From the NCBI GenBank assembly GCA_963840035.1, contig CAWIXE010000003.1, positions 416,001 through 480,000 of the forward strand: a stretch of DNA of 64,000 nucleotides, read 5' to 3'. Below the pieces are notes generated by a model. That model did no database searches. It had not been told where the DNA came from and worked only from the letters and a program-made list of their open reading frames with translations. Source of the DNA: a candidate division FCPU426 bacterium. GTDB taxonomy: Bacteria; Oederibacteriota; PGYV01; Palsa-1178. A program made the translations under genes and the position numbers. Below, one piece after another: positions 1-64,000 of the stretch; position 1 is the stretch's first letter; each line of letters begins with the position of its first letter.

Positions 1-3000
1 GGTAACGCAGACAGTGACAGAGACGATAACACAGACAATGACACAGACCGTAACACAAACGGTAACGCAGACAGTGACAGAGACGATAACGCAGACAATG
101 ACGCAGACCGTAACGCAAACGGTTACGCAGACAGTGACAGAAACGATAACGCAGACAATGACGCAGACCGTAACGCAAACGGTTACGCAGACAGTGACAG
201 AAACGATAACGCAGACAATGACACAGACCGTAACGCAAACGGTGACGCAGACAGTGACAGAGACTATAACGCAGACAATGACGCAGACCGTAACGCAAAC
301 GGCGACGCAGACAGTGACAGAGACGATAACGCAGACAATGACGCAAACCGTAACGCAAACGGTTACGCAGACAGTGACAGAGACGATAACGCAGACAATG
401 ACACAGACCGTAACGCAAACGGTAACGCAGACAGTAACGCAGACAGTGACAGAGACGATAACGCAGACAATGACGCAAACCGTAACGCAAACGGTAACGC
501 AGACAGTGACAGAAACTATAACGCAGACAATGACGCAAACCGTAACGCAAACGGTTACGCAGACAGTGACAGAAACGATAACGCAGACAATGACGCAGAC
601 CGTAACACAAACGGCGACGCAGACAGTGACAGAGACTATAACGCAGACAATGACGCAGACCGTAACGCAAACGGTTACGCAGACAGTGACAGAGACGATA
701 ACGCAGACAATGACACAGACCGTAACGCAAACGGTGACGCAGACAGTGACAGAGACTATAACGCAGACAATGACGCAGACCGTAACACAAACGGCGACGC
801 AGACAGTGACAGAGACTATAACGCAGACAATGACGCAGACCGTAACGCAAACGGTTACGCAGACAGTGACAGAGACGATAACGCAGACAATGACGCAGAC
901 CGTAACGCAAACGGTTACGCAGACAGTGACAGAGACGATAACGCAGACAATGACGCAGACCGTAACGCAAACGGTTACGCAGACAGTGACAGAGACGATA
1001 ACGCAGACAATGACGCAGACCGTAACGCAAACGGTTACGCAGACAGTGACAGAAACGATAACGCAGACAATGACACAGACCGTAACGCAAACGGTGACGC
1101 AGACAGTGACAGAGACTATAACGCAGACAATGACGCAGACCGTAACGCAGACAATAACTGAGACCGCTACGCAGACGGTGACCGAGACAGCAACACAGAC
1201 CGTGACGGAGACAATAACGCAGACCGTTACACAGACAGTAACACAAACAGTGACGCAGACCGTAACTCAAACCATAACTGAGACTGTGACCCAGACTATA
1301 ACAGAGACGATAACGCAAACCGTTACGCAGACAGTTACTCAGACTATTACTGAGACTGCAACACAGACTGTTACACAGACTGCGACTCAGACTGTCACAG
1401 AGACAATAACGCAGACCATTACTCAAACAGTAACCCAGACCATAACTGAAACAATTACACAGACAGTAACAGAGACGATTACTCAGACCGTGACGCAGAC
1501 AGCAACACAGACTGTTACTGAGACTGTCACGCAGACAATTACAGAAACGATAACTCAGACAATCACCCAGACAGTAACAGAGACGATAACGCAGACCATT
1601 ACACAGACAGTAACAGAGACTGCAACGCAGACAGTAACGGAGACGATAACTCAGACCGTGACGCAGACGGTAACGCAGACTGTTACAGAGACTGCAACCC
1701 AGACAGTAACGGAGACGATAACTCAGACTGTAACACAGACGGTAACGCAGACTGTTACAGAGACGGCAACACAAACAATTACAGAAACTATAACGCAGAC
1801 CATGACACAAACGGTTACGCAGACTGTAACTGAGACTGCAACGCAGACTGTTACTGAGACAGCCACGCAAACAATCACGGAAACCATAACGCAGACCATG
1901 ACACAGACGGTAACCCAGACAGTGACAGAGACTGCAACGCAGACAGTAACAGAGACGATAACTCAGACCATAACTCAGACGGTAACGCAGACTGTTACTG
2001 AGACGGCAACGCAAACAATTACAGAAACTGCAACACAGACAGCGACTGAGACTGCGACCCAGACAGTAACAGAGACGATAACGCAGACCATGACACAGAC
2101 GGTAACCCAGACAGTGACTGAGACTGCAACGCAGACAGTAACAGAGACGATAACTCAGACCGTGACACAGACGGTAACTCAGACTGTTACTGAGACTGCT
2201 ACACAAACAATTACAGAAACGATGACTCAAACAATCACGCAAACAGTCACCCAGACTGTTACAGAGACGATAACACAGACAATTACACAGACAGTGACAG
2301 AAACTGCAACGCAGACAGTGACAGAGACTGCAACCCAGACTGTAACAGAGACTGCAACCCAGACAGTGACTGAGACCGCAACCCAGACTGTAACAGAAAC
2401 TGTGACTCAGACGGTAACTGAGACAATAACGCAAACCATTACACAGACAATTACGGAGACGATCACGCAGACTATAACAGAGACTGCAACGCAGACAGTA
2501 ACTGAAACCGCAACACAGACAGTGACAGAAACAGCAACCCAGACTGTCACTGAGACCGCTACTCAGTCAGTGACGGAAACAATAACTCAGACTGTTACGC
2601 AAACTGTAACGCAGACAGTAACAGAGACAGCTACACAGACAGCTACACAGACAGTAACAGAAACTGCAACGCAGACAGTGACTGAGACAGTGACACAGAC
2701 AATTACAGAAACGAATACACAGACAGTGACAGAGACTGCAACGCAGACAATAACTGAGACGATAACGCAGACGGTGACAGAAACAGCGACACAGACTGTG
2801 ACTCAGACGGTAACAGAAACGATAACCCAGACTATTACACAAACAGTAACACAGACGATTACGGAGACTATAACGCAGACGGTTACGGAGACTGCGACGC
2901 AGACAGTGACAGAGACTGCAACCCAGACAGTAACAGAAACAGTAACGCAGACAGTAACAGAGACGGTCACGCAGACGGTTACGGAGACAGTGACACAGAC

Positions 3001-6000
3001 TGTAACAGAGACTGCCACTGAAACTATAACGGAGACAATAACACAGACCATAACTCAGACAGTTACGCAGACAATTACGGAGACAGCGACACAGACTGTA
3101 ACGGAGACTGCGACGCAGACAGTGACAGAGACTGCAACCCAGACAGTAACAGAAACAGTAACGCAGACAGTAACAGAGACGATCACACAGACGGTTACGG
3201 AGACTGCGACGCAGACAGTGACAGAGACTGCAACCCAGACAGTAACAGAAACAGTAACGCAGACAGTTACAGAGACGATCACACAGACGGTTACGGAGAC
3301 TGCGACGCAGACAGTGACAGAGACTGCAACCCAGACAGTAACAGAAACAGTAACGCAGACAGTAACAGAGACGGTCACGCAGACGGTTACGGAGACAGCG
3401 ACACAGACAGTGACAGAGACTGCAACCCAGACAGTAACAGAAACAGTAACGCAGACAGTAACAGAGACGATCACACAGACGGTAACGGAGACTGCGACGC
3501 AGACAGTGACAGAGACTGCAACCCAGACAGTAACAGAAACAGTAACGCAGACAGTAACAGAGACGATTACGCAGACGGTTACGGAGACTGCGACCCAGAC
3601 AGTGACAGAGACTGCCACTGAAACTATAACGGAGACAATAACACAGACCATTACTCAGACAGTTACGCAGACAATTACGGAGACAGCGACACAGACTGTT
3701 ACGGAGACAGCGACACAGACAGTGACAGAGACTGCAACCCAGACAGTAACAGAAACAGTAACGCAGACAGTAACAGAGACGATCACACAGACGGTAACGG
3801 AGACTGCGACGCAGACAGTGACAGAGACTGCAACCCAGACAGTAACAGAAACAGTAACGCAGACAGTAACAGAGACGATTACGCAGACGGTTACGGAGAC
3901 TGCGACCCAGACAGTGACAGAGACTGCCACTGAAACTATAACGGAGACAATAACACAGACCATTACTCAGACAGTTACGCAGACAATTACGGAGACAGCG
4001 ACACAGACTGTAACGGAGACTGCGACGCAGACAGTGACAGAGACTGCAACCCAGACAGTAACAGAAACAGTAACGCAGACAGTAACAGAGACGATCACAC
4101 AGACGGTTACGGAGACTGCGACGCAGACAGTGACAGAGACTGCAACCCAGACAGTAACAGAAACAGTAACGCAGACAGTAACAGAGACGGTCACGCAGAC
4201 GGTTACGGAGACAGCGACACAGACAGTGACAGAGACTGCAACCCAGACAGTAACAGAAACAGTAACGCAGACAGTAACAGAGACGATCACACAGACTGTA
4301 ACGGAGACTGCGACGCAGACAGTGACAGAGACTGCAACCCAGACAGTAACAGAAACAGTAACGCAGACAGTTACAGAGACGATCACACAGACGGTTACGG
4401 AGACTGCGACGCAGACAGTGACAGAGACTGCAACTGAAACCATAACGGAAACAATGACGCAGACCATAACAGAGACAGTGACGCAGACGATAACAGAGAC
4501 AGCAACGCAAACAGTAACAGAGACTGCGACGCAGACAGTGACAGAGACTGCAACAGAAACCATAACGGAAACAGTGACGCAGACCATAACAGAGACGGTA
4601 ACGCAGACAGTTACAGAGACGATAACGCAAACAATAACAGAGACGATGACCCAAACAATTACTGAAACAGTGACCCAGACAGCAACAGAGACAGCAACGC
4701 AAACAATAACAGAGACGATGACCCAAACAATTACTGAAACAGTGACCCAGACAGCAACAGAGACGGCAACAGAGACAGTGACGCAGACGGTAACAGAGAC
4801 TGCGACGCAGACAGTGACAGAGACTGCAACAGAAACCATAACGGAAACAATTACGCAGACCATAACAGAGACGGTAACGCAGACAGTAACAGAGACGATA
4901 ACGCAGACGATTACAGAGACAGCAACGCAAACAATAACAGAGACGATGACCCAAACAATTACTGAAACAGTGACCCAGACAGCAACTGAGACAGCAACTG
5001 AGACTGCAACTGAAACTGCCACAGAGACTGCAACTGAGACTGCAACTGAAACAGCCACAGAGACTGCAACAGAGACTGCAACTGAGACTGCAACTGAAAC
5101 AGCCACAGAGACAGCAACTGAGACAGCAACTGAGACAGCAACTGAGACAGCAACTGAGACAGCAACTGAGACAGCAACTGAGACGGCAACTGAGACAGCA
5201 ACTGAGACAGCAACAGAGACGGCAACAGAGACGGCAACAGAGACCGTGACGCAGACGGCAACAGAGACTGCGACGCAGACGGTGACAGAGACTGCAACAG
5301 AAACCATAACGGAAACAATGACGCAGACCATAACAGAGACGGTAACGCAGACAGTTACAGAGACGATAACGCAAACAATAACAGAGACGATGACCCAAAC
5401 AATTACTGAAACAGTGACCCAGACAGCAACAGAGACGGCAACAGAGACAGTGACGCAGACGGTAACAGAGACTGCGACGCAGACAGTGACAGAGACTGCA
5501 ACAGAAACCATAACGGAAACAATTACGCAGACCATAACAGAGACGGTAACGCAGACAGTAACAGAGACGATAACGCAGACAGTAACAGAGACGATAACGC
5601 AGACGATTACAGAGACAGCAACTGAGACTGCAACTGAAACAGCAACAGAGACTGCAACAGAAACAGCAACAGAAACAGCAACAGAAACAGCAACAGAAAC
5701 AGCAACTGAGACAGCAACTGAGACAGCAACTGAGACAGCAACAGAGACGGCAACAGAGACGGCAACAGAGACGGCAACAGAGACGGCAACAGAGACGGCA
5801 ACAGAAACGGCAACAGAGACAGTGACGCAGACGGTAACAGAGACTGCGACGCAGACAGTGACAGAAACTGCAACAGAAACCATAACGGAAACAATGACGC
5901 AGACCATAACAGAGACGGTAACGCAGACGATTACAGAGACAGCAACGCAAACAATAACAGAGACGATGACCCAAACAATTACTGAAACAGTGACCCAGAC

Positions 6001-8800
6001 GGCAACTGAGACGGCAACTGAGACGGCAACTGAGACGGCAACTGAGACGGCAACTGAGACGGCAACTGAGACGGCAACTGAGACGGCAACTGAGACGGCA
6101 ACTGAAACAGCTACAGAGACGGCAACAGAGACCGTGACGCAGACGGTGACAGAGACTGCAACAGAAACCATAACGGAAACAATGACGCAGACCATAACAG
6201 AGACGGTAACGCAGACAGTTACAGAGACGGTAACGCAGACGATTACAGAGACAGCAACGCAAACAATAACAGAGACGATGACCCAAACAATTACTGAAAC
6301 AGTGACCCAGACAGCAACTGAGACAGTAACTGAGACTGCAACTGAAACAGCCACAGAGACTGCAACAGAGACTGCAACTGAGACTGCAACTGAAACAGCC
6401 ACAGAGACTGCAACAGAGACTGCAACTGAGACTGCAACTGAGACTGCAACTGAGACTGCAACTGAGACTGCAACTGAAACAGCCACAGAGACAGCAACTG
6501 AGACAGCAACTGAGACAGCAACAGAGACAGCAACAGAGACGGCAACAGAGACGGCAACAGAGACGGCAACAGAGACCGTGACGCAGACGGCAACAGAGAC
6601 TGCGACGCAGACGGTGACAGAGACTGCAACAGAAACCATAACGGAAACAATGACGCAGACCATAACAGAGACGGTAACTCAGACAGTTACAGAGACGATA
6701 ACGCAGACGATTACAGAGACAGCAACGCAAACAATAACAGAGACGATGACCCAAACAATTACTGAAACAGTAACCCAGACAGCAACTGAGACTGCAACTG
6801 AAACAGCCACAGAGACTGCAACTGAAACAGCCACAGAGACAGCAACTGAGACTGCAACTGAGACAGCAACTGAGACAGCAACTGAGACTGCAACTGAGAC
6901 TGCAACTGAGACTGCAACTGAGACTGCAACTGAGACTGCAACTGAGACTGCAACTGAGACTGCAACTGAGACTGCAACTGAGACAGCAACTGAGACAGCC
7001 ACAGAGACTGCAACAGAGACAGCCACAGAGACAGCCACAGAGACAGCCACAGAGACAGCCACAGAGACAGCCACAGAGACTGCAACTGAGACTGCAACAG
7101 AGACTGCAACAGAGACTGCAACAGAGACTGCAACAGAGACTGCAACAGAGACTGCAACAGAGACTGCAACAGAGACAGCAACTGAGACAGCAACTGAGAC
7201 AGCAACTGAGACAGCAACTGAGACAGCAACTGAGACAGCAACTGAGACAGCAACTGAGACAGCAACTGAGACAGCAACTGAGACAGCAACTGAGACTGTT
7301 ACGGAGACAGCGACAGAGACTGTTACGGAAACAGCAACAGAGACTGCAACAGAAACCGCCACAGAGACTGCAACTGAGACTGCGACAGAGACAGCAACTG
7401 AGACAGCAACTGAGACTGCAACTGAGACTGCAACTGAGACTGCAACAGAAACAGCAACAGAAACAGCGACAGAAACAGCGACAGAAACAGCGACAGAAAC
7501 AGCGACAGAAACAGCGACTGAGACAGCGACAGAGACAGCAACTGAGACAGCAACAGAAACAGCAACAGAAACAGCAACAGAAACAGCAACAGAAACAGCA
7601 ACTGAGACAGAGACAGAGACTGTTACGGAGACAGCAACAGAAACAGCAACTGAGACAGCGACAGAGACTGCAACGGAAACAGCGACTGAGACTGCGACAG
7701 AGACAGCAACTGAGACTGCAACGGAGACAGCTACAGAAACCGCGACTGAGACAGTCACAGAGACTGTCACAGAGACAGCAACGGAAACAGTAACTGAGAC
7801 AGCAACTGAGACTGCTACAGAGACAGCAACGGAAACAGCAACGGAAACTGCAACTGAGACTGCAACTGAGACTGCAACTGAGACTGCAACTGAGACTGCA
7901 ACTGAGACTGCAACTGAGACTGCAACTGAGACTGCAACTGAGACTGCAACTGAGACTGCAACTGAGACTGCTACAGAGACTGCTACAGAGACTGCTACAG
8001 AGACAGCAACGGAAACAGCAACTGAGACAGTCACAGAGACTGCAACGGAGACAGCTACAGAAACCGCGACTGAGACAGTCACAGAGACTGCTACAGAAAC
8101 CGCGACTGAGACAGTCACAGAGACTGCAACGGAGACAGCTACAGAAACCGCGACTGAGACAGTCACAGAGACTGCTACGGAGACTGCTACAGAAACCGCG
8201 ACTGAGACAGTCACAGAGACAGCAACGGAAACAGCAACTGAGACAGCAACTGAGACAGCCACAGAGACAGCAACGGAAACAGCAACTGAGACAGCAACTG
8301 AGACTGCTACGGAGACTGCTACAGAAACCGCGACTGAGACAGTCACAGAGACTGCAACGGAGACAGCTACAGAAACCGCGACTGAGACAGTCACAGAGAC
8401 TGCAACGGAGACAGCCACAGAAACCGCGACTGAAACAGTAACAGAAACTGCCACGGAAACCGTAACAGAGACTGCGACTGAGACTGTGTCTGAGACTGTT
8501 ACTGAAACTGCGACAGAGACAGTCTCTGAAACTATAACGGAAACCGCTACTGAAACGGCTTCTGAAACAGTGACTGAGACGGTGACTGAAACACCTACAT
8601 TTACTGCAACAGAAACTGTTACTGAAACTGTGACAGAGACTGCGACAGAAACAGCTACAGAGACTTCCACGGAAACAGCAACTGAAACAGCCACAGAGAC
8701 TGCTACAGAAACTGCGACTGAAACAGTGACGGAGACAGCCACAGAGACGGCCACAGAGACTGCCACGGAAACAGCGACTGAAACAGTAACTGAGACTGTC
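1..8800 (+). repeat. Coding tandem array of 12-nt units with 60-nt and larger higher-order repeats
   Basis: The 60-nt lines starting at 841, 901 and 961 are identical; perfect ACTGCAACTGAG runs near 6890-6980 and 7850-7970. Confidence 0.95.
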
Positions 8801-10015
8801 ACTGAAACACCTTCGGATACGGAAACAGCCAGCGCTACGGCCACACCGACCATAACGACTTCAGTATCGGCAACCAGCACTTATACAACTACCTCGTCAG
8901 CAACTAAAACCGGGACACCTACAGGCACGTCCACTGTGACCGCGACCGGAACTTTCACAAACACCAATACACCGCCGGCTACGCCTACATTTACATCAAC
9001 ACCGACATTGACCGGAACACCGTCACTTACTATGACTTCCACATGGACTAATACGGAATCTCCTACTGCTTCGCCCACAAGCAGCGTTTCGCCGACGACA
9101 TCGCCGACGCCCGAATACTACATGAAAATAGCTGTATATAACTCCGCGGGCGAGCAGGTAAAAGAGATAATTACGTCAGGCGCTTATTCCATACCGGATT
9201 CATTCAACCTGGACAAGACTACGTTCAGCCCGGATGACGGAAGCGTGGCGCAGATAAGCGTTGACCAGACGGTCGTTAGCTGGGACGGCAAGAACCAGCA
9301 GGGCAAGAATGTTGAGAACGGAATATATTACGTTAAGGTTTCCATAGTTGACGATTACGGGTTCAGCCATACGCTGATAAAGGAAGTTACTGTGTTGACA
9401 AACGGCATTATGGCCGAACTCAGGATATATAACAGCGCCGGTGAAGTCGTAAAGAGGATAGATATTGAAGGGCTTACACTCACAGGTTCCACCGTGCTTG
9501 ATGTAAATCCGAAAGCGCCTGGCGCCTTCTCGCCGGGTGACGGGGATTCAGGTGCAGCAGAAGCCATATTTACATACATGGGCCATGACATAGCATGGGA
9601 CGGCACAAATGACGGCGGAAAGATTGTCGGGAACGGCGTGTACAGGGCTGTGGTTGTCAGGACGGATAATAAAGGCTACACATCAGTCGCTGAAAATTAC
9701 CTCACCGTGCTGCATGGCAATTATGAAGTGGTCGCGAACATAAGGATAATACCTAACCCGATAGACATGAGAAAGACATCGGTAATAACCATAAAGTATG
9801 ACGCCATGAACGGGGCCGTGGTTGTCGCGAAAATATACAACCTTGCAGGAGAACTCATCAGGGAGCTCAAACCGTTTAATGGCGCGAATGAGATAGTCTG
9901 GGATATAAAGTATGATGCTACAATTTCCCAGGGGCTTTACGTGGCGGTTATTCACGCTGAAACACCGCAGGGCATGAGAAAGACGGTCGTGGCAAAGTTC
10001 ACAATAATAAAGTAA
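2..10015 (+). CDS. Giant Thr-rich repeat surface protein with C-terminal FlgD-Ig-like / T9SS-CTD-like domains (5' partial; frame is open from the window edge)
   Basis: Open frame from nt 2; ~2900 aa of T-[E/Q]-T-[A/V/I/M] repeats, an S/T/P linker, then modules with VYNSAGE..VK / WDGKN..G..V.NG.YY motifs and a final IIPNP..IYNLAGELIREL..WD..GLYV domain. Confidence 0.85.
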   Translation, partial: VTQTVTETITQTMTQTVTQTVTQTVTETITQTMTQTVTQTVTQTVTETITQTMTQTVTQTVTQTVTETITQTMTQTVTQTVTQTVTETITQTMTQTVTQTATQTVTETITQTMTQTVTQTVTQTVTETITQTMTQTVTQTVTQTVTQTVTETITQTMTQTVTQTVTQTVTETITQTMTQTVTQTVTQTVTETITQTMTQTVTQTATQTVTETITQTMTQTVTQTVTQTVTETITQTMTQTVTQTVTQTVTETITQTMTQTVTQTATQTVTETITQTMTQTVTQTVTQTVTETITQTMTQTVTQTVTQTVTETITQTMTQTVTQTVTQTVTETITQTMTQTVTQTVTQTVTETITQTMTQTVTQTVTQTVTETITQTMTQTVTQTITETATQTVTETATQTVTETITQTVTQTVTQTVTQTVTQTITETVTQTITETITQTVTQTVTQTITETATQTVTQTATQTVTETITQTITQTVTQTITETITQTVTETITQTVTQTATQTVTETVTQTITETITQTITQTVTETITQTITQTVTETATQTVTETITQTVTQTVTQTVTETATQTVTETITQTVTQTVTQTVTETATQTITETITQTMTQTVTQTVTETATQTVTETATQTITETITQTMTQTVTQTVTETATQTVTETITQTITQTVTQTVTETATQTITETATQTATETATQTVTETITQTMTQTVTQTVTETATQTVTETITQTVTQTVTQTVTETATQTITETMTQTITQTVTQTVTETITQTITQTVTETATQTVTETATQTVTETATQTVTETATQTVTETVTQTVTETITQTITQTITETITQTITETATQTVTETATQTVTETATQTVTETATQSVTETITQTVTQTVTQTVTETATQTATQTVTETATQTVTETVTQTITETNTQTVTETATQTITETITQTVTETATQTVTQTVTETITQTITQTVTQTITETITQTVTETATQTVTETATQTVTETVTQTVTETVTQTVTETVTQTVTETATETITETITQTITQTVTQTITETATQTVTETATQTVTETATQTVTETVTQTVTETITQTVTETATQTVTETATQTVTETVTQTVTETITQTVTETATQTVTETATQTVTETVTQTVTETVTQTVTETATQTVTETATQTVTETVTQTVTETITQTVTETATQTVTETATQTVTETVTQTVTETITQTVTETATQTVTETATETITETITQTITQTVTQTITETATQTVTETATQTVTETATQTVTETVTQTVTETITQTVTETATQTVTETATQTVTETVTQTVTETITQTVTETATQTVTETATETITETITQTITQTVTQTITETATQTVTETATQTVTETATQTVTETVTQTVTETITQTVTETATQTVTETATQTVTETVTQTVTETVTQTVTETATQTVTETATQTVTETVTQTVTETITQTVTETATQTVTETATQTVTETVTQTVTETITQTVTETATQTVTETATETITETMTQTITETVTQTITETATQTVTETATQTVTETATETITETVTQTITETVTQTVTETITQTITETMTQTITETVTQTATETATQTITETMTQTITETVTQTATETATETVTQTVTETATQTVTETATETITETITQTITETVTQTVTETITQTITETATQTITETMTQTITETVTQTATETATETATETATETATETATETATETATETATETATETATETATETATETATETATETATETATETATETATETATETATETATETVTQTATETATQTVTETATETITETMTQTITETVTQTVTETITQTITETMTQTITETVTQTATETATETVTQTVTETATQTVTETATETITETITQTITETVTQTVTETITQTVTETITQTITETATETATETATETATETATETATETATETATETATETATETATETATETATETATETATETATETATETVTQTVTETATQTVTETATETITETMTQTITETVTQTITETATQTITETMTQTITETVTQTATETATETATETATETATETATETATETATETATETATETATETVTQTVTETATETITETMTQTITETVTQTVTETVTQTITETATQTITETMTQTITETVTQTATETVTETATETATETATETATETATETATETATETATETATETATETATETATETATETATETATETATETATETATETATETATETVTQTATETATQTVTETATETITETMTQTITETVTQTVTETITQTITETATQTITETMTQTITETVTQTATETATETATETATETATETATETATETATETATETATETATETATETATETATETATETATETATETATETATETATETATETATETATETATETATETATETATETATETATETATETATETATETATETATETATETATETATETATETATETATETATETATETATETVTETATETVTETATETATETATETATETATETATETATETATETATETATETATETATETATETATETATETATETATETATETATETATETATETATETATETETETVTETATETATETATETATETATETATETATETATETATETATETVTETVTETATETVTETATETATETATETATETATETATETATETATETATETATETATETATETATETATETATETATETATETATETATETVTETATETATETATETVTETATETATETVTETATETATETATETVTETATETATETATETVTETATETATETATETATETATETATETATETATETATETATETVTETATETATETATETVTETATETATETATETVTETATETVTETATETVSETVTETATETVSETITETATETASETVTETVTETPTFTATETVTETVTETATETATETSTETATETATETATETATETVTETATETATETATETATETVTETVTETPSDTETASATATPTITTSVSATSTYTTTSSATKTGTPTGTSTVTATGTFTNTNTPPATPTFTSTPTLTGTPSLTMTSTWTNTESPTASPTSSVSPTTSPTPEYYMKIAVYNSAGEQVKEIITSGAYSIPDSFNLDKTTFSPDDGSVAQISVDQTVVSWDGKNQQGKNVENGIYYVKVSIVDDYGFSHTLIKEVTVLTNGIMAELRIYNSAGEVVKRIDIEGLTLTGSTVLDVNPKAPGAFSPGDGDSGAAEAIFTYMGHDIAWDGTNDGGKIVGNGVYRAVVVRTDNKGYTSVAENYLTVLHGNYEVVANIRIIPNPIDMRKTSVITIKYDAMNGAVVVAKIYNLAGELIRELKPFNGANEIVWDIKYDATISQGLYVAVIHAETPQGMRKTVVAKFTIIK

Positions 10016-10025
10016 TTTTTAAATA

Positions 10026-10058
10026 ACAAAGGGCACGGGCTTAAACCGTGCTCTTTGT
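10026..10058 (+). terminator. Probable intrinsic terminator after the giant gene
   Basis: ACAAAGGGCACGG-gcttaaa-CCGTGCTCTTTGT hairpin followed by a T-rich tail. Confidence 0.6.
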
Positions 10059-10083
10059 ATTTCCACGGGATGAGCGGAGAAAA

Positions 10084-11538
10084 ATGAAGATACTGACCGA
10101 AGGCTTTGAAAGGTATTTGCGGGATGAGTCCAATACGGAAAGCAGCGGAATAGACGCTGTGTACATTCCTGAAGGCTCCTCGGAGATTGAAGAACTTCTA
10201 AGAAAAAACGGCCGGTTTACTTTATATGCCGGAGGCACGGGCATAGCCGGTGGGGCTACATCGGACGGCGGAAGCATAATTTCCACTGAAAATCTGAAAT
10301 TTCTTCAAATAGACAGCCATTTAATGCAGGTAACAGCGGGCGCAGGCGTGCTGCTAAAGGATCTCAACGCGGAACTGGCCAAAAACGGCTTATGGTATCC
10401 TGTGGATTCCACCGAGCAGACAGCCACAGTAGGGGGCAATGCCGCGACAAACGCGTGGGGAGCCAGGAGTTACGGTTATGGCAGTATCAGAAACTTTATT
10501 AACGCGGTGCATATTATCGTACCCGGCCAGCCGCAGGTAAGGATATCCAGGGACTGCGCCGAAGCAAACGGGCTTGAATTGCCATGGAAGGTTAACATGT
10601 CAGGCGGACATGGGCTTATACTTCCCGGCGCCGGGGGTAAGAACGTATTGATGGAGGATACGGCAGCGAGGCTACCTTATAAGAATAACGCCGGTTACTT
10701 TATGAAAAAAGATATGGATTTTGTGGATATTCTGATTGGAAGCGAAGGCACGCTTGGGGTCATAACTATGGTGGAGCTTGAAGTCAAAAAAATGCCTTAT
10801 GAAATATGCGTTTTTATGATGTTTTTCAACAATCTGGATGCGGCTTTTAATCTGGTAAAAAATGTAAAGGCGGGCAGCCATAAATATCAGCCGTGTTCGC
10901 TTGAAATCATGGATGGCGAATCTTTAAAACTGCTCAGGGAAAAAGGAAAGAATATAGGGCAGGCTGGCGCTGCGGTTTTTATGGAGTATGAGGCTGGCAG
11001 CGAAAAAGAAGAAATGGAAATAAATGACGCGGTATATGCAATAGCCTCAGGAGCGGGGATTGATCCTGATGACGTTATGGTTTCCAGCACAAAAGAAAAG
11101 AAAAATTATATATATGATATCCGGGAGTCCCTGCCACAGGCGGTAAATGAGCATATACGGGCGAGGAGCCTTCGCAAAGTGTCCACTGATTTTGCCGTAA
11201 ATGACGATAAGTTTGACTCTATGACAGACCTTTACAGGGTTTTCAGGGAAAAATCGGCCATGCGGAGCGTCATGTTCGGGCACGCAGGGGATAATAACCT
11301 GCACATCAACTTTCTTCCTGAAAATCCGGCGGAATATGAAAAAGCGCGTGAACTTTATGATGAAATGGCGGCGGCAATAGGCTTAATGGGCGGGACCGTG
11401 GCAGCGGAGCACGGCGTCGGTAAAATGAAAAAGGCATACTTAAAATACATGTATAAAGAATCAACCATGGATGTTATGAGGAATATTAAAAAGGCCTTTG
11501 ACCCGGATAATAAGCTTAATAGGGGAAACATACTATAA
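10084..11538 (+). CDS. FAD-binding oxidoreductase, GlcD/D-2-hydroxyacid dehydrogenase family
   Basis: GGTGIAGGA, ATVGGNAATNAWG, GSEGTLGVIT, GHAGDNNLH and AEHGVGK motifs; ATG 10084 follows GGAG. Confidence 0.85.
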   Translation: MKILTEGFERYLRDESNTESSGIDAVYIPEGSSEIEELLRKNGRFTLYAGGTGIAGGATSDGGSIISTENLKFLQIDSHLMQVTAGAGVLLKDLNAELAKNGLWYPVDSTEQTATVGGNAATNAWGARSYGYGSIRNFINAVHIIVPGQPQVRISRDCAEANGLELPWKVNMSGGHGLILPGAGGKNVLMEDTAARLPYKNNAGYFMKKDMDFVDILIGSEGTLGVITMVELEVKKMPYEICVFMMFFNNLDAAFNLVKNVKAGSHKYQPCSLEIMDGESLKLLREKGKNIGQAGAAVFMEYEAGSEKEEMEINDAVYAIASGAGIDPDDVMVSSTKEKKNYIYDIRESLPQAVNEHIRARSLRKVSTDFAVNDDKFDSMTDLYRVFREKSAMRSVMFGHAGDNNLHINFLPENPAEYEKARELYDEMAAAIGLMGGTVAAEHGVGKMKKAYLKYMYKESTMDVMRNIKKAFDPDNKLNRGNIL

Positions 11539-12650
11539 TGAAATGGATAAAAACCGGCTCACTTCAGGATGGCTCTGAATGCGCCATAGATGTTATTGAC
11601 CTCAAAGGCAATCCGCTTGTAAACAAAGGATCGACAGTAAGCGGCGCCGCGATTGAAAAGCTAAAATACGCCGCTATTCCATTTATCTATGTAAAAGACG
11701 CGGATACAATTGTGAGCAATGTGTATCCGATGAAAATAATTGCAGAAATGCTCCGTGTTCTTTATTATTTCAGCGCATCCGGCGGGGAAAACGCTGAAAT
11801 CCTTAAACGCTACAACTCTGATGAAGTCAGGCGGTTTCTCTCCTACTCAAATGACGCGGGCAGCAGGATAGCGTACGGGCACATTTTCAGTTTTTTCGCC
11901 GGTGAAATGTTGTCGGCCCTTAAAAAGGGCGAAAAGCAGTGCTATGACTTCAGGGATTACAGGGACAAGAGCACATATTACAGTTTCCACGCTGTAAATG
12001 CAGCCTGCATCAGCGCTGTCATGGCATATAATATGGGCCTTCCGGATAAGGACATAACAGACCTTATTACGGGCACACTTTTGTATGACATAAAAATGAT
12101 AATACATAAGTTTGTCAATGACAGCAGGGAACTTGTGGAAATTGAAAAGAACGAAATGCGGCAGCATCCGGCCGAAGGGTATGAGGCCATAAGAAGAATA
12201 TTCGGCCTGTCAGCCAGCGCCGCAGCCATAGCCCTGCAGCACCATGAAAGGATTGACGGCAGCGGCTATCCCAAAGGGTTAAAGGGCGGCGATATCAACC
12301 TTTTAAGCAGGATAGCGGCTATAGCTGACGTCTATGACGCGCTCACAAGCAACAGGCCTTTCAGGCCTGCGTATAAGCCTGATGAGGCGTGGGACTATAT
12401 GGTTTCAAATTCCGGGGTGTTATTTGATGAACAGGTTATGGAAGCGTTTAAGCAGTCGATCCCGAAGTATATGCCGGGGGACAGCGTTGAACTAAGCGAC
12501 GGCAGGAGTGCGGTAGTACTGAAAAACAGTCCCGGAAAGTTCAACAAGCCGGGGATAAATATAATTGAAAAAAACGGCAAAAGTGCTATAATCTCTTGCG
12601 GTGAAAAAACCGTTTTTTCAATCATTAAAACCCTGGACTCAGTCCGCTGA
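11538..12650 (+). CDS. HD-GYP domain protein (HD dyad reads YD)
   Basis: QHHERIDGSGYPKGL and IADVYDALTSNRPFR present; LLYDIK at the usual LLHDIG position. Confidence 0.85.
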   Translation: MKWIKTGSLQDGSECAIDVIDLKGNPLVNKGSTVSGAAIEKLKYAAIPFIYVKDADTIVSNVYPMKIIAEMLRVLYYFSASGGENAEILKRYNSDEVRRFLSYSNDAGSRIAYGHIFSFFAGEMLSALKKGEKQCYDFRDYRDKSTYYSFHAVNAACISAVMAYNMGLPDKDITDLITGTLLYDIKMIIHKFVNDSRELVEIEKNEMRQHPAEGYEAIRRIFGLSASAAAIALQHHERIDGSGYPKGLKGGDINLLSRIAAIADVYDALTSNRPFRPAYKPDEAWDYMVSNSGVLFDEQVMEAFKQSIPKYMPGDSVELSDGRSAVVLKNSPGKFNKPGINIIEKNGKSAIISCGEKTVFSIIKTLDSVR

Positions 12651-12663
12651 AGGAGTAACATAT

Positions 12664-13458
12664 ATGGGGAGAATTATTTCCGTCGCCAACCAGAAAGGCG
12701 GCGTAGGCAAGACTACAACCACGGTAAATACCGCAAGCGCCATAGCCGCAAGGGGAAAAAAAGTCCTTGTAGTGGATATTGACCCGCAGGGCAATGCCAC
12801 GCTTGGGCTCGGACTGGATAAGGAATCCGAGGATGAGAACGCGTACGAGCTTTTAATCGGCGAAGCGCCAGTCAGGTCGGTAATTAAAAAGACAGCGTAT
12901 GAGAACCTTGATATTATACCGTCAAACAGCAGCCTTGCCGGCGCTGAAATAGAGCTGGTAAACGAGGAAGAAAGGGAAACCCGCCTTAAAAAAGCCCTGG
13001 ACGAGATAAAGGATGAATACGATTATATTTACATAGATTCCCCGCCTTCGCTGGGCCTTTTAACCATTAACTCACTGGCGGCCTCAGATTCGGTAATGAT
13101 ACCCATGCAGTGCGAGTTTTACGCCCTTGACGGGCTGGCCAGGCTTCTGGAAACCATAACCGCGATTAAAGCCTCGCTTAATACGCACCTGGTCATCGAG
13201 GGCGTATTGATAACGATGTTTGACGGACGGACCTCGCTGTCCCTTCAGGTTGTGGAAGAGGTAAAGAAAAAATTTAAGGACAAGGTTTATGACACCGTAA
13301 TACCCAGGAACGTAAGGCTATCCGAGGCGCCCAGTTTCGGACAGCCCATCGATATATACGACAGAAATTCAAAGGGCGCGCAGGCCTATGACAGGCTGGC
13401 GGCGGAAATAACAGGCATTAAAGAGGCGCAAAAAAGCGCGCCGGGAAAGGGGAAATAA
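12664..13458 (+). CDS. parA: Chromosome partitioning ATPase ParA/Soj
   Basis: NQKGGVGKTTT, DIDPQGNAT, IDSPPSLG and IPRNVRLSEAPSFG; ATG 12664 follows GGAG. Confidence 0.95.
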   Translation: MGRIISVANQKGGVGKTTTTVNTASAIAARGKKVLVVDIDPQGNATLGLGLDKESEDENAYELLIGEAPVRSVIKKTAYENLDIIPSNSSLAGAEIELVNEEERETRLKKALDEIKDEYDYIYIDSPPSLGLLTINSLAASDSVMIPMQCEFYALDGLARLLETITAIKASLNTHLVIEGVLITMFDGRTSLSLQVVEEVKKKFKDKVYDTVIPRNVRLSEAPSFGQPIDIYDRNSKGAQAYDRLAAEITGIKEAQKSAPGKGK

Positions 13459-13459
13459 C

Positions 13460-14311
13460 ATGGCAAGACAGGCATTAGGAAAAGGGCTTGGCGCGCTCAT
13501 ACCGGGGGCAAAGTCAAAAAATAGCGGAGCGGATAATAAAGGTTTTTCGGAGATTGCCATTGCGGAAATAAAACCAAATCCAAACCAGCCGAGGAAGCAT
13601 TTTACCCCGGAAAAAATGCAGGAAATGATCGAGTCGATAAAGCGTAACGGCGTGCTTTCGCCCATTCTCGTAAGGGAAATGGGCAATAAATATGAAATAA
13701 TTGCGGGCGAGCGCAGGTTTATAGCGGCCCAGCGCGCGGGTTTAAAGGCAGTCCCGGTTGTCATTAAACACGTATCACCGGCGCAGCAGCAGGAATACGC
13801 CTTAATAGAAAATATAATAAGGGAAGACCTTAATCCTGTTGAAGTGGCTATCGCGTATAAAAGCCTTATGGAAGAGCACAAGCTCACGCAGGAGCAGATA
13901 GCCGACAGGCTCGGGGTTAACAGGGCATCCGTGGCTAATACGGTCCGCATTCTTAAACTTCCTCAGGAAGTGCAGTCATATATTGTCAACGGCCAGCTTG
14001 AGTTCGGGCACGCCAAGGTCCTAGCCGGTGTTGATGATAAGTCCAGGCAGAAAGTGCTCGCGAACATGGCTGTAAAAAGGGGCCTCTCTGTAAGGGAACT
14101 GGAAGCCATGATATCTAAACCAGCAGGTAAAAAATCATCCGGCAAAAAGGCAACCTCGACAGAAATGAAAAGGGTTGAGGATAAGTTGAAACTTCACTTT
14201 GGGACAAAAGTAAGCGTCAAAGGCGATTATAAAAAAGGCAAGATAGAAGTGGAATACTACAGCTCCGAGGATTTTGACAGGATACTGGAGATATTAAAGA
14301 TTCATATGTAG
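13460..14311 (+). CDS. parB: Chromosome partitioning protein ParB/Spo0J
   Basis: ALGKGLGALIP, NPNQPRK, IIAGERR and ALIENIIREDLNPVE motifs. Confidence 0.95.
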   Translation: MARQALGKGLGALIPGAKSKNSGADNKGFSEIAIAEIKPNPNQPRKHFTPEKMQEMIESIKRNGVLSPILVREMGNKYEIIAGERRFIAAQRAGLKAVPVVIKHVSPAQQQEYALIENIIREDLNPVEVAIAYKSLMEEHKLTQEQIADRLGVNRASVANTVRILKLPQEVQSYIVNGQLEFGHAKVLAGVDDKSRQKVLANMAVKRGLSVRELEAMISKPAGKKSSGKKATSTEMKRVEDKLKLHFGTKVSVKGDYKKGKIEVEYYSSEDFDRILEILKIHM

Positions 14312-14314
14312 AGC

Positions 14315-14457
14315 GAATTTTAGATTCTGGATTCTAGATTCTGAATTAGGAAATGAAACAATAAAACAAAAAGCCCCGGTTTTACCGGGGCTTTTTGTTT
14401 TATTGTTTGTGGTGTTATGTTTTTAATCCAAAATCTAAAATCCAGAATCTAGAATTC
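14315..14457. repeat. Inverted heptamer-array element (unit RGATTCT) enclosing a terminator
   Basis: Left GAATTTT AGATTCT GGATTCT AGATTCT GAATTA; right TAATCC AAAATCT AAAATCC AGAATCT AGAATTC. Confidence 0.9.
14356..14408. terminator. Bidirectional intrinsic terminator between convergent genes
   Basis: Perfect 25-bp inverted repeat AAACAATAAAACAAAAAGCCCCGGT-ttt-ACCGGGGCTTTTTGTTTTATTGTTT. Confidence 0.9.
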
Positions 14458-14458
14458 C

Positions 14459-14893
14459 TTATTTAACCTTCTTTATCGGCGCTGTTGATGCCTTGTCTAC
14501 TTCTGACTGGAGCTGTTTAATCCAGGCATCATATTCGGGTTTGATCTCGTTTAGTTTCTGCCTTGACTGTTTTACCCATTTTGATTCGGGCGGGGTAAAT
14601 AGGTCGACGACCGTCTGGAACTCCACGTAGGCGTTTTTAAGAGCGTTATCTTCCATGAGCATCTGGTATTCAATCTCGTTGATCTCTTTTTTCGCGAGTT
14701 TTTCGTCATAATATTTCTTTTTCATGTCGGGGTTCCTGTAAAAATCAAGGAATTTGACCCCTTCGTTATATTCCCTTTTTGCCCTTTTAACAACCTCAAA
14801 ATAAGCCATGAAATAAGCGATGATCAGGCATCCTATTACAAGTCCCGCGATGATCAGGGCGTCTTTCTTCTTGTCTTTTTTATCTTCAGCCAT
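14459..14893 (-). CDS. Hypothetical single-TM membrane protein
   Basis: 144-aa ORF with AGGAGG RBS, one hydrophobic helix and its own consensus promoter. Confidence 0.8.
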   Translation of the reverse strand: MAEDKKDKKKDALIIAGLVIGCLIIAYFMAYFEVVKRAKREYNEGVKFLDFYRNPDMKKKYYDEKLAKKEINEIEYQMLMEDNALKNAYVEFQTVVDLFTPPESKWVKQSRQKLNEIKPEYDAWIKQLQSEVDKASTAPIKKVK

Positions 14894-14920
14894 GAATTCC
14901 TCCTAATATTTGATTTTTTG

Positions 14921-14949
14921 ATTATAGAATGAAAAACCGTTATTGTCAA
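14921..14949 (-). promoter_or_regulatory. Sigma70-type promoter for the 144-aa gene
   Basis: TTGACA (14949-14944), 17 nt, TATAAT (14926-14921) on the minus strand. Confidence 0.8.
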
Positions 14950-14971
14950 TATAACAGATTGGTTAGCAGGG

Positions 14972-15035
14972 TGATTCTGAATTCTAGATTCTGGATTCTG
15001 GATTGAAAACAAGGCGTAATCCAGAATCTAGAATC
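14972..15035. repeat. Inverted heptamer-array element (unit RGATTCT)
   Basis: TGATTCT GAATTCT AGATTCT GGATTCT GGATT, 13-nt spacer, AATCC AGAATCT AGAATC. Confidence 0.9.
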
Positions 15036-15040
15036 GCTCC

Positions 15041-15069
15041 TTGACACTAATTGAATATTATTATAAGTT
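15041..15069 (+). promoter_or_regulatory. Probable sigma70-type promoter for the recX-alaS operon
   Basis: TTGACA at 15041, 17 nt, TAAGTT. Confidence 0.55.
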
Positions 15070-15131
15070 AATAGTACCCGGAATATGTGCTATATATAAT
15101 AAGGAAGAAAACACGGCAAAAGAGGTATCAA

Positions 15132-15608
15132 ATGGCAAAAAAAGAGACGTCAGCGGCTGATTACGCCCTTAAAATGCTGGGAATACGCGATTATGGTGAG
15201 GCGGAACTCAGGGTAAAACTTGAGGCCAAAAATTATCCGGCTGATGAAATTGACAGGGTAATGGCTTCACTTAAGTCTAAAAAATTTATAAACGACAGCG
15301 CTTATGCAGCGAAAATACTCCATAAATACTCGGTAATCATGCCGTCAGGACGGGAATTAGTTAAGCTTAAAATGGAAGAAAAATCCATTAAACCTGTAGA
15401 ATACACACTGGCGCTTGAAAAAAGGGACGAGCTTGAAACGGCAAGAAGGGCTTTTAAGATGAAATTCGGCAAAACGGCCGTTTCTGAAAACCCGAATAAA
15501 ACAAGGCAAAAAGCAGCCAATTATTTGGCAACAAAAGGTTTTGATTATGATATAATTGAAAATATCCTGAACGATGAAATTAAAGGAGGAAATGACTTTG
15601 AACAGTAA
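15132..15608 (+). CDS. recX: Regulatory protein RecX
   Basis: ALKMLGIRDYGEAELRVKL, FINDSAYA and YLATKGF; directly upstream of alaS; ATG follows GAGG. Confidence 0.8.
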   Translation: MAKKETSAADYALKMLGIRDYGEAELRVKLEAKNYPADEIDRVMASLKSKKFINDSAYAAKILHKYSVIMPSGRELVKLKMEEKSIKPVEYTLALEKRDELETARRAFKMKFGKTAVSENPNKTRQKAANYLATKGFDYDIIENILNDEIKGGNDFEQ

Positions 15609-18219
15609 CGAACTGAGAAAATCATACTTGCAGTTTTTCGCGGAAAGGGGCCATACCATAAGGCCTTCTTCTTCGCTTATACCTGATGACGCCTCGCTGC
15701 TATTTACCGTGGCCGGGATGGTGCCTTTTAAGAACCATTTTCTCGGCACGATACCGCTTACTTTTACAAGGGCTACGTCATCCCAGAAATGCATCAGGAC
15801 AAACGACATAGATAATGTCGGCCGTACGCGCAGGCACCATACTTTCTTTGAAATGCTCGGCCATTTTTCATTCGGCGATTATTTTAAGAAAGAGGCCATC
15901 GAGTGGATATGGGAATTCCTGACAGAAACCGTAAAACTGCCCAAAGACAGGCTTTATATAACGGTATACTTAGACGACGATGAAGCTTATGAAATATGGA
16001 ATAAAAAGATGAAAATCCCGGCGGACCGCATTTTCAGGCTGGGCAAGGAGACGAATTTCTGGGAAATGGGGCCGGTGGGGCCGTGCGGCTACTGCAGCGA
16101 GATTTATTTTGATTTTGAGGGCGGCAATAAGGGAAAAGTTACAGCCGAAGACATTGAGAAGAACGACGACAGGTTCCTGGAAATATGCAACAGCGTTTTT
16201 ACGGAGTTTGACAAGCAGCCTGACGGCACGCTCGGGCCGCTTAAGCAGAAGAACATAGATTTCGGAATGGGGCTTGAAAGGCTCGCTGTTGTCTCACAGG
16301 GGGTGTTTTCAAACTTTGAAACAGACCTTTTCATGCCCATCATAAAGGAAGTGGCTGACAAGGCCGGCACCGTATACGGAAAAAACCCGGATACCGATGT
16401 GTCCTTAAGGGTTGTAGCCGACCACGCCAGGGGCGTTACTTTTTTAATCGGAGACGGGGTGCTGCCTTCGAATGAAGGCCGCGGATATGTTTTAAGAAGG
16501 CTCATCAGGCGCGCAGTGCGCCACGGCAGGCGGCTCGGGTTCAGGGAAACATTTTTATCAAAGGTGGTGCCTGTAGTCCTGCATATCATGGGCGAGGCTT
16601 ATCCGGAAACGGCGCAGAGGAAAGATTACATAATGCAGATTATAAAACTGGAAGAGGATAAGTTTCAGGAGACCATGGATAAGGGCATTGAAATATTAAA
16701 CCAGGAAATTGAAACACTTAAAAAATCAGGCGCAAGCGTGCTCTCCGGGGATATAGTTTTTAAGCTTTATGACACCTTCGGATTCCCCATAGAAATAACA
16801 GAGGAAATACTGACTGAACAGAAATTATCAGCCGACAAGGAAGGGTTTAAGAAAAACATGGAAGCCCAGAGGGAAGCCGCGAAGAAAGCGTGGAAAGGCG
16901 TGAATGTCAGCGCTGCGGACACCGTACCCGAGGAAATAATTAAAAATATAGCGGTCACTAAGTTCATGGGATATGAGGCGTTTGAAGAAAACGGATGCCG
17001 GGTTATCGCCATAGTTAAGGATAAAAAGAAAATATCTGAGGCAGGGCAGGGTACACAAGCCCTTGTTATACTCGATAAAACGCCGTGCTATGGCGAAGGC
17101 GGAGGCCAGGTGGGCGACCAGGGAATGATGTCGTCCGGGGATGTATCAGCTGAAATCCTTGACACACAGAAGACCGAGGACCGTTTTGTTCACAGGGTAA
17201 AGGTCGTCAAGGGAATTATAAAAGAAGGCGATACGCTGAAAGTATCCGTCAACAGGGAATCGCGCGCCGCGATTATGAAGAATCATACCGGCACGCACCT
17301 TCTGCAGGCTGCTTTGCGCAATATTTTAGGGGCGCATGTGGAACAGGCCGGTTCTTATGTCGGCCCTGACAGGCTCAGGTTTGACTTCACGCACTTTGCC
17401 GCTTTAACCGAAGAGGAAACAAAAAGGACCGAAAAGATGGTTAATAAGTGGGTGCAGGAATCCATCCCGGTAAGCGTGAAGGTTATGACCGTAACTGAAG
17501 CAAAAAACACGGGCGCCATGGCCCTTTTTGAGGAAAAATATAAAGGCGAGGTAAGGGTGGTTTCAGTGGGCGATGTGTCCAAGGAACTCTGCGCGGGAAC
17601 GCATCTGCGTAACATAGGCGAGATAGGGTTGTTTAAGATAGTGTCTTCAGCCTCTACTGCGGCCGGAATAAGAAGGATAGAGGCCTTAACCGGAGAGGCC
17701 TCATACAACATGGTTGTTGAAAATGATAATTTCATTAAGGAACTCAAGGCGTCCTTTAAGACAACGGATATGAACGAACTCGAAGAGAAGATAAAGAAAC
17801 TGATGAAAGACTATAAGGAAATGGAAAAAAAGGTCGACGGCGTTAAAAAAGCGGGAATGATGAAGAATGTGGATGATTACATAAACTCGGCAAAGGAAAT
17901 AAACGGGGTTAAGGTGATTACCATAAAATTTACCGATGTTGAAAAGGACGCTGTCCGCCAGTTGGGCGATGTGCTCCGGGAAAAGGTAAAGAAAGCAGTG
18001 ATAGTCATAGCCACCATAAATGAAGGCAAGGCTGGTTTCCTTTCAATGGTGACTGACGACTTAACAGACAGGTTTGACGCTTCAAAGATAGTCAAGCAGG
18101 TAGCCGCCATATGCGGCGGAGGCGGAGGCGGCAAGAAGAACATGGCCGAAGCCGGGGCAAAAGACATCTCAAAAATAGACGAAGCTCTTTTAGAGACGGA
18201 AAAAGCCGTTAAAGGATGA
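15592..18219 (+). CDS. alaS: Alanine--tRNA ligase
   Basis: LLFTVAGMVPFK, RHHTFFEMLG, NHTGTHLL and ELCAGTH; ATG 15592 follows AGGAGG. Confidence 0.98.
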   Translation: MTLNSNELRKSYLQFFAERGHTIRPSSSLIPDDASLLFTVAGMVPFKNHFLGTIPLTFTRATSSQKCIRTNDIDNVGRTRRHHTFFEMLGHFSFGDYFKKEAIEWIWEFLTETVKLPKDRLYITVYLDDDEAYEIWNKKMKIPADRIFRLGKETNFWEMGPVGPCGYCSEIYFDFEGGNKGKVTAEDIEKNDDRFLEICNSVFTEFDKQPDGTLGPLKQKNIDFGMGLERLAVVSQGVFSNFETDLFMPIIKEVADKAGTVYGKNPDTDVSLRVVADHARGVTFLIGDGVLPSNEGRGYVLRRLIRRAVRHGRRLGFRETFLSKVVPVVLHIMGEAYPETAQRKDYIMQIIKLEEDKFQETMDKGIEILNQEIETLKKSGASVLSGDIVFKLYDTFGFPIEITEEILTEQKLSADKEGFKKNMEAQREAAKKAWKGVNVSAADTVPEEIIKNIAVTKFMGYEAFEENGCRVIAIVKDKKKISEAGQGTQALVILDKTPCYGEGGGQVGDQGMMSSGDVSAEILDTQKTEDRFVHRVKVVKGIIKEGDTLKVSVNRESRAAIMKNHTGTHLLQAALRNILGAHVEQAGSYVGPDRLRFDFTHFAALTEEETKRTEKMVNKWVQESIPVSVKVMTVTEAKNTGAMALFEEKYKGEVRVVSVGDVSKELCAGTHLRNIGEIGLFKIVSSASTAAGIRRIEALTGEASYNMVVENDNFIKELKASFKTTDMNELEEKIKKLMKDYKEMEKKVDGVKKAGMMKNVDDYINSAKEINGVKVITIKFTDVEKDAVRQLGDVLREKVKKAVIVIATINEGKAGFLSMVTDDLTDRFDASKIVKQVAAICGGGGGGKKNMAEAGAKDISKIDEALLETEKAVKG

Positions 18220-18223
18220 CATA

Positions 18224-18643
18224 TTGAAAATAATTTGTTTTGACCCGGGTACGGTGCGCATAGGCGCGGCCATCAGCGATGAGACCGCTTACCTGGCAAG
18301 GCCGCTGGAGTTTATCAAGGTCAATGAAAGGCTTGATATTAACCTGCTGGAACTTGCTAAAAGAGACCCGTTTGAAGTTATAGTCGTAGGCAATCCGCTT
18401 AACATGGACGGGACTAAAAATCCGCACACAAAGCACGGCGACGAACTTGTGGAGAGGCTTACAAGGCTGTTTCCGGATATACCCCTGGTACTGCGTGATG
18501 AAAGGCTCACCACCAGGGAAGCAAACGACATAATGATACGGGCTGACATGAGCCGTAAAAAAAGGAAGAAAAAAGTGGACAGCCTGGCAGCTGTCCTTAT
18601 ATTGCAGGGCTACTTGGACCACCTGCGTTCGGGGAAAAAATGA
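18224..18643 (+). CDS. ruvX: Holliday junction resolvase-like protein RuvX/YqgF
   Basis: FDPGTVRIGAAISD, DERLTT and VDSLAAVLILQGYLD; alaS-ruvX-mltG synteny. Confidence 0.92.
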   Translation: MKIICFDPGTVRIGAAISDETAYLARPLEFIKVNERLDINLLELAKRDPFEVIVVGNPLNMDGTKNPHTKHGDELVERLTRLFPDIPLVLRDERLTTREANDIMIRADMSRKKRKKKVDSLAAVLILQGYLDHLRSGKK

Positions 18644-19689
18644 TAAAAAAAGAGACGCCACAGGCCGGTTTTTTAAACGAAAAAAATATTGTGATTCTTG
18701 CAGCCACTATAGCTGTGGTGCTGTTTCTTTCGGTTTTTGTATCGCTTTCATTGCCGTCTTCATACGGGCGTAAAGAGCAAAAGGTTGTTTACATCCTTTA
18801 CGGGTCAGGGTTAAAGAAAATAACCGCGGCGCTTGACAGCGCCGGGCTGCTCAGAAACCCTGTTTTATTTCAGGCGTACTCGCTGATAACCGGAAGCTAT
18901 AAAAAAATGAAAGCCGGGGAATATGAATTTTACACATCTGACAGCGCCCTGGCAATAGCCGGCAAGATGGTGAGGGGCGAATTTATGCTCCATAAGGTGC
19001 TTGTACCTGAAGGCTCGGACATATATGACGTAGCTGAAATACTTTCCTCACAGAATCTGGCGGATGGCGCGAAGTTTTTAGCCGCGGCAAAGGATCCGGC
19101 ATTACTCAAAAGCCTGGGTATTGACGCGCCTACGGCTGAAGGCTATCTTTTTCCTGATACATATTCATTTGTGCTCGGGGAGAGCAATAAAAAAATTATT
19201 TCCACAATGTACGACAGGTTTAAATCAAAGTCTCCGGTGGATCCTTCTAAGAATTATGAGGTTGCGGGTTATAAAATATCGGGGTATAAGCTTTTGATCC
19301 TGGCGTCCATTATTGAAAAGGAAGCGCAGCTTGAGTCTGAGAGGCCGGTAATTGCCTCTGTGTTTTATAACAGGCTGAAGTCGCCTGAAGCCTACCAGCG
19401 CAGGCTGGAATCATGCGCGACAGTGCGTTACGCGCTCGGCAAAAGGACCGGCACTATTACATATAAAGACCTGAAATCACCGTCAAAGTATAATACTTAC
19501 ATCACAATAGGCCTTCCGCCCGGGCCGATATGCAACCCGGGGCTGCTTTCCATGCTGGCCGCAATAAACCCGGCAAAGACCAATTACAGGTATTTTGTAG
19601 TATGGGAACAGGGCGAGCATACTTTTTCAGAGACGCTTCAGGAACATAATAACGCGAAAAATAAAAACAGGAAACAGAGGGCACAGTGA
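18640..19689 (+). CDS. mltG: Endolytic transglycosylase MltG
   Basis: EGYLFPDTY, LASIIEKEA, SVFYNRL and GLPPGPICNPG. Confidence 0.95.
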   Translation: MIKKETPQAGFLNEKNIVILAATIAVVLFLSVFVSLSLPSSYGRKEQKVVYILYGSGLKKITAALDSAGLLRNPVLFQAYSLITGSYKKMKAGEYEFYTSDSALAIAGKMVRGEFMLHKVLVPEGSDIYDVAEILSSQNLADGAKFLAAAKDPALLKSLGIDAPTAEGYLFPDTYSFVLGESNKKIISTMYDRFKSKSPVDPSKNYEVAGYKISGYKLLILASIIEKEAQLESERPVIASVFYNRLKSPEAYQRRLESCATVRYALGKRTGTITYKDLKSPSKYNTYITIGLPPGPICNPGLLSMLAAINPAKTNYRYFVVWEQGEHTFSETLQEHNNAKNKNRKQRAQ

Positions 19690-20657
19690 AAAAAAGAACC
19701 ATGATTCTTGTCCTGGCTGCGGTTACCGCGGTATCGGCGTTAATATACGCCGATACATGGGGCGGGTTTGCCGGGGACCGGCTGGAACCGTGGAAATTTC
19801 AGGTTGTATACACGGAAAAGTACTTTGAATACGACACCTTTCGTTATGCTGACGAGAGCCTGCTTGATAAATACTACTTGCAGACACAGGCATACATACC
19901 CGGAAGCATGCTTTCAGGCATAGAGCACGGGTTCATACTACGCTGCGGGGTAACGGATGGGATTGCGGCAAATGCAAGGGTGGACTATATATCCCAAAAA
20001 ATGGAAAGTTATAATTTGAATAATCCGCAGTCGCTCAGCCTTTTCATGACAGGTTACGACAAAGCGCTTCCGGGAATAATACTCGGGTTCAGGTTTCCGC
20101 TTACCTCATCCATACCGGATGACATGCGGCTTATCGACCTGACAAAAAGGATGGGGCTTATTACCGGGGTTTTTTATTCCGGAAACCTCTGGCTTATTGA
20201 TTACTCGGGCGAAGCTGTTTATGAGATGGACCTGAATACATTTTCAAAGGACCAGGATAAGAATACCAGCCAGCTTGACGTGTCAGCTTCGCTGGGGGTA
20301 AACATATACGGCGTAAAAGAGAGGCAGAAAATAGACTTTATCGCCGAGGCGCTTTTTACGGTCGGCGCCAGGGATTATATGGCCTTTAAGCTGGTGCCGC
20401 AGGCACGAATGACTTTTTATAATGATTTTACGGCCATCCTGGGGGCTGAAGCCATAATCTACGCGCAGAACGCGTATTTAAACAGCGATGATAAACTATT
20501 GCGATATACCGCAAGAATTGAATATCTTATAAACAGCGACTTAAGGAAAGTAACGGATACAGCCCAGGTATTAAGCGCGCCGCTGATAGTGGGCGAGCCC
20601 ACTCCTGTGCCGACTGCAACGCCGGCCGCGCTGTTCCAGATTACGCCGATACCGTAA
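19686..20657 (+). CDS. Hypothetical exported protein, possible beta-barrel, with P/T-rich tail
   Basis: Signal-peptide-like N-terminus, amphipathic strands, start overlaps the mltG stop. Confidence 0.65.
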   Translation: MKKRTMILVLAAVTAVSALIYADTWGGFAGDRLEPWKFQVVYTEKYFEYDTFRYADESLLDKYYLQTQAYIPGSMLSGIEHGFILRCGVTDGIAANARVDYISQKMESYNLNNPQSLSLFMTGYDKALPGIILGFRFPLTSSIPDDMRLIDLTKRMGLITGVFYSGNLWLIDYSGEAVYEMDLNTFSKDQDKNTSQLDVSASLGVNIYGVKERQKIDFIAEALFTVGARDYMAFKLVPQARMTFYNDFTAILGAEAIIYAQNAYLNSDDKLLRYTARIEYLINSDLRKVTDTAQVLSAPLIVGEPTPVPTATPAALFQITPIP

Positions 20658-20682
20658 CTAAAAAGTCATATAAGGGGAAAAA

Positions 20683-22755
20683 TTGAAAAGACATGATGAT
20701 GAAATAAACAAAGAGGACATAATAAAGCTCCTCAAAACAGAGAAGCACGGCATGAATGCCAGGACCGTCATGCAGAAGCTTAAAATACCAAACAAATACC
20801 GCGCCACGGTCAAAAGGATACTAAAGGACCTCTCAAAAGAAGGCGCGCTGTTTAAGGATCATAAGAAATTCTCCGCTGAGGAAAGCAAAAAAACCATAAC
20901 GGGCAAGATTGACATACGCAATGAGTTCGGGTTTCTTTCCATGCCGGCAGGCGCGGGAGAGGATATCTTCATAAGCCCCAGGAACGCTGAGTACCTGCTT
21001 CCCGGAGATGTGATAGAAGTCTACCCCAGGCCGAGCAGGAGCGGCGGCATTGAAGGCGATTTAAAAAGGGTGGTCAGCAGGACAGAGGCGCCCGTTATGT
21101 GCAGGGTATCCTCGCAGGGCCGCGAAGTCTACGGGGTGCTTCCTTTCAAACTTAACCCCAGGATACGCATAATTAAACCGGCGGACAACCTCGAAGACGG
21201 GGACCTGGTGCTGCTTAAAGTTACAGATGTTGCCGGCGCTTTAACCGGCGAGGTTATCTCCCATATATACGACAAAAGCGACCTTAGCCTGTATGTCCAG
21301 TTCATACTCAACCGCTGCGAGATCCGGCAGGCTTTTTCCGACAATGTACTGGCCGAAGCTGAAGGGATGAGCATTGATACATCAAATACAACTGGAAGGG
21401 TTGACCTGCGCGATGAGATAATAGTCACAATAGACCCGAAAGACGCCAAGGATTTTGATGATGCCATATCGCTAGAGAAAAAAGGCGATAATTATATGCT
21501 TGGTGTACACATAGCCGATGTGACACACTACATAAAGGAAGGTTCGGAACTTGACGCGGAAGCCGCGCTCCGAGGGACCAGCGTTTACCTTCCGGGTTCT
21601 GTCATACCCATGCTGCCTGAAAAACTCTCGAACGGGCTGTGTTCACTTAAGGGCGGGGAAGACAGGATGGCCTTTTCCATATTTATGAATGTGGGCAAGG
21701 ACGGACAAATCATAGATTACTCCATAAAAGAAACCATTATTAATAACAAACGCCGTTTTACCTATGAGGAAGTGGAAGACATATTAAACGGCGCGCCTTT
21801 CGCCGATAAGCAAATAAAGGACACACTCATGCTGATGAACGAGCTGAAAACCATCATGAGGAAGAAATTCCGGGCGGAGGGCGCGATTGATTTTACCCTT
21901 GGCGAGCCTGTTTTTGTTTATGGCGCTGATGGAAAGATAGAGAATATAATCAGGAAGGAATCGCTGGAATCCAACAAACTCATAGAATATTTTATGGTAT
22001 CGGCGAACATATGCGCCGCTGATTTCATAACGAAAAATTCACGGAACGGCATGTTCCGGGTCCATGAGAAGCCGTCGCAGAGGGATGTTGATGAATTTAA
22101 CACATACATGCGCGGGCTGGGGCTTGACGTCAAGATGAAAAAGGGTTCAAACGGCGAATTCCAGAGGGTCATTGACAGCGTTAAGGACCATGAAAAAAGG
22201 TATTTAATCGAGAAGAACCTGCTGCGCGCCATGAAGCTCGCGAGGTACTCCGAGAAAAATCTCGGCCACTTCGGGCTCGGCCTTGAAAAATACACCCATT
22301 TTACCTCGCCCATCAGGCGCTATGCGGATGTCATAGTGCACAGGTTAATCAAACATTTCTCCGGCGTGGAAACCATGAAGGACGCGGAAAAAAGGTATCT
22401 TATGGAGACTGCGGACAATATATCGTCATGCGAGGAAAGGTCTGAAAAGGCGGAAAATGACATGTTCAGGCTTTACGCCCTTGATTTTTTAAAGCCGAGG
22501 CTTGGGGACGTTTTTGAAGGGGTAATATCAAGGGTGACAAAAAACGGGCTTATCGTGGAATTGAAAGATTATCCTGTGGAAGGTTTCGTGGGTTTTGATA
22601 TAATGATGGATGACTACTACGTATTCGACCAGTTCAGGCAGACTGCCACCGGCAAAAGGACGAAGAGGATATTTTCCACGGGTAAAACCGTATCCGTTGC
22701 CATTGACAGGATTGACCTGGAATCCCTTAAATTGGAACTGGAGCTTGTTAAATGA
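20683..22755 (+). CDS. rnr: Ribonuclease R (RNB family)
   Basis: TIDPKDAKDFDDAIS, HIADVTHY, HFTSPIRRYAD and a C-terminal S1 domain. Confidence 0.93.
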   Translation: MKRHDDEINKEDIIKLLKTEKHGMNARTVMQKLKIPNKYRATVKRILKDLSKEGALFKDHKKFSAEESKKTITGKIDIRNEFGFLSMPAGAGEDIFISPRNAEYLLPGDVIEVYPRPSRSGGIEGDLKRVVSRTEAPVMCRVSSQGREVYGVLPFKLNPRIRIIKPADNLEDGDLVLLKVTDVAGALTGEVISHIYDKSDLSLYVQFILNRCEIRQAFSDNVLAEAEGMSIDTSNTTGRVDLRDEIIVTIDPKDAKDFDDAISLEKKGDNYMLGVHIADVTHYIKEGSELDAEAALRGTSVYLPGSVIPMLPEKLSNGLCSLKGGEDRMAFSIFMNVGKDGQIIDYSIKETIINNKRRFTYEEVEDILNGAPFADKQIKDTLMLMNELKTIMRKKFRAEGAIDFTLGEPVFVYGADGKIENIIRKESLESNKLIEYFMVSANICAADFITKNSRNGMFRVHEKPSQRDVDEFNTYMRGLGLDVKMKKGSNGEFQRVIDSVKDHEKRYLIEKNLLRAMKLARYSEKNLGHFGLGLEKYTHFTSPIRRYADVIVHRLIKHFSGVETMKDAEKRYLMETADNISSCEERSEKAENDMFRLYALDFLKPRLGDVFEGVISRVTKNGLIVELKDYPVEGFVGFDIMMDDYYVFDQFRQTATGKRTKRIFSTGKTVSVAIDRIDLESLKLELELVK

Positions 22756-24155
22756 AAAAAATATGTTTTGCGGCACTCTTCCTTCTTTTAGCCTGCATCA
22801 TAGGCGCTTCCTCCTCAGGGGTTACCTCTGTTTTTGATCTTGGCACCAGCGTCAGGGCGCAGAGCCTGGGCGGCGCTTTTACCGCGGCTGTAGATGACCC
22901 GGGCTGCATATATTTTAACCCTGCTTCGCTGCATACGCTTGAGCGTACAAGGATGGAAGCCGCATATATTCCCATGTTTTTTGACACTGCATACAGCTAC
23001 ATATTGATAGGTCTTCCCACGGTGGATGTAGGAACTTTTGGGTTCTCGGCCGCCATGATAAGGACGGGCAATCTGACAATCAGGGATGCAGGAGGGACAA
23101 AACTTTACGACAGCTCACAGGTTTTGTTTGAATCGGTCATGGGATGGGGCAGGGATTTCTTTGACGAACGCTTAAGCCTGGGAGTAAACGCGAGGCTTGA
23201 TTACCATTACCTGGAAAATTTTACAAGCGACATCGGGGCCGGGATTGATGTGGGCGCGTTATACCGCGTAATACAGGATAAAACACAGGTGTTAAACGCG
23301 GGTTTAACTTTAAGGAACGCCCTGGAGCCGGCTCTAAAACTAGGGACAGGCGATAACACCGTGCCCAGAAGGCTCGTAGCCGGAATTTCCTATAACATGA
23401 CAATAATACCTGAAATATCCGCAGCGGTTTACGCGGACTTTACAGCGCCCCTATGGGCTGATTTTGATTTCGCGGCCGGCATAGAAGGGGTATTTTACAA
23501 AACGGTTTCACTCAGGATCGGGTTTAACTCATACGGTATATATTCGGCTGGCGCGGGCGTTAACATCCTGGATATCGCGGCAATCGATTACGGACTTTTT
23601 ATTTCCGAGATAGACACTCAGCACAGGCTCGCGCTTAAAATGTTCTTCGGGGAGAACATCCCGGAGCAACGCAGGGAAAAGGTAAAAATAGAAGCCGCAA
23701 AGATAGAAAAAAAGGCGAAGGAACTGGCCGCAAAAGAACTCCTTCAGCTGCGCGGGCAGATAGACAAGATGACAGGCGCGGCCACGCAGAAGGAACGTTT
23801 TAAGGCCGTTCATTATACGCGGGGCATAGAGGCATATTTTGACGGGGATTTAAAAACTTCAGCCGCGGAATTTGACGCCGTGTACCAGGCGGACAGCGCG
23901 TATATGAATGTCCAATATTACCTTTCGATGCTAAAAGGCATGCTCGGACGCTCAAATCAGGATAATTATACCGAAGAAGTGCTCACGCTTTACAGGGACG
24001 GCGTGGCAAAGTACTTAAAACAGGATTACGCCGGAGCCAGGGATTCATGGCAAAAAATACTGAAAGCGGACCCTTACAATAAGCTGGCCATGGAGAACTT
24101 AAAGGAAGTTAACTCGCTTTTAAGGGACATAGACGGAATGAAGGAGAATAAATAG
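22752..24155 (+). CDS. PorV/PorQ-like outer-membrane beta-barrel with coiled-coil and TPR-like C-terminus
   Basis: Signal peptide, then VRAQSLGGAFTAAVDDPGCIYFNPASL, typical of the PorV/FadL-like N-terminus; helical TPR-like tail. Confidence 0.7.
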   Translation: MKKICFAALFLLLACIIGASSSGVTSVFDLGTSVRAQSLGGAFTAAVDDPGCIYFNPASLHTLERTRMEAAYIPMFFDTAYSYILIGLPTVDVGTFGFSAAMIRTGNLTIRDAGGTKLYDSSQVLFESVMGWGRDFFDERLSLGVNARLDYHYLENFTSDIGAGIDVGALYRVIQDKTQVLNAGLTLRNALEPALKLGTGDNTVPRRLVAGISYNMTIIPEISAAVYADFTAPLWADFDFAAGIEGVFYKTVSLRIGFNSYGIYSAGAGVNILDIAAIDYGLFISEIDTQHRLALKMFFGENIPEQRREKVKIEAAKIEKKAKELAAKELLQLRGQIDKMTGAATQKERFKAVHYTRGIEAYFDGDLKTSAAEFDAVYQADSAYMNVQYYLSMLKGMLGRSNQDNYTEEVLTLYRDGVAKYLKQDYAGARDSWQKILKADPYNKLAMENLKEVNSLLRDIDGMKENK

Positions 24156-26482
24156 TGAAGTTTTTTTCCAACAAGCTTTTAAAAGAGGAGACTTTCGTCC
24201 TTCCGGCAAAAAGGACCTTTGTTCCGGAAATGAAGGAAAGAATCCAGGCTATATGCAGGGAATTCGGCTTTACATATAAGGACGTAAACAACCTTATGAT
24301 AGTCCTTGATGAGGCTTGCTCTAATATTATACGACATGCCTATAAGGATAAACCAGAAGGCGGCGACATTACATTTGAGATTAAGATCAGGGAAAAGGGC
24401 ATTTACCTTACGCTCATAGATACAGGCATAAGTTTTAACTGGAAAAACTTCAGGACGCCGAACCTCAATCACTACGTGGACATCGGTAAAAAAGGCGGGC
24501 TTGGCGTATGGATAATAAGGAAACTTACTGATAAAAGCGACTATAAAGTGACTGAACGCGGGAACGAACTCATTCTGGCAAAATACCACTCGGGCGAGAA
24601 CATCATAAACTGGCTTATAAATTCCGTTTCATCCGCCAAGGGCATAAAGGAAAGGTTTGTGCTGGCCACCACGATTTTTATTTCCATTATCGTTTTGGCC
24701 CTGTACTCCTATTTTATTTCCCACGAAAGGAACGCGCTGCGCGATAAGTTCATATCCTATAATTCCGACATAGTACGCAGCCTTTCAAAATCAAGCGCGG
24801 AAAGGATAATAAAGGGCAATTACCTTTCACTTATACAATTATTAAAGGAAATTAAGGCCAATAATGAGAATATCGACCAGGTTTTTGTCATAAACACCGA
24901 AGGACGCATCATGGCACATAATGACGCGGCTTTATTATATACCGAATACTTCCGCGATGATAAGCGCGTTACCGACCGGGTTACATCCGGAGATGTTATT
25001 GTCTTAAAGTATAAAATGGATAAAGGTTACAGGTACGACATAGCGCGTTCCATTATTTTTCAGGGTATAGAAATGGGCGAAGTCCACCTTTACGTCACGC
25101 AGAAAGCCATAGGCAGGGTGATGTCGGGTAAATCCCTCAATATCATAATAGCAAGCCTGCTTATATTCCTTATCGCCGCAGTCGGCATATATGCGCTGCT
25201 TGGGCTTATCATCAGGCCTCTCCAGCGCTTAAGGGAAGGCGCACTTGCCATCGGCGAGGGCAGGCTTGACCACAGGATAGAGCTCGAGGGCGCGGATGAA
25301 TTCTCGCAGATAGCCAACGCGTTTAATGATATGGCTTCGAAATTCAAGGGCGCGCAGGAGTCTTTGGTAGAGCAGGAAAAAATGCAGAAGGAAATCGCGG
25401 TGGCAAAGGAGATACAGCAGACACTCCTCCCGAAGGTAATGCCGGATACCGAAGGCTTTGACATAGCGTCGCTATACAGGTCAGCCAAAGAAGTCGGAGG
25501 GGATTATTACGACGTCATACCGGTGGGCCCGCATTTAACGGGAGTAATTGTCGCGGACGTTTCGGGAAAGGGCGTGCCCGGATCGCTGGTTATGACCATA
25601 ACCAGGACCGTTGTCAGGCTCGTATCCCTAAAAAACAGGTCAGCCAAGAGCGTCCTCACCAAGGTAAATACATTTGTTAAAGAGGACATGAAAAAAGGGA
25701 TGTTTGTCACGGCTTTTTATCTGGTGCTTAATTCCGTCACCAGGAAGATAAATTTCGCGAGCGCAGGACATGACCCGCTTATCCTTTACAGGGCAAAAGA
25801 AGACAAAGTATACTACATAAAACCAAAAGGCTTCCCGCTGGGTATTTCGCTGCCTGACGAAGGGCTTTTTAAAAAGGTCATGACGGAGGAAAATATCAAA
25901 CTCCAGAAGGACGACTTCCTATTAATATATACCGACGGCATAACAGAGGCCATGAACGGCAAGCGCGAACTTTGGGGTGAAAAGCGTTTTGTCGAGTTTA
26001 TCAGGGCAAACGGGAAATTAACCCCGAGGGAATTCATAGACAAGTTCGATATGGAATTAAAGGAGTTTACGCAGGGTTACCCGCAAAATGACGACATTAC
26101 GATAGTGGCTATAAAGGAAAGAAAAACAGGCGCCGGCATGCTGCGGGAGATAGATAAAAAGATAGCGGCATTAAGGAAGAAAAGAATGACCACAAAAGAG
26201 ATTGAAAAAGAGCTGGGTGTTAATGTGGATGTCCTTAAAAAGCTGAAAAAGGACAAGGGCGCGCAGACAGAAGCCATACGCTTCCTGACATTTGAGCAGA
26301 AAAAGGAACTCATGAACCTTGTACTTGAGAAACCTGAGACGCATACCGCGGCATACGCGGAGGAAATGTCCAAAAAATACCAGGTTGAAATTACTGAAAA
26401 ACTCGTGCTGGACGAGTTAAAGCGCGTAAACCTCGTAAAGTCAAAACAGAGGATCCTGTACGCGGCCGAGAGGAAGAAATAG
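24155..26482 (+). CDS. Fusion of RsbW-like HATPase, 2 TM sensor, HAMP and SpoIIE/PP2C phosphatase
   Basis: LDEACSNIIRHAY..DTG..GGLGVWII; HAMP PLQRLRE..DEFSQIANAFNDM; EVGGDYYD, ADVSGKGVPG, YTDGITEA and DDITIV. Confidence 0.88.
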   Translation: MKFFSNKLLKEETFVLPAKRTFVPEMKERIQAICREFGFTYKDVNNLMIVLDEACSNIIRHAYKDKPEGGDITFEIKIREKGIYLTLIDTGISFNWKNFRTPNLNHYVDIGKKGGLGVWIIRKLTDKSDYKVTERGNELILAKYHSGENIINWLINSVSSAKGIKERFVLATTIFISIIVLALYSYFISHERNALRDKFISYNSDIVRSLSKSSAERIIKGNYLSLIQLLKEIKANNENIDQVFVINTEGRIMAHNDAALLYTEYFRDDKRVTDRVTSGDVIVLKYKMDKGYRYDIARSIIFQGIEMGEVHLYVTQKAIGRVMSGKSLNIIIASLLIFLIAAVGIYALLGLIIRPLQRLREGALAIGEGRLDHRIELEGADEFSQIANAFNDMASKFKGAQESLVEQEKMQKEIAVAKEIQQTLLPKVMPDTEGFDIASLYRSAKEVGGDYYDVIPVGPHLTGVIVADVSGKGVPGSLVMTITRTVVRLVSLKNRSAKSVLTKVNTFVKEDMKKGMFVTAFYLVLNSVTRKINFASAGHDPLILYRAKEDKVYYIKPKGFPLGISLPDEGLFKKVMTEENIKLQKDDFLLIYTDGITEAMNGKRELWGEKRFVEFIRANGKLTPREFIDKFDMELKEFTQGYPQNDDITIVAIKERKTGAGMLREIDKKIAALRKKRMTTKEIEKELGVNVDVLKKLKKDKGAQTEAIRFLTFEQKKELMNLVLEKPETHTAAYAEEMSKKYQVEITEKLVLDELKRVNLVKSKQRILYAAERKK

Positions 26483-26490
26483 GAGGATTT

Positions 26491-27735
26491 ATGTTCAGGC
26501 AGTTAAATTTTACCGCGGCAACGGAAAGAAAAATACTTGCCGAGATAGAAAAGTTAAACAATATAGAGATGGAAGTGCCGGCGTCAATTATTGCCATTGT
26601 TAAAGACGTTGAAAAGCACGGCGATGCCGCTGTAAAAAAATACACGCGCAAATTCGACGGCGTGGAGGCAAAAGCGCTCAGGGTTACACCCGCCGAAGTC
26701 AAAGCCGCGTACAATCTGGTTGATGAGAGGCTTTTCAGTCCGATTAAGACCGCTATTAAAAATATAGCCGGTTTTCACTCGTTGCAGAAAAAGAACATAA
26801 GCGATTTTGTCTTTAATAATAATGGTTATAAAATAACACAGAAATACCTTCCGCTTGAATCGGCGGGTATTTACATACCGGGCGGCCAGGCCCCGCTTTT
26901 TTCCACCGTCCTTATGGCGGGAATACCGGCGCTTATCGCCGGGGTTAAAAGGATAGCGCTCATATCCCCACCCAGGTATAACGGCGACATAAACCCATAC
27001 ATCCTGGTGGCTGCCGACCTGATAGGAATTAAGGAGATTTACCGGGCGGGAGGGGCACAAGGAATAGCGGCCCTGGCATACGGCACAAAAACAATCAAAA
27101 AAGTCGATAAGATATGCGGGCCGGGAAATATTTACTCGACCATGGCAAAAAAATATATCTTTGGCAGGGCCGGGATTGATTCGCTTAACGGGCCTTCGGA
27201 AATAACCATCATAGCGGATGACTCGGCAAACGCCGAATTTGTCTCAAGGGACCTTCTGGCTCAGGCTGAGCATGTAAACGGACATGCCATGCTTATTACC
27301 ACATCCAAAAAACTCTCGGCTGAGATAAAAAGAAAGATTGGAAATGCGGAATACTCAATAACGGCGGTTATTGTGAAAAACATGGAGCAGGCCGTAAAAT
27401 TGGCCAATTTCAAGGCGCCGGAGCATCTCCTGATATCGGCTAAGAACCCGCAAAAAATTATCAAGGGCATCACTTCCGCGCCGGCGATATTCATAGGAAA
27501 CTACACGCCGGTGGCGTTCGGGGACTATATGGCGGGCGCAAACCACATACTGCCTACTAACGGGACATCAAGGTTCTTTTCCGGACTTTCTGTGCTGGAT
27601 TTTTTAAAGCATACGCACATAGTGGAGGCGACAAGGGAGGCCATGGATAAATTCGGGCCGGACGCGGAGATGCTCGCGGAGATAGAGACATTAGTCGCGC
27701 ATAAGAAATCAATGATGGCCAGGAGAAAGCTGTGA
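26491..27735 (+). CDS. hisD: Histidinol dehydrogenase
   Basis: GIYIPGG, GGAQGIAALAYG, GPSEI, LAQAEH, APEHL and GANHILPT. Confidence 0.95.
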   Translation: MFRQLNFTAATERKILAEIEKLNNIEMEVPASIIAIVKDVEKHGDAAVKKYTRKFDGVEAKALRVTPAEVKAAYNLVDERLFSPIKTAIKNIAGFHSLQKKNISDFVFNNNGYKITQKYLPLESAGIYIPGGQAPLFSTVLMAGIPALIAGVKRIALISPPRYNGDINPYILVAADLIGIKEIYRAGGAQGIAALAYGTKTIKKVDKICGPGNIYSTMAKKYIFGRAGIDSLNGPSEITIIADDSANAEFVSRDLLAQAEHVNGHAMLITTSKKLSAEIKRKIGNAEYSITAVIVKNMEQAVKLANFKAPEHLLISAKNPQKIIKGITSAPAIFIGNYTPVAFGDYMAGANHILPTNGTSRFFSGLSVLDFLKHTHIVEATREAMDKFGPDAEMLAEIETLVAHKKSMMARRKL

Positions 27736-28772
27736 ATATAAAGGAAATGCAGAGGAATTCCATAAAAGGTCTTGAGCCTTATAACCCGGGCCTGCTGGAA
27801 GACTACCTGTATAAACTTGACGCCAATGAAAGCGGTTATGACATACCGCCGGCAATAAAAAAGAAGGTATTAAAAAAATTCTCGTCAATTAATTTTAACC
27901 GCTACCCTGACCCGGGCGCGCGGGCGTTAAAAGCCGCGCTCGCAAAAGGCAACGGGGTTAAGGCGGAAAATATAATTCTCGGGAACGGCTCTGACGAGCT
28001 CATTCATTACCTTATACAGGCTTTTACAAACCCGGGTGATAAAGTTGTTTCTCCTGTGCCTTCATTTGACATGTACAGGATACTGGCCCTGGCAAACGGC
28101 GCGAAGCCGGTTTTAGTCCCGCTTGACGAGCGTTTTGACCTTGATGAAAAGGCCATGATGAAGGCCGCGAAAGGGGCAAAGCTGATGTTCCTGGCTTACC
28201 CGAATAACCCTACGGGAAACTGTTTTTCAGGCGACGCCATACTGCGCATTATTAGGGACGCGGATTGCCTGGTGGTACTTGATGAGGCTTATTTTGAATT
28301 TTCAAATAAAAGTTTTCTTTGCATGCTTAAAAAAAGGAAGAACCTGGTAATATTGCGCACCTTTTCAAAGGCTTACTCCATGGCGGGCTTAAGGCTCGGT
28401 TACATGATGGCGTCACCGGAAATAATTGACGCTGTCAATAAAGTCAGGCTTCCATATAATGTGAATTCATTGACACAGGCCTGCGCCGTGGAAATGCTTA
28501 AATGCCCCATAAAAAAGACCCTTGATAAGATAATGCTTGAAAAGGAAATAGCGTATGACCTGCTGAAAAAGGATTACCCCATAGTTTACGGTGACGCGAA
28601 TTTTCTTTTAATTAAAGTCGAGGATACCGTTTCCGCGTTAAAGGCTTTTAAAAAATCAGGAATATCCGTGCGCGCTTTCGGAAGCGGGCCCCTTTCCGGG
28701 TTTATCAGGCTGACCATAGGCAAGCCGGAAGAGAACAAAGCGGCAATAAAAATATTAAAAAGAGGTGTATGA
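27732..28772 (+). CDS. hisC: Histidinol-phosphate aminotransferase
   Basis: KLDANES, GNGSDELI, PNNPTG, DEAYFEF and RTFSKAYSMAGLRLG. Confidence 0.93.
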   Translation: MNIKEMQRNSIKGLEPYNPGLLEDYLYKLDANESGYDIPPAIKKKVLKKFSSINFNRYPDPGARALKAALAKGNGVKAENIILGNGSDELIHYLIQAFTNPGDKVVSPVPSFDMYRILALANGAKPVLVPLDERFDLDEKAMMKAAKGAKLMFLAYPNNPTGNCFSGDAILRIIRDADCLVVLDEAYFEFSNKSFLCMLKKRKNLVILRTFSKAYSMAGLRLGYMMASPEIIDAVNKVRLPYNVNSLTQACAVEMLKCPIKKTLDKIMLEKEIAYDLLKKDYPIVYGDANFLLIKVEDTVSALKAFKKSGISVRAFGSGPLSGFIRLTIGKPEENKAAIKILKRGV

Positions 28773-29365
28773 TGAAAAATAAGCAGAGGAAAGCCGGGAT
28801 AATAAGGAAGACAAAGGAGACTGACATAAAGCTGTCAGTCAACCTGGACGGAACCGGCAAATACAGCGTTAAAACAAACGAACCGTTTATGACGCACATG
28901 CTCGAGCAGCTCTCAAAGCACAGCGGCATAGATATGACAGCCGCGGCCAAAGGCGACGTGGAAATAGACGCGCACCATCTGACGGAGGACCTGGGCATCA
29001 CCCTCGGGCAGGCAATCGCGAAGGCGCTCGGGGATAAAAAAGGCATTAAAAGGTTTGGCTCTGCGGGAGTACTTGACGAGGCGTTGTGCAGGGTGGTGCT
29101 TGACCTTTCAGGCAGGGCATATATAAGCTACAACGTGAAGCTGAATGTAAAAAAGATCGGGACTTTTGACACGGAACTTGTTGAGGAGTTTTTTAACGGT
29201 TTCGCGCGCGGAGGCGAGTTTACCCTCCACATAGACCAGCTTAAGGGCAAGAACACGCACCACATACTGGAAGCGGTGTTTAAAGGCTTCGCGCTGGCTT
29301 TAAAAGACGCGGTAAAAGCGGAAGGCAAATCACTGCCGTCCACAAAAGGCCGGTTAAAGAAATGA
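28769..29365 (+). CDS. hisB: Imidazoleglycerol-phosphate dehydratase
   Basis: RKTKETDI, DAHHLTED and NTHHILEAVFK. Confidence 0.95.
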   Translation: MMKNKQRKAGIIRKTKETDIKLSVNLDGTGKYSVKTNEPFMTHMLEQLSKHSGIDMTAAAKGDVEIDAHHLTEDLGITLGQAIAKALGDKKGIKRFGSAGVLDEALCRVVLDLSGRAYISYNVKLNVKKIGTFDTELVEEFFNGFARGGEFTLHIDQLKGKNTHHILEAVFKGFALALKDAVKAEGKSLPSTKGRLKK

Positions 29366-29991
29366 AAAAGATAGCTGTTATAGATTACGGCATGGGTAAC
29401 CTTCACAGCGTTATGAAGGCTCTGCAGCGGGAAAAGATACCTGCAATCCTTACGGACAAACCGTCAGTCATCAGGAAAGCCTGCGGAATAATACTTCCGG
29501 GGGTCGGCGCTTTTAATGACGCCATGAAGGAAATAAAGAAACGTAAATTGCAGGGTGTTTTAACGGAAGAAGTTGAAAACGGCAAGCCTATCATGGGTAT
29601 ATGCCTTGGCATGCAGCTGCTTTTTTCGCAATCAGCAGAGTTTGGAAACCATAAAGGATTGGGGTTCATAAAGGGAAAAGTAATCAAATTCAAAAAAGGC
29701 ATGAAAGTGCCGCACATGGGCTGGAACAGGCTCAAAATAGTCAACAGGAAGTCTAAAGTCATGAAAGGCATAAAGGACAACACGTATTTCTACTTTGTCC
29801 ACTCATACTACACGGTTCCAACGGATAAAAAAGCCATATTGACAAAAACGCAATATGGTAATACTATCTTTACCTCGGCGGTGGAAATGGGCAATGTATT
29901 CGGCTTTCAGTGCCACCCGGAGAAATCAAGCGAAACAGCGTTGAGGATATATAAGAACTTCTATGATATATGCAAAGGCCGTTTGAGTTAA
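29362..29991 (+). CDS. hisH: Imidazole glycerol phosphate synthase, glutaminase subunit
   Basis: DYGMGNL, LPGVGAF, GICLGMQ, PHMGWN and HPEKS. Confidence 0.96.
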   Translation: MKKIAVIDYGMGNLHSVMKALQREKIPAILTDKPSVIRKACGIILPGVGAFNDAMKEIKKRKLQGVLTEEVENGKPIMGICLGMQLLFSQSAEFGNHKGLGFIKGKVIKFKKGMKVPHMGWNRLKIVNRKSKVMKGIKDNTYFYFVHSYYTVPTDKKAILTKTQYGNTIFTSAVEMGNVFGFQCHPEKSSETALRIYKNFYDICKGRLS

Positions 29992-30143
29992 AGAGACAGG
30001 AGATAGGAGACAGAAGTAAGGGTAAGAACTTAAGAGGTTAAGAGACAAGAGATTGGAGACAGGAGTAAGCCGTTTTTAAGTACGCAAGAGCTCGAGCGCT
30101 GGAATGCATTACTTTTGTCTCCAGTCTCCTGTCTCTTAAACTC
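29985..30143. repeat. Three 36-nt heptamer blocks (unit GGAGACA): two direct, one inverted
   Basis: Blocks at 29985-30020 and 30034-30069 align without gaps to the reverse complement of 30108-30143. Confidence 0.9.
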
Positions 30144-30171
30144 TACTGAACTTAAAATAACAGGAGAAACC

Positions 30172-30906
30172 ATGCAGATTATACCCGCAATTGACATAAG
30201 AAAAGGCAAGTGCGTCCGCCTCATACAGGGTGATGTGCGCGATGAGACCGTGTACTCGAAAGAGCCTGTGGATGTGGCAAAACTGTGGCAGGTTCAGGGC
30301 GCGAAGCTGATACATGTCGTTGATTTAGACGGCGCTTTGACAGGCACGACTAAGAATATTGATATAATAATGAAAATTATAAAAGCTTTAAGGATAAAAA
30401 TAGAAGTCGGCGGCGGCCTTCGCGATGAGGAAGATATAAAAAAATATATAAAAGCTGATGTTAAAAGGGTAATACTTTCAACTTCAGCCATATCCAAGCC
30501 GGGTTTCCTTGAGGAAATGATAGAAAAATACAAGGATAAAATAGTGGTCGGAGTTGACGCGAAAGACGGATACATAGCTGTCAAAGGCTGGAAAGATATA
30601 ACGCAGATAAAGACCATTGACTTCATAAAGGACCTTGAGAAGAAAGGCGTTAAGACCATAGTCTATACCGACATAAACAGGGACGGGGTATTAAAAGGCC
30701 CGAATATAAAAGGCATAGTAAAGGTCTTAAAGAGCACGCGCATGAGGGTAATAGTCTCAGGCGGCATCACAAAACTGAAGAATATTGAGAAAGTAATGGA
30801 GCTTGATAAAAAATACGGCAACATAGAGGGAATCATAGTCGGAAAAGCCCTTTATACCGGAAGCATGGATTTGAAAGAGGCGATCAAGGTAGCGAAAGAC
30901 GTTTAG
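30172..30906 (+). CDS. hisA: ProFAR isomerase
   Basis: IIPAIDIRKGKCVRLIQG, HVVDLDGA and TDINRDG; ATG 30172 follows AGGAG. Confidence 0.96.
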   Translation: MQIIPAIDIRKGKCVRLIQGDVRDETVYSKEPVDVAKLWQVQGAKLIHVVDLDGALTGTTKNIDIIMKIIKALRIKIEVGGGLRDEEDIKKYIKADVKRVILSTSAISKPGFLEEMIEKYKDKIVVGVDAKDGYIAVKGWKDITQIKTIDFIKDLEKKGVKTIVYTDINRDGVLKGPNIKGIVKVLKSTRMRVIVSGGITKLKNIEKVMELDKKYGNIEGIIVGKALYTGSMDLKEAIKVAKDV

Positions 30907-30961
30907 GAATTGAAGATAGTAGATTGTGGATTGCGGATTAAATGCCAAATGCCGAATGAGA
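30906..30961 (+). repeat. Eight in-phase heptamers of two families, no inverted arm
   Basis: GGAATTG AAGATAG TAGATTG TGGATTG CGGATTA AATGCCA AATGCCG AATGAGA. Confidence 0.75.
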
Positions 30962-30986
30962 TCTTAGCAATAACAAAGGATAATCA

Positions 30987-31745
30987 ATGCTTACAAAACG
31001 TATTATACCTTGCCTGGACGTAAACAAAGGGCGAGTGGTAAAAGGCATAAAATTTCTTAACCTCGTTGACGCAGGGGACCCGGTTGAAGCGGCTTATGAA
31101 TATAACCTGGCCGGGGCCGATGAAGTGGTGTTCCTCGATATAACAGCCTCCCATGAAAAACGCAAGACTATCATTGATGTCATCCGCAAAACCGCGGAAA
31201 AAGTATTCATACCCTTAACCGTGGGCGGCGGCATACGCGCTGTCGCTGACATGGAACTCATACTTAAAAACGGAGCGGACAAGATTTCCGTCAATACCGC
31301 TGCCGTATACAACCCCAAACTCATAAAAGAAGGCGCCAAGAAATTCGGCAGCCAGTGCATAGTCCTGGCAGTTGACGCAAAGCGCAGGGAAAAAGGCGGA
31401 TGGGAAGTCTACACCCACGGCGGAAGGACTGCCACCGGAATAGACGCCATACAATGGATCAAAAAAGCCGTAAAGCTCGGTGCGGGCGAAATACTGCTTA
31501 CCTCCATGGACGCCGACGGAACGAAAGCCGGGTATGACATTCCACTTAACAAAGCGGTCTCGGAAGCCGTAGACGTTCCTGTCATAGCCTCAGGCGGCGC
31601 GGGAAGCCCCGAGCATATGCTGCACGTATTAAAGGAAGGCAAAGCCGACGCGGTGCTGGCGGCCTCCATATTTCACTATAAGGAATACACGGTCGGTTCG
31701 GTTAAAAAGTACCTGGCTGACAGGGGAATACCAATAAGACTGTAG
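30987..31745 (+). CDS. hisF: Imidazole glycerol phosphate synthase, cyclase subunit
   Basis: [23 protein letters not shown] and IASGGAG. Confidence 0.97.
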
Positions 31746-31768
31746 CTTTGAAATTATATGGGGGAGTA

Positions 31769-32818
31769 ATGAAAATAATAAAACAAGCCACAATACTTTA
31801 TTTGTTTATTTGTATTGTTGCATTTTCTAATTCATTAAAAGCCATTTCGGAGGAGAAATATGAAGCGTCAATTATGATGACGTTTCATAATGGAAGTGGG
31901 ATTTGGGATCTAAGTTATAAAAATGATGTGTGGCCCACCACGTTAGCTTTTGATGAGAAAGGAAATATGTATATTTATGATTTGCTAAATTGGAGAATAT
32001 CGTTTTTCGATGATGAATACAGTTTCAAAGGAAGTGTGGATATACCTGCGGGATTTAGAAGCTTTTTTGAAAAAGATTTTCCTTCTGGATCATATGAAGG
32101 AGAAACATCGGGCGGATGGATTGGGATAAATAATAAAGGGAATATAATGGTTTCCCCTATTTCGGGTTTGGGAGGAGGACCGGGGAAAGGTGTTATAGAA
32201 TTAAACAAATCCTGTGAGTTAATAAAATTTTATGCTTCACCAGAAGCTTTTAGGGATAAAGAATACTTTAAAATCATTGAAAATAAAGACAAAGTTGGCA
32301 ATATAACGGAAATGTTAAAAATGACCTCTCAATGTCAAATAGATATTGGCGGTTATACTGATGATCAACCCCGGTACTTTTTATCATACTATACGCGTCC
32401 TGTGAAAGTTGCATATGTTATGATTGTAAAAAACACGGGGAGGTATGACGACTATATTTCAGAATATGTACGGGATAAAAAGTTCCATTACGGGATTGTG
32501 ATAGCAGATGGCAAATCTGTCATTGAAAGGTTTCTTGTTGTTTCGGACAGTAATCATTCAAATAATGCATTCTATACGACACCAATAGGCGAAGATAAAT
32601 ATGGTAATAGTTATATTTTGGTTGATGCGCGTTTTGATTCAAAAACAACCAAGAATGTTTATAAATATAATTTGAGAGGCGATCTTATTGCTACTATGGA
32701 AATGATTGATAACGCACATATGCCAGTAGTGGATCAAAATGGACGTGTCTTTCAGCTGGTTAAAAAAGATTCGAGAGACAGTGTTGAAATAGAATTGATT
32801 GAATGGAAGAAAAAATAG
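31769..32818 (+). CDS. Hypothetical exported protein, AT-rich, possible beta-propeller
   Basis: Signal-peptide-like start after GGAG; FDEKGNMYIYD, EDKYGNSYI and VDQNGRVF blade-like motifs; visibly AT-richer than neighbours. Confidence 0.65.
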   Translation: MKIIKQATILYLFICIVAFSNSLKAISEEKYEASIMMTFHNGSGIWDLSYKNDVWPTTLAFDEKGNMYIYDLLNWRISFFDDEYSFKGSVDIPAGFRSFFEKDFPSGSYEGETSGGWIGINNKGNIMVSPISGLGGGPGKGVIELNKSCELIKFYASPEAFRDKEYFKIIENKDKVGNITEMLKMTSQCQIDIGGYTDDQPRYFLSYYTRPVKVAYVMIVKNTGRYDDYISEYVRDKKFHYGIVIADGKSVIERFLVVSDSNHSNNAFYTTPIGEDKYGNSYILVDARFDSKTTKNVYKYNLRGDLIATMEMIDNAHMPVVDQNGRVFQLVKKDSRDSVEIELIEWKKK

Positions 32819-33030
32819 TAGTATTAGGAAGTCAGTTTATTCTTAGTCGGTTATTAGTGCTTTTTGGTAAATTATAGTGGTATATAATAGTGCGTGCTCG
32901 CCTGCAATGGTATAAATAACAAAACTCGAATCGATTAGTTTTGGATATTAATCATACTGCGCATGGATTTAACAAACTAATTACGGTTTTTCTTTACTTT
33001 TATACCTGGTAATGTATAATTTACAATGTA

Positions 33031-33059
33031 TTGACAATGTAAATATAGAGGGGTATAAT
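33031..33059 (+). promoter_or_regulatory. Consensus sigma70 promoter of the TA operon with repeated ACAATGTA boxes
   Basis: TTGACA, 17 nt, TATAAT; ACAATGTA at 33023 and 33034. Confidence 0.8.
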
Positions 33060-33063
33060 TAAC

Positions 33064-33336
33064 ATGAAATTCATTTATGACAAGGTAAAGGCGGATAAGT
33101 TACTGAAAGAACGCAAGATAGACTTAAAGGAGATTGAAGCCTTGCTTTTAAGGGAGGGTTATATTGCCCTCATACAAAACAAGGCCAGAATTGGGCAGTA
33201 TATTATGATTGTTAAATATAAGGGTTATATTTACGCGCTGCCATGTTTGTTTGATAAAGCAGGAAATATTGTCATTAAAACCGCTTATCCGACACGAAAA
33301 TACAATAAAAGGTATGGAGGGAATTATGAAAACTAA
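33064..33336 (+). CDS. BrnT-like type II toxin
   Basis: 90 aa; F.YD..K...L.KER.I and IKTAYPTRK; overlaps the downstream antitoxin. Confidence 0.7.
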   Translation: MKFIYDKVKADKLLKERKIDLKEIEALLLREGYIALIQNKARIGQYIMIVKYKGYIYALPCLFDKAGNIVIKTAYPTRKYNKRYGGNYEN

Positions 33337-33631
33337 GTACAAACTGGATAAAGAAGAGCAGTGGAATGAAGATCACGCTGATGAATTCGTTCCGGTGACC
33401 GGGGCGGAGAAGAAAAGGTTTGACAGGGCTCTCGCAATGATGAGGAAGAAAAAGGCTGTAACCCTGCGCATAAACGTCAATGACCTTGGGAAAATAAAGG
33501 AAAAAGCTGAAAGGGAAGGGCTTCCTTATCAGACCCTCATATCAAGCGTTCTGCATAAGTATGCCGATAATCGGCTGAGTGAGAAGGACGAATCTCAGTC
33601 GTACGGGAAAAAGGCAAATAAAGCAAAGTAG
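33326..33631 (+). CDS. BrnA/CopG-like ribbon-helix-helix antitoxin
   Basis: VTLRINVNDLGKIKEKAEREGLPYQTLISSVLHKY; ATG 33326 follows GGAGG. Confidence 0.8.
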   Translation: MKTKYKLDKEEQWNEDHADEFVPVTGAEKKRFDRALAMMRKKKAVTLRINVNDLGKIKEKAEREGLPYQTLISSVLHKYADNRLSEKDESQSYGKKANKAK

Positions 33632-33747
33632 AGAGCCGGTTTGCATATGCCATGAGCTCTATAATATACTCATGACATATACATGTCGAATGGCTGGCTC
33701 TCTTACGCAGGGAGCTTGTCTGAGAGGGGGCAAGCCCCCTCTCTACA
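33628..33747. repeat. Degenerate GTAG-type REP-like cluster
   Basis: GTAGAGAG (33628) inverted with CTCTCTAC (33739-33746); minus-strand GTAGAGAGGGGGCTTGCCCCCTCTC hairpin. Confidence 0.55.
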
Positions 33748-33903
33748 AAAAACGGGTTTAACAATTCACTACCTAAAAAACAACAAAAATGTTTTGACTT
33801 TGCGCTATTTTAAAGCTATATCTTTATTAAGGGATTGAATATCTAAAAACCTGCCTTTACAAACCATTAAAAACCCTTAAATCATTCTTTTGGGAGGAGC
33901 ATC

Positions 33904-34425
33904 ATGAATAAGTTCCTGACAGTGATCTTTATCTTTGTGTTTGTGTTGATGGGCGTTTTTGCAACAGCTGCGCTTTTACAGACCGGGGACAGGGCACCGG
34001 ACTTTTCGTTGACCGACCAGAATGGAAAGACGGTCACGCTCTCAACGTACGCGGGGAAAAAGGCGGTTGTGCTTTACTTTTATCCTAAGGATTTTACGAA
34101 AGGATGCACTGCTGAGGCCTGTTCTTTCAGGGATAACTACGAGGTTTTTGCAAAAAAGGGGGTTGAGGTAATAGGCGTAAGCTTTGATTCTGACGTGTCG
34201 CATACAAAGTTCACGCAGGCCTATAAGCTTCCTTTTTCCCTGATTTCAGACCCCAAAGGAGCGCTCGGAAAGAAATACGGGGTTTCAACGGTCATGGGGG
34301 TTATGTCCGACAGGGTGACATTTGTCATTGATAAGAAGGGCATTATCAGGTTTGTTTACCGGTCCCTGAAGGACGCCACATTGCATGTTGACAGCGCTTT
34401 AAGGGATATAGATAAGATAAAATAA
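33904..34425 (+). CDS. bcp: Peroxiredoxin, BCP/PrxQ family, with N-terminal signal/TM segment
   Basis: APDFSL and YFYPKDFTKGCTAEACSFRD (CxxxxC). Confidence 0.9.
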   Translation: MNKFLTVIFIFVFVLMGVFATAALLQTGDRAPDFSLTDQNGKTVTLSTYAGKKAVVLYFYPKDFTKGCTAEACSFRDNYEVFAKKGVEVIGVSFDSDVSHTKFTQAYKLPFSLISDPKGALGKKYGVSTVMGVMSDRVTFVIDKKGIIRFVYRSLKDATLHVDSALRDIDKIK

Positions 34426-34452
34426 AAGGTTCTTTTTGCGCCACAGACAGAC

Positions 34453-34485
34453 AAAAAAGCCGCAATTTATCCTGCGGCTTTTTTT
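34453..34485 (+). terminator. Intrinsic terminator
   Basis: AAAAAAGCCGCA-atttatcc-TGCGGCTTTTTTT. Confidence 0.85.
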
Positions 34486-34605
34486 CTTTACTTTTGATGT
34501 ATTTAAGCTATTATAGTAAGAATTGGATACATGGTATTTAAATCACCATTCCCTGTGAACCCTCCGTGAAAAGTAGGGTGAGATGGAAGGTAAATCGAGG
34601 TAACT

Positions 34606-35004
34606 GTGGAAAAATTCGACATCAATAAGGTAAAACTGGACGAAAAAGGGCTTATGGCAGCCATTGCCCAGGATGATAAGACAGGCGATATCCTTATGAT
34701 AGCGTGGATGAATAAGGAAGCGCTTGAATTGACCTTAAAGACCCGTAAGGCACATTACTGGTCCCGTTCGCGCAACAAGCTCTGGTTTAAGGGCGAGGAG
34801 TCCGGCAATGTTCAGGAAGTAAAGAATATCTACATAGACTGCGATAACGACGCTATATTGATGAAGGTAAACCAGATAGGCGGGGCAGCTTGCCATACGG
34901 GTTACAAGTCATGCTTTTTCACGGAGATAGACAAGGACGGAAACTTGAATAACGTCGGCGGCGAAAAGATGTTTGACCCGGAAAAGATATATAAAAAAAA
35001 GTAG
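34606..35004 (+). CDS. hisI: Phosphoribosyl-AMP cyclohydrolase (monofunctional)
   Basis: YWSRSR..LWFKGEESGN, DCDNDA and ACHTGYKSCF; no HisE domain. Confidence 0.95.
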   Translation: MEKFDINKVKLDEKGLMAAIAQDDKTGDILMIAWMNKEALELTLKTRKAHYWSRSRNKLWFKGEESGNVQEVKNIYIDCDNDAILMKVNQIGGAACHTGYKSCFFTEIDKDGNLNNVGGEKMFDPEKIYKKK

Positions 35005-35018
35005 CGATATATATATGC

Positions 35019-35083
35019 TGGCAGCCGCAGCCTTTCAGGCTGCGCAACGCCGGCCTTTCGCAACCTTAAGGTTGCGGCTACCA
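35019..35083. repeat. REPIN-like doublet of two inverted GTAG-type REP hairpins
   Basis: + strand TGGCAGC-CGCAGCCT-ttc-AGGCTGCG; - strand TGGTAGC-CGCAACCTTAAGGTTGCG. Confidence 0.75.
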
Positions 35084-35102
35084 AAACAAACAGAAGGCAG
35101 AT

Positions 35103-36587
35103 ATGATAAAACCGGAACTTAAAGAAGTACTTCAGTTATCAAAACAGTACAACATAATCCCGGTCTACGGTGAGACGCTGGCTGACCTGGAGACTCCTTT
35201 GTCCGCTTACATGAAAATAGACAACCAGGAAAACTCGTTTCTTTTAGAGTCAATCGAAGGCGGGGAAAAAACAGCCCGTTATTCGTTCTTAAGCCGTGAC
35301 CCGTATAAAATATTCTCCTACGCAAACGGCGCTATTACCATAGACAGGCGGGGGGACAAGCAGGTAATACCCACAAACGATCCGTTTGCTGTTTTAAAGA
35401 CCATCTTCGCGGGTTATAAACCCGCGCCCATAAAGGGGCTGCCTGATTTTACCGGCGGCGCCATAGGCTATATAGGGTATGACGTTATCAAACTATATGA
35501 AAAAGTCCCGCATGAAAATAAGATAGACACTTTAAAATGGCCGGATATTTACCTTATGTTCAACGATGTCCTTATGATATTTGACCATGTGTACCACAAG
35601 ATACAGGTGGTAAATAACATAATGATAGCGCCGGATGACACAACAGCGTCCATAAAGGCCAAATACGCTAAAGTCATCACTAAGATTAAGCATATCATAG
35701 CGGGATTAAAGAAACCCTTAAAGCCTTTAAAGATGAAGCCGGTCAAAATCGGGAAGATCAAGCACCTGACAGACCCGGCTGATTATAAGAACGGCGTTAA
35801 AAAGGCTGTTGAACTATTAAATGACGGCGAAGCCATACAGGTGGTATTGTCCCAGCGGTTTGGCGCTGATTTTAAGGGCAACCCTATAAATATGTACCGC
35901 AGTTTAAGGACTGTAAACCCTTCGCCTTACATGCATTACCTGCGCATGGGCGGAAAGTATATCATAGGGGCATCACCGGAACTCATGACGCGCGTGGTTG
36001 ACGGCGTGGCTGAAGTAAGGCCGATTGCGGGCACGCGTAAAAGGGGAAAAACAGAGGCTGAAGATATTGCCATGGAAAAGGAACTTCTCTCCGATGTAAA
36101 AGAACGCGCAGAGCACGTCATGCTTGTGGACCTGGGGCGTAATGACCTGGGCCGCGTATGCGACGCCGGCACAGTTGTGGTAAATGACATGATGGTTATT
36201 GAGCGCTACTCTCACGTAATGCATATAGTCTCCGGAGTATCCGGGAAATTAAAAAAAGGCACGGATGCTTTTGACGCTTTCATATCCACGTTTCCGGCAG
36301 GGACCGTTTCGGGCGCCCCGAAAGTGCGCGCCATGCAGATAATTGACGAGATGGAAAAATACAAGCGGGGTCCTTACGCGGGCGCGGTGGGCATCATCAG
36401 CTTCTCGGGCAACATGGAAACATGCATCTCCATCCGCACCATTTATTACGGGGACGGCAAGATCACCATGCAGTCGGGCGCGGGCATTGTGGCGGATTCG
36501 AAGCCTGAATTTGAGTATAAAGAAACCCTTACCAAGGCTATGGCGACTTTTGAGGCGGTAAAACGCGTCAACAGTCTGGAGGAATAA
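35103..36587 (+). CDS. trpE: Anthranilate synthase component I
   Basis: FLLESIEGG, NPSPYM, RPIAGTR (TrpE-type; PabB typically has PIKGT), EHVMLVDLGRND and GTVSGAPK. Confidence 0.9.
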   Translation: MIKPELKEVLQLSKQYNIIPVYGETLADLETPLSAYMKIDNQENSFLLESIEGGEKTARYSFLSRDPYKIFSYANGAITIDRRGDKQVIPTNDPFAVLKTIFAGYKPAPIKGLPDFTGGAIGYIGYDVIKLYEKVPHENKIDTLKWPDIYLMFNDVLMIFDHVYHKIQVVNNIMIAPDDTTASIKAKYAKVITKIKHIIAGLKKPLKPLKMKPVKIGKIKHLTDPADYKNGVKKAVELLNDGEAIQVVLSQRFGADFKGNPINMYRSLRTVNPSPYMHYLRMGGKYIIGASPELMTRVVDGVAEVRPIAGTRKRGKTEAEDIAMEKELLSDVKERAEHVMLVDLGRNDLGRVCDAGTVVVNDMMVIERYSHVMHIVSGVSGKLKKGTDAFDAFISTFPAGTVSGAPKVRAMQIIDEMEKYKRGPYAGAVGIISFSGNMETCISIRTIYYGDGKITMQSGAGIVADSKPEFEYKETLTKAMATFEAVKRVNSLEE

Positions 36588-36588
36588 C

Positions 36589-37152
36589 ATGATACTCATG
36601 ATAGACAACTACGACTCATTTACATACAACATAGTGCAATACATCGGCGAGTTCACTAAAGACATCGTCGTATATAAAAATGACGAAATAACCATTAAGG
36701 AAATAATGGAGTTAAACCCTGAAAAAATAGTCATATCGCCGGGCCCTTCATGGCCGAAAAACGCCGGTATTTCAAAAGCGGTCATAACGTCATTCATGAA
36801 AGACATACCGATATTCGGCGTTTGTCTCGGACACCAGTGCATTGCGGAGGCTTTGGGCGGAAAGGTAAAACGCAATTACAGGATTATGCATGGCAAGACA
36901 TCGCCGGTGTTCCATGACGGCAAAGGCGTTTTTAAAGGGATGAAAAATCCCTTTACCGCCACCAGGTACCACTCGCTCGTTGCTGACAAAAAAACATTGT
37001 CGAAAGATCTTGTGATAAGCGCCTGGACAAAAGAAGGCGAGATAATGGGCTTAAGGCATAAAAAGTACCCGCTGGAAGGCGTCCAGTTCCACCCGGAGTC
37101 CATCTTAACCGAGGACGGGAAAAAACTAATAGGGAATTTTGTGAAAAAATGA
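36589..37152 (+). CDS. trpG: Anthranilate synthase component II (glutamine amidotransferase)
   Basis: IDNYDSFTYN, SPGP, GVCLGHQ, RYHSL and QFHPES. Confidence 0.9.
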   Translation: MILMIDNYDSFTYNIVQYIGEFTKDIVVYKNDEITIKEIMELNPEKIVISPGPSWPKNAGISKAVITSFMKDIPIFGVCLGHQCIAEALGGKVKRNYRIMHGKTSPVFHDGKGVFKGMKNPFTATRYHSLVADKKTLSKDLVISAWTKEGEIMGLRHKKYPLEGVQFHPESILTEDGKKLIGNFVKK

Positions 37153-38912
37153 AAAAATACATCGTATTTGTTCTGTCGGTACTGGCGTCCTCAATTATAT
37201 TCGGGCAGGATGTCCCACCCATTCGTGATACGAAGCCGGTTTCTGTACCGACGGTATTGGCGGTTGCAGTGACATATACTGCGGCTGTTATAACACCGGT
37301 TGCGGCAGTTTTACCGGATACAGTTACTGCAACCGCGGCCCCAGCGGGATTGACTTTGACGGCAGTATCGCCGGTTTCAATTACCGGAACGGTCAGCCCG
37401 ACGGGATCGACTTTGACGGCAGTATCGCCGGTTTCAATTACCGGAACGGTCAGCCCGACGGGATTGACTTTGACGGCAGTATCGCCGGTTTCAATTACCG
37501 GAACGGTCAGCCCGGCGGGATTAACTTTGACGGCGGCATCTCAGGTTCCGATGGTTGCGCCGCCGAGAGAAACCACTCAATCAGCTGACGATTTAAGCCC
37601 TTCAAACATTAATTTTGATACCTCCGGTTTAAACAGCATAAAACTTACCTGGGCACCAAAGTTTAAAGAAAATGTCTACTATAATGTATACAGGTCAGGT
37701 GCTGCCGCGGAATACGCAAGGCTAAACGCCGCGGTTTTTGAGAAGCCTGAATATGTGGATTCATCCATCACAAGCGCGACTTCATATTATTATAAGGTGG
37801 AAGCCATTGATTTAAGCGGGAACGCCTATTTCTCGGCCACCAGGACTGTCAAGTCGGCGGATATATTCATGCCGAACATGCCGTATGGTTTCAAGGCATA
37901 TCAGGACATACAGTCAATAATCCTGAAATGGTCCATGCCAGGCCAGACTACTTATGCTGTATCGGGGTATAATATATACAGGGGAAAGACCTCTGATAAG
38001 CAGGATTTCATAAAGTTTATTCCAGCGCAAAAGTCAAACTTCAGTGATGAGGATGTGGAGCCGGCTATCAGGTATTATTATAGCATGGCTACGGCCGATA
38101 TCAAAGGCAACGAATCAAAAAAGTCGGACATTTCATCCACAATGGCGTTTCCTCCCCCAAGGACAGGGCTCGTAACAATGACCTCGGGTTACCGTAATAA
38201 CATTTTTGACAATTACGGCCTCAACGTGGACGCGGGTTTTACCTATTACATAGGCTCCATAGTCGGGGAGCACCAGCTCGGAGGCAGGAAGGTAAGCGAT
38301 AATTTCAGCAAGCTCGGATTATGGCTTTTAACTGTGGACGCCAAGTGGACATTTTTTAACGAATTTGAGACATGGCCTTCGGTCGGGATTGGCGCGTCAT
38401 GCTCGCTGATACTGAAGGATTCCATAGGCGGCAATTCCGATGTGAGGTCAAAATCAACTTCCTTTGCCGTGGGCGATTCGCTCTTAACGGCGCAGGGCCT
38501 TTACGTGGCAGCCTCCAAAAAATTAATGTTTGAAAACACCGTTCACGCCGGATATTCCATGGGCATTAATAAAAGGGGCATTGCGGGGTTCGTGCCTTAC
38601 CTGGCTTCGTCATTCGTGTCTTCTTCGGAGTCAACCAGCGCGGACACTTCGCTTGACTTAAGGAACGCTTATTTTCTGGGATACTCAAGGCCGCTTATTA
38701 ATAAAATGGGGCTTAAAGTAGAGTATGTGGTCCCGGTGGACGTAAACGGGTCAATAAATAAAAATCCAGTAATGCCGGACACCTATGTCATAAATACGCA
38801 CATAGACAGGCTCATTAATTTTGATATCGGCTACATACACTACCGGGGAGGATACGCGTGGGTGGGTTATATAAACCTAAGGTTTACGGTATACCCGAGC
38901 CCGTATAAATAA
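37149..38912 (+). CDS. Exported protein: S/T/P repeats, two fibronectin type III-like domains, probable C-terminal beta-barrel
   Basis: Signal peptide; LTW..YNVYR..YVD..YYYKVEA and LKW..GYNIYRG..D..YYY; amphipathic C-terminal strands. Confidence 0.7.
   Translation: MKKYIVFVLSVLASSIIFGQDVPPIRDTKPVSVPTVLAVAVTYTAAVITPVAAVLPDTVTATAAPAGLTLTAVSPVSITGTVSPTGSTLTAVSPVSITGTVSPTGLTLTAVSPVSITGTVSPAGLTLTAASQVPMVAPPRETTQSADDLSPSNINFDTSGLNSIKLTWAPKFKENVYYNVYRSGAAAEYARLNAAVFEKPEYVDSSITSATSYYYKVEAIDLSGNAYFSATRTVKSADIFMPNMPYGFKAYQDIQSIILKWSMPGQTTYAVSGYNIYRGKTSDKQDFIKFIPAQKSNFSDEDVEPAIRYYYSMATADIKGNESKKSDISSTMAFPPPRTGLVTMTSGYRNNIFDNYGLNVDAGFTYYIGSIVGEHQLGGRKVSDNFSKLGLWLLTVDAKWTFFNEFETWPSVGIGASCSLILKDSIGGNSDVRSKSTSFAVGDSLLTAQGLYVAASKKLMFENTVHAGYSMGINKRGIAGFVPYLASSFVSSSESTSADTSLDLRNAYFLGYSRPLINKMGLKVEYVVPVDVNGSINKNPVMPDTYVINTHIDRLINFDIGYIHYRGGYAWVGYINLRFTVYPSPYK
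37341..37535 (+). repeat. 3.4 tandem copies of a 57-bp (19-aa) coding repeat
   Basis: P[A/T]G[L/S]TLTAVSPVSITGTVS at 37341, 37398 and 37455, partial at 37512. Confidence 0.95.
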
Positions 38913-39004
38913 CGATTTTCAATTTTCTATTTTAAATTTTCAATTTAGGAAAATAAGCCCGGATCTGCCGTTGAATTTAATTGAAAATTTAGAATTGAAA
39001 ATTG
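38913..39004. repeat. Inverted heptamer-array element (unit CAATTTT)
   Basis: CGATTTT CAATTTT CTATTTT AAATTTT CAATTTA ... TTAATTG AAAATTT AGAATTG AAAATTG. Confidence 0.85.
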
Positions 39005-39019
39005 CATTAAGGAGTTTTT

Positions 39020-39781
39020 ATGCACTGCCCTCACTGCGGAGCTTCCATAGAGAATAACGCCGATATATGCCCTTTATGCGGGACAAGCATAGATAAGGAT
39101 TCTGTTTTCACGGGGTTCATGCGCAAAGGCGACGAATTTTTCAGCAACTCTGATTATGATAAAGCGCTTGTTTACTATAATAAAGCCCTCGAAGCCGCGA
39201 AGCCAACCTCGCCTGAGATTTACATTAAACTCGGAAACACCCTTGATAAAAAAAATGACAGGCAGGCCGCGGGCATGTACTTGAAGGCGCTTTCCTTTGA
39301 TTTCTACAACGAGCACATCCACACGCTGCTTATGGCTTTTTATGACAAATACAACAGGCTGAAGGATTTAAAAGCGTGGTACGACAAGAGCCGGGCAAGC
39401 GCAGACGGCGTTTTTATAGATAAGAAAATCGAGACCATAAACAGCATAGTGTCGTTCAAGGAAAAATCTGCCGAAGTATTCGCGCAGCAGGCATCTGAAT
39501 TTAAGGACGCAAAATCCCGAAGGTTCGCAAACTCCATGATAAACGGATTTAAGCAGTACATGATGATGAATGTCATTATGGGGATAATACTCCTGGTAAT
39601 CGGCATAGGCGGTATCGCGGCGGTATATTTCGGAGCCAATGTCATGATGGTGTTTGCCGCGGCGGGTGTGTTCTTTGTCATAAGCCTGGGCGTGGTGATG
39701 TTTATCCGCACAAAAAAAATGAATGACAAGAAGGCTTCAGCCGGAAAAATGGAAGATATAATGAAGGACTTTAAGAAATAA
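39020..39781 (+). CDS. Zinc-ribbon + TPR protein with two C-terminal TM helices
   Basis: CPHCG..CPLCG, YDKALVYYNKALE and two hydrophobic segments. Confidence 0.75.
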   Translation: MHCPHCGASIENNADICPLCGTSIDKDSVFTGFMRKGDEFFSNSDYDKALVYYNKALEAAKPTSPEIYIKLGNTLDKKNDRQAAGMYLKALSFDFYNEHIHTLLMAFYDKYNRLKDLKAWYDKSRASADGVFIDKKIETINSIVSFKEKSAEVFAQQASEFKDAKSRRFANSMINGFKQYMMMNVIMGIILLVIGIGGIAAVYFGANVMMVFAAAGVFFVISLGVVMFIRTKKMNDKKASAGKMEDIMKDFKK

Positions 39782-39787
39782 ACCGGT

Positions 39788-40300
39788 TTACTTTGCCGGC
39801 GATTTTATTATCTTTTCCGCTTTTACGGCCTCTTTAGCCACCGGAATCCTGAAAATAAACTTAGAATAAGCTTTTACAACCGGGTAAGTAAGCGATTTTT
39901 TCAGGTCTTTTTTAAAGTTAAAGAGATTCTTTTCGCCCAAGAAGTTAAAGGTCAGGTATACCGGCACAAGCAGAAGGGTAATAAGGAGTATTGAGCCGAG
40001 TATCCTGTCTATGAAAGCCAGAGACATGAATTCAAAGAAGTGCGTTATAGCCACCCCGACAAATACAATCAGCGAACTTGCAAGTATGAAAATGATAAGG
40101 TAAGAAAACAGCACGGACCTGGAAGGGTCGCTGACATGCGGCGCCAAAAGTTTCGCCAGCCAGACATGGCCGAAATTAGCCGTTACTATACCCGCCAAAA
40201 AGGCGATGGGGATAATTATCATGAATATGCCGCGCAGTTTCCAGCCGATGAAGAAACCCAATAGGACTGTTACCAGTATGATTATGTCTATGTAATTCAT
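39788..40300 (-). CDS. cvpA: CvpA family membrane protein
   Basis: MNYIDIII..GF..G and IDRILGS; adjacent to pur genes. Confidence 0.8.
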   Translation of the reverse strand: MNYIDIIILVTVLLGFFIGWKLRGIFMIIIPIAFLAGIVTANFGHVWLAKLLAPHVSDPSRSVLFSYLIIFILASSLIVFVGVAITHFFEFMSLAFIDRILGSILLITLLLVPVYLTFNFLGEKNLFNFKKDLKKSLTYPVVKAYSKFIFRIPVAKEAVKAEKIIKSPAK

Positions 40301-40488
40301 GACGCCTCCTGATTAAGTTTTCTAATATTAACATATATATTAATGAAGGTCAATAAAAGTCGATTTTATGTCTATCCATGAAAACCCGGGGTTCTGTGGC
40401 GTATAAGTTCCTTAAAAATTCCTTGCAAAACCTTGCCTTTGCTATATAATAGTGTGGTAATTTTCAACATCACACCGAGGTGAACGCA

Positions 40489-40728
40489 ATGGCAAAAGTC
40501 AGGATACACGTCACTTTAAAGGACGGAGTTTTAGACCCCCAGGGCAAGACTGTACAGGCTGCCCTTGATAAGATGGGTTATAAGAACGTGGAGAGCGTAA
40601 GGATAGGCAAGTATATAGAAGTGGAAACAAGCGGCGACTCCAAGAACCTAAAGAAAGAAATAGACGAAATTTGCGACAAACTGCTGGCAAACCCGAACAT
40701 TGAGAAGTACAGCTTTACGATTGAATAG
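40489..40728 (+). CDS. purS: FGAM synthase subunit PurS
   Basis: LKDGVLDPQG, VRIGKYIE and CDKLLANPNIEKY. Confidence 0.96.
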   Translation: MAKVRIHVTLKDGVLDPQGKTVQAALDKMGYKNVESVRIGKYIEVETSGDSKNLKKEIDEICDKLLANPNIEKYSFTIE

Positions 40729-40740
40729 GATATAAAGCAG

Positions 40741-40806
40741 AGCCCAAAGCCCAGAGCTCAAGGGAAAATAGTCAGGACTTGGGCTATGGGCTTTGAGCTT
40801 TGGGCT
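40741..40806. repeat. Inverted heptamer-array element (unit AGCCCAA)
   Basis: AGCCCAA AGCCCAG AGCTCAA, 17 nt, TTGGGCT ATGGGCT TTGAGCT TTGGGCT. Confidence 0.9.
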
Positions 40807-40877
40807 AAGACCGCCAAACGGTCGGATAAGCACAACGAAAGATGGCTGCTAACTAAGCGTGAACAGGAGCAAAACAA

Positions 40878-41582
40878 ATGATAAAATTCGGAGTTGTTGT
40901 TTTTCCCGGATCAAACTGTGATAAGGATTGCCTCTGGGCGTCAAAGGACATATCGGGGCAGAAGGCTGATTTTATCTGGCACGAGTCAAAAAATCTTTCC
41001 AAATACGACGTTATAATACTTCCGGGCGGGTTTTCATACGGCGATTACCTGCGTTCGGGCGCCATTGCCAGGTTCTCAAAGGTCATGGATTCCGTGCAGA
41101 AATTCGCGGCTAAAAAAAATAAGATGGTAGTCGGCATATGCAACGGCTTCCAGATACTCCTGGAAGCGGGGCTTTTACCCGGCGCCATGCTGCACAACAA
41201 GAACCTGAAATTCATCTGCAAATACGTAAATCTGTCGGTGGACAACAATTCAACGGCTTTTACAAATAACTGCGCCAAGGGCCAGGTTTTGCGCATACCG
41301 ATTGCTCACGGCGAAGGAAATTATTTCTGCGACGAAAAAACGCTCAACTCATTAATTGAAAATGACCAGGTGGTTTTTAGGTACTGCGACGAGAAGGGCG
41401 CGATAAACGACGAGGCCAACCCCAACGGAGCCATATACAATATAGCAGGCATAATGAACAAACGGGGAAATGTCATGGGCATGATGCCCCACCCGGAACG
41501 CGCCATGACAAAACAACTGGGATCCACGGATGGTAATTTTATTTTTAAGTCGATAATAAACCATGCTAAAAAGTGCCTATAA
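40878..41582 (+). CDS. purQ: FGAM synthase subunit PurQ
   Basis: [27 protein letters not shown] and MMPHPER. Confidence 0.97.
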
Positions 41583-41591
41583 GGAGCTGAC

Positions 41592-43865
41592 ATGTCAAAA
41601 TACAACAAGGCAAACGACCTCGAGATAACGCCCGAGATCATCAAGGAACACGGCTTTAAGCCGGACGAATATCAGAACATTTTAACCATCCTCGGAAGGA
41701 AGCCTACTTACGTTGAAATAGGCATATTTTCCGCCATGTGGTCTGAACACTGCAGCTATAAGCACTCAAAGACAACCCTGAAAAAATTCCCTCATAAGGG
41801 CAAGTATGTCATACAGGGGCCGGGGGAGAATGCCGGTATTATCGATACCAACTCGGACCTGGGCGTGGCTTTCAAAATAGAATCGCACAACCATCCTTCG
41901 GCAGTTGAGCCCTTTCAGGGCGCGGCCACCGGAGTGGGCGGCATATTAAGGGATATTTTTACCATGGGCGCGAGGCCTGTGGCGTCATGCGATTCGCTTA
42001 GGTTCGGAAGCCTTGATTCTGCCAACACACACAGGCTGCTGCCGGGAGTTGTAGCGGGCATAGCTTTTTATGGCAACTGTATCGGAGTCCCGACAATAGC
42101 CGGGGAAACGGTCTTTGAGGATTCATATGAGGAAAACTGCCTTGTAAACGCCATGACCATAGGTATAGTGGAAAAGAAAAAAATTATAAAAGCTAAAGCT
42201 TCGGGGCTCGGCAATTCGGTAATGTATATAGGGGCGGCCACCGGACGCGACGGCATACACGGCGCCACGTTCGCCTCGGCGGAATTATCCGAGGAGACAG
42301 CGCAGAACAGGTCCTCGGTCCAGGTAGCGGACCCTTTCATGGAAAAACTCCTGCTTGAAGCCACACTCGAGCTCATAGACGCGAAAATAATGGTGGGCAT
42401 ACAGGACATGGGAGCGGCCGGGCTTACTTCATCCTCCACGGAAATGGCATACAGGGGCGGCGTTGGCATTGAACTGAATATGGACATGATACCAAAGCGC
42501 GAAAAAGGCATGAATGCCTACGAGATAATGCTTTCCGAGTCGCAGGAGAGGATGCTGCTAGTTTCCAAAAAGGGCAAGGAAAAACAGGTGGAGAGGATCC
42601 TTAATAAATGGGGGCTTCACGCGGTAGTCATAGGCAAAGTAATAAAAAAACCGAATGTCGTGGTCATAGAAAAAGGCAAGGTCGTGGCGGATATTCCAGT
42701 CATGCCACTGACCGACTCGGACCATCCGCTCTTCCCGCTTAAAAAACAGAAGGGCATTAAGCCCGCTTATTTAAAGGATAGCAACATAAAGCCCGGGGAA
42801 ATCAGCATACCTGATGATATGGAAGCCGTTTTAAAAACCCTTATGGCATGCCCTAACATAGCTTCAAAGTCAAACATATGGGAGCAATACGACCACATGG
42901 TCCAGACAAATACCGCGACCCTTCCGGGTTCTGACGCGGGATTAATTGATGTTAAGGACAAGGACTTCATGATAGCCACATCCACCGACTGCAACGGAAG
43001 GTATGTTTACCTTGACCCGTTTAAAGGCGGGCAGATAGCGATAGCGGAATCCGCGAGGAATGTTTCCTGTGCGGGCGCCGAGCCGGTCGCATTTACCAAC
43101 TGCCTTAACTTCGGAAACCCCGAGGATCCGGAAATATTCTGGCAGTTTGAAAAGGCCGTGGAAGGCATGTCGGCCGCCGCCACTGTTTTAAAGACGCCGG
43201 TAATATCCGGCAACGTATCTTTTTACAATGAAGGAAAGAAAGGCGCCATATACCCGACCCCGGTCGTAGGCATGGTGGGATACATAACAGGAAAAGAAAA
43301 AAGGTACGCGAAGCAGTATTTTAAGGATAACAACGATGTAATACTTATGCTGGGCCAGTCAAAGGACGAGATAGGCGCCTCAGAATACCTTAAGGTAATT
43401 CATGGCGTAATAAAAGGGCCGGTTCCGGATATAGACATGAAGAATGAGGCTGCAGTGCAGAAAGCCTGCAGGCAGGGAATCAAAAAAGGCTTTGTCAAAT
43501 CCGCGCACGACACTTCAAAAGGCGGACTTGCCGTAGCCCTGGCAGAGTGCTGCATCACAGCCACGCTGCACGGCGAAAAGCCAATCGGCGCTTATATTGA
43601 GCTTCAGTCGGATATGCGCCTTGATTCGGTGCTTTTCGGGGAGACGCAGTCAAGGATCATAGTGACGGTCGCGAAGGAAAACGTGGCGGCCATGAAAAAG
43701 ATAGCGGGGAAGAACAAAGTGGTTATTTCCGAGCTGGGAAAGGTCGGAGGCAACAGGCTTATAATAGATGTCGACTGGGCCTCAAAGAAAAACTCGAAAA
43801 AGATAAACATACAGCTTGAAGAACTTTTGAAACTCTGGAGCAACGGGGTAAACAAATATGTTTAA
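41592..43865 (+). CDS. purL: FGAM synthase subunit PurL (small form)
   Basis: MWSEHCSYK, ESHNHPS, QDMGAAGL and SESQERM. Confidence 0.97.
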   Translation: MSKYNKANDLEITPEIIKEHGFKPDEYQNILTILGRKPTYVEIGIFSAMWSEHCSYKHSKTTLKKFPHKGKYVIQGPGENAGIIDTNSDLGVAFKIESHNHPSAVEPFQGAATGVGGILRDIFTMGARPVASCDSLRFGSLDSANTHRLLPGVVAGIAFYGNCIGVPTIAGETVFEDSYEENCLVNAMTIGIVEKKKIIKAKASGLGNSVMYIGAATGRDGIHGATFASAELSEETAQNRSSVQVADPFMEKLLLEATLELIDAKIMVGIQDMGAAGLTSSSTEMAYRGGVGIELNMDMIPKREKGMNAYEIMLSESQERMLLVSKKGKEKQVERILNKWGLHAVVIGKVIKKPNVVVIEKGKVVADIPVMPLTDSDHPLFPLKKQKGIKPAYLKDSNIKPGEISIPDDMEAVLKTLMACPNIASKSNIWEQYDHMVQTNTATLPGSDAGLIDVKDKDFMIATSTDCNGRYVYLDPFKGGQIAIAESARNVSCAGAEPVAFTNCLNFGNPEDPEIFWQFEKAVEGMSAAATVLKTPVISGNVSFYNEGKKGAIYPTPVVGMVGYITGKEKRYAKQYFKDNNDVILMLGQSKDEIGASEYLKVIHGVIKGPVPDIDMKNEAAVQKACRQGIKKGFVKSAHDTSKGGLAVALAECCITATLHGEKPIGAYIELQSDMRLDSVLFGETQSRIIVTVAKENVAAMKKIAGKNKVVISELGKVGGNRLIIDVDWASKKNSKKINIQLEELLKLWSNGVNKYV

Positions 43866-45291
43866 TCGTGAAGACAAGATAAAGGAAGCCTGCGGCGTAT
43901 TCGGCATATTCGGACACCCGGAAGCATCAACCATGACATACCTGGGGCTGTACGCGTCCGAGCACAGGGGACAGGAAAGCGCCGGCATAGTTACCGTGGA
44001 TGAAGGCGGCAGGATGTATGACAGGGTGGAGATGGGAGTTGTCGCCGATATTTTTGACGAGAAGCAGCTTGTGAAGCTTGAAGGCAACAGGGCCATAGGG
44101 CATGTGCGTTACTCAACGACCGGCTCTTCAAACCTGCAGAACGCCCAGCCTGTGCGCGTTAATTACATAAACGGCGACTTGGCTGTGGCGCATAACGGAA
44201 ACCTGGTCAATGCCGACGAGATTAAAAGGGAACTTGAAGTACGCGGGTCCATATTCAAGTCCACCATAGACAGCGAAGTGCTCGTGCACCTGATAGCCAT
44301 GTATAATAACATGCCCTTCCTGGAAGCCGTAAAAGAATCCTTGAGGAAGTTAAAAGGGGCGTTTTCATTTATGATAATGAACAAGGACTATGTCATAGCA
44401 GCCCGCGACCCCAACGGATTCAGGCCGCTTGAAATCGGTAAAATTGACGGGGCTTATGTTTTTGCCTCTGAGACATGCGCTTTTGACCTTATAAACGCCG
44501 AGCATGTCGGCACAGTGGAACCCGGCGAGATGGTGGTGCTTTCAAAAGACCCGTTAACCGGCGGGGTAAAGATGGAAAACATGAAATACGCGGAGCGCTT
44601 AAGGAGCGCGATGTGCGTTTTTGAATTCATATATTTTGCCAGGCCGGACAGCTACATATTCGGCAGGACAGTAAATGAAATAAGGCGCGGGCTCGGAAAA
44701 CAGCTGGCGCTTGAATCACACGCTGACGCTGACGTTGTAATCCCTGTGCCGGATTCGGGCGTTTCAGCCGCGATAGGCTACGCTGAAGGCTCCGGAATAA
44801 AGTACGATATGGGGCTTATCAGGAACCATTATATAGGAAGGACCTTTATAGAACCGTCGCAGTCCATCAGGGACTTCGGGGTAAAGATTAAGCTAAACCC
44901 GGTAAAAGAAATTATAAAAGGCAAAAGGGTGGTCGTGGTGGATGACTCCATAGTCCGCGGCACCACAAGCAGGAAGATAATAAAGATGATAAGGAACGCC
45001 GGCGCCAAGGAAATCCACTACAGGATTTCGTCGCCGCCAATATTTAACCCCTGTTTCTACGGTATGGACTTCCCCACAAAGGCCGAGCTTATAGCAAACA
45101 GCCACTCGGTTGAGGAGATAAAAAAGTACCTCCGCGTGGATACCTTCGCGTACCTTTCTATGGAAGGGCTGGTAAAAGCGGTAGGCGGAAGGAAAGACAA
45201 GTACTGTATGGCCTGCTTTGACGGGGACTATCCGGTGGATTTTAAGGAAGGCCAGAGCAAACTGCAGTTTGAACCGGGCGGGAAATGCTGA
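43858..45291 (+). CDS. purF: Amidophosphoribosyltransferase
   Basis: Propeptide then CGVFG, HRGQESAG, GHVRYST and VVDDSIVRGTT. Confidence 0.97.
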   Translation: MFNREDKIKEACGVFGIFGHPEASTMTYLGLYASEHRGQESAGIVTVDEGGRMYDRVEMGVVADIFDEKQLVKLEGNRAIGHVRYSTTGSSNLQNAQPVRVNYINGDLAVAHNGNLVNADEIKRELEVRGSIFKSTIDSEVLVHLIAMYNNMPFLEAVKESLRKLKGAFSFMIMNKDYVIAARDPNGFRPLEIGKIDGAYVFASETCAFDLINAEHVGTVEPGEMVVLSKDPLTGGVKMENMKYAERLRSAMCVFEFIYFARPDSYIFGRTVNEIRRGLGKQLALESHADADVVIPVPDSGVSAAIGYAEGSGIKYDMGLIRNHYIGRTFIEPSQSIRDFGVKIKLNPVKEIIKGKRVVVVDDSIVRGTTSRKIIKMIRNAGAKEIHYRISSPPIFNPCFYGMDFPTKAELIANSHSVEEIKKYLRVDTFAYLSMEGLVKAVGGRKDKYCMACFDGDYPVDFKEGQSKLQFEPGGKC

Positions 45292-45310
45292 GGTAAATAT
45301 ACAATATACC

Positions 45311-45355
45311 GGGCGGCTGAATCCTTAGAAAACAGGATGCAGCCGCCCTTTTTTT
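45311..45355 (+). terminator. Intrinsic terminator after purF
   Basis: GGGCGGCTG...CAGCCGCCC followed by T7. Confidence 0.85.
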
Positions 45356-45373
45356 ATTATTTGGTATGTCTTT

Positions 45374-45463
45374 CCTTAACCCTTATACTTATCCTTAACC
45401 TTAGCATTTGGAATTTGCTTAGGTCTAAAGGCTAAGGATAAGTATTAAGGGTAAGGGTTAAGG
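45374..45463. repeat. Inverted 6/7-mer array element (unit CCTTA[A/T])
   Basis: CCTTAAC CCTTAT ACTTAT CCTTAA CCTTAG ... GCTAAGG ATAAGT ATTAAGG GTAAGG GTTAAGG. Confidence 0.85.
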
Positions 45464-45598
45464 GGCGGCATAACACCCCATGTCCTATAGGAATGATAGC
45501 CTTTCAATCGATATACTACCAAATCGCTAACAATTTACACAAGCGTATTATATTGCTATACTTTTATCAAAGAACGAAATACACAGCGAGGTGCGATA

Positions 45599-46597
45599 AT
45601 GAAAAAAATACTTGTTATTTTTTTAACCCTTTTTTCCTTCAGCCTTATTTCCGCCATGGATACCAGGCCGTATAAGAAATTTTACTCTGTCCAGGCAGCC
45701 ACTTTCTTTAAAAAGGACTGTAAAAAAGCGCATGACCTCTACATAAAGCTCAAGGATAAGGGAATGATGGTTTATTACATAAAGGATAAGGAAGGCAGGC
45801 GCGACTGCGTAAGAATCAGGCTGGGCGTTTACGGGTCTGAGGAAGAGGCAAAAGCTGCGGCTGTTGCTTTTAAAGGAAGCGAAAAGATGAGCCCGGAAAT
45901 AGTCACAACTTCCGGCATCACGATAACGGACCATAAAGGCCGGTTTGACATTATTAACACCCCGAGCGGAATATGGCTCTATGATTATAAGAACTTCAGG
46001 GAAATTAAGAATTTTGGCGCGGATTTTCACTGTGAGACTTTAACCGCTGAAAACCCGGTTGCGGTCTCGCCGGACGGCAAAAAAATAGTCTACTTGTTTG
46101 ACGGAAAAATAAATAAGATAAACCTTAAGACAGGCAGGGAAACCGATATTGTAAAGCCGTCCGGTATGAAAATGAAGCTGGAGCGTTCGTCTCCCAAATG
46201 GTCGCCTGACGGGGAATACATAGCGTTCCTTGATTCAATGAATACTAAGGCTGGGACGTGCCTTAGGGTCGTGAAGGAAGACGGAACCGGTGAACGCTGC
46301 GTTATTGACAATTCCGGCAAGAGCAGGGCTGTTATGTCATTTGAATGGGCAGGCAGGAAAAACAGGCTCGTTTACGTCGAAGGCGAATCAACCATGAGGG
46401 TGCCCATAGGCGGGGAACTTTATGTGACGGGCCTGGACGGAAGGTCAAAGCTCCTTATCCGGCCGGAAAAAGGCTCGGTGGTATACCACGATTTTGAAAT
46501 AGACGGAAGAAAAGCCATTTACACGGTTGCTTCATTTAAGAAAAGAGGGCATGAAGCATATGACCTTGGACCGGAGCAGTCCGTCGATATAAACTGA
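45599..46597 (+). CDS. Exported SPOR-like domain + TolB/PD40-like beta-propeller protein
   Basis: Signal peptide; YSVQAATF..RIRLGVYGSEEEA; VSPDGKKIVY and PKWSPDGEYIAF. Confidence 0.75.
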   Translation: MKKILVIFLTLFSFSLISAMDTRPYKKFYSVQAATFFKKDCKKAHDLYIKLKDKGMMVYYIKDKEGRRDCVRIRLGVYGSEEEAKAAAVAFKGSEKMSPEIVTTSGITITDHKGRFDIINTPSGIWLYDYKNFREIKNFGADFHCETLTAENPVAVSPDGKKIVYLFDGKINKINLKTGRETDIVKPSGMKMKLERSSPKWSPDGEYIAFLDSMNTKAGTCLRVVKEDGTGERCVIDNSGKSRAVMSFEWAGRKNRLVYVEGESTMRVPIGGELYVTGLDGRSKLLIRPEKGSVVYHDFEIDGRKAIYTVASFKKRGHEAYDLGPEQSVDIN

Positions 46598-46615
46598 CAG
46601 CAAGGCCAATATGTG

Positions 46616-46642
46616 AAAAGGGCGGCTAAAAGCCGCCCTTTT
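46616..46642. terminator. Intrinsic terminator (bidirectional form)
   Basis: AAAAGGGCGGCT-aaa-AGCCGCCCTTTT. Confidence 0.85.
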
Positions 46643-46722
46643 GTATTTTTGACGTAAAATTGACTTGCCCCCGGGGTGATCCCGGTGTATATTTCGTTTA
46701 AGAAATTTAAAGGAGATGGCCC

Positions 46723-46800
46723 ATGTGGATCATAACTTTGGCTGCGTCATTGTTCTTGTTCGTGTACTTAATATTCTCGTTCTTCAACAACAGGGAATAG
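46723..46800 (+). CDS. kdpF: KdpF-like 25-aa membrane peptide (absent from the ORF track)
   Basis: AGGAG RBS, then MWIITLAASLFLFVYLIFSFFNNRE*, ending 10 nt before kdpA. Confidence 0.8.
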   Translation: MWIITLAASLFLFVYLIFSFFNNRE

Positions 46801-46810
46801 GGGGCATAAG

Positions 46811-48526
46811 ATGAACACTAAGATACTGATGGAAATATCCTTCTTTTTTGTGCTTATACTCATCGCCGCAAGGCCGCTGGGAGAATACATGTACCAGGTA
46901 TTTTCCGGAAAGAAAAACCTTTTAACACCGGTTTTCGCGCCATTGGAGGGCGTGTTTTACAGGATATGCGGCGTAAAAAAGGAAGATGAGCAAACCTGGC
47001 TTGATTATGCCGTTTCCCTTATGATATTCAATATCAGCGGGCTGCTGCTGCTTTTTGCCATCATCATGCTACAGGGGTGGCTGCCATTAAACCCGCAGAA
47101 GCTCGGGGCGCCCGGGTTCTGGCTCGCGCTTAACACGGCTGTTTCGTTCGTGACAAATACAAACTGGCAGGCGTACGTGCCCGAGACCACGGTGAGCTAT
47201 TTTACCCAGATGGCCGGGCTCGCCGTCCAGAATTTCCTGTCCGCTGCGACGGGCATTACGGTGGCAATCGCGCTCACAAGGGGGTTTACGCGTAAGGAAA
47301 CAAAATTTTTGGGATCCTTCTGGGTGGACATTACGCGCGCGTGCCTTTACATACTTCTGCCGATATCTATTTTCGGCGCCATATTCCTTGTTTCACAGGG
47401 CGTGCCGCAGAATTTTTCCGCATTTACAAACGCAAAGACAATCGAAGGGGGACAGCAGACCATCGCCCAGGGACCCATGGCATCCCAGGAGGTTATCAAG
47501 GAACTCGGTACCAATGGCGGCGGTTTTGTTAATGCAAATTCATCGCATCCTTATGAAAACCCGACGCCCGCGTCAAATATGTTCGAGATGTTCCTTATAG
47601 TATTGATCTCAGCCGGGCTTATTTTTACCTTCGGCAGGTATGCGGGGGATTTAAAGCAGGGCAGGACCCTGTTTTACGCTGTTTTTGCCGTGTTTATTTT
47701 GTTGGTGCTGTCCGCCGCCTGGTCGGAGACCACGATAAATCCCCTGCTGGCAAAAAATGCCGGGGACAAAGTATCATTCAGCAGCGGCAACACCGAAGGC
47801 AAGGAAACAAGGTTTTTCGGCGGGGCGTCGCCGCTGTTTTCCGTGTCGACCACCGTCACCTCGTGCGGGGCGGTCAACAATATGCACGATTCCAATATGC
47901 CGCTGACCGGGCTTATTGAGCTTTTTGACATGCAGCTGGGGGAACTTATATTCGGCGGGGTCGGGACGGGATTATACACACTGCTGCTTTTTGCGGTCAT
48001 CACCGTGTTCATTGCGGGGCTTATGGTGGGAAGGACGCCCGAATACCTCGGGAAAAAGATAGGTCCGGTGGAGATCCAGCTTACCATAGCCGCAGCCATA
48101 TTTTCCTCCATCCTTATTCTTATAAATTCGGCAGTAGCGGTATATGTGGCTGAAGCGGCAAAATCGGTCGCAAACCCGGGGCCGCACGGTTTTTCAGAGA
48201 TACTTTACGCCGCGACTTCGGCGGGAGCCAATAACGGTTCTGCCTTTGCGGGCCTGAACGCGAACATCAATTTCTGGAATATTTCGCTCGCCATTGAAAT
48301 GTTCCTGGGCAGGTTTGTGCCCATAATACTTGTTCTCGCGCTTGCAGGCCGTCTCGCTGCAAAAAAGGCATCGCCTTCGTCTGTCGGGACCCTGCCGACC
48401 AATGATGCGCTTTTCGCAGTCATGCTTGTGATGGTGATACTTCTTGTGGGCGGGCTTACGTTCCTTCCGGCGCTTTCAATGGGCCCAATCGCGGAACATA
48501 TGAACTTATTCACGGCGTTAAAATAA
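46811..48526 (+). CDS. kdpA: K+-transporting ATPase subunit A
   Basis: SFVTNTNWQAY, LGTNGGG, TSCGAVN and NNGSAF. Confidence 0.97.
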   Translation: MNTKILMEISFFFVLILIAARPLGEYMYQVFSGKKNLLTPVFAPLEGVFYRICGVKKEDEQTWLDYAVSLMIFNISGLLLLFAIIMLQGWLPLNPQKLGAPGFWLALNTAVSFVTNTNWQAYVPETTVSYFTQMAGLAVQNFLSAATGITVAIALTRGFTRKETKFLGSFWVDITRACLYILLPISIFGAIFLVSQGVPQNFSAFTNAKTIEGGQQTIAQGPMASQEVIKELGTNGGGFVNANSSHPYENPTPASNMFEMFLIVLISAGLIFTFGRYAGDLKQGRTLFYAVFAVFILLVLSAAWSETTINPLLAKNAGDKVSFSSGNTEGKETRFFGGASPLFSVSTTVTSCGAVNNMHDSNMPLTGLIELFDMQLGELIFGGVGTGLYTLLLFAVITVFIAGLMVGRTPEYLGKKIGPVEIQLTIAAAIFSSILILINSAVAVYVAEAAKSVANPGPHGFSEILYAATSAGANNGSAFAGLNANINFWNISLAIEMFLGRFVPIILVLALAGRLAAKKASPSSVGTLPTNDALFAVMLVMVILLVGGLTFLPALSMGPIAEHMNLFTALK

Positions 48527-48544
48527 ACCGGCTCGGAGGAAAAA

Positions 48545-50602
48545 ATGGACAATAAACAGCTCAATAGGATAAGCGGAAAGATGCTGCTGGAAGCGGCCAT
48601 AAATTCCATAAAAAAACTTTCGCCTGATAAAATGTGGGCCATACCGGTGATGTTCACCGTAGAGATAGGGGCGATGCTCACCACAATAAGCCTGTTTTTT
48701 GGCATATTCACAAAAACCGGACATGAGGGCATAATGCTGACCCTGCATATATCCGTGTGGCTGTGGCTCACCGTGATTTTTGCGAATTTTGCCGAAGCCC
48801 TGGCCGAATCAAGGGGAAAGGCGACCGCGGATTCGCTGAAAAAGACAAAACGCGATCTTATGGCAAAGAAAGTGGGGGATGCCGCTTCCCGTGACTTCAC
48901 GCTGGTGGCTGCCTCCACGCTTATAAAAGGCGACCTTGTGATAGCGGAGCCATCCGATGTGATATCGCTGGACGGCGAGATAATAAGCGGCATCGCGAGC
49001 ATAGACGAATCCGCGGTAACGGGCGAGTCGGCTCCGGTCATACGCGAGGCAGGAGGGGACCGTTCGAGCGTGATCGGCGGGACCAAGGTCCTCTCGGACT
49101 TTATCGTATACCGCATAACGGCCAATCCCGGCGAAAGTTTCCTGGATAAGATGATAGCGCTGGTTGAGGGCGCCGTGCGTAAAAGGACTCCCAACGAGAT
49201 AGCGCTGAACATACTGCTTATCGCGCTTACTTTTATTTTCCTTCTGGCGGTGTCCACACTCCAGCCATACGCCCATTTTTTGAGCTCGACATTCACCGTG
49301 ACCCAGCTCGTGTCGCTCTTCGTCGCGCTTGCGCCGACCACCATCGGAGCGCTGCTTTCGGCGATAGGAATAGCCGGCATGAACAGGCTTCTGAAGATAA
49401 ACGTCCTTGCTTTTTCGGGCAAGTCGGTCGAGGCCGCGGGCGATGTGGATGCAGTCCTGCTGGATAAGACGGGTACCATAACGCTGGGGAACAGGCAGGC
49501 CGACGCGTTCCTTCCGGTGAAGGGAGTGGGCGAAGAGGAACTGGCGCTGGCCGCCCAGTATTCCTCGCTGTCGGACGATACTCCCGAAGGCAGGTCCATA
49601 GTCGTTCTCGCCAAGCGCAGATTCAACATCAGGGAGCATGAGTTCGGTTCCACCGATAAGGTAAGTTTTATCCCCTTTAAAGCCGAGACAAGGATGAGTG
49701 GAGTGGATCTAAACGGCGTTATAATAATGAAAGGAGCCGCGGATTCGATAGTTGAATACGTGAAGTCAAAAGACAGGAATGCTGCGATCCCGGACGACCT
49801 GCAGGCTATAGTTGAGTCAGTGGCCGTAAAAGGAGGAACCCCCCTTGTGGTGGCGAAAGAGGCGAGGATACTCGGGGTGATTAATTTAAAGGATATTCTG
49901 AAGGGCGGTATCAGGGAAAGGCTGCTTCAGCTGAATTTGATGGGTATTAAAAGTGTCATGATAACCGGGGACAATCCTGTGACCGCGGCGTCTATCGCGG
50001 CCGAGGCGGGCGTCAACGATTTTTTGTCGAACGCCAAGCCCGAGACAAAACTGGCGCTCATAAAGAAATATCAGGCAGAGGGGCATATGGTGGCCATGAT
50101 CGGCGACGGCACGAACGACGCGCCGGCGCTGGCGCAGGCTGACGTGGGTATCGCCATGAATACCGGCACAGCCGCGGCCAGGGAAGCGGGGAACATGCTT
50201 GACCTTGACTCAAACCCGACAAAGGTAATAGAGGTCGTCGAGATCGGCAAGCAGATACTCATCACGCGCGGTTCGCTAACGACATTTTCCATAGCCAATG
50301 ACGTGGCCAAATACTTTGCCATAGTACCTGCGATGCTCATGGGCATGTTCCCGTCAATGGCCGGGCTGAACATAATGAGGCTGGCATCGCCGTCTTCGGC
50401 TATCCTTTCGGCAATCATATTCAATGCCGTGATAATACCGTCGCTGATACCGCTGGCCCTGCGCGGCGTGCCTTATAAGCCGCAGTCGGCGGCAAGCCTT
50501 TTGAGGGTGAACATACTTATATACGGGCTCGGCGGAGTAATACTTCCGTTCATCGGGATCAAAGCGATAGATATGCTGCTCGCTGCCCTTCATATAGTGT
50601 AG
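48545..50602 (+). CDS. kdpB: K+-transporting ATPase subunit B
   Basis: TGESAPV, DKTGTIT, TGDN and [10 protein letters not shown]. Confidence 0.98.
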
Positions 50603-50618
50603 GAAAAGGAGGATATAA

Positions 50619-51182
50619 ATGAAAAAAATATTGTTCACTTCGTTAATGATGCTTATGTGTTTTACCCTGCTTCTGGGGTTTATCTACCCTGTGATAGTCT
50701 GGGCCGTGTCCGGCCTGGCGTTCCCGTGGCAGGCTAAAGGCAGCCTTGTTGCAAAAGGCGGCGTTGTCGTCGGAAGCTCCATTATCGGGCAAAAATTCAC
50801 GTCGGCAAGGTATTTTCACGCGAGGCCTTCTGCCGTGGATTTTAACGCCGGAGCTTCGGGCGGGTCGAACCTCGGACCGTCAAACCCGGACCTGGTATCA
50901 AGGATAATAAACAATGCCGATGCCGAGATAAAGGCAAACCCCGGACAGGCGGAAAAGGTGCCTGGAGAGCTGGTTTGCGCGTCATCAAGCGGCCTTGACC
51001 CGCACATAACAAAAGAAGCGGCGATGTGGCAGGTAAAACGGGTGGCAAAAGCACGCGCTTTGGATGAAAAAAAGCTGGGCGGGTACGTTGAAAAAATGGC
51101 GCAAAAACCCCTTTTCGGATTCATCGGGCCGGAAAAGGTGAATGTGCTTGAACTGAACATGTACCTGGATTCAGGCATATAA
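50619..51182 (+). CDS. kdpC: K+-transporting ATPase subunit C
   Basis: GSSIIGQKF, SGGSNLGP, SSSGLDPHI and VNVLELN. Confidence 0.96.
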   Translation: MKKILFTSLMMLMCFTLLLGFIYPVIVWAVSGLAFPWQAKGSLVAKGGVVVGSSIIGQKFTSARYFHARPSAVDFNAGASGGSNLGPSNPDLVSRIINNADAEIKANPGQAEKVPGELVCASSSGLDPHITKEAAMWQVKRVAKARALDEKKLGGYVEKMAQKPLFGFIGPEKVNVLELNMYLDSGI

Positions 51183-51248
51183 AAAACAGTCTTCAGCGGC
51201 GCTAAAAACTGCTATAATATTACGGGGATTTCAATTACAGGGATATGC

Positions 51249-52775
51249 ATGAAAAATAAAATGTTTGAAAAGATAAAAGGGCTTGAGTTTTTTTTCAGCG
51301 CGGCTCTTACAGGTGGCATTACCGTTGTCGGTGTCGTTTTCAGGGACCAACTGGATGCCGCTAATTTTCCCGTCATCTACCTGCTGGCGGTGGTATTAAG
51401 CGCGGTCTGGTGGGGTATGGCCGTGTCGGTTTTTTCCGCGATAGCGGGAGTGCTTGCTTTTGATTTTTTTCTGGTCCTGCCATACCATTCACTGAGAATA
51501 AGCGATCTTAAATACGCCTATATATTCGCAAGTTTCATAATCACGGGCGTGATAGTGAGCCTTGTGGCGTCGCGCGCGCGCAGCCAGGCTATCGAGGCAA
51601 AGCAGCGCGAGGCAAAAACCTCCCTGCTTTACAGGCTCAGCAGGGAAATGGCGGCGTGCGAGACAATGGCCGAGGTGATAGCATCGGTGAGGAAAAATGT
51701 CGGGGAATTGCTGGGATGTTCCACCGCAGTATTCCTTCCGGATGAGAAGGGGATACATGCCGCGGGAAGCGACGGGGATTTTCCTGCTGATGAGCACGAG
51801 AACGCGGTCGCGCACTGGGTCATGTCGAATAAAAAACCTGCCGGAGCGGGCACACTGGTGCTCAGCGCGGCAAAGGCATTATATGTTCCCCTCGAGATAT
51901 CAAGGAAAACAGTTGGAGTGCTCGGCATTATGACGCGGGACGGCCGTAAAATATTTGACACCCCGGAAATTGACCTCCTGGAAGCGCTTTCAAGTCAGTC
52001 TTCAGTGGCCATACAGCGCGTGAAGCTGGCGGGAGAATCCAGGGAAATGGAGATTGCCGGCCAGACGCAGGCGCTCCAGACCGCGCTTTTAAACTCGATC
52101 TCCCACGACCTGCGCACCCCGCTTGTATCCATAACCGGAGCTTTGAGCACGCTGTCGCAGGATTTCGAGGCTGTAGACCCGCAGGACAGGATAGAACTGC
52201 TCCGGGCCGCGTATGAGGATTCGCTGCACCTCAATGATATTGTGGGAAACCTCCTGGACATCACAAGGGTGGAGTCGGGCAAGATGAAACCGGACATAAA
52301 ACCCTGTGACTTGAAGGACTTGGTCGGCGCGTCCTTAAAAGCCGTGAAAAACAGGATTGATGACAGAAAGGTGGATGTGGACATACCCGGGGCTATATTT
52401 GAAATACCCGCGGACTTTACACTTTTGATGAGGGTTTTTATCAATCTGATCGATAACGCCGTAAAATATTCTTTGCCCGGCTCCGGTATCACAGTTAAGG
52501 CCAGGGAGCAGGATGGCGCGGTATTAATAGAGGTAAAAGACGGGGGTTTTGGCATACCGGAGCAGGACCTTGAACATATATTTGACAAATTTTTCAGGGC
52601 GGCGAAACCCAGGCAGGTCTCCGGGACGGGACTGGGACTCTCAATATGCAGGGGTATAGTGGAAGCCCATGGCGGTAAAATATGGGCCAGAAATAATCCG
52701 GACGGGGGCGCAACCTTCATCATCAGTCTGCCGGCATACCGCCGCGCAAACCGGGCTGAAAAGAAGCTGGGCTGA
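51249..52775 (+). CDS. KdpD C-terminal part: 4-TM + GAF + HisKA + HATPase, no KdpD-N/Usp domains
   Basis: Starts directly with TM helices (AFDFFLVLPYHSL); SISHDLRTPL, NLIDNAVKY and GTGLGL. Confidence 0.88.
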   Translation: MKNKMFEKIKGLEFFFSAALTGGITVVGVVFRDQLDAANFPVIYLLAVVLSAVWWGMAVSVFSAIAGVLAFDFFLVLPYHSLRISDLKYAYIFASFIITGVIVSLVASRARSQAIEAKQREAKTSLLYRLSREMAACETMAEVIASVRKNVGELLGCSTAVFLPDEKGIHAAGSDGDFPADEHENAVAHWVMSNKKPAGAGTLVLSAAKALYVPLEISRKTVGVLGIMTRDGRKIFDTPEIDLLEALSSQSSVAIQRVKLAGESREMEIAGQTQALQTALLNSISHDLRTPLVSITGALSTLSQDFEAVDPQDRIELLRAAYEDSLHLNDIVGNLLDITRVESGKMKPDIKPCDLKDLVGASLKAVKNRIDDRKVDVDIPGAIFEIPADFTLLMRVFINLIDNAVKYSLPGSGITVKAREQDGAVLIEVKDGGFGIPEQDLEHIFDKFFRAAKPRQVSGTGLGLSICRGIVEAHGGKIWARNNPDGGATFIISLPAYRRANRAEKKLG

Positions 52776-52776
52776 T

Positions 52777-53475
52777 ATGGGCGACACAACAGGCCTGCGC
52801 GTGCTCGTAGTTGACGACGAAAGGACCATCAGGCAGTTTTTAAAGGCCGCGTTGAAATCAAAAGGCATGTCCGTAACGGAGGCATCCGAAGGGGGGCAGG
52901 CCGTTGATGCCGCTTTGAACTCCCATCCCGACGTGGTCATACTGGACCTGGGGCTTCCGGATATGGACGGCATTGAAGTTGTAAAAAAGATAAGGGAAAG
53001 GTCGCCCGTTCCCATAATAATCCTGTCCGTGCGCGAGTCTGAAAATGACAAGATCTCGGCATTGGACGCGGGAGCCGATGATTATCTGACGAAGCCGTTT
53101 AACGCGGGCGAACTGCTTGCAAGGATAAGGACAATAATGCGCAGGTTAAAACCGGGCGGGGAAGGGCCGGTCTACAGGTCCGGGGCGCTTGAAGTCGATA
53201 TAACGAAACATTCTGTGACTTCCGGAGGCAGGGCTGTCAAACTGACTCCCGTTGAATTCGATATATTAAAAATGTTTGTGATGAACACGGGCAAGGTACT
53301 GACCCATATGCGGATACTGAAGGAAATATGGGGCAAAAACGACGATCCTGAGGACGCGCTCCACCTGCTCAGGGTAACCATAAGCAACTTAAGGGACAAA
53401 ATCGAACCTGACCCGAACAGGCCGGAACATATACTGACCGAGCCCGGTGTCGGCTACAGGCTTAATGAGGAGTAA
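52777..53475 (+). CDS. kdpE: Response regulator KdpE (OmpR family)
   Basis: VLVVDDE, LDLGLPDMDG, GADDYLTKPF and ILTEPGVGYRL. Confidence 0.93.
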   Translation: MGDTTGLRVLVVDDERTIRQFLKAALKSKGMSVTEASEGGQAVDAALNSHPDVVILDLGLPDMDGIEVVKKIRERSPVPIIILSVRESENDKISALDAGADDYLTKPFNAGELLARIRTIMRRLKPGGEGPVYRSGALEVDITKHSVTSGGRAVKLTPVEFDILKMFVMNTGKVLTHMRILKEIWGKNDDPEDALHLLRVTISNLRDKIEPDPNRPEHILTEPGVGYRLNEE

Positions 53476-53477
53476 TA

Positions 53478-55526
53478 ATGGCTGAAGACAACGTTTTAAA
53501 ACCCGATTCCCAGGCCCTTCTTGACGAGCTGAAGAAGTCGCAATCCGGCGATAAAAAAGGGCTGTTAAAATTATTCATAGGTTATGCCCCCGGCGTAGGC
53601 AAGACATATTCCATGCTTGAGCAGGCGCAGGCGATGAAAAGCAGGGGTGTCGACGTTGTAGTGGGCGTGGTGGAAACCCATAAGAGGAAAGAAACGCAGG
53701 AACTTCTGGAAGGGCTTGAGATCGTTCCCATGACGGAGATAACATATAAGAATGTGAAATTATACGAACTCGATACGCAGGCCATAATAAAGCGCGCCCC
53801 GAAAGTGGTCCTCGTGGACGAGCTGGCCCACACCAATGCCCCGGGGTCCGTGCATTTGAAAAGGTATCAGGACGTGCTGGAACTTACTGAAAATAAAATA
53901 GACGTGTATACAACGGTGAACATACAGCATTTTGAGAGCGTAAACGACATGGTCGCCGGTGTGACCGGGGTGAAAGTGCAGGAGACGGTGGCTGATTCGG
54001 TCCTGGACCAGGCTGACGAGATAGAGGTCAAGGACATACCCATAGAGGAGCTTCACCAGCGGCTTAAGGACGGCAAGGTGTACATACCCGAGCAGGCAAA
54101 GATCGCCGTCGACAAGTTCTTCAAGAGGTCCAACCTTCTGGCGCTCCGGGAGATAACCCTGCGCAGGGTGGCCACCAAGCTGGATTCGGAGCTGGTCAAC
54201 TACATGAAGGCAAAAGCGATCATCGGGCCCTGGCCCGTAACCGAACGGCTCCTGGTATGCGTGGCGCCTTCCCCTTACGCCAAGCAGCTCATACGCAAGG
54301 CGTATCATCTGGCGGGCGAGATAAAAGCCGAGTGGTACGCGGTGTATGTGGAATCGATTTCCCAGCTTCAGATGGATGACAGCGACAGGGCAAAGCTGGC
54401 CGAGACGCTGGAATTCGCGGAGGAGCTCGGGGCGAAAGTCAGGACGCTTTCGGGCAATGACGTGGCGGAGGAGCTGCTGCGCTTTTCCGAACAGGAAAAA
54501 GTGACAAGGATAATGATCGGCAAGCCATCGGCTAAGCACGGTTTTGATATATTCAACCCCTCGCCGGCGCAGAAACTCATGAAGTCCAGCAGGGAGATAG
54601 ACATCTACCTGATAGAACCCAATGTCGAAGGCCAGGAAAAGGCAAGGCGGGATGAGCGGAAAAAGGCGATGCCCGGGTTCAAGCTTGTTGAATATATTTA
54701 CAGTTTCCTCCTGATCCTGCCGGTCGTTGCCCTCGGTTTCCTGCTGCATTCGGTCTTCAAGATAGAGAATTTCTCCGTTATCTTCATCATGGCCGTGGTG
54801 GCCAGCGCGTATCTGTTCGGGACATACCCGTCGTTCTTTGTCTCCGTGGTGAGCGTCATATTTTACGATTTCTTATTCGTGCCGCCGTACTTCAGTTTCA
54901 CCATTGGCAGGCTCGAATACGCGGTCGAGATAATCATCTTCCTGATAACGTCATTTGCCGTGGGTGAGATAACAAGGTTATTCAGGCGCCAGAAGGAAGC
55001 TTTAAGGATGCGCCTTGAAAATATCAGGATACTGGAGCAGATGGGCAGGGAACTGCTTGGCGTACCCACCATTGAGCAGGTAATGGATTCAACGGCAGAG
55101 AACAGGAACCCGGAGCTTGCCGAGACCATCCAGCTTATTAACATTGACATTATGGAGCAGGTGGCCGGCATCATATCCGGATACCTGTCTAAAGTCCTGA
55201 AAGTCCCTAACATGATAATCTTTAAAGACAGGGATAAAAAAGTGAAGGTGTGGGCCAGGTCTGAGGATGATATTTCCATCTCAAAAAACGATATGGGCGT
55301 GGCCAACTGGGTCTACGAAAAGGGCGATCCGGCCGGCAGGGGCACAAGGACACTGGTATCATCGGAATTTGTATTCCTGCCAATGGAAACAAGGAACGGC
55401 ATAGTGGGCGTTATTGCTTTAAAGACAGATTACGCCCAGGTGCTCCCGCAGGATAAATATTTCATAACGGCAATCGCTGATTTCGCGGCCATTGCCGCTG
55501 AAAAGTGCGCGAAACTTATGGTTTAG
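53478..55526 (+). CDS. KdpD N-terminal part: KdpD domain + Usp + 4-TM + GAF, no kinase
   Basis: GYAPGVGKTY, VDELAHTN, RYQDV and ERLLVCV; TM FYDFLFVPPYFSF; stops after GAF with no H-box. Confidence 0.88.
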   Translation: MAEDNVLKPDSQALLDELKKSQSGDKKGLLKLFIGYAPGVGKTYSMLEQAQAMKSRGVDVVVGVVETHKRKETQELLEGLEIVPMTEITYKNVKLYELDTQAIIKRAPKVVLVDELAHTNAPGSVHLKRYQDVLELTENKIDVYTTVNIQHFESVNDMVAGVTGVKVQETVADSVLDQADEIEVKDIPIEELHQRLKDGKVYIPEQAKIAVDKFFKRSNLLALREITLRRVATKLDSELVNYMKAKAIIGPWPVTERLLVCVAPSPYAKQLIRKAYHLAGEIKAEWYAVYVESISQLQMDDSDRAKLAETLEFAEELGAKVRTLSGNDVAEELLRFSEQEKVTRIMIGKPSAKHGFDIFNPSPAQKLMKSSREIDIYLIEPNVEGQEKARRDERKKAMPGFKLVEYIYSFLLILPVVALGFLLHSVFKIENFSVIFIMAVVASAYLFGTYPSFFVSVVSVIFYDFLFVPPYFSFTIGRLEYAVEIIIFLITSFAVGEITRLFRRQKEALRMRLENIRILEQMGRELLGVPTIEQVMDSTAENRNPELAETIQLINIDIMEQVAGIISGYLSKVLKVPNMIIFKDRDKKVKVWARSEDDISISKNDMGVANWVYEKGDPAGRGTRTLVSSEFVFLPMETRNGIVGVIALKTDYAQVLPQDKYFITAIADFAAIAAEKCAKLMV

Positions 55527-55632
55527 ATCAACAGATATCATAGCAAATCAAAGATCAATACTGCGTTTTGACCGGGCTGGCGGTAAATCCCGATTTAAAC
55601 GCCTTATTTATAAGCCTGTTTTCATTTTCCTC

Positions 55633-55660
55633 TTGAATTCCAGCCCGTAAAAGGTATAAT
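55633..55660 (+). promoter_or_regulatory. Probable sigma70 promoter giving a ~190-nt leader
   Basis: TTGAAT, 16 nt, TATAAT. Confidence 0.6.
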
Positions 55661-55857
55661 AACTCCATTAATTTCAGCCCATACGGCCGGTATTCATAAA
55701 CGGTTAAGTTAAGGAAAGATATTGATGCACCCCAGGTAAGCCATGCGGGTAGTTTTGACCGCGGGCTTTAGACGGCTCACAAAGGAAGTCCTGTCCGGCA
55801 ATAAATCCCTTAAAATTTGATGTTATCGGACTAAGTGCATATAAAACTGGAGAACAG

Positions 55858-57849
55858 ATGGAAGAAAAAAAGAACATTTTTCAACAGGCAAAAGAGTTTT
55901 TGGTAGGAGGCGCCAGGAGCGTGCGCGACCCTCAGATATTTCATAAGGTATCCCTTATAGCCTTAATGGCATGGATAGGCCTGGGCGCCGACGGTATGAC
56001 CTCGTCATGCTATGGCCCTGAAGAATCGTTTATTACACTCGGAAGCCACTATGCACTGGGAGTGTTTGTGGCAATCGCGTCAGTTATAACCATTATAGTT
56101 ATCAGTATGAGTTATTCCCAGCTTATTGAGTTATTTCCGGCCGGCGGCGGCGGGTACCTTGTAGCCAGTAAATTGCTGTCGCCCACAGCCGGGGTTGTGT
56201 CAGGCTCTGCTCTAATAATCGACTATGTCCTGACTATCAGTTTATCCATCGCGGCTGGAGCCGATGCCCTATTTAGTTTTTTACCGGCGGATTTGCATGT
56301 CTATAAACTGTGGTTCGCAATTTTCGGGGTGGTTATTCTTACGGTCCTTAATCTAAGGGGGGTAAAAGAGTCTATCGCGGTAATCTCACCGATATTCGTT
56401 GTTTTTATCATAACGCATGTTTTTATAATCATATATGCTTTCGGTATGAATATAGGTAACTTCGGGTCGGTAATATCACAGACAACTGGCGAATTAAAAA
56501 ACACCGCAGGCATGCTTGGTATAGGCGGCATGATTATGTTAGTGCTGCGGGCGTATTCAATGGGCGCCGGAACATTCACCGGTATTGAGGCTGTGAGCAA
56601 CGGGATGAATGTATTCAAGGAACCCAAGGTTAAGAATGCCAAAACCACCATGGTATACATGGCTGCTTCGCTTTCTTTCCTGGTGCTCGGGATAACGCTG
56701 TCGTATGTGCTCTTCAGGCTAAATGTCCAGCCCGGGAAGACATTAAACGCGGTTTTGTTTGAAACCGTTACACAAGGCTGGGGCAACGGCGGAAAGGCTT
56801 TTGTCTTTATAACGCTGCTCTCGGAGGCCGCGCTCCTTTTTGTCGCGGCCCAGACCGGGTTCATCGGCGGCCCGGCCATCATAGCAAATATGGCGCGCGA
56901 CAAATGGCTGCCGACAAGGTTTGCGCTCTTATCCGACAGGCTTGTGGCCCATAACGGAATATTCATAATGAGCATAGCTGCCGTGTGCACGCTGCTCATC
57001 GCAAAGGGTTCGGTCAAATATCTCGTGGTCCTTTATTCAATAAACGTTTTTATAACCTTCACCCTGGCCCAGCTGGGCATGGTCGCGCACTGGTGGACAT
57101 CAAGGAAAAAGGAACCGCACTGGAAGAAAAAAATAGCCGTTAACGGCATCGGCCTTGCGTTAACCACGTTTATTCTGGTTATGGTAACGGTAATTAAATT
57201 TGCCGAAGGCGGATGGATTACCGTGGTCATTACTTCGGCGCTTATCGGGCTGTGTTATTTTATAAAAGGGCATTATAAGAAAGCGGGAAAAGAACTCCTG
57301 AAGCTGGACTCCCTCATCGAGGCGGCTGCGACGTATTCGCCGAACATGGTGGATGAAAAAAAGAAAAAGCAAGTGCCGCACTTTGATCCTGCCGCAAAAA
57401 CCGCCGTGGTATTTGTAAACGGGTTTAACGGGCTCGGGATGCACACGGCGCTTTCCATTATCAGGCTTTTTGGCAAGGCTTTTAAGAATTTTGTTTTTGT
57501 CCAGATAGGAATTGTGGATACAGGTAATTTCAAAGGCACTGAAGAAGTGGACCATCTCCAGACATATATACAAGGAGAGGTTGATTCATATGTGGATTTT
57601 TTCGTGGAGAACGGGTATTACGCTGAAGGCATTGTGTCAGTAGGTACGGAAGTCGTGGAAGAGGCGAATAAACTGGTCCCCAAGATACGCGATAAGTTTA
57701 CAGACCCGATTTTCTTCGGAGGCCAGCTGGTATTTAAGGAAGACACATTCATGACAAACCTGCTTCATAATTATATAGTATTCCAGCTGCAGCAGTCCAT
57801 GTACCACCAGGGCATTACTTTCGTTATACTTCCAATACGCGTTTACTAG
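55858..57849 (+). CDS. APC-superfamily transporter, KimA/YdaO-like (probable K+ uptake)
   Basis: GADGMTSSCYGPEE, GGGGYLVAS, IDYVLT, NLRGVKES, FTGIEAVSNG and KFAEGGW; soluble C-terminal domain; next to kdp. Confidence 0.8.
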   Translation: MEEKKNIFQQAKEFLVGGARSVRDPQIFHKVSLIALMAWIGLGADGMTSSCYGPEESFITLGSHYALGVFVAIASVITIIVISMSYSQLIELFPAGGGGYLVASKLLSPTAGVVSGSALIIDYVLTISLSIAAGADALFSFLPADLHVYKLWFAIFGVVILTVLNLRGVKESIAVISPIFVVFIITHVFIIIYAFGMNIGNFGSVISQTTGELKNTAGMLGIGGMIMLVLRAYSMGAGTFTGIEAVSNGMNVFKEPKVKNAKTTMVYMAASLSFLVLGITLSYVLFRLNVQPGKTLNAVLFETVTQGWGNGGKAFVFITLLSEAALLFVAAQTGFIGGPAIIANMARDKWLPTRFALLSDRLVAHNGIFIMSIAAVCTLLIAKGSVKYLVVLYSINVFITFTLAQLGMVAHWWTSRKKEPHWKKKIAVNGIGLALTTFILVMVTVIKFAEGGWITVVITSALIGLCYFIKGHYKKAGKELLKLDSLIEAAATYSPNMVDEKKKKQVPHFDPAAKTAVVFVNGFNGLGMHTALSIIRLFGKAFKNFVFVQIGIVDTGNFKGTEEVDHLQTYIQGEVDSYVDFFVENGYYAEGIVSVGTEVVEEANKLVPKIRDKFTDPIFFGGQLVFKEDTFMTNLLHNYIVFQLQQSMYHQGITFVILPIRVY

Positions 57850-57887
57850 TTAAAGTCAAAGGTTAAAAGTCAAAACCCAAAAGTGAA
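57849..57887 (+). repeat. One-armed heptamer array (unit GTCAAAA)
   Basis: GTTAAA GTCAAAG GTTAAAA GTCAAAA CCCAAAA GTGAA starting at the transporter stop codon. Confidence 0.7.
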
Positions 57888-57906
57888 CCTAAATCAGCCA
57901 TGGCTA

Positions 57907-57935
57907 TTGACAATATGTACATAATAACGTACAAT
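57907..57935 (+). promoter_or_regulatory. TA promoter with YefM-type operator cores
   Basis: TTGACA, 17 nt, TACAAT; TGTACA (57916) and CGTACA (57928) 12 bp apart. Confidence 0.8.
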
Positions 57936-57974
57936 TTAATTATGATAGAAATTTAAAACAAAAGGGGTTAAAAC

Positions 57975-58226
57975 ATGGACTTAATAATTCCCGTATCAGA
58001 GGTCAGGGGGAAGCTGGCTTCCCTTGTGAAGCGCATCAAAAAAGAGGGGAAGCACCTTATACTTACCAAGAACGGCAGGGCCGCGGCTGTGATGATATCC
58101 CCGGAAGAGCTTGAGACACTTGAAGTTATGGCAAACAAAAGCCTGCTAGCATCCATATTAAGGGGTATTGAGGATGCTGAAAACCGAAGGGTATATACAC
58201 ATAAGGAAGTTTTTAAGAATGTTTGA
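57975..58226 (+). CDS. Phd/YefM family antitoxin
   Basis: IPVSEVRGKLASLV..ILTKNGRAAAVMISPEE. Confidence 0.9.
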   Translation: MDLIIPVSEVRGKLASLVKRIKKEGKHLILTKNGRAAAVMISPEELETLEVMANKSLLASILRGIEDAENRRVYTHKEVFKNV

Positions 58227-58521
58227 GCTTTTATATACCAGGGAAGCAAAAGACAATATAGATAAACTTTCAATAAAGAAAAAGCGGCAGATAAAGGACG
58301 CTCTTGAACGCATCGCCGCTGACCCGGAAACAGGAAAACACCTGTCACACGACCTAAAAGGGCTATACTCCTGCCGGTCTGGTGATTATAGGATTATATA
58401 TAAGGTTTTCAGGGAAAAGGTAACAGTACTTGTTATTACTGTGGATCATAGGAAAGACGTCTATGAAAAACTCCCCAAAAAAACAGCAAATATCAAGGAT
58501 ATAAGCTTAAACGAAGAATAA
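58219..58521 (+). CDS. RelE/ParE family toxin
   Basis: LKGLYSCRSGDYRIIY..VITVDHRKDVYE; 8-nt overlap with the antitoxin. Confidence 0.9.
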   Translation: MFELLYTREAKDNIDKLSIKKKRQIKDALERIAADPETGKHLSHDLKGLYSCRSGDYRIIYKVFREKVTVLVITVDHRKDVYEKLPKKTANIKDISLNEE

Positions 58522-58628
58522 TGTAAATCTTCAATTAAATCCCATATTTATAAGGCGAAAAGCTTTTTTTTCTGTGTTATTTTGCGGCGTTTTCAGTCCC
58601 GTGTATTTTGCTTTCTCTTATATTTTCC

Positions 58629-58657
58629 TTGAACCACCTTAAAAATAAGGTTATAAT
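58629..58657 (+). promoter_or_regulatory. Probable sigma70 promoter of the hisC2-aro operon
   Basis: TTGAAC, 17 nt, TATAAT. Confidence 0.65.
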
Positions 58658-58703
58658 ACAATTCCTTGTGAAGTATCAGGCGAGGATATTAGGTTGTGGC
58701 CTT

Positions 58704-58738
58704 TAATTTCAAATTAGAAATCAGAAATTAGAAATTGA
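58704..58738. repeat. Heptamer array (unit AAATTAG) inside the leader hairpin
   Basis: TAATTTC (inverted unit), then AAATTAG AAATCAG AAATTAG AAATTGA. Confidence 0.75.
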
Positions 58739-58797
58739 AGCCCTCCCTACTCAAGGCACATCAAAACTTGAGACCATGAATGTAGGAGTGATGAAAG

Positions 58798-59880
58798 ATG
58801 AATAAATTTTCGGATGTAGCAAAGAAATCAGTCATGAATATCAAGCCTTATATTCCGGGCAAACCAATCGAAGAAGTCCAGCGCGAGCATGGCATTAAAA
58901 ACGTCATAAAGCTTGCCTCCAATGAAAACCCGCTCGGCCCTTCTCCACTGGCTGTTAAAGCCATGGAAAAAGCCGTAAAAAACGTGAACTTATACCCTGA
59001 AAGCGGCGCGTTTTATTTAAGGCGCGCTCTGGCAAAGCACCTCAAGGTAAAGGAAAATACCCTTGTCTTTGGCAACGGCTCAAATGAGATACTAAACATG
59101 ATTGCCGAGGCTTTTGTGGAGCCGGGCGACGAGGTGATGTTTTCCGCGCTTTCATTTGTGGTTTACCACATCGCCACTGACATGGTGGGCGGCACGGCCA
59201 TTCACATACCGCACAAAGAGTTCCGTCATGACATGGACGGGTTTATAAAGAGGCTCTCTGAGAAGACAAAACTCGTATATATCTGCAATCCCAATAACCC
59301 GACCGGCACATTCATAAAAAAGGACGAGTTCGAAAAATTCATGAACGCGGTGAGCCCGAAGACCATAGTGGCCCTTGATGAGGCGTACTTTGAATATGTC
59401 CAGGACAAGAATTACCCGGACGGCATTAAATACCTTTCTAAATACCCTAACTTAATAGTGCTGCGCACATTCTCGAAAATATACGGCCTGGCCGGAATAA
59501 GGATCGGCTACGCTGTTGCCGACCCGGATATTATTGAGATAATAGAAAGGGTCAGGGCGCCTTTTAACGCCAACCTCGTGGCGCAGGCAGGGGCTGAAGC
59601 GGCTGTTGCGGATAAAAAGCACTTAAAGAAGACCGTGAAAGTGAACAATGAAGGAAAAAAATACTTATATGCGGAATTAAAAAAACTCGGCATTGAATGC
59701 GTGCCGTCGCAGACAAACTTTATCTTTATGAAGTTCAAGTCAAACGGAAAGGTGGTCTTTGAGGCGCTGCTTAAACACGGCATAATCATTAGGCCCCAGC
59801 ACGACGACTACGGCAGGATAACGATAGGTACTATGGCTGAGAACAGGAAGTTAGTGGGGGCTTTAAAGAAGGTTGTTTAG
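58798..59880 (+). CDS. hisC: Histidinol-phosphate/aromatic aminotransferase (second HisC paralog)
   Basis: KLASNENPLG, NPNNPTG, DEAYFEY and RTFSKIYGLAG; in the aro/tyr operon. Confidence 0.9.
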   Translation: MNKFSDVAKKSVMNIKPYIPGKPIEEVQREHGIKNVIKLASNENPLGPSPLAVKAMEKAVKNVNLYPESGAFYLRRALAKHLKVKENTLVFGNGSNEILNMIAEAFVEPGDEVMFSALSFVVYHIATDMVGGTAIHIPHKEFRHDMDGFIKRLSEKTKLVYICNPNNPTGTFIKKDEFEKFMNAVSPKTIVALDEAYFEYVQDKNYPDGIKYLSKYPNLIVLRTFSKIYGLAGIRIGYAVADPDIIEIIERVRAPFNANLVAQAGAEAAVADKKHLKKTVKVNNEGKKYLYAELKKLGIECVPSQTNFIFMKFKSNGKVVFEALLKHGIIIRPQHDDYGRITIGTMAENRKLVGALKKVV

Positions 59881-59889
59881 GTAGTTTAA

Positions 59890-59950
59890 AGCTCAGAGCC
59901 CAAAGCCCAAGGGGAAGGCGGCCATGAGCTTTGGGCTCTGGGCTTTGGGA
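59890..59950. repeat. Inverted heptamer-array element (unit AGCCCAA), same family as 40741
   Basis: AGCTCAG AGCCCAA AGCCCAA, 13 nt, ATGAGCT TTGGGCT CTGGGCT TTGGGA. Confidence 0.9.
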
Positions 59951-59991
59951 TAAGACTTGGTATGCTAAAACAAAATAACGGAGGTTTTGCA

Positions 59992-61005
59992 ATGATCATC
60001 GTAATGAAACCGAAAGCTTCAAAGAAACAGGTGGACCATGTTTGCGCTAAGATTAAGGAATTCAAGCTCGCTCCGCACATATCAAGGGGCAAAGAGACCA
60101 CTATCATCGGCGTCATAGGCGATGAGCGCGTGCTTCAGGGAGTGCCTTTTGAAGGTTTCTCCGGAGTTGAAAAAGTGATGCAGATACTTAAGCCGTATAA
60201 ACTTGCCAGCCGCGATTTCAAAAAGGAAAACTCTATAGTTAAGTGCGGCAATGTGGAAATAGGCGGAGATAAAGTCATTATGATAGCCGGGCCGTGTTCT
60301 GTGGAAAGCAGGAAACAGATATTGACCACAGCCAAAGCCATAAAGGAAGCGGGCGCGCACATTCTGCGCGGCGGCGCTTTTAAGCCCAGGACCTCGCCGT
60401 ACGCTTTCCAGGGTATGGGAGAAGAGGGCTTAAAACTCATGGCCGAGGCCAGGGAAGAATACGGCCTGCCGTTTGTCACTGAAGTGCTCGACACGAGGCA
60501 TGTAGCGCTTATCAATAAATACGCGGACATGTTCCAGGTCGGCGCGAGGAACATGCAGAATTTTGAACTTTTAAAAGAGGTAGGAAAGACACAGAAGCCC
60601 GTGCTCTTAAAAAGGGGCATGATGTCTACTGTCGCCGAGTGGCTCATGTCAGCCGAGTATATTCTCGCGAACGGAAACATGAACGTCATACTCTGCGAGA
60701 GGGGCATCAGGACATTTGAAACAGCCACAAGGAACACGCTGGACTTATCAGCGGTGCCGCTCGTTAAAAGCCTGACACACCTGCCGGTAGTCGTTGACCC
60801 GTCGCACGGCACAGGCAAGAAACCGCTTATCATGCCCATGTCCCGCGCAGCCGTAGCTGCCGGAGCAGACGGCATAGCCATAGAAGTGCACCCGAACCCG
60901 GATGAAGCCTTATCAGACGGAGACCAGTCGCTGGTACCGGCGGAATACAAAGTGCTTTTAAATGAATGTTCCAAAATAGCAAAAGCTATAGGAAGAACTA
61001 TATAA
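59992..61005 (+). CDS. aroF: DAHP synthase, type I-beta with N-terminal regulatory domain
   Basis: IAGPCSVES, GGAFKPRTSPY, GARNMQNF and DPSHGTG; ATG 59992 follows GGAGG. Confidence 0.95.
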   Translation: MIIVMKPKASKKQVDHVCAKIKEFKLAPHISRGKETTIIGVIGDERVLQGVPFEGFSGVEKVMQILKPYKLASRDFKKENSIVKCGNVEIGGDKVIMIAGPCSVESRKQILTTAKAIKEAGAHILRGGAFKPRTSPYAFQGMGEEGLKLMAEAREEYGLPFVTEVLDTRHVALINKYADMFQVGARNMQNFELLKEVGKTQKPVLLKRGMMSTVAEWLMSAEYILANGNMNVILCERGIRTFETATRNTLDLSAVPLVKSLTHLPVVVDPSHGTGKKPLIMPMSRAAVAAGADGIAIEVHPNPDEALSDGDQSLVPAEYKVLLNECSKIAKAIGRTI

Positions 61006-61081
61006 TTACTAATTACCAATTACGTAATTACTAATAAAGGAATGACGTTATTTGTAATCAGTCATTAGTAATTAGTAATTA
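61003..61081. repeat. Inverted heptamer-array element (unit TAATTAC)
   Basis: TAATTAC TAATTAC CAATTAC g TAATTAC ... GTAATCA GTCATTA GTAATTA GTAATTA. Confidence 0.9.
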
Positions 61082-61092
61082 AAAGGAGTTTT

Positions 61093-61938
61093 ATGAGGTT
61101 TAAGAAGGCAGTGATTATCGGAATGGGCCTTATGGGCGGCAGCCTCGGGCTTGCCTTGCGCAAGTATAAGCTGGCAAAGGAAGTTGTCGGGCTGGGCAGG
61201 AACATAAAGCGCCTGAACATGGCAAAAGCCGCAGGCGCGGCTGACTCGGTTACTGTTGATGTAAAGGACGCTGTAACGGGCGCCGACCTTGTGGTTATAT
61301 CGCTGCCTGTGATGATGATACCTGTGATGTTTAAACAGATTCAGCCGTTCCTTTCAAAGGCCTCAATAGTCACCGATATGGGTTCTGTGAAAGGCTCCAT
61401 ATGCTCCAAAATATCAAAATTCGACACCGGCCGTAATTTTATCGGTTCCCATCCCATGGTGGGTTCGGAAAAGGCAGGGGTTGAGAATATTAAAAACGGG
61501 CTGTATGAAAATGGAACCTGCATAATTACGGCTGATAAGGGAAGCGACAAAAAGAAGGCTGCGGCAGTTTCCGGGCTGTGGAAGTCGCTGAAGATGAACA
61601 TTATATCCATGACGCCCGAAGCGCATGATAAGTGCATGGCAGGCATAAGCCATGTGCCGCACCTGGCCGCGTTTGCCATGGTGTCAGCGCAGGAGAAAGA
61701 GTTACTCGGCAATAAAAAAGCGATCGGGCCGGGGTTTAAGGACTCCACCAGGATTGCCGGATCCAACGAGGAGATCTGGGCGGAGATACTGCTGATGAAT
61801 AAAAAGGAAGTTCTGGAAAACATGAAAAAATACCGCGCGCAGCTTGACCTGCTCGCCTCCATGATAGACGGCAGCAGGATGGCGGAATTAAAAAAATACA
61901 TAGCGAAAGCCAGGCGCTTAAGGGACGGCATAAAATGA
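61093..61938 (+). CDS. tyrA: Prephenate/arogenate dehydrogenase
   Basis: GMGLMGGS, DMGSVK, HPMVGSE, SHVPH and DSTRIA. Confidence 0.93.
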   Translation: MRFKKAVIIGMGLMGGSLGLALRKYKLAKEVVGLGRNIKRLNMAKAAGAADSVTVDVKDAVTGADLVVISLPVMMIPVMFKQIQPFLSKASIVTDMGSVKGSICSKISKFDTGRNFIGSHPMVGSEKAGVENIKNGLYENGTCIITADKGSDKKKAAAVSGLWKSLKMNIISMTPEAHDKCMAGISHVPHLAAFAMVSAQEKELLGNKKAIGPGFKDSTRIAGSNEEIWAEILLMNKKEVLENMKKYRAQLDLLASMIDGSRMAELKKYIAKARRLRDGIK

Positions 61939-63227
61939 AAAAAATACACATTTCTCCCGTTAAGGCGTGCGTTAAATCCGTAAATGTCCAGGGCGACAAG
62001 TCGCTCTCCCACAGGTCTGTCATTATAGGAAGCCTTGCCAGAGGCGTCACAAAAGTCACCAATTTCCTCGAGGCCGAGGATACATTAAACACAATAAAAG
62101 TATATAAAGCCATGGGGGTAAAGATCGAGAAGAAAGCCGGTATATATTACATCCACGGCCGCGGGCTTTTCAGCCTAAGGCAGCCGCAGAAGACCCTGTA
62201 CGTGGGAAATTCCGGCACAAACATAAGGCTCTCGCTCGGAGTGCTCGCGGCGCAGAATTTCACATCCACCATTACAGGCGACGGACAGATAGTCATGAGG
62301 CCCATGAAGCGCGTCCTGGAACCCCTTGAAAAAATGGGCGCGAAGTTTGAGAGTAACGACGGCAAGGCGCCTGTCGTGGTCCACGGCGGATCGTTAAAAG
62401 GCATAAAGTATAAAATGCCGATGGCCAGCGCGCAGGTAAAGTCGGCCATCATACTGGCGGGCCTCCACGCCAACAGCGAGACAATCATACACGAACCCAT
62501 GCAGTCCAGGGACCACACCGAGCGCATGCTGAAATATTTCGGCGCAGGAATATCCATAAAAAAGAATATGATAAAGATAAAACCGGGCAGGATACTCAAG
62601 GCAAAGCCGGTATTCGTTCCTGGAGACATATCCTCGGCCGCGTATTTCATAATTGCCGGGTTAATGGCAAAAGATTCAAAAATCACGGTTAAAAACATAG
62701 GATTAAACCCCACAAGGGTGGGGCTTATCGAAGTCATGAAATTAATGGGCGGCAAAATCAAGATCACAAACCTTAAGAATAAGAACGGCGAGCCCGTGGG
62801 CGACATAGTGGCGTCATTTTCAAAACTTAAAGGCATTACCATAAAGGGCGCAATGATACCCAAGCTCATAGACGAGATACCTGTTATCGCGGTGGCCGCG
62901 GCTTTCGCGAAGGGCAAGACCGTAATAAAAGACGCGGAAGAGCTTAAATTTAAAGAGACCGACAGGATAGAGACCGTGATTAAAAATTTAAAACGTATCG
63001 GCGTCAAGGCTGAAGGGACGCCCGACGGCATGATTATAGAAGGAAACGGCGGAAAGCCTTTTAAGTACGCGGACATAGACTCTTTCGGGGACCACAGGAT
63101 AGCCATGGCATTCTCGGTGGCGGCGCTTGTCAGCGAAAACGGGCTGCTTATTAAGGACATAGAATGCGTCAATACATCATTCCCGTCTTTTTTCAGCATC
63201 ATAGACGGCTTAAGGGGTAAAAAATGA
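61935..63227 (+). CDS. aroA: EPSP synthase
   Basis: GDKSLSHR, GNSGT, SAQVKSA, RDHTERM, KETDRI and DHRIAM. Confidence 0.97.
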   Translation: MKKIHISPVKACVKSVNVQGDKSLSHRSVIIGSLARGVTKVTNFLEAEDTLNTIKVYKAMGVKIEKKAGIYYIHGRGLFSLRQPQKTLYVGNSGTNIRLSLGVLAAQNFTSTITGDGQIVMRPMKRVLEPLEKMGAKFESNDGKAPVVVHGGSLKGIKYKMPMASAQVKSAIILAGLHANSETIIHEPMQSRDHTERMLKYFGAGISIKKNMIKIKPGRILKAKPVFVPGDISSAAYFIIAGLMAKDSKITVKNIGLNPTRVGLIEVMKLMGGKIKITNLKNKNGEPVGDIVASFSKLKGITIKGAMIPKLIDEIPVIAVAAAFAKGKTVIKDAEELKFKETDRIETVIKNLKRIGVKAEGTPDGMIIEGNGGKPFKYADIDSFGDHRIAMAFSVAALVSENGLLIKDIECVNTSFPSFFSIIDGLRGKK

Positions 63228-63904
63228 AATTAAAGAAAACACTCAACCGCATATTATTCCTGGTGGTCCATCATTTTGTTAAGGTAATCGTGTGGCTGTG
63301 GTACAGGATAGTGCATTTCGCCGGAGTGGTTGATTCAAAAAACATACCTTCAAAAGGCGGTTTTATTGTAGCGGCAAACCACGCAAGCAATTATGACCCG
63401 CCGCTAATCGGTATTTCCACATGGCGCAGGACATTTCACTATATGGCAAAAGACACCCTGTTCAATCCGCCTCTTGGATTCCTTTTGGGCTGGATGGGCG
63501 CCATACCGGTTAAAAGAGGGGCCGTAGACAGGAACGCCTGGGATAATGTAATTGATACCGTAAAAGAAGGGCAGATTGTGGCGCTCTTTCCCGAAGGCAC
63601 CAGGACCCTTGACGGAGAAATACATGAAGGCAAGGCCGGAACGGGAATGCTTGTTTACAAGTCCCGCTGTCAGGTCATACCGCTGTACATCCACGGCAAT
63701 TACAGGGCGTGGAAAAAAGGGCAGCTGCTGCCTACGCCTTTTACGCGGATGGTGATGGTATTTGGAAAGCCCATGTCGTTCGAAGATGAATTTAAAATGG
63801 AAGAAAAAAAAGAAACATATATTCTGATAACAAAGAAGATAATGGATGAGATAAAAAGGCTTAAAGCGGAATATATAACGGGCCTGGAGCAGAAGAAAAA
63901 ATGA
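63224..63904 (+). CDS. plsC: 1-acyl-sn-glycerol-3-phosphate acyltransferase
   Basis: NHASNYDPP and FPEGTR motifs. Confidence 0.9.
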   Translation: MKLKKTLNRILFLVVHHFVKVIVWLWYRIVHFAGVVDSKNIPSKGGFIVAANHASNYDPPLIGISTWRRTFHYMAKDTLFNPPLGFLLGWMGAIPVKRGAVDRNAWDNVIDTVKEGQIVALFPEGTRTLDGEIHEGKAGTGMLVYKSRCQVIPLYIHGNYRAWKKGQLLPTPFTRMVMVFGKPMSFEDEFKMEEKKETYILITKKIMDEIKRLKAEYITGLEQKKK

Positions 63905-64000
63905 GGGTTTATGTGGCGGAAGGCTCGGGGTTCTGTTTCGGCGTAAAAAGGGCCATGGACATGGCGTATAAATACGCGGCTGAGAATAAAGCCGTCTACT
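63901..64000 (+). CDS. ispH: 4-hydroxy-3-methylbut-2-enyl diphosphate reductase (3' partial)
   Basis: MRVYVAEGSGFCFGVKRAM matches the IspH N-terminal GFCxGVxRA motif; follows plsC. Confidence 0.85.
   Translation, partial: MRVYVAEGSGFCFGVKRAMDMAYKYAAENKAVY

Follow-up and report, generated by a model that had tools for sequence, protein, structure and literature searches.

A giant threonine-alternating protein with a type IX-like sorting tail and putative docking hairpins in a probable member of the Goldbacteria

The window analysed here, a stretch of 64,000 nucleotides, opens inside a giant gene. The gene occupies positions 409750-426015 of its contig (G000:C3) on the forward strand as an open frame of 16.3 kb, starts 6.25 kb (6,250 bases) upstream of the window and encodes a protein of 5,421 residues. 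Its order is a signal peptide, a small head, a tract of ~4,200 residues and a T9SS-type tail. Residues 2085-5421 and the stop codon lie at window positions 2..10015; all window features given below are on the + strand. The window does not include the signal peptide (~30 residues, short and ordinary), the head domains, the three tag hairpins or the three passenger genes. The first-pass annotation had placed the N-terminal domain beyond the window, and both signal peptide and head were recovered in the upstream sequence. The tract fills 2..8800 (residues 2085-5017) and passes through a Thr/Ser/Pro-rich junction (8801..9112) into the C-terminal 300 residues (9113..10015), which contain FlgD Ig-like stretches and a T9SS type A sorting domain followed by the stop. 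This tail matches TIGR04183 with 29.2 bits (cut-off 23) and PF18962 with 27.6 bits (cut-off 27).

The tract consensus over the whole giant protein is T-[Q/E]-T-[V/I/A/L/M]. The ~2900-residue tract first described is a single open frame of 2,933 codons in window 2-8800. Thr stands at 1,462 of the 1,466 sites of one parity, with 5 Ser in the same interval, and this near-strict alternation (0.997) compares with at most 0.54 in 1,000 residue shuffles. The period of four also holds, since 709 of 715 tetrads between position 5 and about 8590 are T-[Q/E]-T-[V/I/A/M]. Pro, Gly and basic residues had been reported absent until ~8590; the first Pro is at 8594, and Gly, Lys, Arg and His are absent throughout 2-8800. 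The entire Gly/Pro-free stretch comprises 4,085 residues (864-4948), 2,125 of which also lack Asn and Asp; it starts 3,661 bases upstream of the window and ends at 8593 (in-window part 2..8593).

Composition changes along the tract as claimed, E/(E+Q) rising from 0.00 to 1.00 (Spearman 0.68), and the Ala share of hydrophobic sites rises from 0.00-0.05 to 0.91 (Spearman 0.60). The net charge of about -461 is mostly near the tail. Long acidic (TETA)n runs do occur near the 3' end, the longest pure run being 42 copies in the acidic tail-proximal part (6785..7288). The Q/V/I/M-rich 20-residue units are present as an array of 60-bp Met-containing units (17..1170), the Met-containing core recurring in 19 copies at a spacing of 20 residues with one gap of 24 (residues 2090-2454), but they do not mark the 5' end of the tract, as ~1,300 T-Q-T-V/L residues precede the window. 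The original observation is correct and understated the feature. Copies of repeat blocks lie in register, 12 to 1,332 bp apart. At Thr codons, neighbouring units show 968 synonymous against 8 non-synonymous differences, and the 733 units comprise 181 DNA variants that encode 16 peptides; the Thr positions are under protein-level constraint. A Pfam DUF445 match to the tract was taken as a low-complexity artefact.

The head of the giant protein likely has a lectin-like, ConA-like fold and is predicted to bind sugar. Head domain 1 gave no family match. Head domain 2 gave no significant PDB sequence match and was placed by fold search only; the head search aligned 178 residues to a GH43 C-terminal sandwich (Z 20.8, rmsd 2.5). 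Heads vary across orthologues, but further sugar-binding folds occur among them, malectin in genome G002 and CBM3 in G012.

Three genes upstream of the giant gene end in CLIPPER/DUF11 domains (catchers) in which the isopeptide Lys and Asp are kept and the Asn hairpin is missing, and the giant-protein head carries three orphan Asn hairpins (tags). In CLIPPER/DUF11 domains (PF01345, PDB 9IFR), as described in PMC12617251, the isopeptide bond forms within one chain. The catchers resemble these domains in that 22 of 22 match PF01345 and, aligned to 9IFR, have invariant Lys and Asp (22/22), the two being 34 residues apart in that alignment versus 33 in PMC12617251. They differ in that the Asn strand is missing, its candidate replacement being part of a second protein, the stalk, which has as many as three. 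The longest catcher matches end at position 83-84 of the 122-position profile, and Asn-x-small follows in 2 of 22 catchers versus 23 of 27 internal domains. None of the 22 catchers has a sorting tail. The tags look like the final strand pair of a complete domain: tag half-motifs gave 7.6 at the ends of complete domains versus 0.36 in random windows (p 5e-9), the invariant Asn columns of the tags being partly built in by the search pattern. The tags alone matched nothing in Pfam or PDB, and comparison with a profile of 12 complete-domain sequences gave no alignment, the scores being weak (hhalign E 0.44).

Catcher and tag numbers agree in seven of eight loci; in G001 a single intact catcher faces two tags, and the genome studied here (G000) has one catcher gene without a stalk gene beside it. 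Among its 3,745 ORFs, the best new match to the tag profile lies directly downstream of another truncated domain. A further split pair considered at C3:265931 was rejected as an apparently frameshifted complete domain. Pairing catchers with tags by similarity over 1,152 assignments produced near ties (r 0.725, 0.719 and 0.715). This split arrangement, with Asn hairpins on a protein separate from the Lys/Asp domain, is new here. From these sequence features, catcher genes and stalk head likely form a tag-and-catcher scaffold, with both bond and binding putative. Cellulosome scaffoldins are anchored scaffolds that dock separate modules, and in engineered tag/catcher pairs a split Ig-like domain is completed by a peptide. 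The present system is like both in having one anchored scaffold and several separately encoded modules. Unlike scaffoldins, its passengers are not recognisable enzymes, and domain searches found no cohesin or dockerin; unlike the engineered pairs, those proposed here would be natural.

Syntenic orthologues were found in 16 of the 23 genomes of the same order, which is probably Goldbacteria. They keep the T-x alternation, differ in unit and often tolerate Pro, which takes 12-25% of non-Thr sites in 5 of 14 scored orthologues and recurs at every eighth residue in several. In four of the 14, almost all polar sites of the recovered part are Glu, and in G003, G005 and G007 only about 7% of non-Thr sites are acidic even near the tail. 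The acidic end lies near the tail in all six orthologues with both ends recovered, and this polarity persisted through unit turnover; the count omits the G017 fragment, which begins like passenger gene 1 and unlike the giant gene, and G004, G006, G008, G013, G015, G018, G019, G022 and G023, which have no recoverable N-terminal half. Within G000, T-x ladders occur in 109 of 3,745 ORFs, of which 49 among the 57 longest carry the giant protein's type of tail at the C-terminus; such ladders are a general spacer of this genome.

The reading we favour, and regard as reasonably probable, is that the tract forms the middle of a 5,421-residue exported protein, an extended and likely O-glycosylated stalk with a sugar-binding head and three clipped-on partners. 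The first-pass annotation had offered either a very long stalk or a beta-structured filament. The stalk half of that proposal fits the succession of signal peptide, head, tract and sorting tail as well as the orthologues, whose differing, often Pro-bearing units argue for an extended stalk and against an ice-binding solenoid. It also fits the many GT-C transferases of the genome, glycosylation itself being putative. The protein is likely a Thr-based analogue of the serine-rich repeat adhesins (Fap1, GspB, PsrP, SraP). Fap1 has S(V/I/E) dipeptides over about 2,000 residues, modelled as an extended glycosylated stalk (PMC2952246 and PMC6973325), and these adhesins share with the giant protein a signal, a binding head, a repeat of hydroxyl-residue/x dipeptides that runs to thousands of residues, and a C-terminal surface signal. 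Scaling from the Fap1 model predicts a reach of 0.5-0.6 micrometre, and at most 1.4-1.5 micrometre if fully extended.

Unlike those adhesins, the giant protein alternates Thr rather than Ser, over about twice the Fap1 repeat length. Its signal has ~30 residues in place of an extended signal of ~90, it has no LPxTG, and it adds a charge gradient and docking hairpins in the head in a diderm host with a T9SS-type tail. The adhesin signal motif KxYKxGKxW is absent from the giant-protein signal. The genome has one SecA only, below the SecA2 cut-off; GtfA searches gave generic C-terminal matches with none over cut-off, and no SecA2/SecY2 plus GtfA/GtfB cluster occurs among 48 neighbouring proteins.

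Candidate glycosyltransferases are of the membrane GT-C type. TMEM260-like proteins have nine matches in G000 and are present in 39 of 41 genomes versus 1 of 14 controls; the human enzyme, however, recognises a sequon in IPT domains rather than T-x ladders. PMT_2 has 24 matches in G000 (21 over cut-off) but was also matched in 9 of 14 controls. OGT-like GT41 gave no match while its positive control was detected, and no transferase gene adjoins the giant gene among the neighbourhood proteins examined. With regard to secretion, the protein resembles T9SS type A cargo (TIGR04183, PF18962) in combining a Sec signal with a C-terminal sorting domain over cut-off, in a genome with PorV-family genes (27 of 39 matches over cut-off) and SprA-like genes. 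The SprA/Sov candidate, a frame of 2,177 codons, has four matches in collinear order that stay below cut-off; SprA-like proteins occur in 40 of 41 genomes but exceed the family cut-off in only four of them. T9SS is confined to Bacteroidota according to a review (PMC11611037). The system here differs from that of the Bacteroidota in its host, probably outside that phylum, in the sub-threshold SprA-like protein, and in PorU and GldM, for which there was no match and the controls were silent too. PF14349 (SprA_N) likewise gave no match, with silent controls.

Other explanations of the tract were weighed against a glycosylated stalk. The distal TQTV part may form an intermolecular beta fibre. That unglycosylated tract copies assemble into such a silk- or amyloid-like sheet, mainly through the neutral TQTV part while the acidic part keeps the base soluble, we consider rather unlikely. 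The strict two-residue alternation with beta-branched residues would suit it, as would Chou-Fasman values (beta 1.26 versus helix 0.97 distally, 0.91 versus 1.14 in the TETA part) and the polarity kept in all six orthologues, but the Pro content and the nearly all-Glu polar sites found among the orthologues are ill-suited to stacked sheets, and in about a hundred proteins such ladders merely separate domains as short spacers. It is distinctly unlikely that the spacer is functional while its extreme length and gradient reflect neutral local tandem duplication or, in part, assembly. Copying of blocks in register agrees with this, and so do the rejection of a general acid gradient among paralogues (31 up versus 23 down of 57, p 0.34), the absence of the gene cluster at this site in G010 (99% complete) and a tract length on which reads do not bear: in two read runs with small shares (0.08 and 0.05), flank reads came from scattered contigs of relatives, and the repeat is not mappable by reads. 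Against it, no exact repeat exceeds 383 bp and the frame stays open for 16.3 kb. Moreover, the fragments from G002 add up to at least 3,245 residues, a genome of the phylum assembled as one contig contains a frame of 6,082 codons in which ~4,400 residues form a ladder, and polarity held while units turned over.

A main role of the acidic (TETA) part in cation or mineral binding appears highly unlikely: the negative charge is concentrated near the tail as such a role would favour, but acidic residues are scarce there in G003, G005 and G007, and the Glu residues stand four apart without Asp/Gly loops. We give only a very small chance to one long alpha helix or helical bundle. Structure prediction of a repeat segment (window 2-601), called for in the first-pass annotation, did not return an extended chain; run on the sequence alone, AlphaFold2 produced one long helix as best model (pLDDT 73.9, two of five models above 70, the other three 28.8-46.0), and the TETA composition leans helical. 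As a single-sequence model with pTM 0.32 this helix was not trusted, and half of the residues are Thr, while several orthologues have a Pro every eight residues. A beta solenoid that binds or nucleates ice through an all-Thr face is barely credible, and the filament half of the first proposal is not supported. Several solenoid proteins (Tenebrio, budworm, Rhagium, inchworm and bacterial ice nucleators) bind ice through TxT arrays and share Thr at alternate positions with the tract, but their coils, as described in PMC13080227, are 10 to about 24 residues long and include turn residues, and the x that faces inward is small or hydrophobic. The tract runs for thousands of residues without coil periodicity or the Gly and Pro of turns, and Gln or Glu takes alternate x positions, so that charged or amide side chains would face inward at every fourth position.

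Under the favoured stalk model, the protein would be exported by Sec to the periplasm, where membrane GT-C transferases (TMEM260-like or PMT-like) may glycosylate the alternating Thr residues and so stiffen the chain. The unfinished domain of each passenger would accept one hairpin as its last two strands, rebuilding the Lys-Asp-Asn triad across two chains, perhaps with a covalent lock. The tail would direct the complex through a reduced T9SS-like channel (SprA-like plus PorV-like), and the tail-less passengers would leave with the stalk. The acidic end adjoins the tail and presumably the cell surface, leaving the neutral end as the tip. More tentatively, as a possibility that we rate below even, Goldbacteria may assemble, without an enzyme, a covalently locked scaffold that crowns a micrometre-scale Thr glycostalk; its passengers, captured in the periplasm by natural tag/catcher pairs, would exit via a minimal T9SS without known motor or sortase, and the conserved acid-to-neutral gradient would set the orientation of the stalk. 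If so, a diderm phylum would have arrived convergently at a Thr-based counterpart of serine-rich repeat adhesins, exported and glycosylated by other machinery, and a T9SS-like route would be open to proteins without a sorting tail. It would also represent a natural multi-site isopeptide docking system built from an 84-residue domain and a 23-residue peptide, with possible use as orthogonal protein-ligation pairs.

Main texts of non-subscription papers contained no description of such Thr stalks or of split DUF11 domains, and the frequency of the tract was assessed within 41 genomes. No longer homologue (526-2,000 residues) turned up at 1e-30, which is weak evidence, and a related-locus search of genome contigs found distant tail matches only. 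All 16 orthologues break inside the repeat at contig ends, and 7 of 20 protein-database matches are short fragments labelled 'flagellar hook assembly protein FlgD', so that these genes are hidden in the databases as broken and misnamed pieces.

The open frame that enters the window at position 2 and stops at 10015 belongs to a gene whose ATG lies 6,250 bases 5' of the window (position 13750 of L001, which is G000:C3:396001-416000; all features in L001 are on the + strand). It encodes a protein of 5,421 residues in the assembled sequence. The upstream sequence contains the N-terminal domain that the first-pass annotation placed outside the window: a hydrophobic signal of ~30 residues (to about L001 13839), then a head of ~700 residues in which small domains are separated by short Thr ladders. 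A Thr-rich tract of ~4,200 residues (assembled sequence) follows, its 4,085-residue Gly- and Pro-free part starting at L001 16339, and 300 C-terminal residues (the tail) match FlgD Ig-like and T9SS type A domains. A hairpin just past the stop (window 10033-10051) is classed as a terminator-like element for the minus strand only. The genome (G000; window at C3:416001-480000), in three contigs and 98% complete, probably belongs to the Goldbacteria, as the closest cluster to it in the Atlas (score 0.97) consists largely of Ca. Goldiibacteriota, judged from the only two members with a record. This phylum was recovered on cellulose and has many cellulases and binding modules (PMC7031533); the available text of that paper does not mention FlgD, threonine or linkers.

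Thr accounts for 1,462 of the 2,933 codons in window 2-8800 and occupies 1,462 of the 1,466 sites with the same parity (0.997, against at most 0.54 in shuffles), with Gln/Glu alternating with Val/Ile/Ala/Met between them. The resulting tetrad rule is obeyed by 709 of 715 tetrads in the window, and by 1,010 of 1,019 over residues 867-4948 of the protein. The composition gradient, 20-residue units and TETA runs noticed earlier are all present, and the Pro-free state said to be lost near ~8590 ends with a Pro at 8594. The 733 twelve-base units comprise 181 DNA variants but only 16 peptides, and the Thr codons of neighbouring units show 968 silent and 8 non-silent differences. Simple assembly duplication is unlikely, because no exact repeat exceeds 383 bp and every one of the 20 longest keeps the register.

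A close match to the tail occurs in 16 of 23 same-order genomes (E about 1e-74 or lower), with parA downstream in all 16 and parB next in 15 (one contig ends first). Every one of these 16 frames leaves its contig within the repeat; fragments from both sides in G002 give at least 3,245 residues if non-overlapping. G010 lacks the cluster at that site, as glyS there adjoins the FAD oxidase gene. An 800-residue gene (L001:1964-4366), whose C-terminal part is cyclase-like by eye but has no Pfam match, is kept upstream of glyQ/glyS in G002 and G010. In G027, a single-contig genome of a different order, ~4,400 residues of a 6,082-codon frame form a ladder of the T-A/N/S type. This period-2 ladder (L089, G027:C1:2640000-2659999) is flanked by ConA-like domains and carries a similar tail; about twelve long, nearly identical repeats can be made out in it by eye.

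Thr at alternate positions is kept among the orthologues while the units vary, from TQTV to TETV, TETI/TETA, TPTV-TETV and TDTV/TNTV. Hydrophobic/polar alternation is 0.73-1.00 in the long tracts (14 scored, 2 too short to score); Pro takes 12-25% of non-Thr sites in five of the 14, and Gly is at most 1.6% in all. In G000 the acidic end adjoins the tail (0.019 vs 0.398), as it does in all six orthologues with secure ends (0-0.025 vs 0.07-0.42; G017 omitted), which indicates persistence rather than independent origin, since the orthologues are kin and four are from one family. No such trend towards the tail was found among 57 G000 paralogues (31 up, 23 down). T-x ladders are the standard spacer of this genome, occurring in 109 of 3,745 ORFs, 68 of which bear the same tail, as do 49 of the 57 longest. 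The giant protein is a real, constrained and extreme member of a lineage-wide family of Thr spacers. Two further giant proteins, of 3,993 and 3,790 codons (G000:C1:1140591-1152572 and C1:1199769-1211141), have ~1,900-2,100 ladder residues, the former with the same TQTA-to-TETA polarity towards the tail. Longer frames at contig ends (C2:415-21114, 6,899 codons; C1:1216297-1235064, 6,256 codons) are not T-x ladders.

The first-pass annotation offered two readings of the tract, a very long O-glycosylated stalk or a beta-structured filament with one all-Thr face for binding ice, mineral or cations, and we consider an extended glycosylated stalk the most likely, with odds somewhat better than even. 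Ice-binding solenoids also carry TxT; their coils span 10 to about 24 residues, include turn residues and point small or hydrophobic x residues inwards, as described in the accessible part of PMC13080227. Their defining geometry is not found here, as 4,085 residues lack Gly and Pro and half the x sites are Gln or Glu, and a solenoid is very improbable. In the structure prediction proposed earlier as a check, AlphaFold2, run without an alignment, returned one long helix (pTM 0.32), which we distrust and which lends no support to an extended stalk. The nearest analogues of the tract are the serine-rich repeat protein (SRRP) adhesins such as Fap1, whose S(V/I/E) dipeptides run for ~2,000 residues and have been modelled as a glycosylated, extended strand, 250-300 nm long, that projects the head (PMC2952246). 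The giant protein probably works like an SRRP but falls outside the class, differing in Ser, signal, LPxTG, SecA2 and GtfA from the definitions available in PMC6973325. Arithmetic scaling from the Fap1 model would give the glycosylated stalk a reach of 0.5-0.6 micrometre; the computed fully extended length is 1.4-1.5 micrometre. No description of such Thr stalks, or of split DUF11 domains, was found among the papers that the literature searches listed, and the part of a giant-gene preprint that was available (10.1101/2023.11.21.568195) mentions neither Goldbacteria nor FlgD.

Gene matches suggest candidates for glycosylation and export of the protein. G000 has 24 PMT_2 matches (16 of them rescanned) and nine to TMEM260, a family that turns up in 39 of the 41 genomes from the phylum and in 1 of 14 controls. 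TMEM260 O-mannosylates proteins and has distant homologues in bacteria, but its targets on record are IPT domains (available portions of PMC10214176 and bioRxiv 10.64898/2026.09.21.753134). A neighbourhood scan found no TMEM260-like gene adjoining the giant gene. BamA is present, as are 27 PorV-family matches over the cut-off and a SprA-like frame of 2,177 codons (C2:374823-381356); all but one of 41 genomes from the phylum have a SprA-like match, which passes the cut-off in four. Searches for PorU and GldM gave no match, and the controls were silent too. A review, as far as available, confines T9SS to Bacteroidetes (PMC11611037). Of the 39 PorV-family matches in G000, one lies at window 22752-24155 and, with 69.1 bits, is under the cut-off.

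The head begins with domain 1 (L001 13840-14199). Domain 2 (14734-15324) has a confidently predicted concanavalin A-like sandwich fold (pLDDT 92.9) and a weak DUF1349 match; its closest folds, at Z 20.4-20.8 and rmsd 2.1-2.6 over 164-179 aligned residues, are GH43 C-terminal domains and two uncharacterised proteins. Orthologue heads carry malectin (G002) or CBM3 (G012). Together these domains point to a putative carbohydrate contact, the shared fold itself showing no function.

Of greatest interest, and easiest to test, is a putative multi-site docking by split CLIPPER (DUF11) domains at the stalk tip. Each of the three genes upstream of the giant gene ends in a DUF11 domain that stops early (the catcher): gene 1 (L001 9121-11022, 633 aa, catcher 10561-10881), gene 2 (11590-12921, 443 aa, catcher 12649-12912) and gene 3 (12952-13683, 243 aa, catcher 13429-13680), the last matching only to Pfam position 86 of 114. 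Consensus promoter sites lie at 8991-9019 and 11400-11428. In CLIPPER (residues 708-828) an intramolecular bond joins Lys715 and Asn806, with Asp748 the presumed catalyst (PMC12617251); neither 'split' nor 'SpyCatcher' appears in the main text, as available. All 22 of 22 catchers keep Lys and Asp unchanged, and both residues align to 9IFR. The Asn strand is missing, Asn-x-small coming next in 2 of 22 catchers versus 23 of 27 internal domains. The head has three orphan hairpins, N-x9-N-x-V, flanked by Thr ladders (tags; L001 14251-14346, 15469-15564 and 15640-15735). Catcher and tag counts are equal at seven of eight loci: 3/3 in G000 and G002, 2/2 in G011 and G012, and 2/2 in G003, G005 and G007, whose second gene bears both tag and catcher; in G001, where the second gene is cut short, they are 1/2. 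None of the 22 catchers has a sorting tail, which suggests that these passengers putatively leave the cell on the stalk.

The tags have no match in Pfam or PDB, and hhalign gave no alignment to the complete-domain profile. Matching individual catchers to tags by similarity over 1,152 assignments ended in near ties (r 0.725, 0.719, 0.715). The tag half-motif scored 7.6 in the 48 residues past internal domain cores, 0.36 in random windows and -4.0 in catcher tails, these sequences being paralogues and not independent. Three further truncated-CLIPPER genes (C2:1208273-1210642, C2:1217940-1220258 and C2:1662613-1665063) each lie immediately before a Thr-ladder gene that contains a hairpin-like island; two of the islands have a Cys-containing variant. 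A tag profile run over the 3,745 ORFs put one of these partners at the head of its new matches (12.6 bits); the other two were not picked up. An orphan catcher gene without an adjoining stalk gene (C1:911471-912829) has a last domain nearly identical to the gene 2 catcher, and could be a rival for its tag. The DUF11 domain at C3:265931-268767 was set aside as a pseudogene or assembly error, as it is seemingly interrupted by a frameshift across two frames. Elsewhere in the window (46811-55526), kdpABC is followed by KdpD in separate pieces: a histidine kinase without sensor domain, a response regulator and a kinase-less sensor-domain protein.

Follow-up and report, generated by a model that had tools for sequence, protein, structure and literature searches.

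The inverted heptamer arrays scattered between the genes of this bacterium are best explained as a gene-free, non-autonomous form, akin to REPINs and MITEs, of cassettes that carry a TIGR02436 four-helix-bundle gene between the same arms. According to this reading, to which we give a probability of about 0.6, the elements lie at stop codons, some of them were copied whole, and the five-unit arm would be bound by a pentamer of the protein. The window, i.e., the whole 64,000-nt stretch of DNA analysed here, contains gene-free elements only.

We scanned 1962 spacers (488 kb), delimited by a simple gene caller that missed some genes, and eight dinucleotide shuffles served as a control. The excess of period 7 on which the original prediction rested was clearly borne out, with 659 intergenic arrays vs. 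6.9 ± 2.1 in the shuffles; the corresponding figures were 12 vs. 7.1 for period 5, 44 vs. 6.5 for period 6 and 9 vs. 4.4 for period 8. The 70 and 71 intergenic arrays of periods 13 and 14 are likely 6 + 7 and 7 + 7 harmonics, and coding DNA contained 43 period-7 arrays. In total, 680 arrays were found, 428 of them within stems, and the inverted elements number about 298 genome-wide. The array system is real, and chance is ruled out as its source.

All 11 arrays previously reported in the window were found at their positions. They had been described as usually followed by an inverted partner, and this held for eight sites, where folding against 200 shuffles revealed long inverted hairpins (14315, 14972, 30034, 38913, 40741, 45374, 59888 and 61003; z −2.6 to −12.5), but not for 30906, 57849 and 58704, which are lone arms (z 0.43, 0.30 and −0.65, respectively). 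The claim that many arrays begin at stop codons was confirmed for eight of the 11, lying on a stop or within 13 nt of it, with 14972, 45374 and 58704 as exceptions. As for the operon genes named earlier, hisH, hisA, purS, purQ, hisC and aroF passed the NCBIfam cut-off or were the top match, while tyrA was the top family but remained below the cut-off. No Rfam matches were found in the window.

None of the paired elements is assigned a strand. The RGATTCT family is represented at 14315..14456 (z −12.5; arms 14315–14349, with five units, and 14422–14456), which fills the space from the parB stop to that of a convergent 144-aa gene and whose interior contains a two-way terminator-like hairpin; the counterpart junction in the relative G003 measures 55 nt and has a similar terminator and no array. 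Another member of this family (14972..15035, z −6.4), with a five-unit left arm and a shortened right arm, lies between divergent genes upstream of recX. At hisH/hisA, the GGAGACA-family element 29985..30145 has two tandem left arms, the second starting at 30034, and one right arm (z −7.6 for 30034–30145); G006 carries a homologous element with a similar interior, and G002 and G008 carry remnants. The largest family, CAATTTT (75 elements), is found at 38913..39004, a junction where G002 has TAATTAC arms instead, with homologous ends. The AGCCCAA family provides the purS/purQ element (40741..40807, z −4.6), at whose junction G002 has a degenerate AGCCCAA copy and G001 another unit, as well as the hisC/aroF element (59888..59952, z −4.9), in a gap of 111 nt that is at most 25 nt in 12 of 27 loci. 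The CCTTAAC-family element 45374..45463 (z −5.9), 83 nt past the purF stop, mixes 6- and 7-nt units. Finally, in the aroF/tyrA element 61003..61082 (TAATTAC family, z −5.1), the aroF stop codon forms the start of unit 1; at this junction, different 7- or 8-nt units are present in other genomes.

The lone arms are all on the plus strand. At hisA/hisF, a five-unit arm of the GATTGT type (30906..30958) starts at the hisA stop and is followed by about 2.7 AAATGCC units; the latter do not match GATTG in reverse-complement orientation. This gap is 80 nt long vs. at most 10 nt in 25 of 28 relatives. The AGTCAAA-type arm 57849..57885 overlaps a stop codon by one base, with which the arm begins, and a five-unit arm of the AAATTAG type (58704..58738) lies upstream of hisC.

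Across the genome, the arms have a fixed polarity and are capped at five units. Among 476 arms of 12 families, 83 had three units, 171 four, 182 five, 10 six, 5 seven and 2 eight, the other 23 having one or two; raw lengths of the 680 arrays were concordant (164 with five units, 6 with six). Arrays of at least 10 units (6 of 680) are long perfect runs, which occur in relatives too, and the cap is softer there (at least six units in 18 of 209 arrays). Contrary to what was supposed, the unit sequence is not free: of the 77 left-arm units, 59 (accounting for 228 of 278 elements) belong to one network of single-base steps, vs. 20 ± 9 under the null, and one 15-member interior core carries three unit families, indicating that the units drift from one another. 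A purine-purine-pyrimidine-pyrimidine core was seen in 54 of the 77 units vs. 44% expected.

Partners behave independently of each other in several comparisons. In the CAATTTT family, own and swapped partners were equally close (0.813 vs. 0.816, p 0.68, n = 68), none of 51 identical arm pairs had a partner in common, and arms showed no fine-tuning for pairing; identical arm haplotypes were over-represented (78 vs. 18 pairs). The idea of the second arm as a mirror copy of the first was rejected. Among four close copies, per-site divergence was 0.17 in the arms and 0.095 in the cores. When interiors of at least 22 nt were compared, 34 of 155 resembled another and 121 were unrelated; some likenesses are terminator-like and may be of convergent origin, and many interiors contain a terminator or −10-like (promoter-like) core.

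The placement of the elements is anchored at stop codons. In spacers with 80–600 nt of spare room, 43 of 62 elements were flush to a stop, with 9.9 expected, and 5 were flush to a start, with 11 expected. Stop-side arms started within 20 nt of the stop in 212 of 246 cases, 38 of them exactly on it, while for three other repeat families starts near a stop amounted to 5 of 34, 31 of 123 and 2 of 47. Lone arms chiefly have the outward unit directly past a stop (82 vs. 14) and are located before terminators (37 vs. 10). A TA target was also considered, since a first look gave 12 TGA among about 195 stops; it was rejected, as with controls TGA was only mildly rarer (38 of 353 vs. 231 of 1352, i.e., 11% vs. 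17%) and the right ends showed no fixed TA.

A mobile element had been offered as one possible origin of the arrays, and this option is strengthened by whole-element copies between loci (102–112 nt, 89–92% identity, in both orientations), whose alignments end at the arm tips and whose flanks are unrelated; one copied element stands where G003 has a tight stop–ATG junction. Neighbouring elements are of one family in 59 of 272 cases vs. 29 ± 4. Presence/absence differences, which the original prediction called for, were evident at orthologous junctions, some of which are empty in relatives, while others are occupied, in part by a different unit. When compared to G003, whose HisA is the most similar to the one here, 36 of 148 junctions are occupied in this genome only and none in reverse; when compared to G002, 19 are filled here only, 3 in the relative only and 5 in both, 4 of the 5 with a different unit. 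Target-site duplications were not visible by eye in the aligned ends.

These data bear also on the idea of host-domesticated RNA signals. In this view, arms at 3′ ends and in intercistronic positions are sites of binding or processing (by a four-helix-bundle ring or RNase III), which selection would maintain and which would have spread through gene conversion, not insertion. The preference of lone arms for positions past stops and before terminators speaks for it, as does the inheritance of some elements across genera (hisH/hisA, also in G006); the five-unit cap and the avoidance of identical neighbouring units suggest a constraint, and on the transcribed strand G-U exceeds A-C (467 vs. 360). 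However, the G-U excess is the same after partners are swapped (150:101 own vs. 161:109 swapped), G003 has only 2 arrays in 400 kb despite its closeness, and unit switching at the same junction and whole copies with unrelated flanks are hard to reconcile with selected signals. Moreover, the terminator or promoter-like core inside many interiors means that the hairpin may not be contained in one transcript. We regard this explanation as unlikely.

The link to four-helix-bundle genes, mentioned in the original prediction, was supported: elsewhere in the genome the same arms enclose TIGR02436 genes. Inverted heptamer arms flank L001, L006 and L007, three of the eight TIGR02436 matches, all outside the window. 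In a strict test, 9 of 35 four-helix-bundle genes were armed, as opposed to 3 among 249 small genes of other kinds, and in the relatives and this genome together 32 of 84 four-helix-bundle genes were armed, with period 7 in 24, period 8 in 6 and period 9 in 2. A quick tree of 107 columns contained a strongly supported eight-row clade with arms of period 8 only and a 23-row clade almost without arms; this covariation of protein and period can be explained by linkage alone. The 31-nt arm of L007 was found identical at two gene-free sites, and in G022 a 28-nt piece of that genome's cassette arm lies in the aroF/tyrA gap. Dispersed units matched those of the own cassettes in 25% vs. 7%, with zero in three of nine genomes. 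The median number of arrays per 100 kb was 5.0 in 15 genomes with heptamer-clade genes vs. 0 in 15 without, a comparison of non-independent kin sampled over 20–400 kb, in which the clades were chosen after the arm labels had been seen and seven divergent unarmed rows were left out; with these rows, G018, G022 and G023, each with no array in 40 kb, would pass to the former group. Among the eight matches, no own cassette gene was found for the six largest families, CAATTTT included, L006 being ambiguous; no four-helix-bundle gene debris was found in 113 interiors. In G000, about 5 of 15 orthologous junctions that have an armed cassette in relatives carry arrays, with other units and at a rate not above the 27% background of G000. 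L001 is similar to the structure 2GSC (E 2e-16), which has five chains. Four-helix-bundle proteins have no known catalytic activity.

As to mobilising enzymes, no reverse transcriptase (RVT_1, PF00078) matched in the 98%-complete genome, no GxxExxY gene was found there, and none of eight Y1 transposase (PF01797) matches had an array within −500/+900 nt. Neither the genes enclosed by paired arms nor the PF01797 matches included a transposase with the same ends; the IS30-like copies present are insertions into arms, with ends of their own. The only 23S gene (3022 nt) is free of arrays. Templated repeat addition, the other origin suggested earlier, would have a telomerase-like enzyme add about five units to both 3′ break ends, which are then joined across filler DNA. 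This would give the inverted geometry, the fixed polarity and independent arms, and it agrees with the unrelated interiors and the stop-overlapping first units, but the lack of RVT_1, the excess of identical arm haplotypes, the copying of elements with their cores and a threefold depletion of identical adjacent units (36 vs. 109) make it improbable.

The same depletion argues against simple-sequence repeats produced by polymerase slippage with a 7-bp bias (put forward by Mrazek et al. 2007, according to PMC4692102) and later inverted by template switching, since slippage makes identical neighbours. Many bacteria are known to have heptamers in excess (PMC4692102), and a few long perfect runs do exist; yet array lengths fall sharply past five units, template switching yields mirror copies, which the partners are not, and close relatives of similar GC have no arrays. 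Slippage, to which we give very little credence overall, is largely refuted for most arrays and stays for the rare long runs. G-quadruplex formation, proposed for the heptamers of Xanthomonas and Nostoc, which have the four-unit mode, inverted pairs and stop proximity in common with ours (PMC4692102), is scarcely credible and is refuted as a general cause by unit composition, the commonest units being AT-rich without a G-tract (CAATTTT type, 132 of 680 arrays; TAATTAC type, 48) and of the same geometry.

Taken together, the results favour the gene-free form of four-helix-bundle cassettes. Probably, new copies land at or just past stop codons, nearby more than far, and the arms would then be reshuffled unit by unit, likely through unequal recombination or gene conversion among about 600 arms, thereby uncoupling partners and letting units drift into new families. 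Each subunit of the predicted pentamer would recognise a single unit; this would fix the cap at five and tie the period to the protein clade. Strand transfer likely occurs in trans, by a separate enzyme. The host presumably tolerates the insertions because the arm keeps the stop, an RBS follows the right arm, and many interiors have a terminator or −10-like core; paired arms may be cut by RNase III, as happens to the 23S IVS. Tentatively, one may go further and imagine a transposase-free system, where the pentamer would serve as a ruler for five units of 7 nt (8 or 9 nt, depending on the clade) along single-stranded nucleic acid and, helped by an enzyme borrowed from the host, would bring arms to where translated genes end.

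What the widespread 23S-IVS four-helix-bundle family does is an open question (PMC4990558), and so is the bacterial heptamer-repeat excess (PMC4692102). The ruler, if true, would unite this protein family with the STRRs and the Xanthomonas heptamers and would explain why seven is a special repeat length in bacteria. The repeats themselves were already known (Xanthomonas, Nostoc, Coxiella IVS), but in the mainly open-access literature searched, no paper joined four-helix-bundle genes with dispersed heptamer elements. The genome, with about 680 arrays and dozens of unit families, is sufficient to exclude slippage and quadruplexes as a general cause, and the predictions (five units per pentamer, a period set by the protein clade, landing at stop codons) provide a testable lead on the long-unexplained bacterial heptamers.

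Among known systems, STRRs are the tandem heptamers of filamentous cyanobacteria (Mazel et al., cited in PMC4692102). The arrays described here have the traits of STRRs and of the Xanthomonas and Nostoc heptamers: intergenic enrichment of period 7, about four units, inverted pairs and proximity to a sense-strand stop. The Xanthomonas and Nostoc repeats are intergenic, with a mode near four units, and lie within 50 nt of the stop, their function being left open where Rehm et al. 2015 discuss it (PMC4692102). Those, however, have one G-rich unit per genus, whereas here a single genome has 77 left-arm units, mostly not G-rich, with a five-unit cap, whole-element copying and an association with four-helix-bundle genes. 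REP dimers or REPINs are inverted, 20–100 nt apart, near gene 3′ ends, and can supply a stop codon; several REP families may occur per genome, and the partner gene is enclosed by the repeats (PMC3733652, Di Nocera et al. 2013). Our elements, likewise inverted and multi-copy, share these traits, the partner gene being enclosed in the cassettes, but their arms are tandem arrays instead of tagged palindromes (the end consensus of 11 families has no GTAG/CGTC tag), and the enclosed gene encodes a four-helix-bundle protein instead of an HUH transposase. MITEs are generally short and non-coding, with terminal inverted repeats and near-identical dispersed copies, the last found here for a minority; no target duplication was visible in the aligned ends of our elements. 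Unlike in MITEs, no transposase with these ends was found among the enclosed genes and the PF01797 matches, the arms vary more than the interiors, and most interiors are unrelated. For arm binding, the model is the pentameric barrel of Avd, a diversity-generating retroelement accessory called similar to S23 proteins, in which all five protomers hold a stem-loop of about 31 nt (10.1101/2023.10.23.563531), though our system has neither the reverse transcriptase nor the template repeat of such retroelements. In the Coxiella 23S IVS, heptamer repeats precede the S23p ORF and are part of a stem of about 28 bp that RNase III cuts (PMC4990558). Unlike this IVS, both the cassettes and the gene-free forms, of which there are hundreds, are located between protein-coding genes and not in 23S; like the ORF-bearing IVS, L001, L006 and L007 carry an S23p/TIGR02436 ORF inside an inverted heptamer stem.

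The heptamer-array system is real. All 11 intergenic arrays of the original prediction were recovered in the window at the positions given, and the operon genes it named were correctly identified. The partner arrays in reverse complement were confirmed for eight of them as inverted pairs folding far better than shuffled sequence, whereas those at 30906, 57849 and 58704 are single arms. In 1962 spacers delimited by our own gene calls, the scan yielded 659 arrays of period 7 vs. 6.9 ± 2.1 in shuffles, with periods 5 and 8 near background and period 6 modestly raised. Of 728 arrays in the whole genome, 680 lie between genes; 428 of these are contained in 298 inverted stems, and 512 of the 1894 spacers of at least 40 nt bear arrays. 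The window also holds a 3333-aa ORF (14-10015), mostly a 12/24-nt repeat of about 8.8 kb and probably encoding a giant surface protein, and a 57-nt coding repeat (37345-37534; 3.3 copies, 96% match) within a 587-aa gene. Two pairs of small overlapping genes (57975-58521 and 33064-33631), each beside or near intergenic repeats, resemble bacterial toxin-antitoxin pairs and gave no NCBIfam match at 1e-8.

An element consists of two inverted arms of tandem units and an interior. In 278 elements the left arms comprise 77 units in 33 greedy families, and 59 of the 77 are joined in one network of single-base steps (null 20 ± 9). Each unit has a conserved core and varies at two or three places. In the main families the polarity is fixed from the outside inwards, and each family has its own inner end motif. 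Arms usually contain three to five units (five in 182 and six in 10 of 476 arms). Partner arms are no more alike than arms taken from different elements: the likeness in the CAATTTT family (68 elements) was 0.813 within vs. 0.816 between elements, and the same comparison in eight smaller families gave p values of 0.04-0.75. Identical arms recur in excess at separate loci (for 93 arms, 78 such pairs as against 18), and none of 51 identical pairs shared the same partner.

Placement favours stop codons. In spacers with spare room, 43 of 62 elements directly abut the upstream stop (9.9 expected), whereas five abut the downstream start (11 expected). Stop-side arms start within 20 nt of the stop in 212 of 246 cases, 38 of them exactly on it, vs. 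just 4-25% in three other repeat families of the genome; single arms obey the same rule (82 vs. 14). Outward arms precede terminators in 37 cases and follow them in 10, and TGA stops are only mildly under-used.

The junctions were compared with those of relatives, all from other genera. The hisA|hisF gap measures 80 nt in our genome and no more than 10 nt in 25 of the 28 relatives. In our genome the ancestral hisF ribosome-binding site within the hisA end appears decayed, with a new site behind the inserted arm (window 30906-30990). At hisH|hisA, genome G006 has the same element, and G001 and G020 have other units. Among 148 junctions shared with G003 (400 kb), 36 are filled in our genome only and none in G003 only; a few G003 junctions carry decayed arms. 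The comparison with G002 (292 kb, 104 junctions) gave 19 own-only, three relative-only and five doubly filled junctions; in four of the latter the units differ, one of these being window 38913, which has homologous ends. At 23 aroF|tyrA loci the fill comprises four different heptamers, and 8-mers in three genomes. Arrays of 8-nt units, or inverted arrays of 9-nt units, occupy aroF|tyrA at L272 (G012), L270 (G023) and L271 (G022) as well as hisH|hisA and hisA|hisF at L034 (G030); the 565-nt gap in G012 contains two runs of 7-8 perfect 8-nt copies. The design therefore extends beyond period 7.

One element of 102-112 nt is present in four to five copies of 89-92% identity, in both orientations and with unrelated flanks; its copies differ about twice as much in the arms as in the core, and one occupies a junction where in G003 the ATG directly follows the stop. 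An arm with its terminator was also copied from one gene end to another, and adjacent elements of the same family are twice as frequent as chance. No target duplication was visible in the aligned element ends. Of the longer interiors, 34 of 155 resemble another one. The largest group (15 members in three unit families; G000:C1:689105, C1:775829, C1:780255, C3:38658, C3:39173 and ten more) shares a palindromic TATTATAATA core, which reads as a -10-like box on both strands; this interior may be a mobile promoter part. Two elements, presumably of the IS30 family judging by motifs, insert into arms: the first in all three copies at the same point of TAATTAC arms (G000:C3:54936, C3:228272, C2:827274), the second in two of four copies in GATTCT arms (G000:C2:388111, C2:169466), thus resembling ISs that target REPs. 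A separate palindromic family of 120-180 nt with TGTCATTGCGAG ends and about 90% identity (G000:C1:275079-275259 plus nine or more further sites) is unrelated to the heptamer elements, several copies being nested within them.

Matches to the four-helix-bundle model TIGR02436 number eight in the genome, with none in the window. Inverted heptamer arms flank L001, L006 and L007, and related longer repeats flank L002. L008 (G000:C2:634170-634661), a longer weak match over model positions 4-69 present in several relatives, may be the form with a suffix domain. A strict arm test was positive for 9 of 35 four-helix-bundle genes vs. 3 of 249 other small genes. Our genome and its relatives encode 85 full-length proteins of this kind, all but one at a distance from contig ends (84); arms surround 32, of period 7 in 24 cases, period 8 in six and period 9 in two. 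In a quick tree, an eight-row clade is armed exclusively with period 8, and a 23-row, nearly unarmed clade contains the sole full-length copies of the array-poor G003, G004 and G007. Median array density was 5.0 per 100 kb in genomes with heptamer-clade genes vs. 0 without (15 vs. 15 genomes), in small samples of non-independent kin, with clades picked after the labels were seen and seven divergent unarmed rows dropped; the unselected count of all matches gave rho 0.63 (23 genomes). The 31-nt arm of L007 (gene at G000:C1:786256-786699) recurs exactly at two gene-free sites, and the aroF|tyrA gap of G022 contains a 28-nt stretch of that genome's cassette arm. Simple derivation from cassettes is disfavoured by the absence of gene debris in 113 element interiors, of a cassette gene for the six largest unit families, and of an excess of empties here at the relatives' filled cassette sites.

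Taken together, we consider the arrays, with a probability of about 60%, to be non-autonomous, REPIN-like elements of four-helix-bundle cassettes. Their copying, anchoring at stop codons, turnover and arm identity are shown. Arms would be reshuffled unit by unit, a pentamer would bind five units, and an enzyme acting in trans would transfer the strand; the genome yielded no reverse transcriptase, and none of its eight Y1 transposase matches adjoins an array. The proposed binding draws on the five-chain homologue 2GSC, the cap at five units and the Avd report, which describes a 31-nt stem-loop held by all five protomers (10.1101/2023.10.23.563531). That the arms are domesticated RNA signals seems a distinctly less probable explanation, and templated addition at breaks is unlikely. 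Slippage is more doubtful still, because identical adjacent units are depleted in 346 arms (36 vs. 109 expected), a pattern opposite to it; quadruplexes are hardly credible.

The repeats belong to the Xanthomonas/Nostoc heptamer class, described as four units in inverted pairs beside stops, of unknown function, although the G-tract feature given there is not seen here (PMC4692102). REP dimers lie close to gene ends and can provide the stop; the present elements work alike, including this placement, but are without tag and RAYT (PMC3733652). The Coxiella 23S IVS exemplifies the filled form: it contains heptamers and is cleaved by RNase III (PMC4990558). Our genome's 23S gene has no array. In the literature searched, with incomplete coverage, no paper unites four-helix-bundle genes with dispersed heptamer elements; known in part as repeats, they are not described there as a system. 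The present genome contributes the statistics, namely those on the five-unit cap, the avoidance of identical neighbours, the uncoupled arms, the anchoring at stop codons, the unit switch on one core and the period that follows the protein clade.
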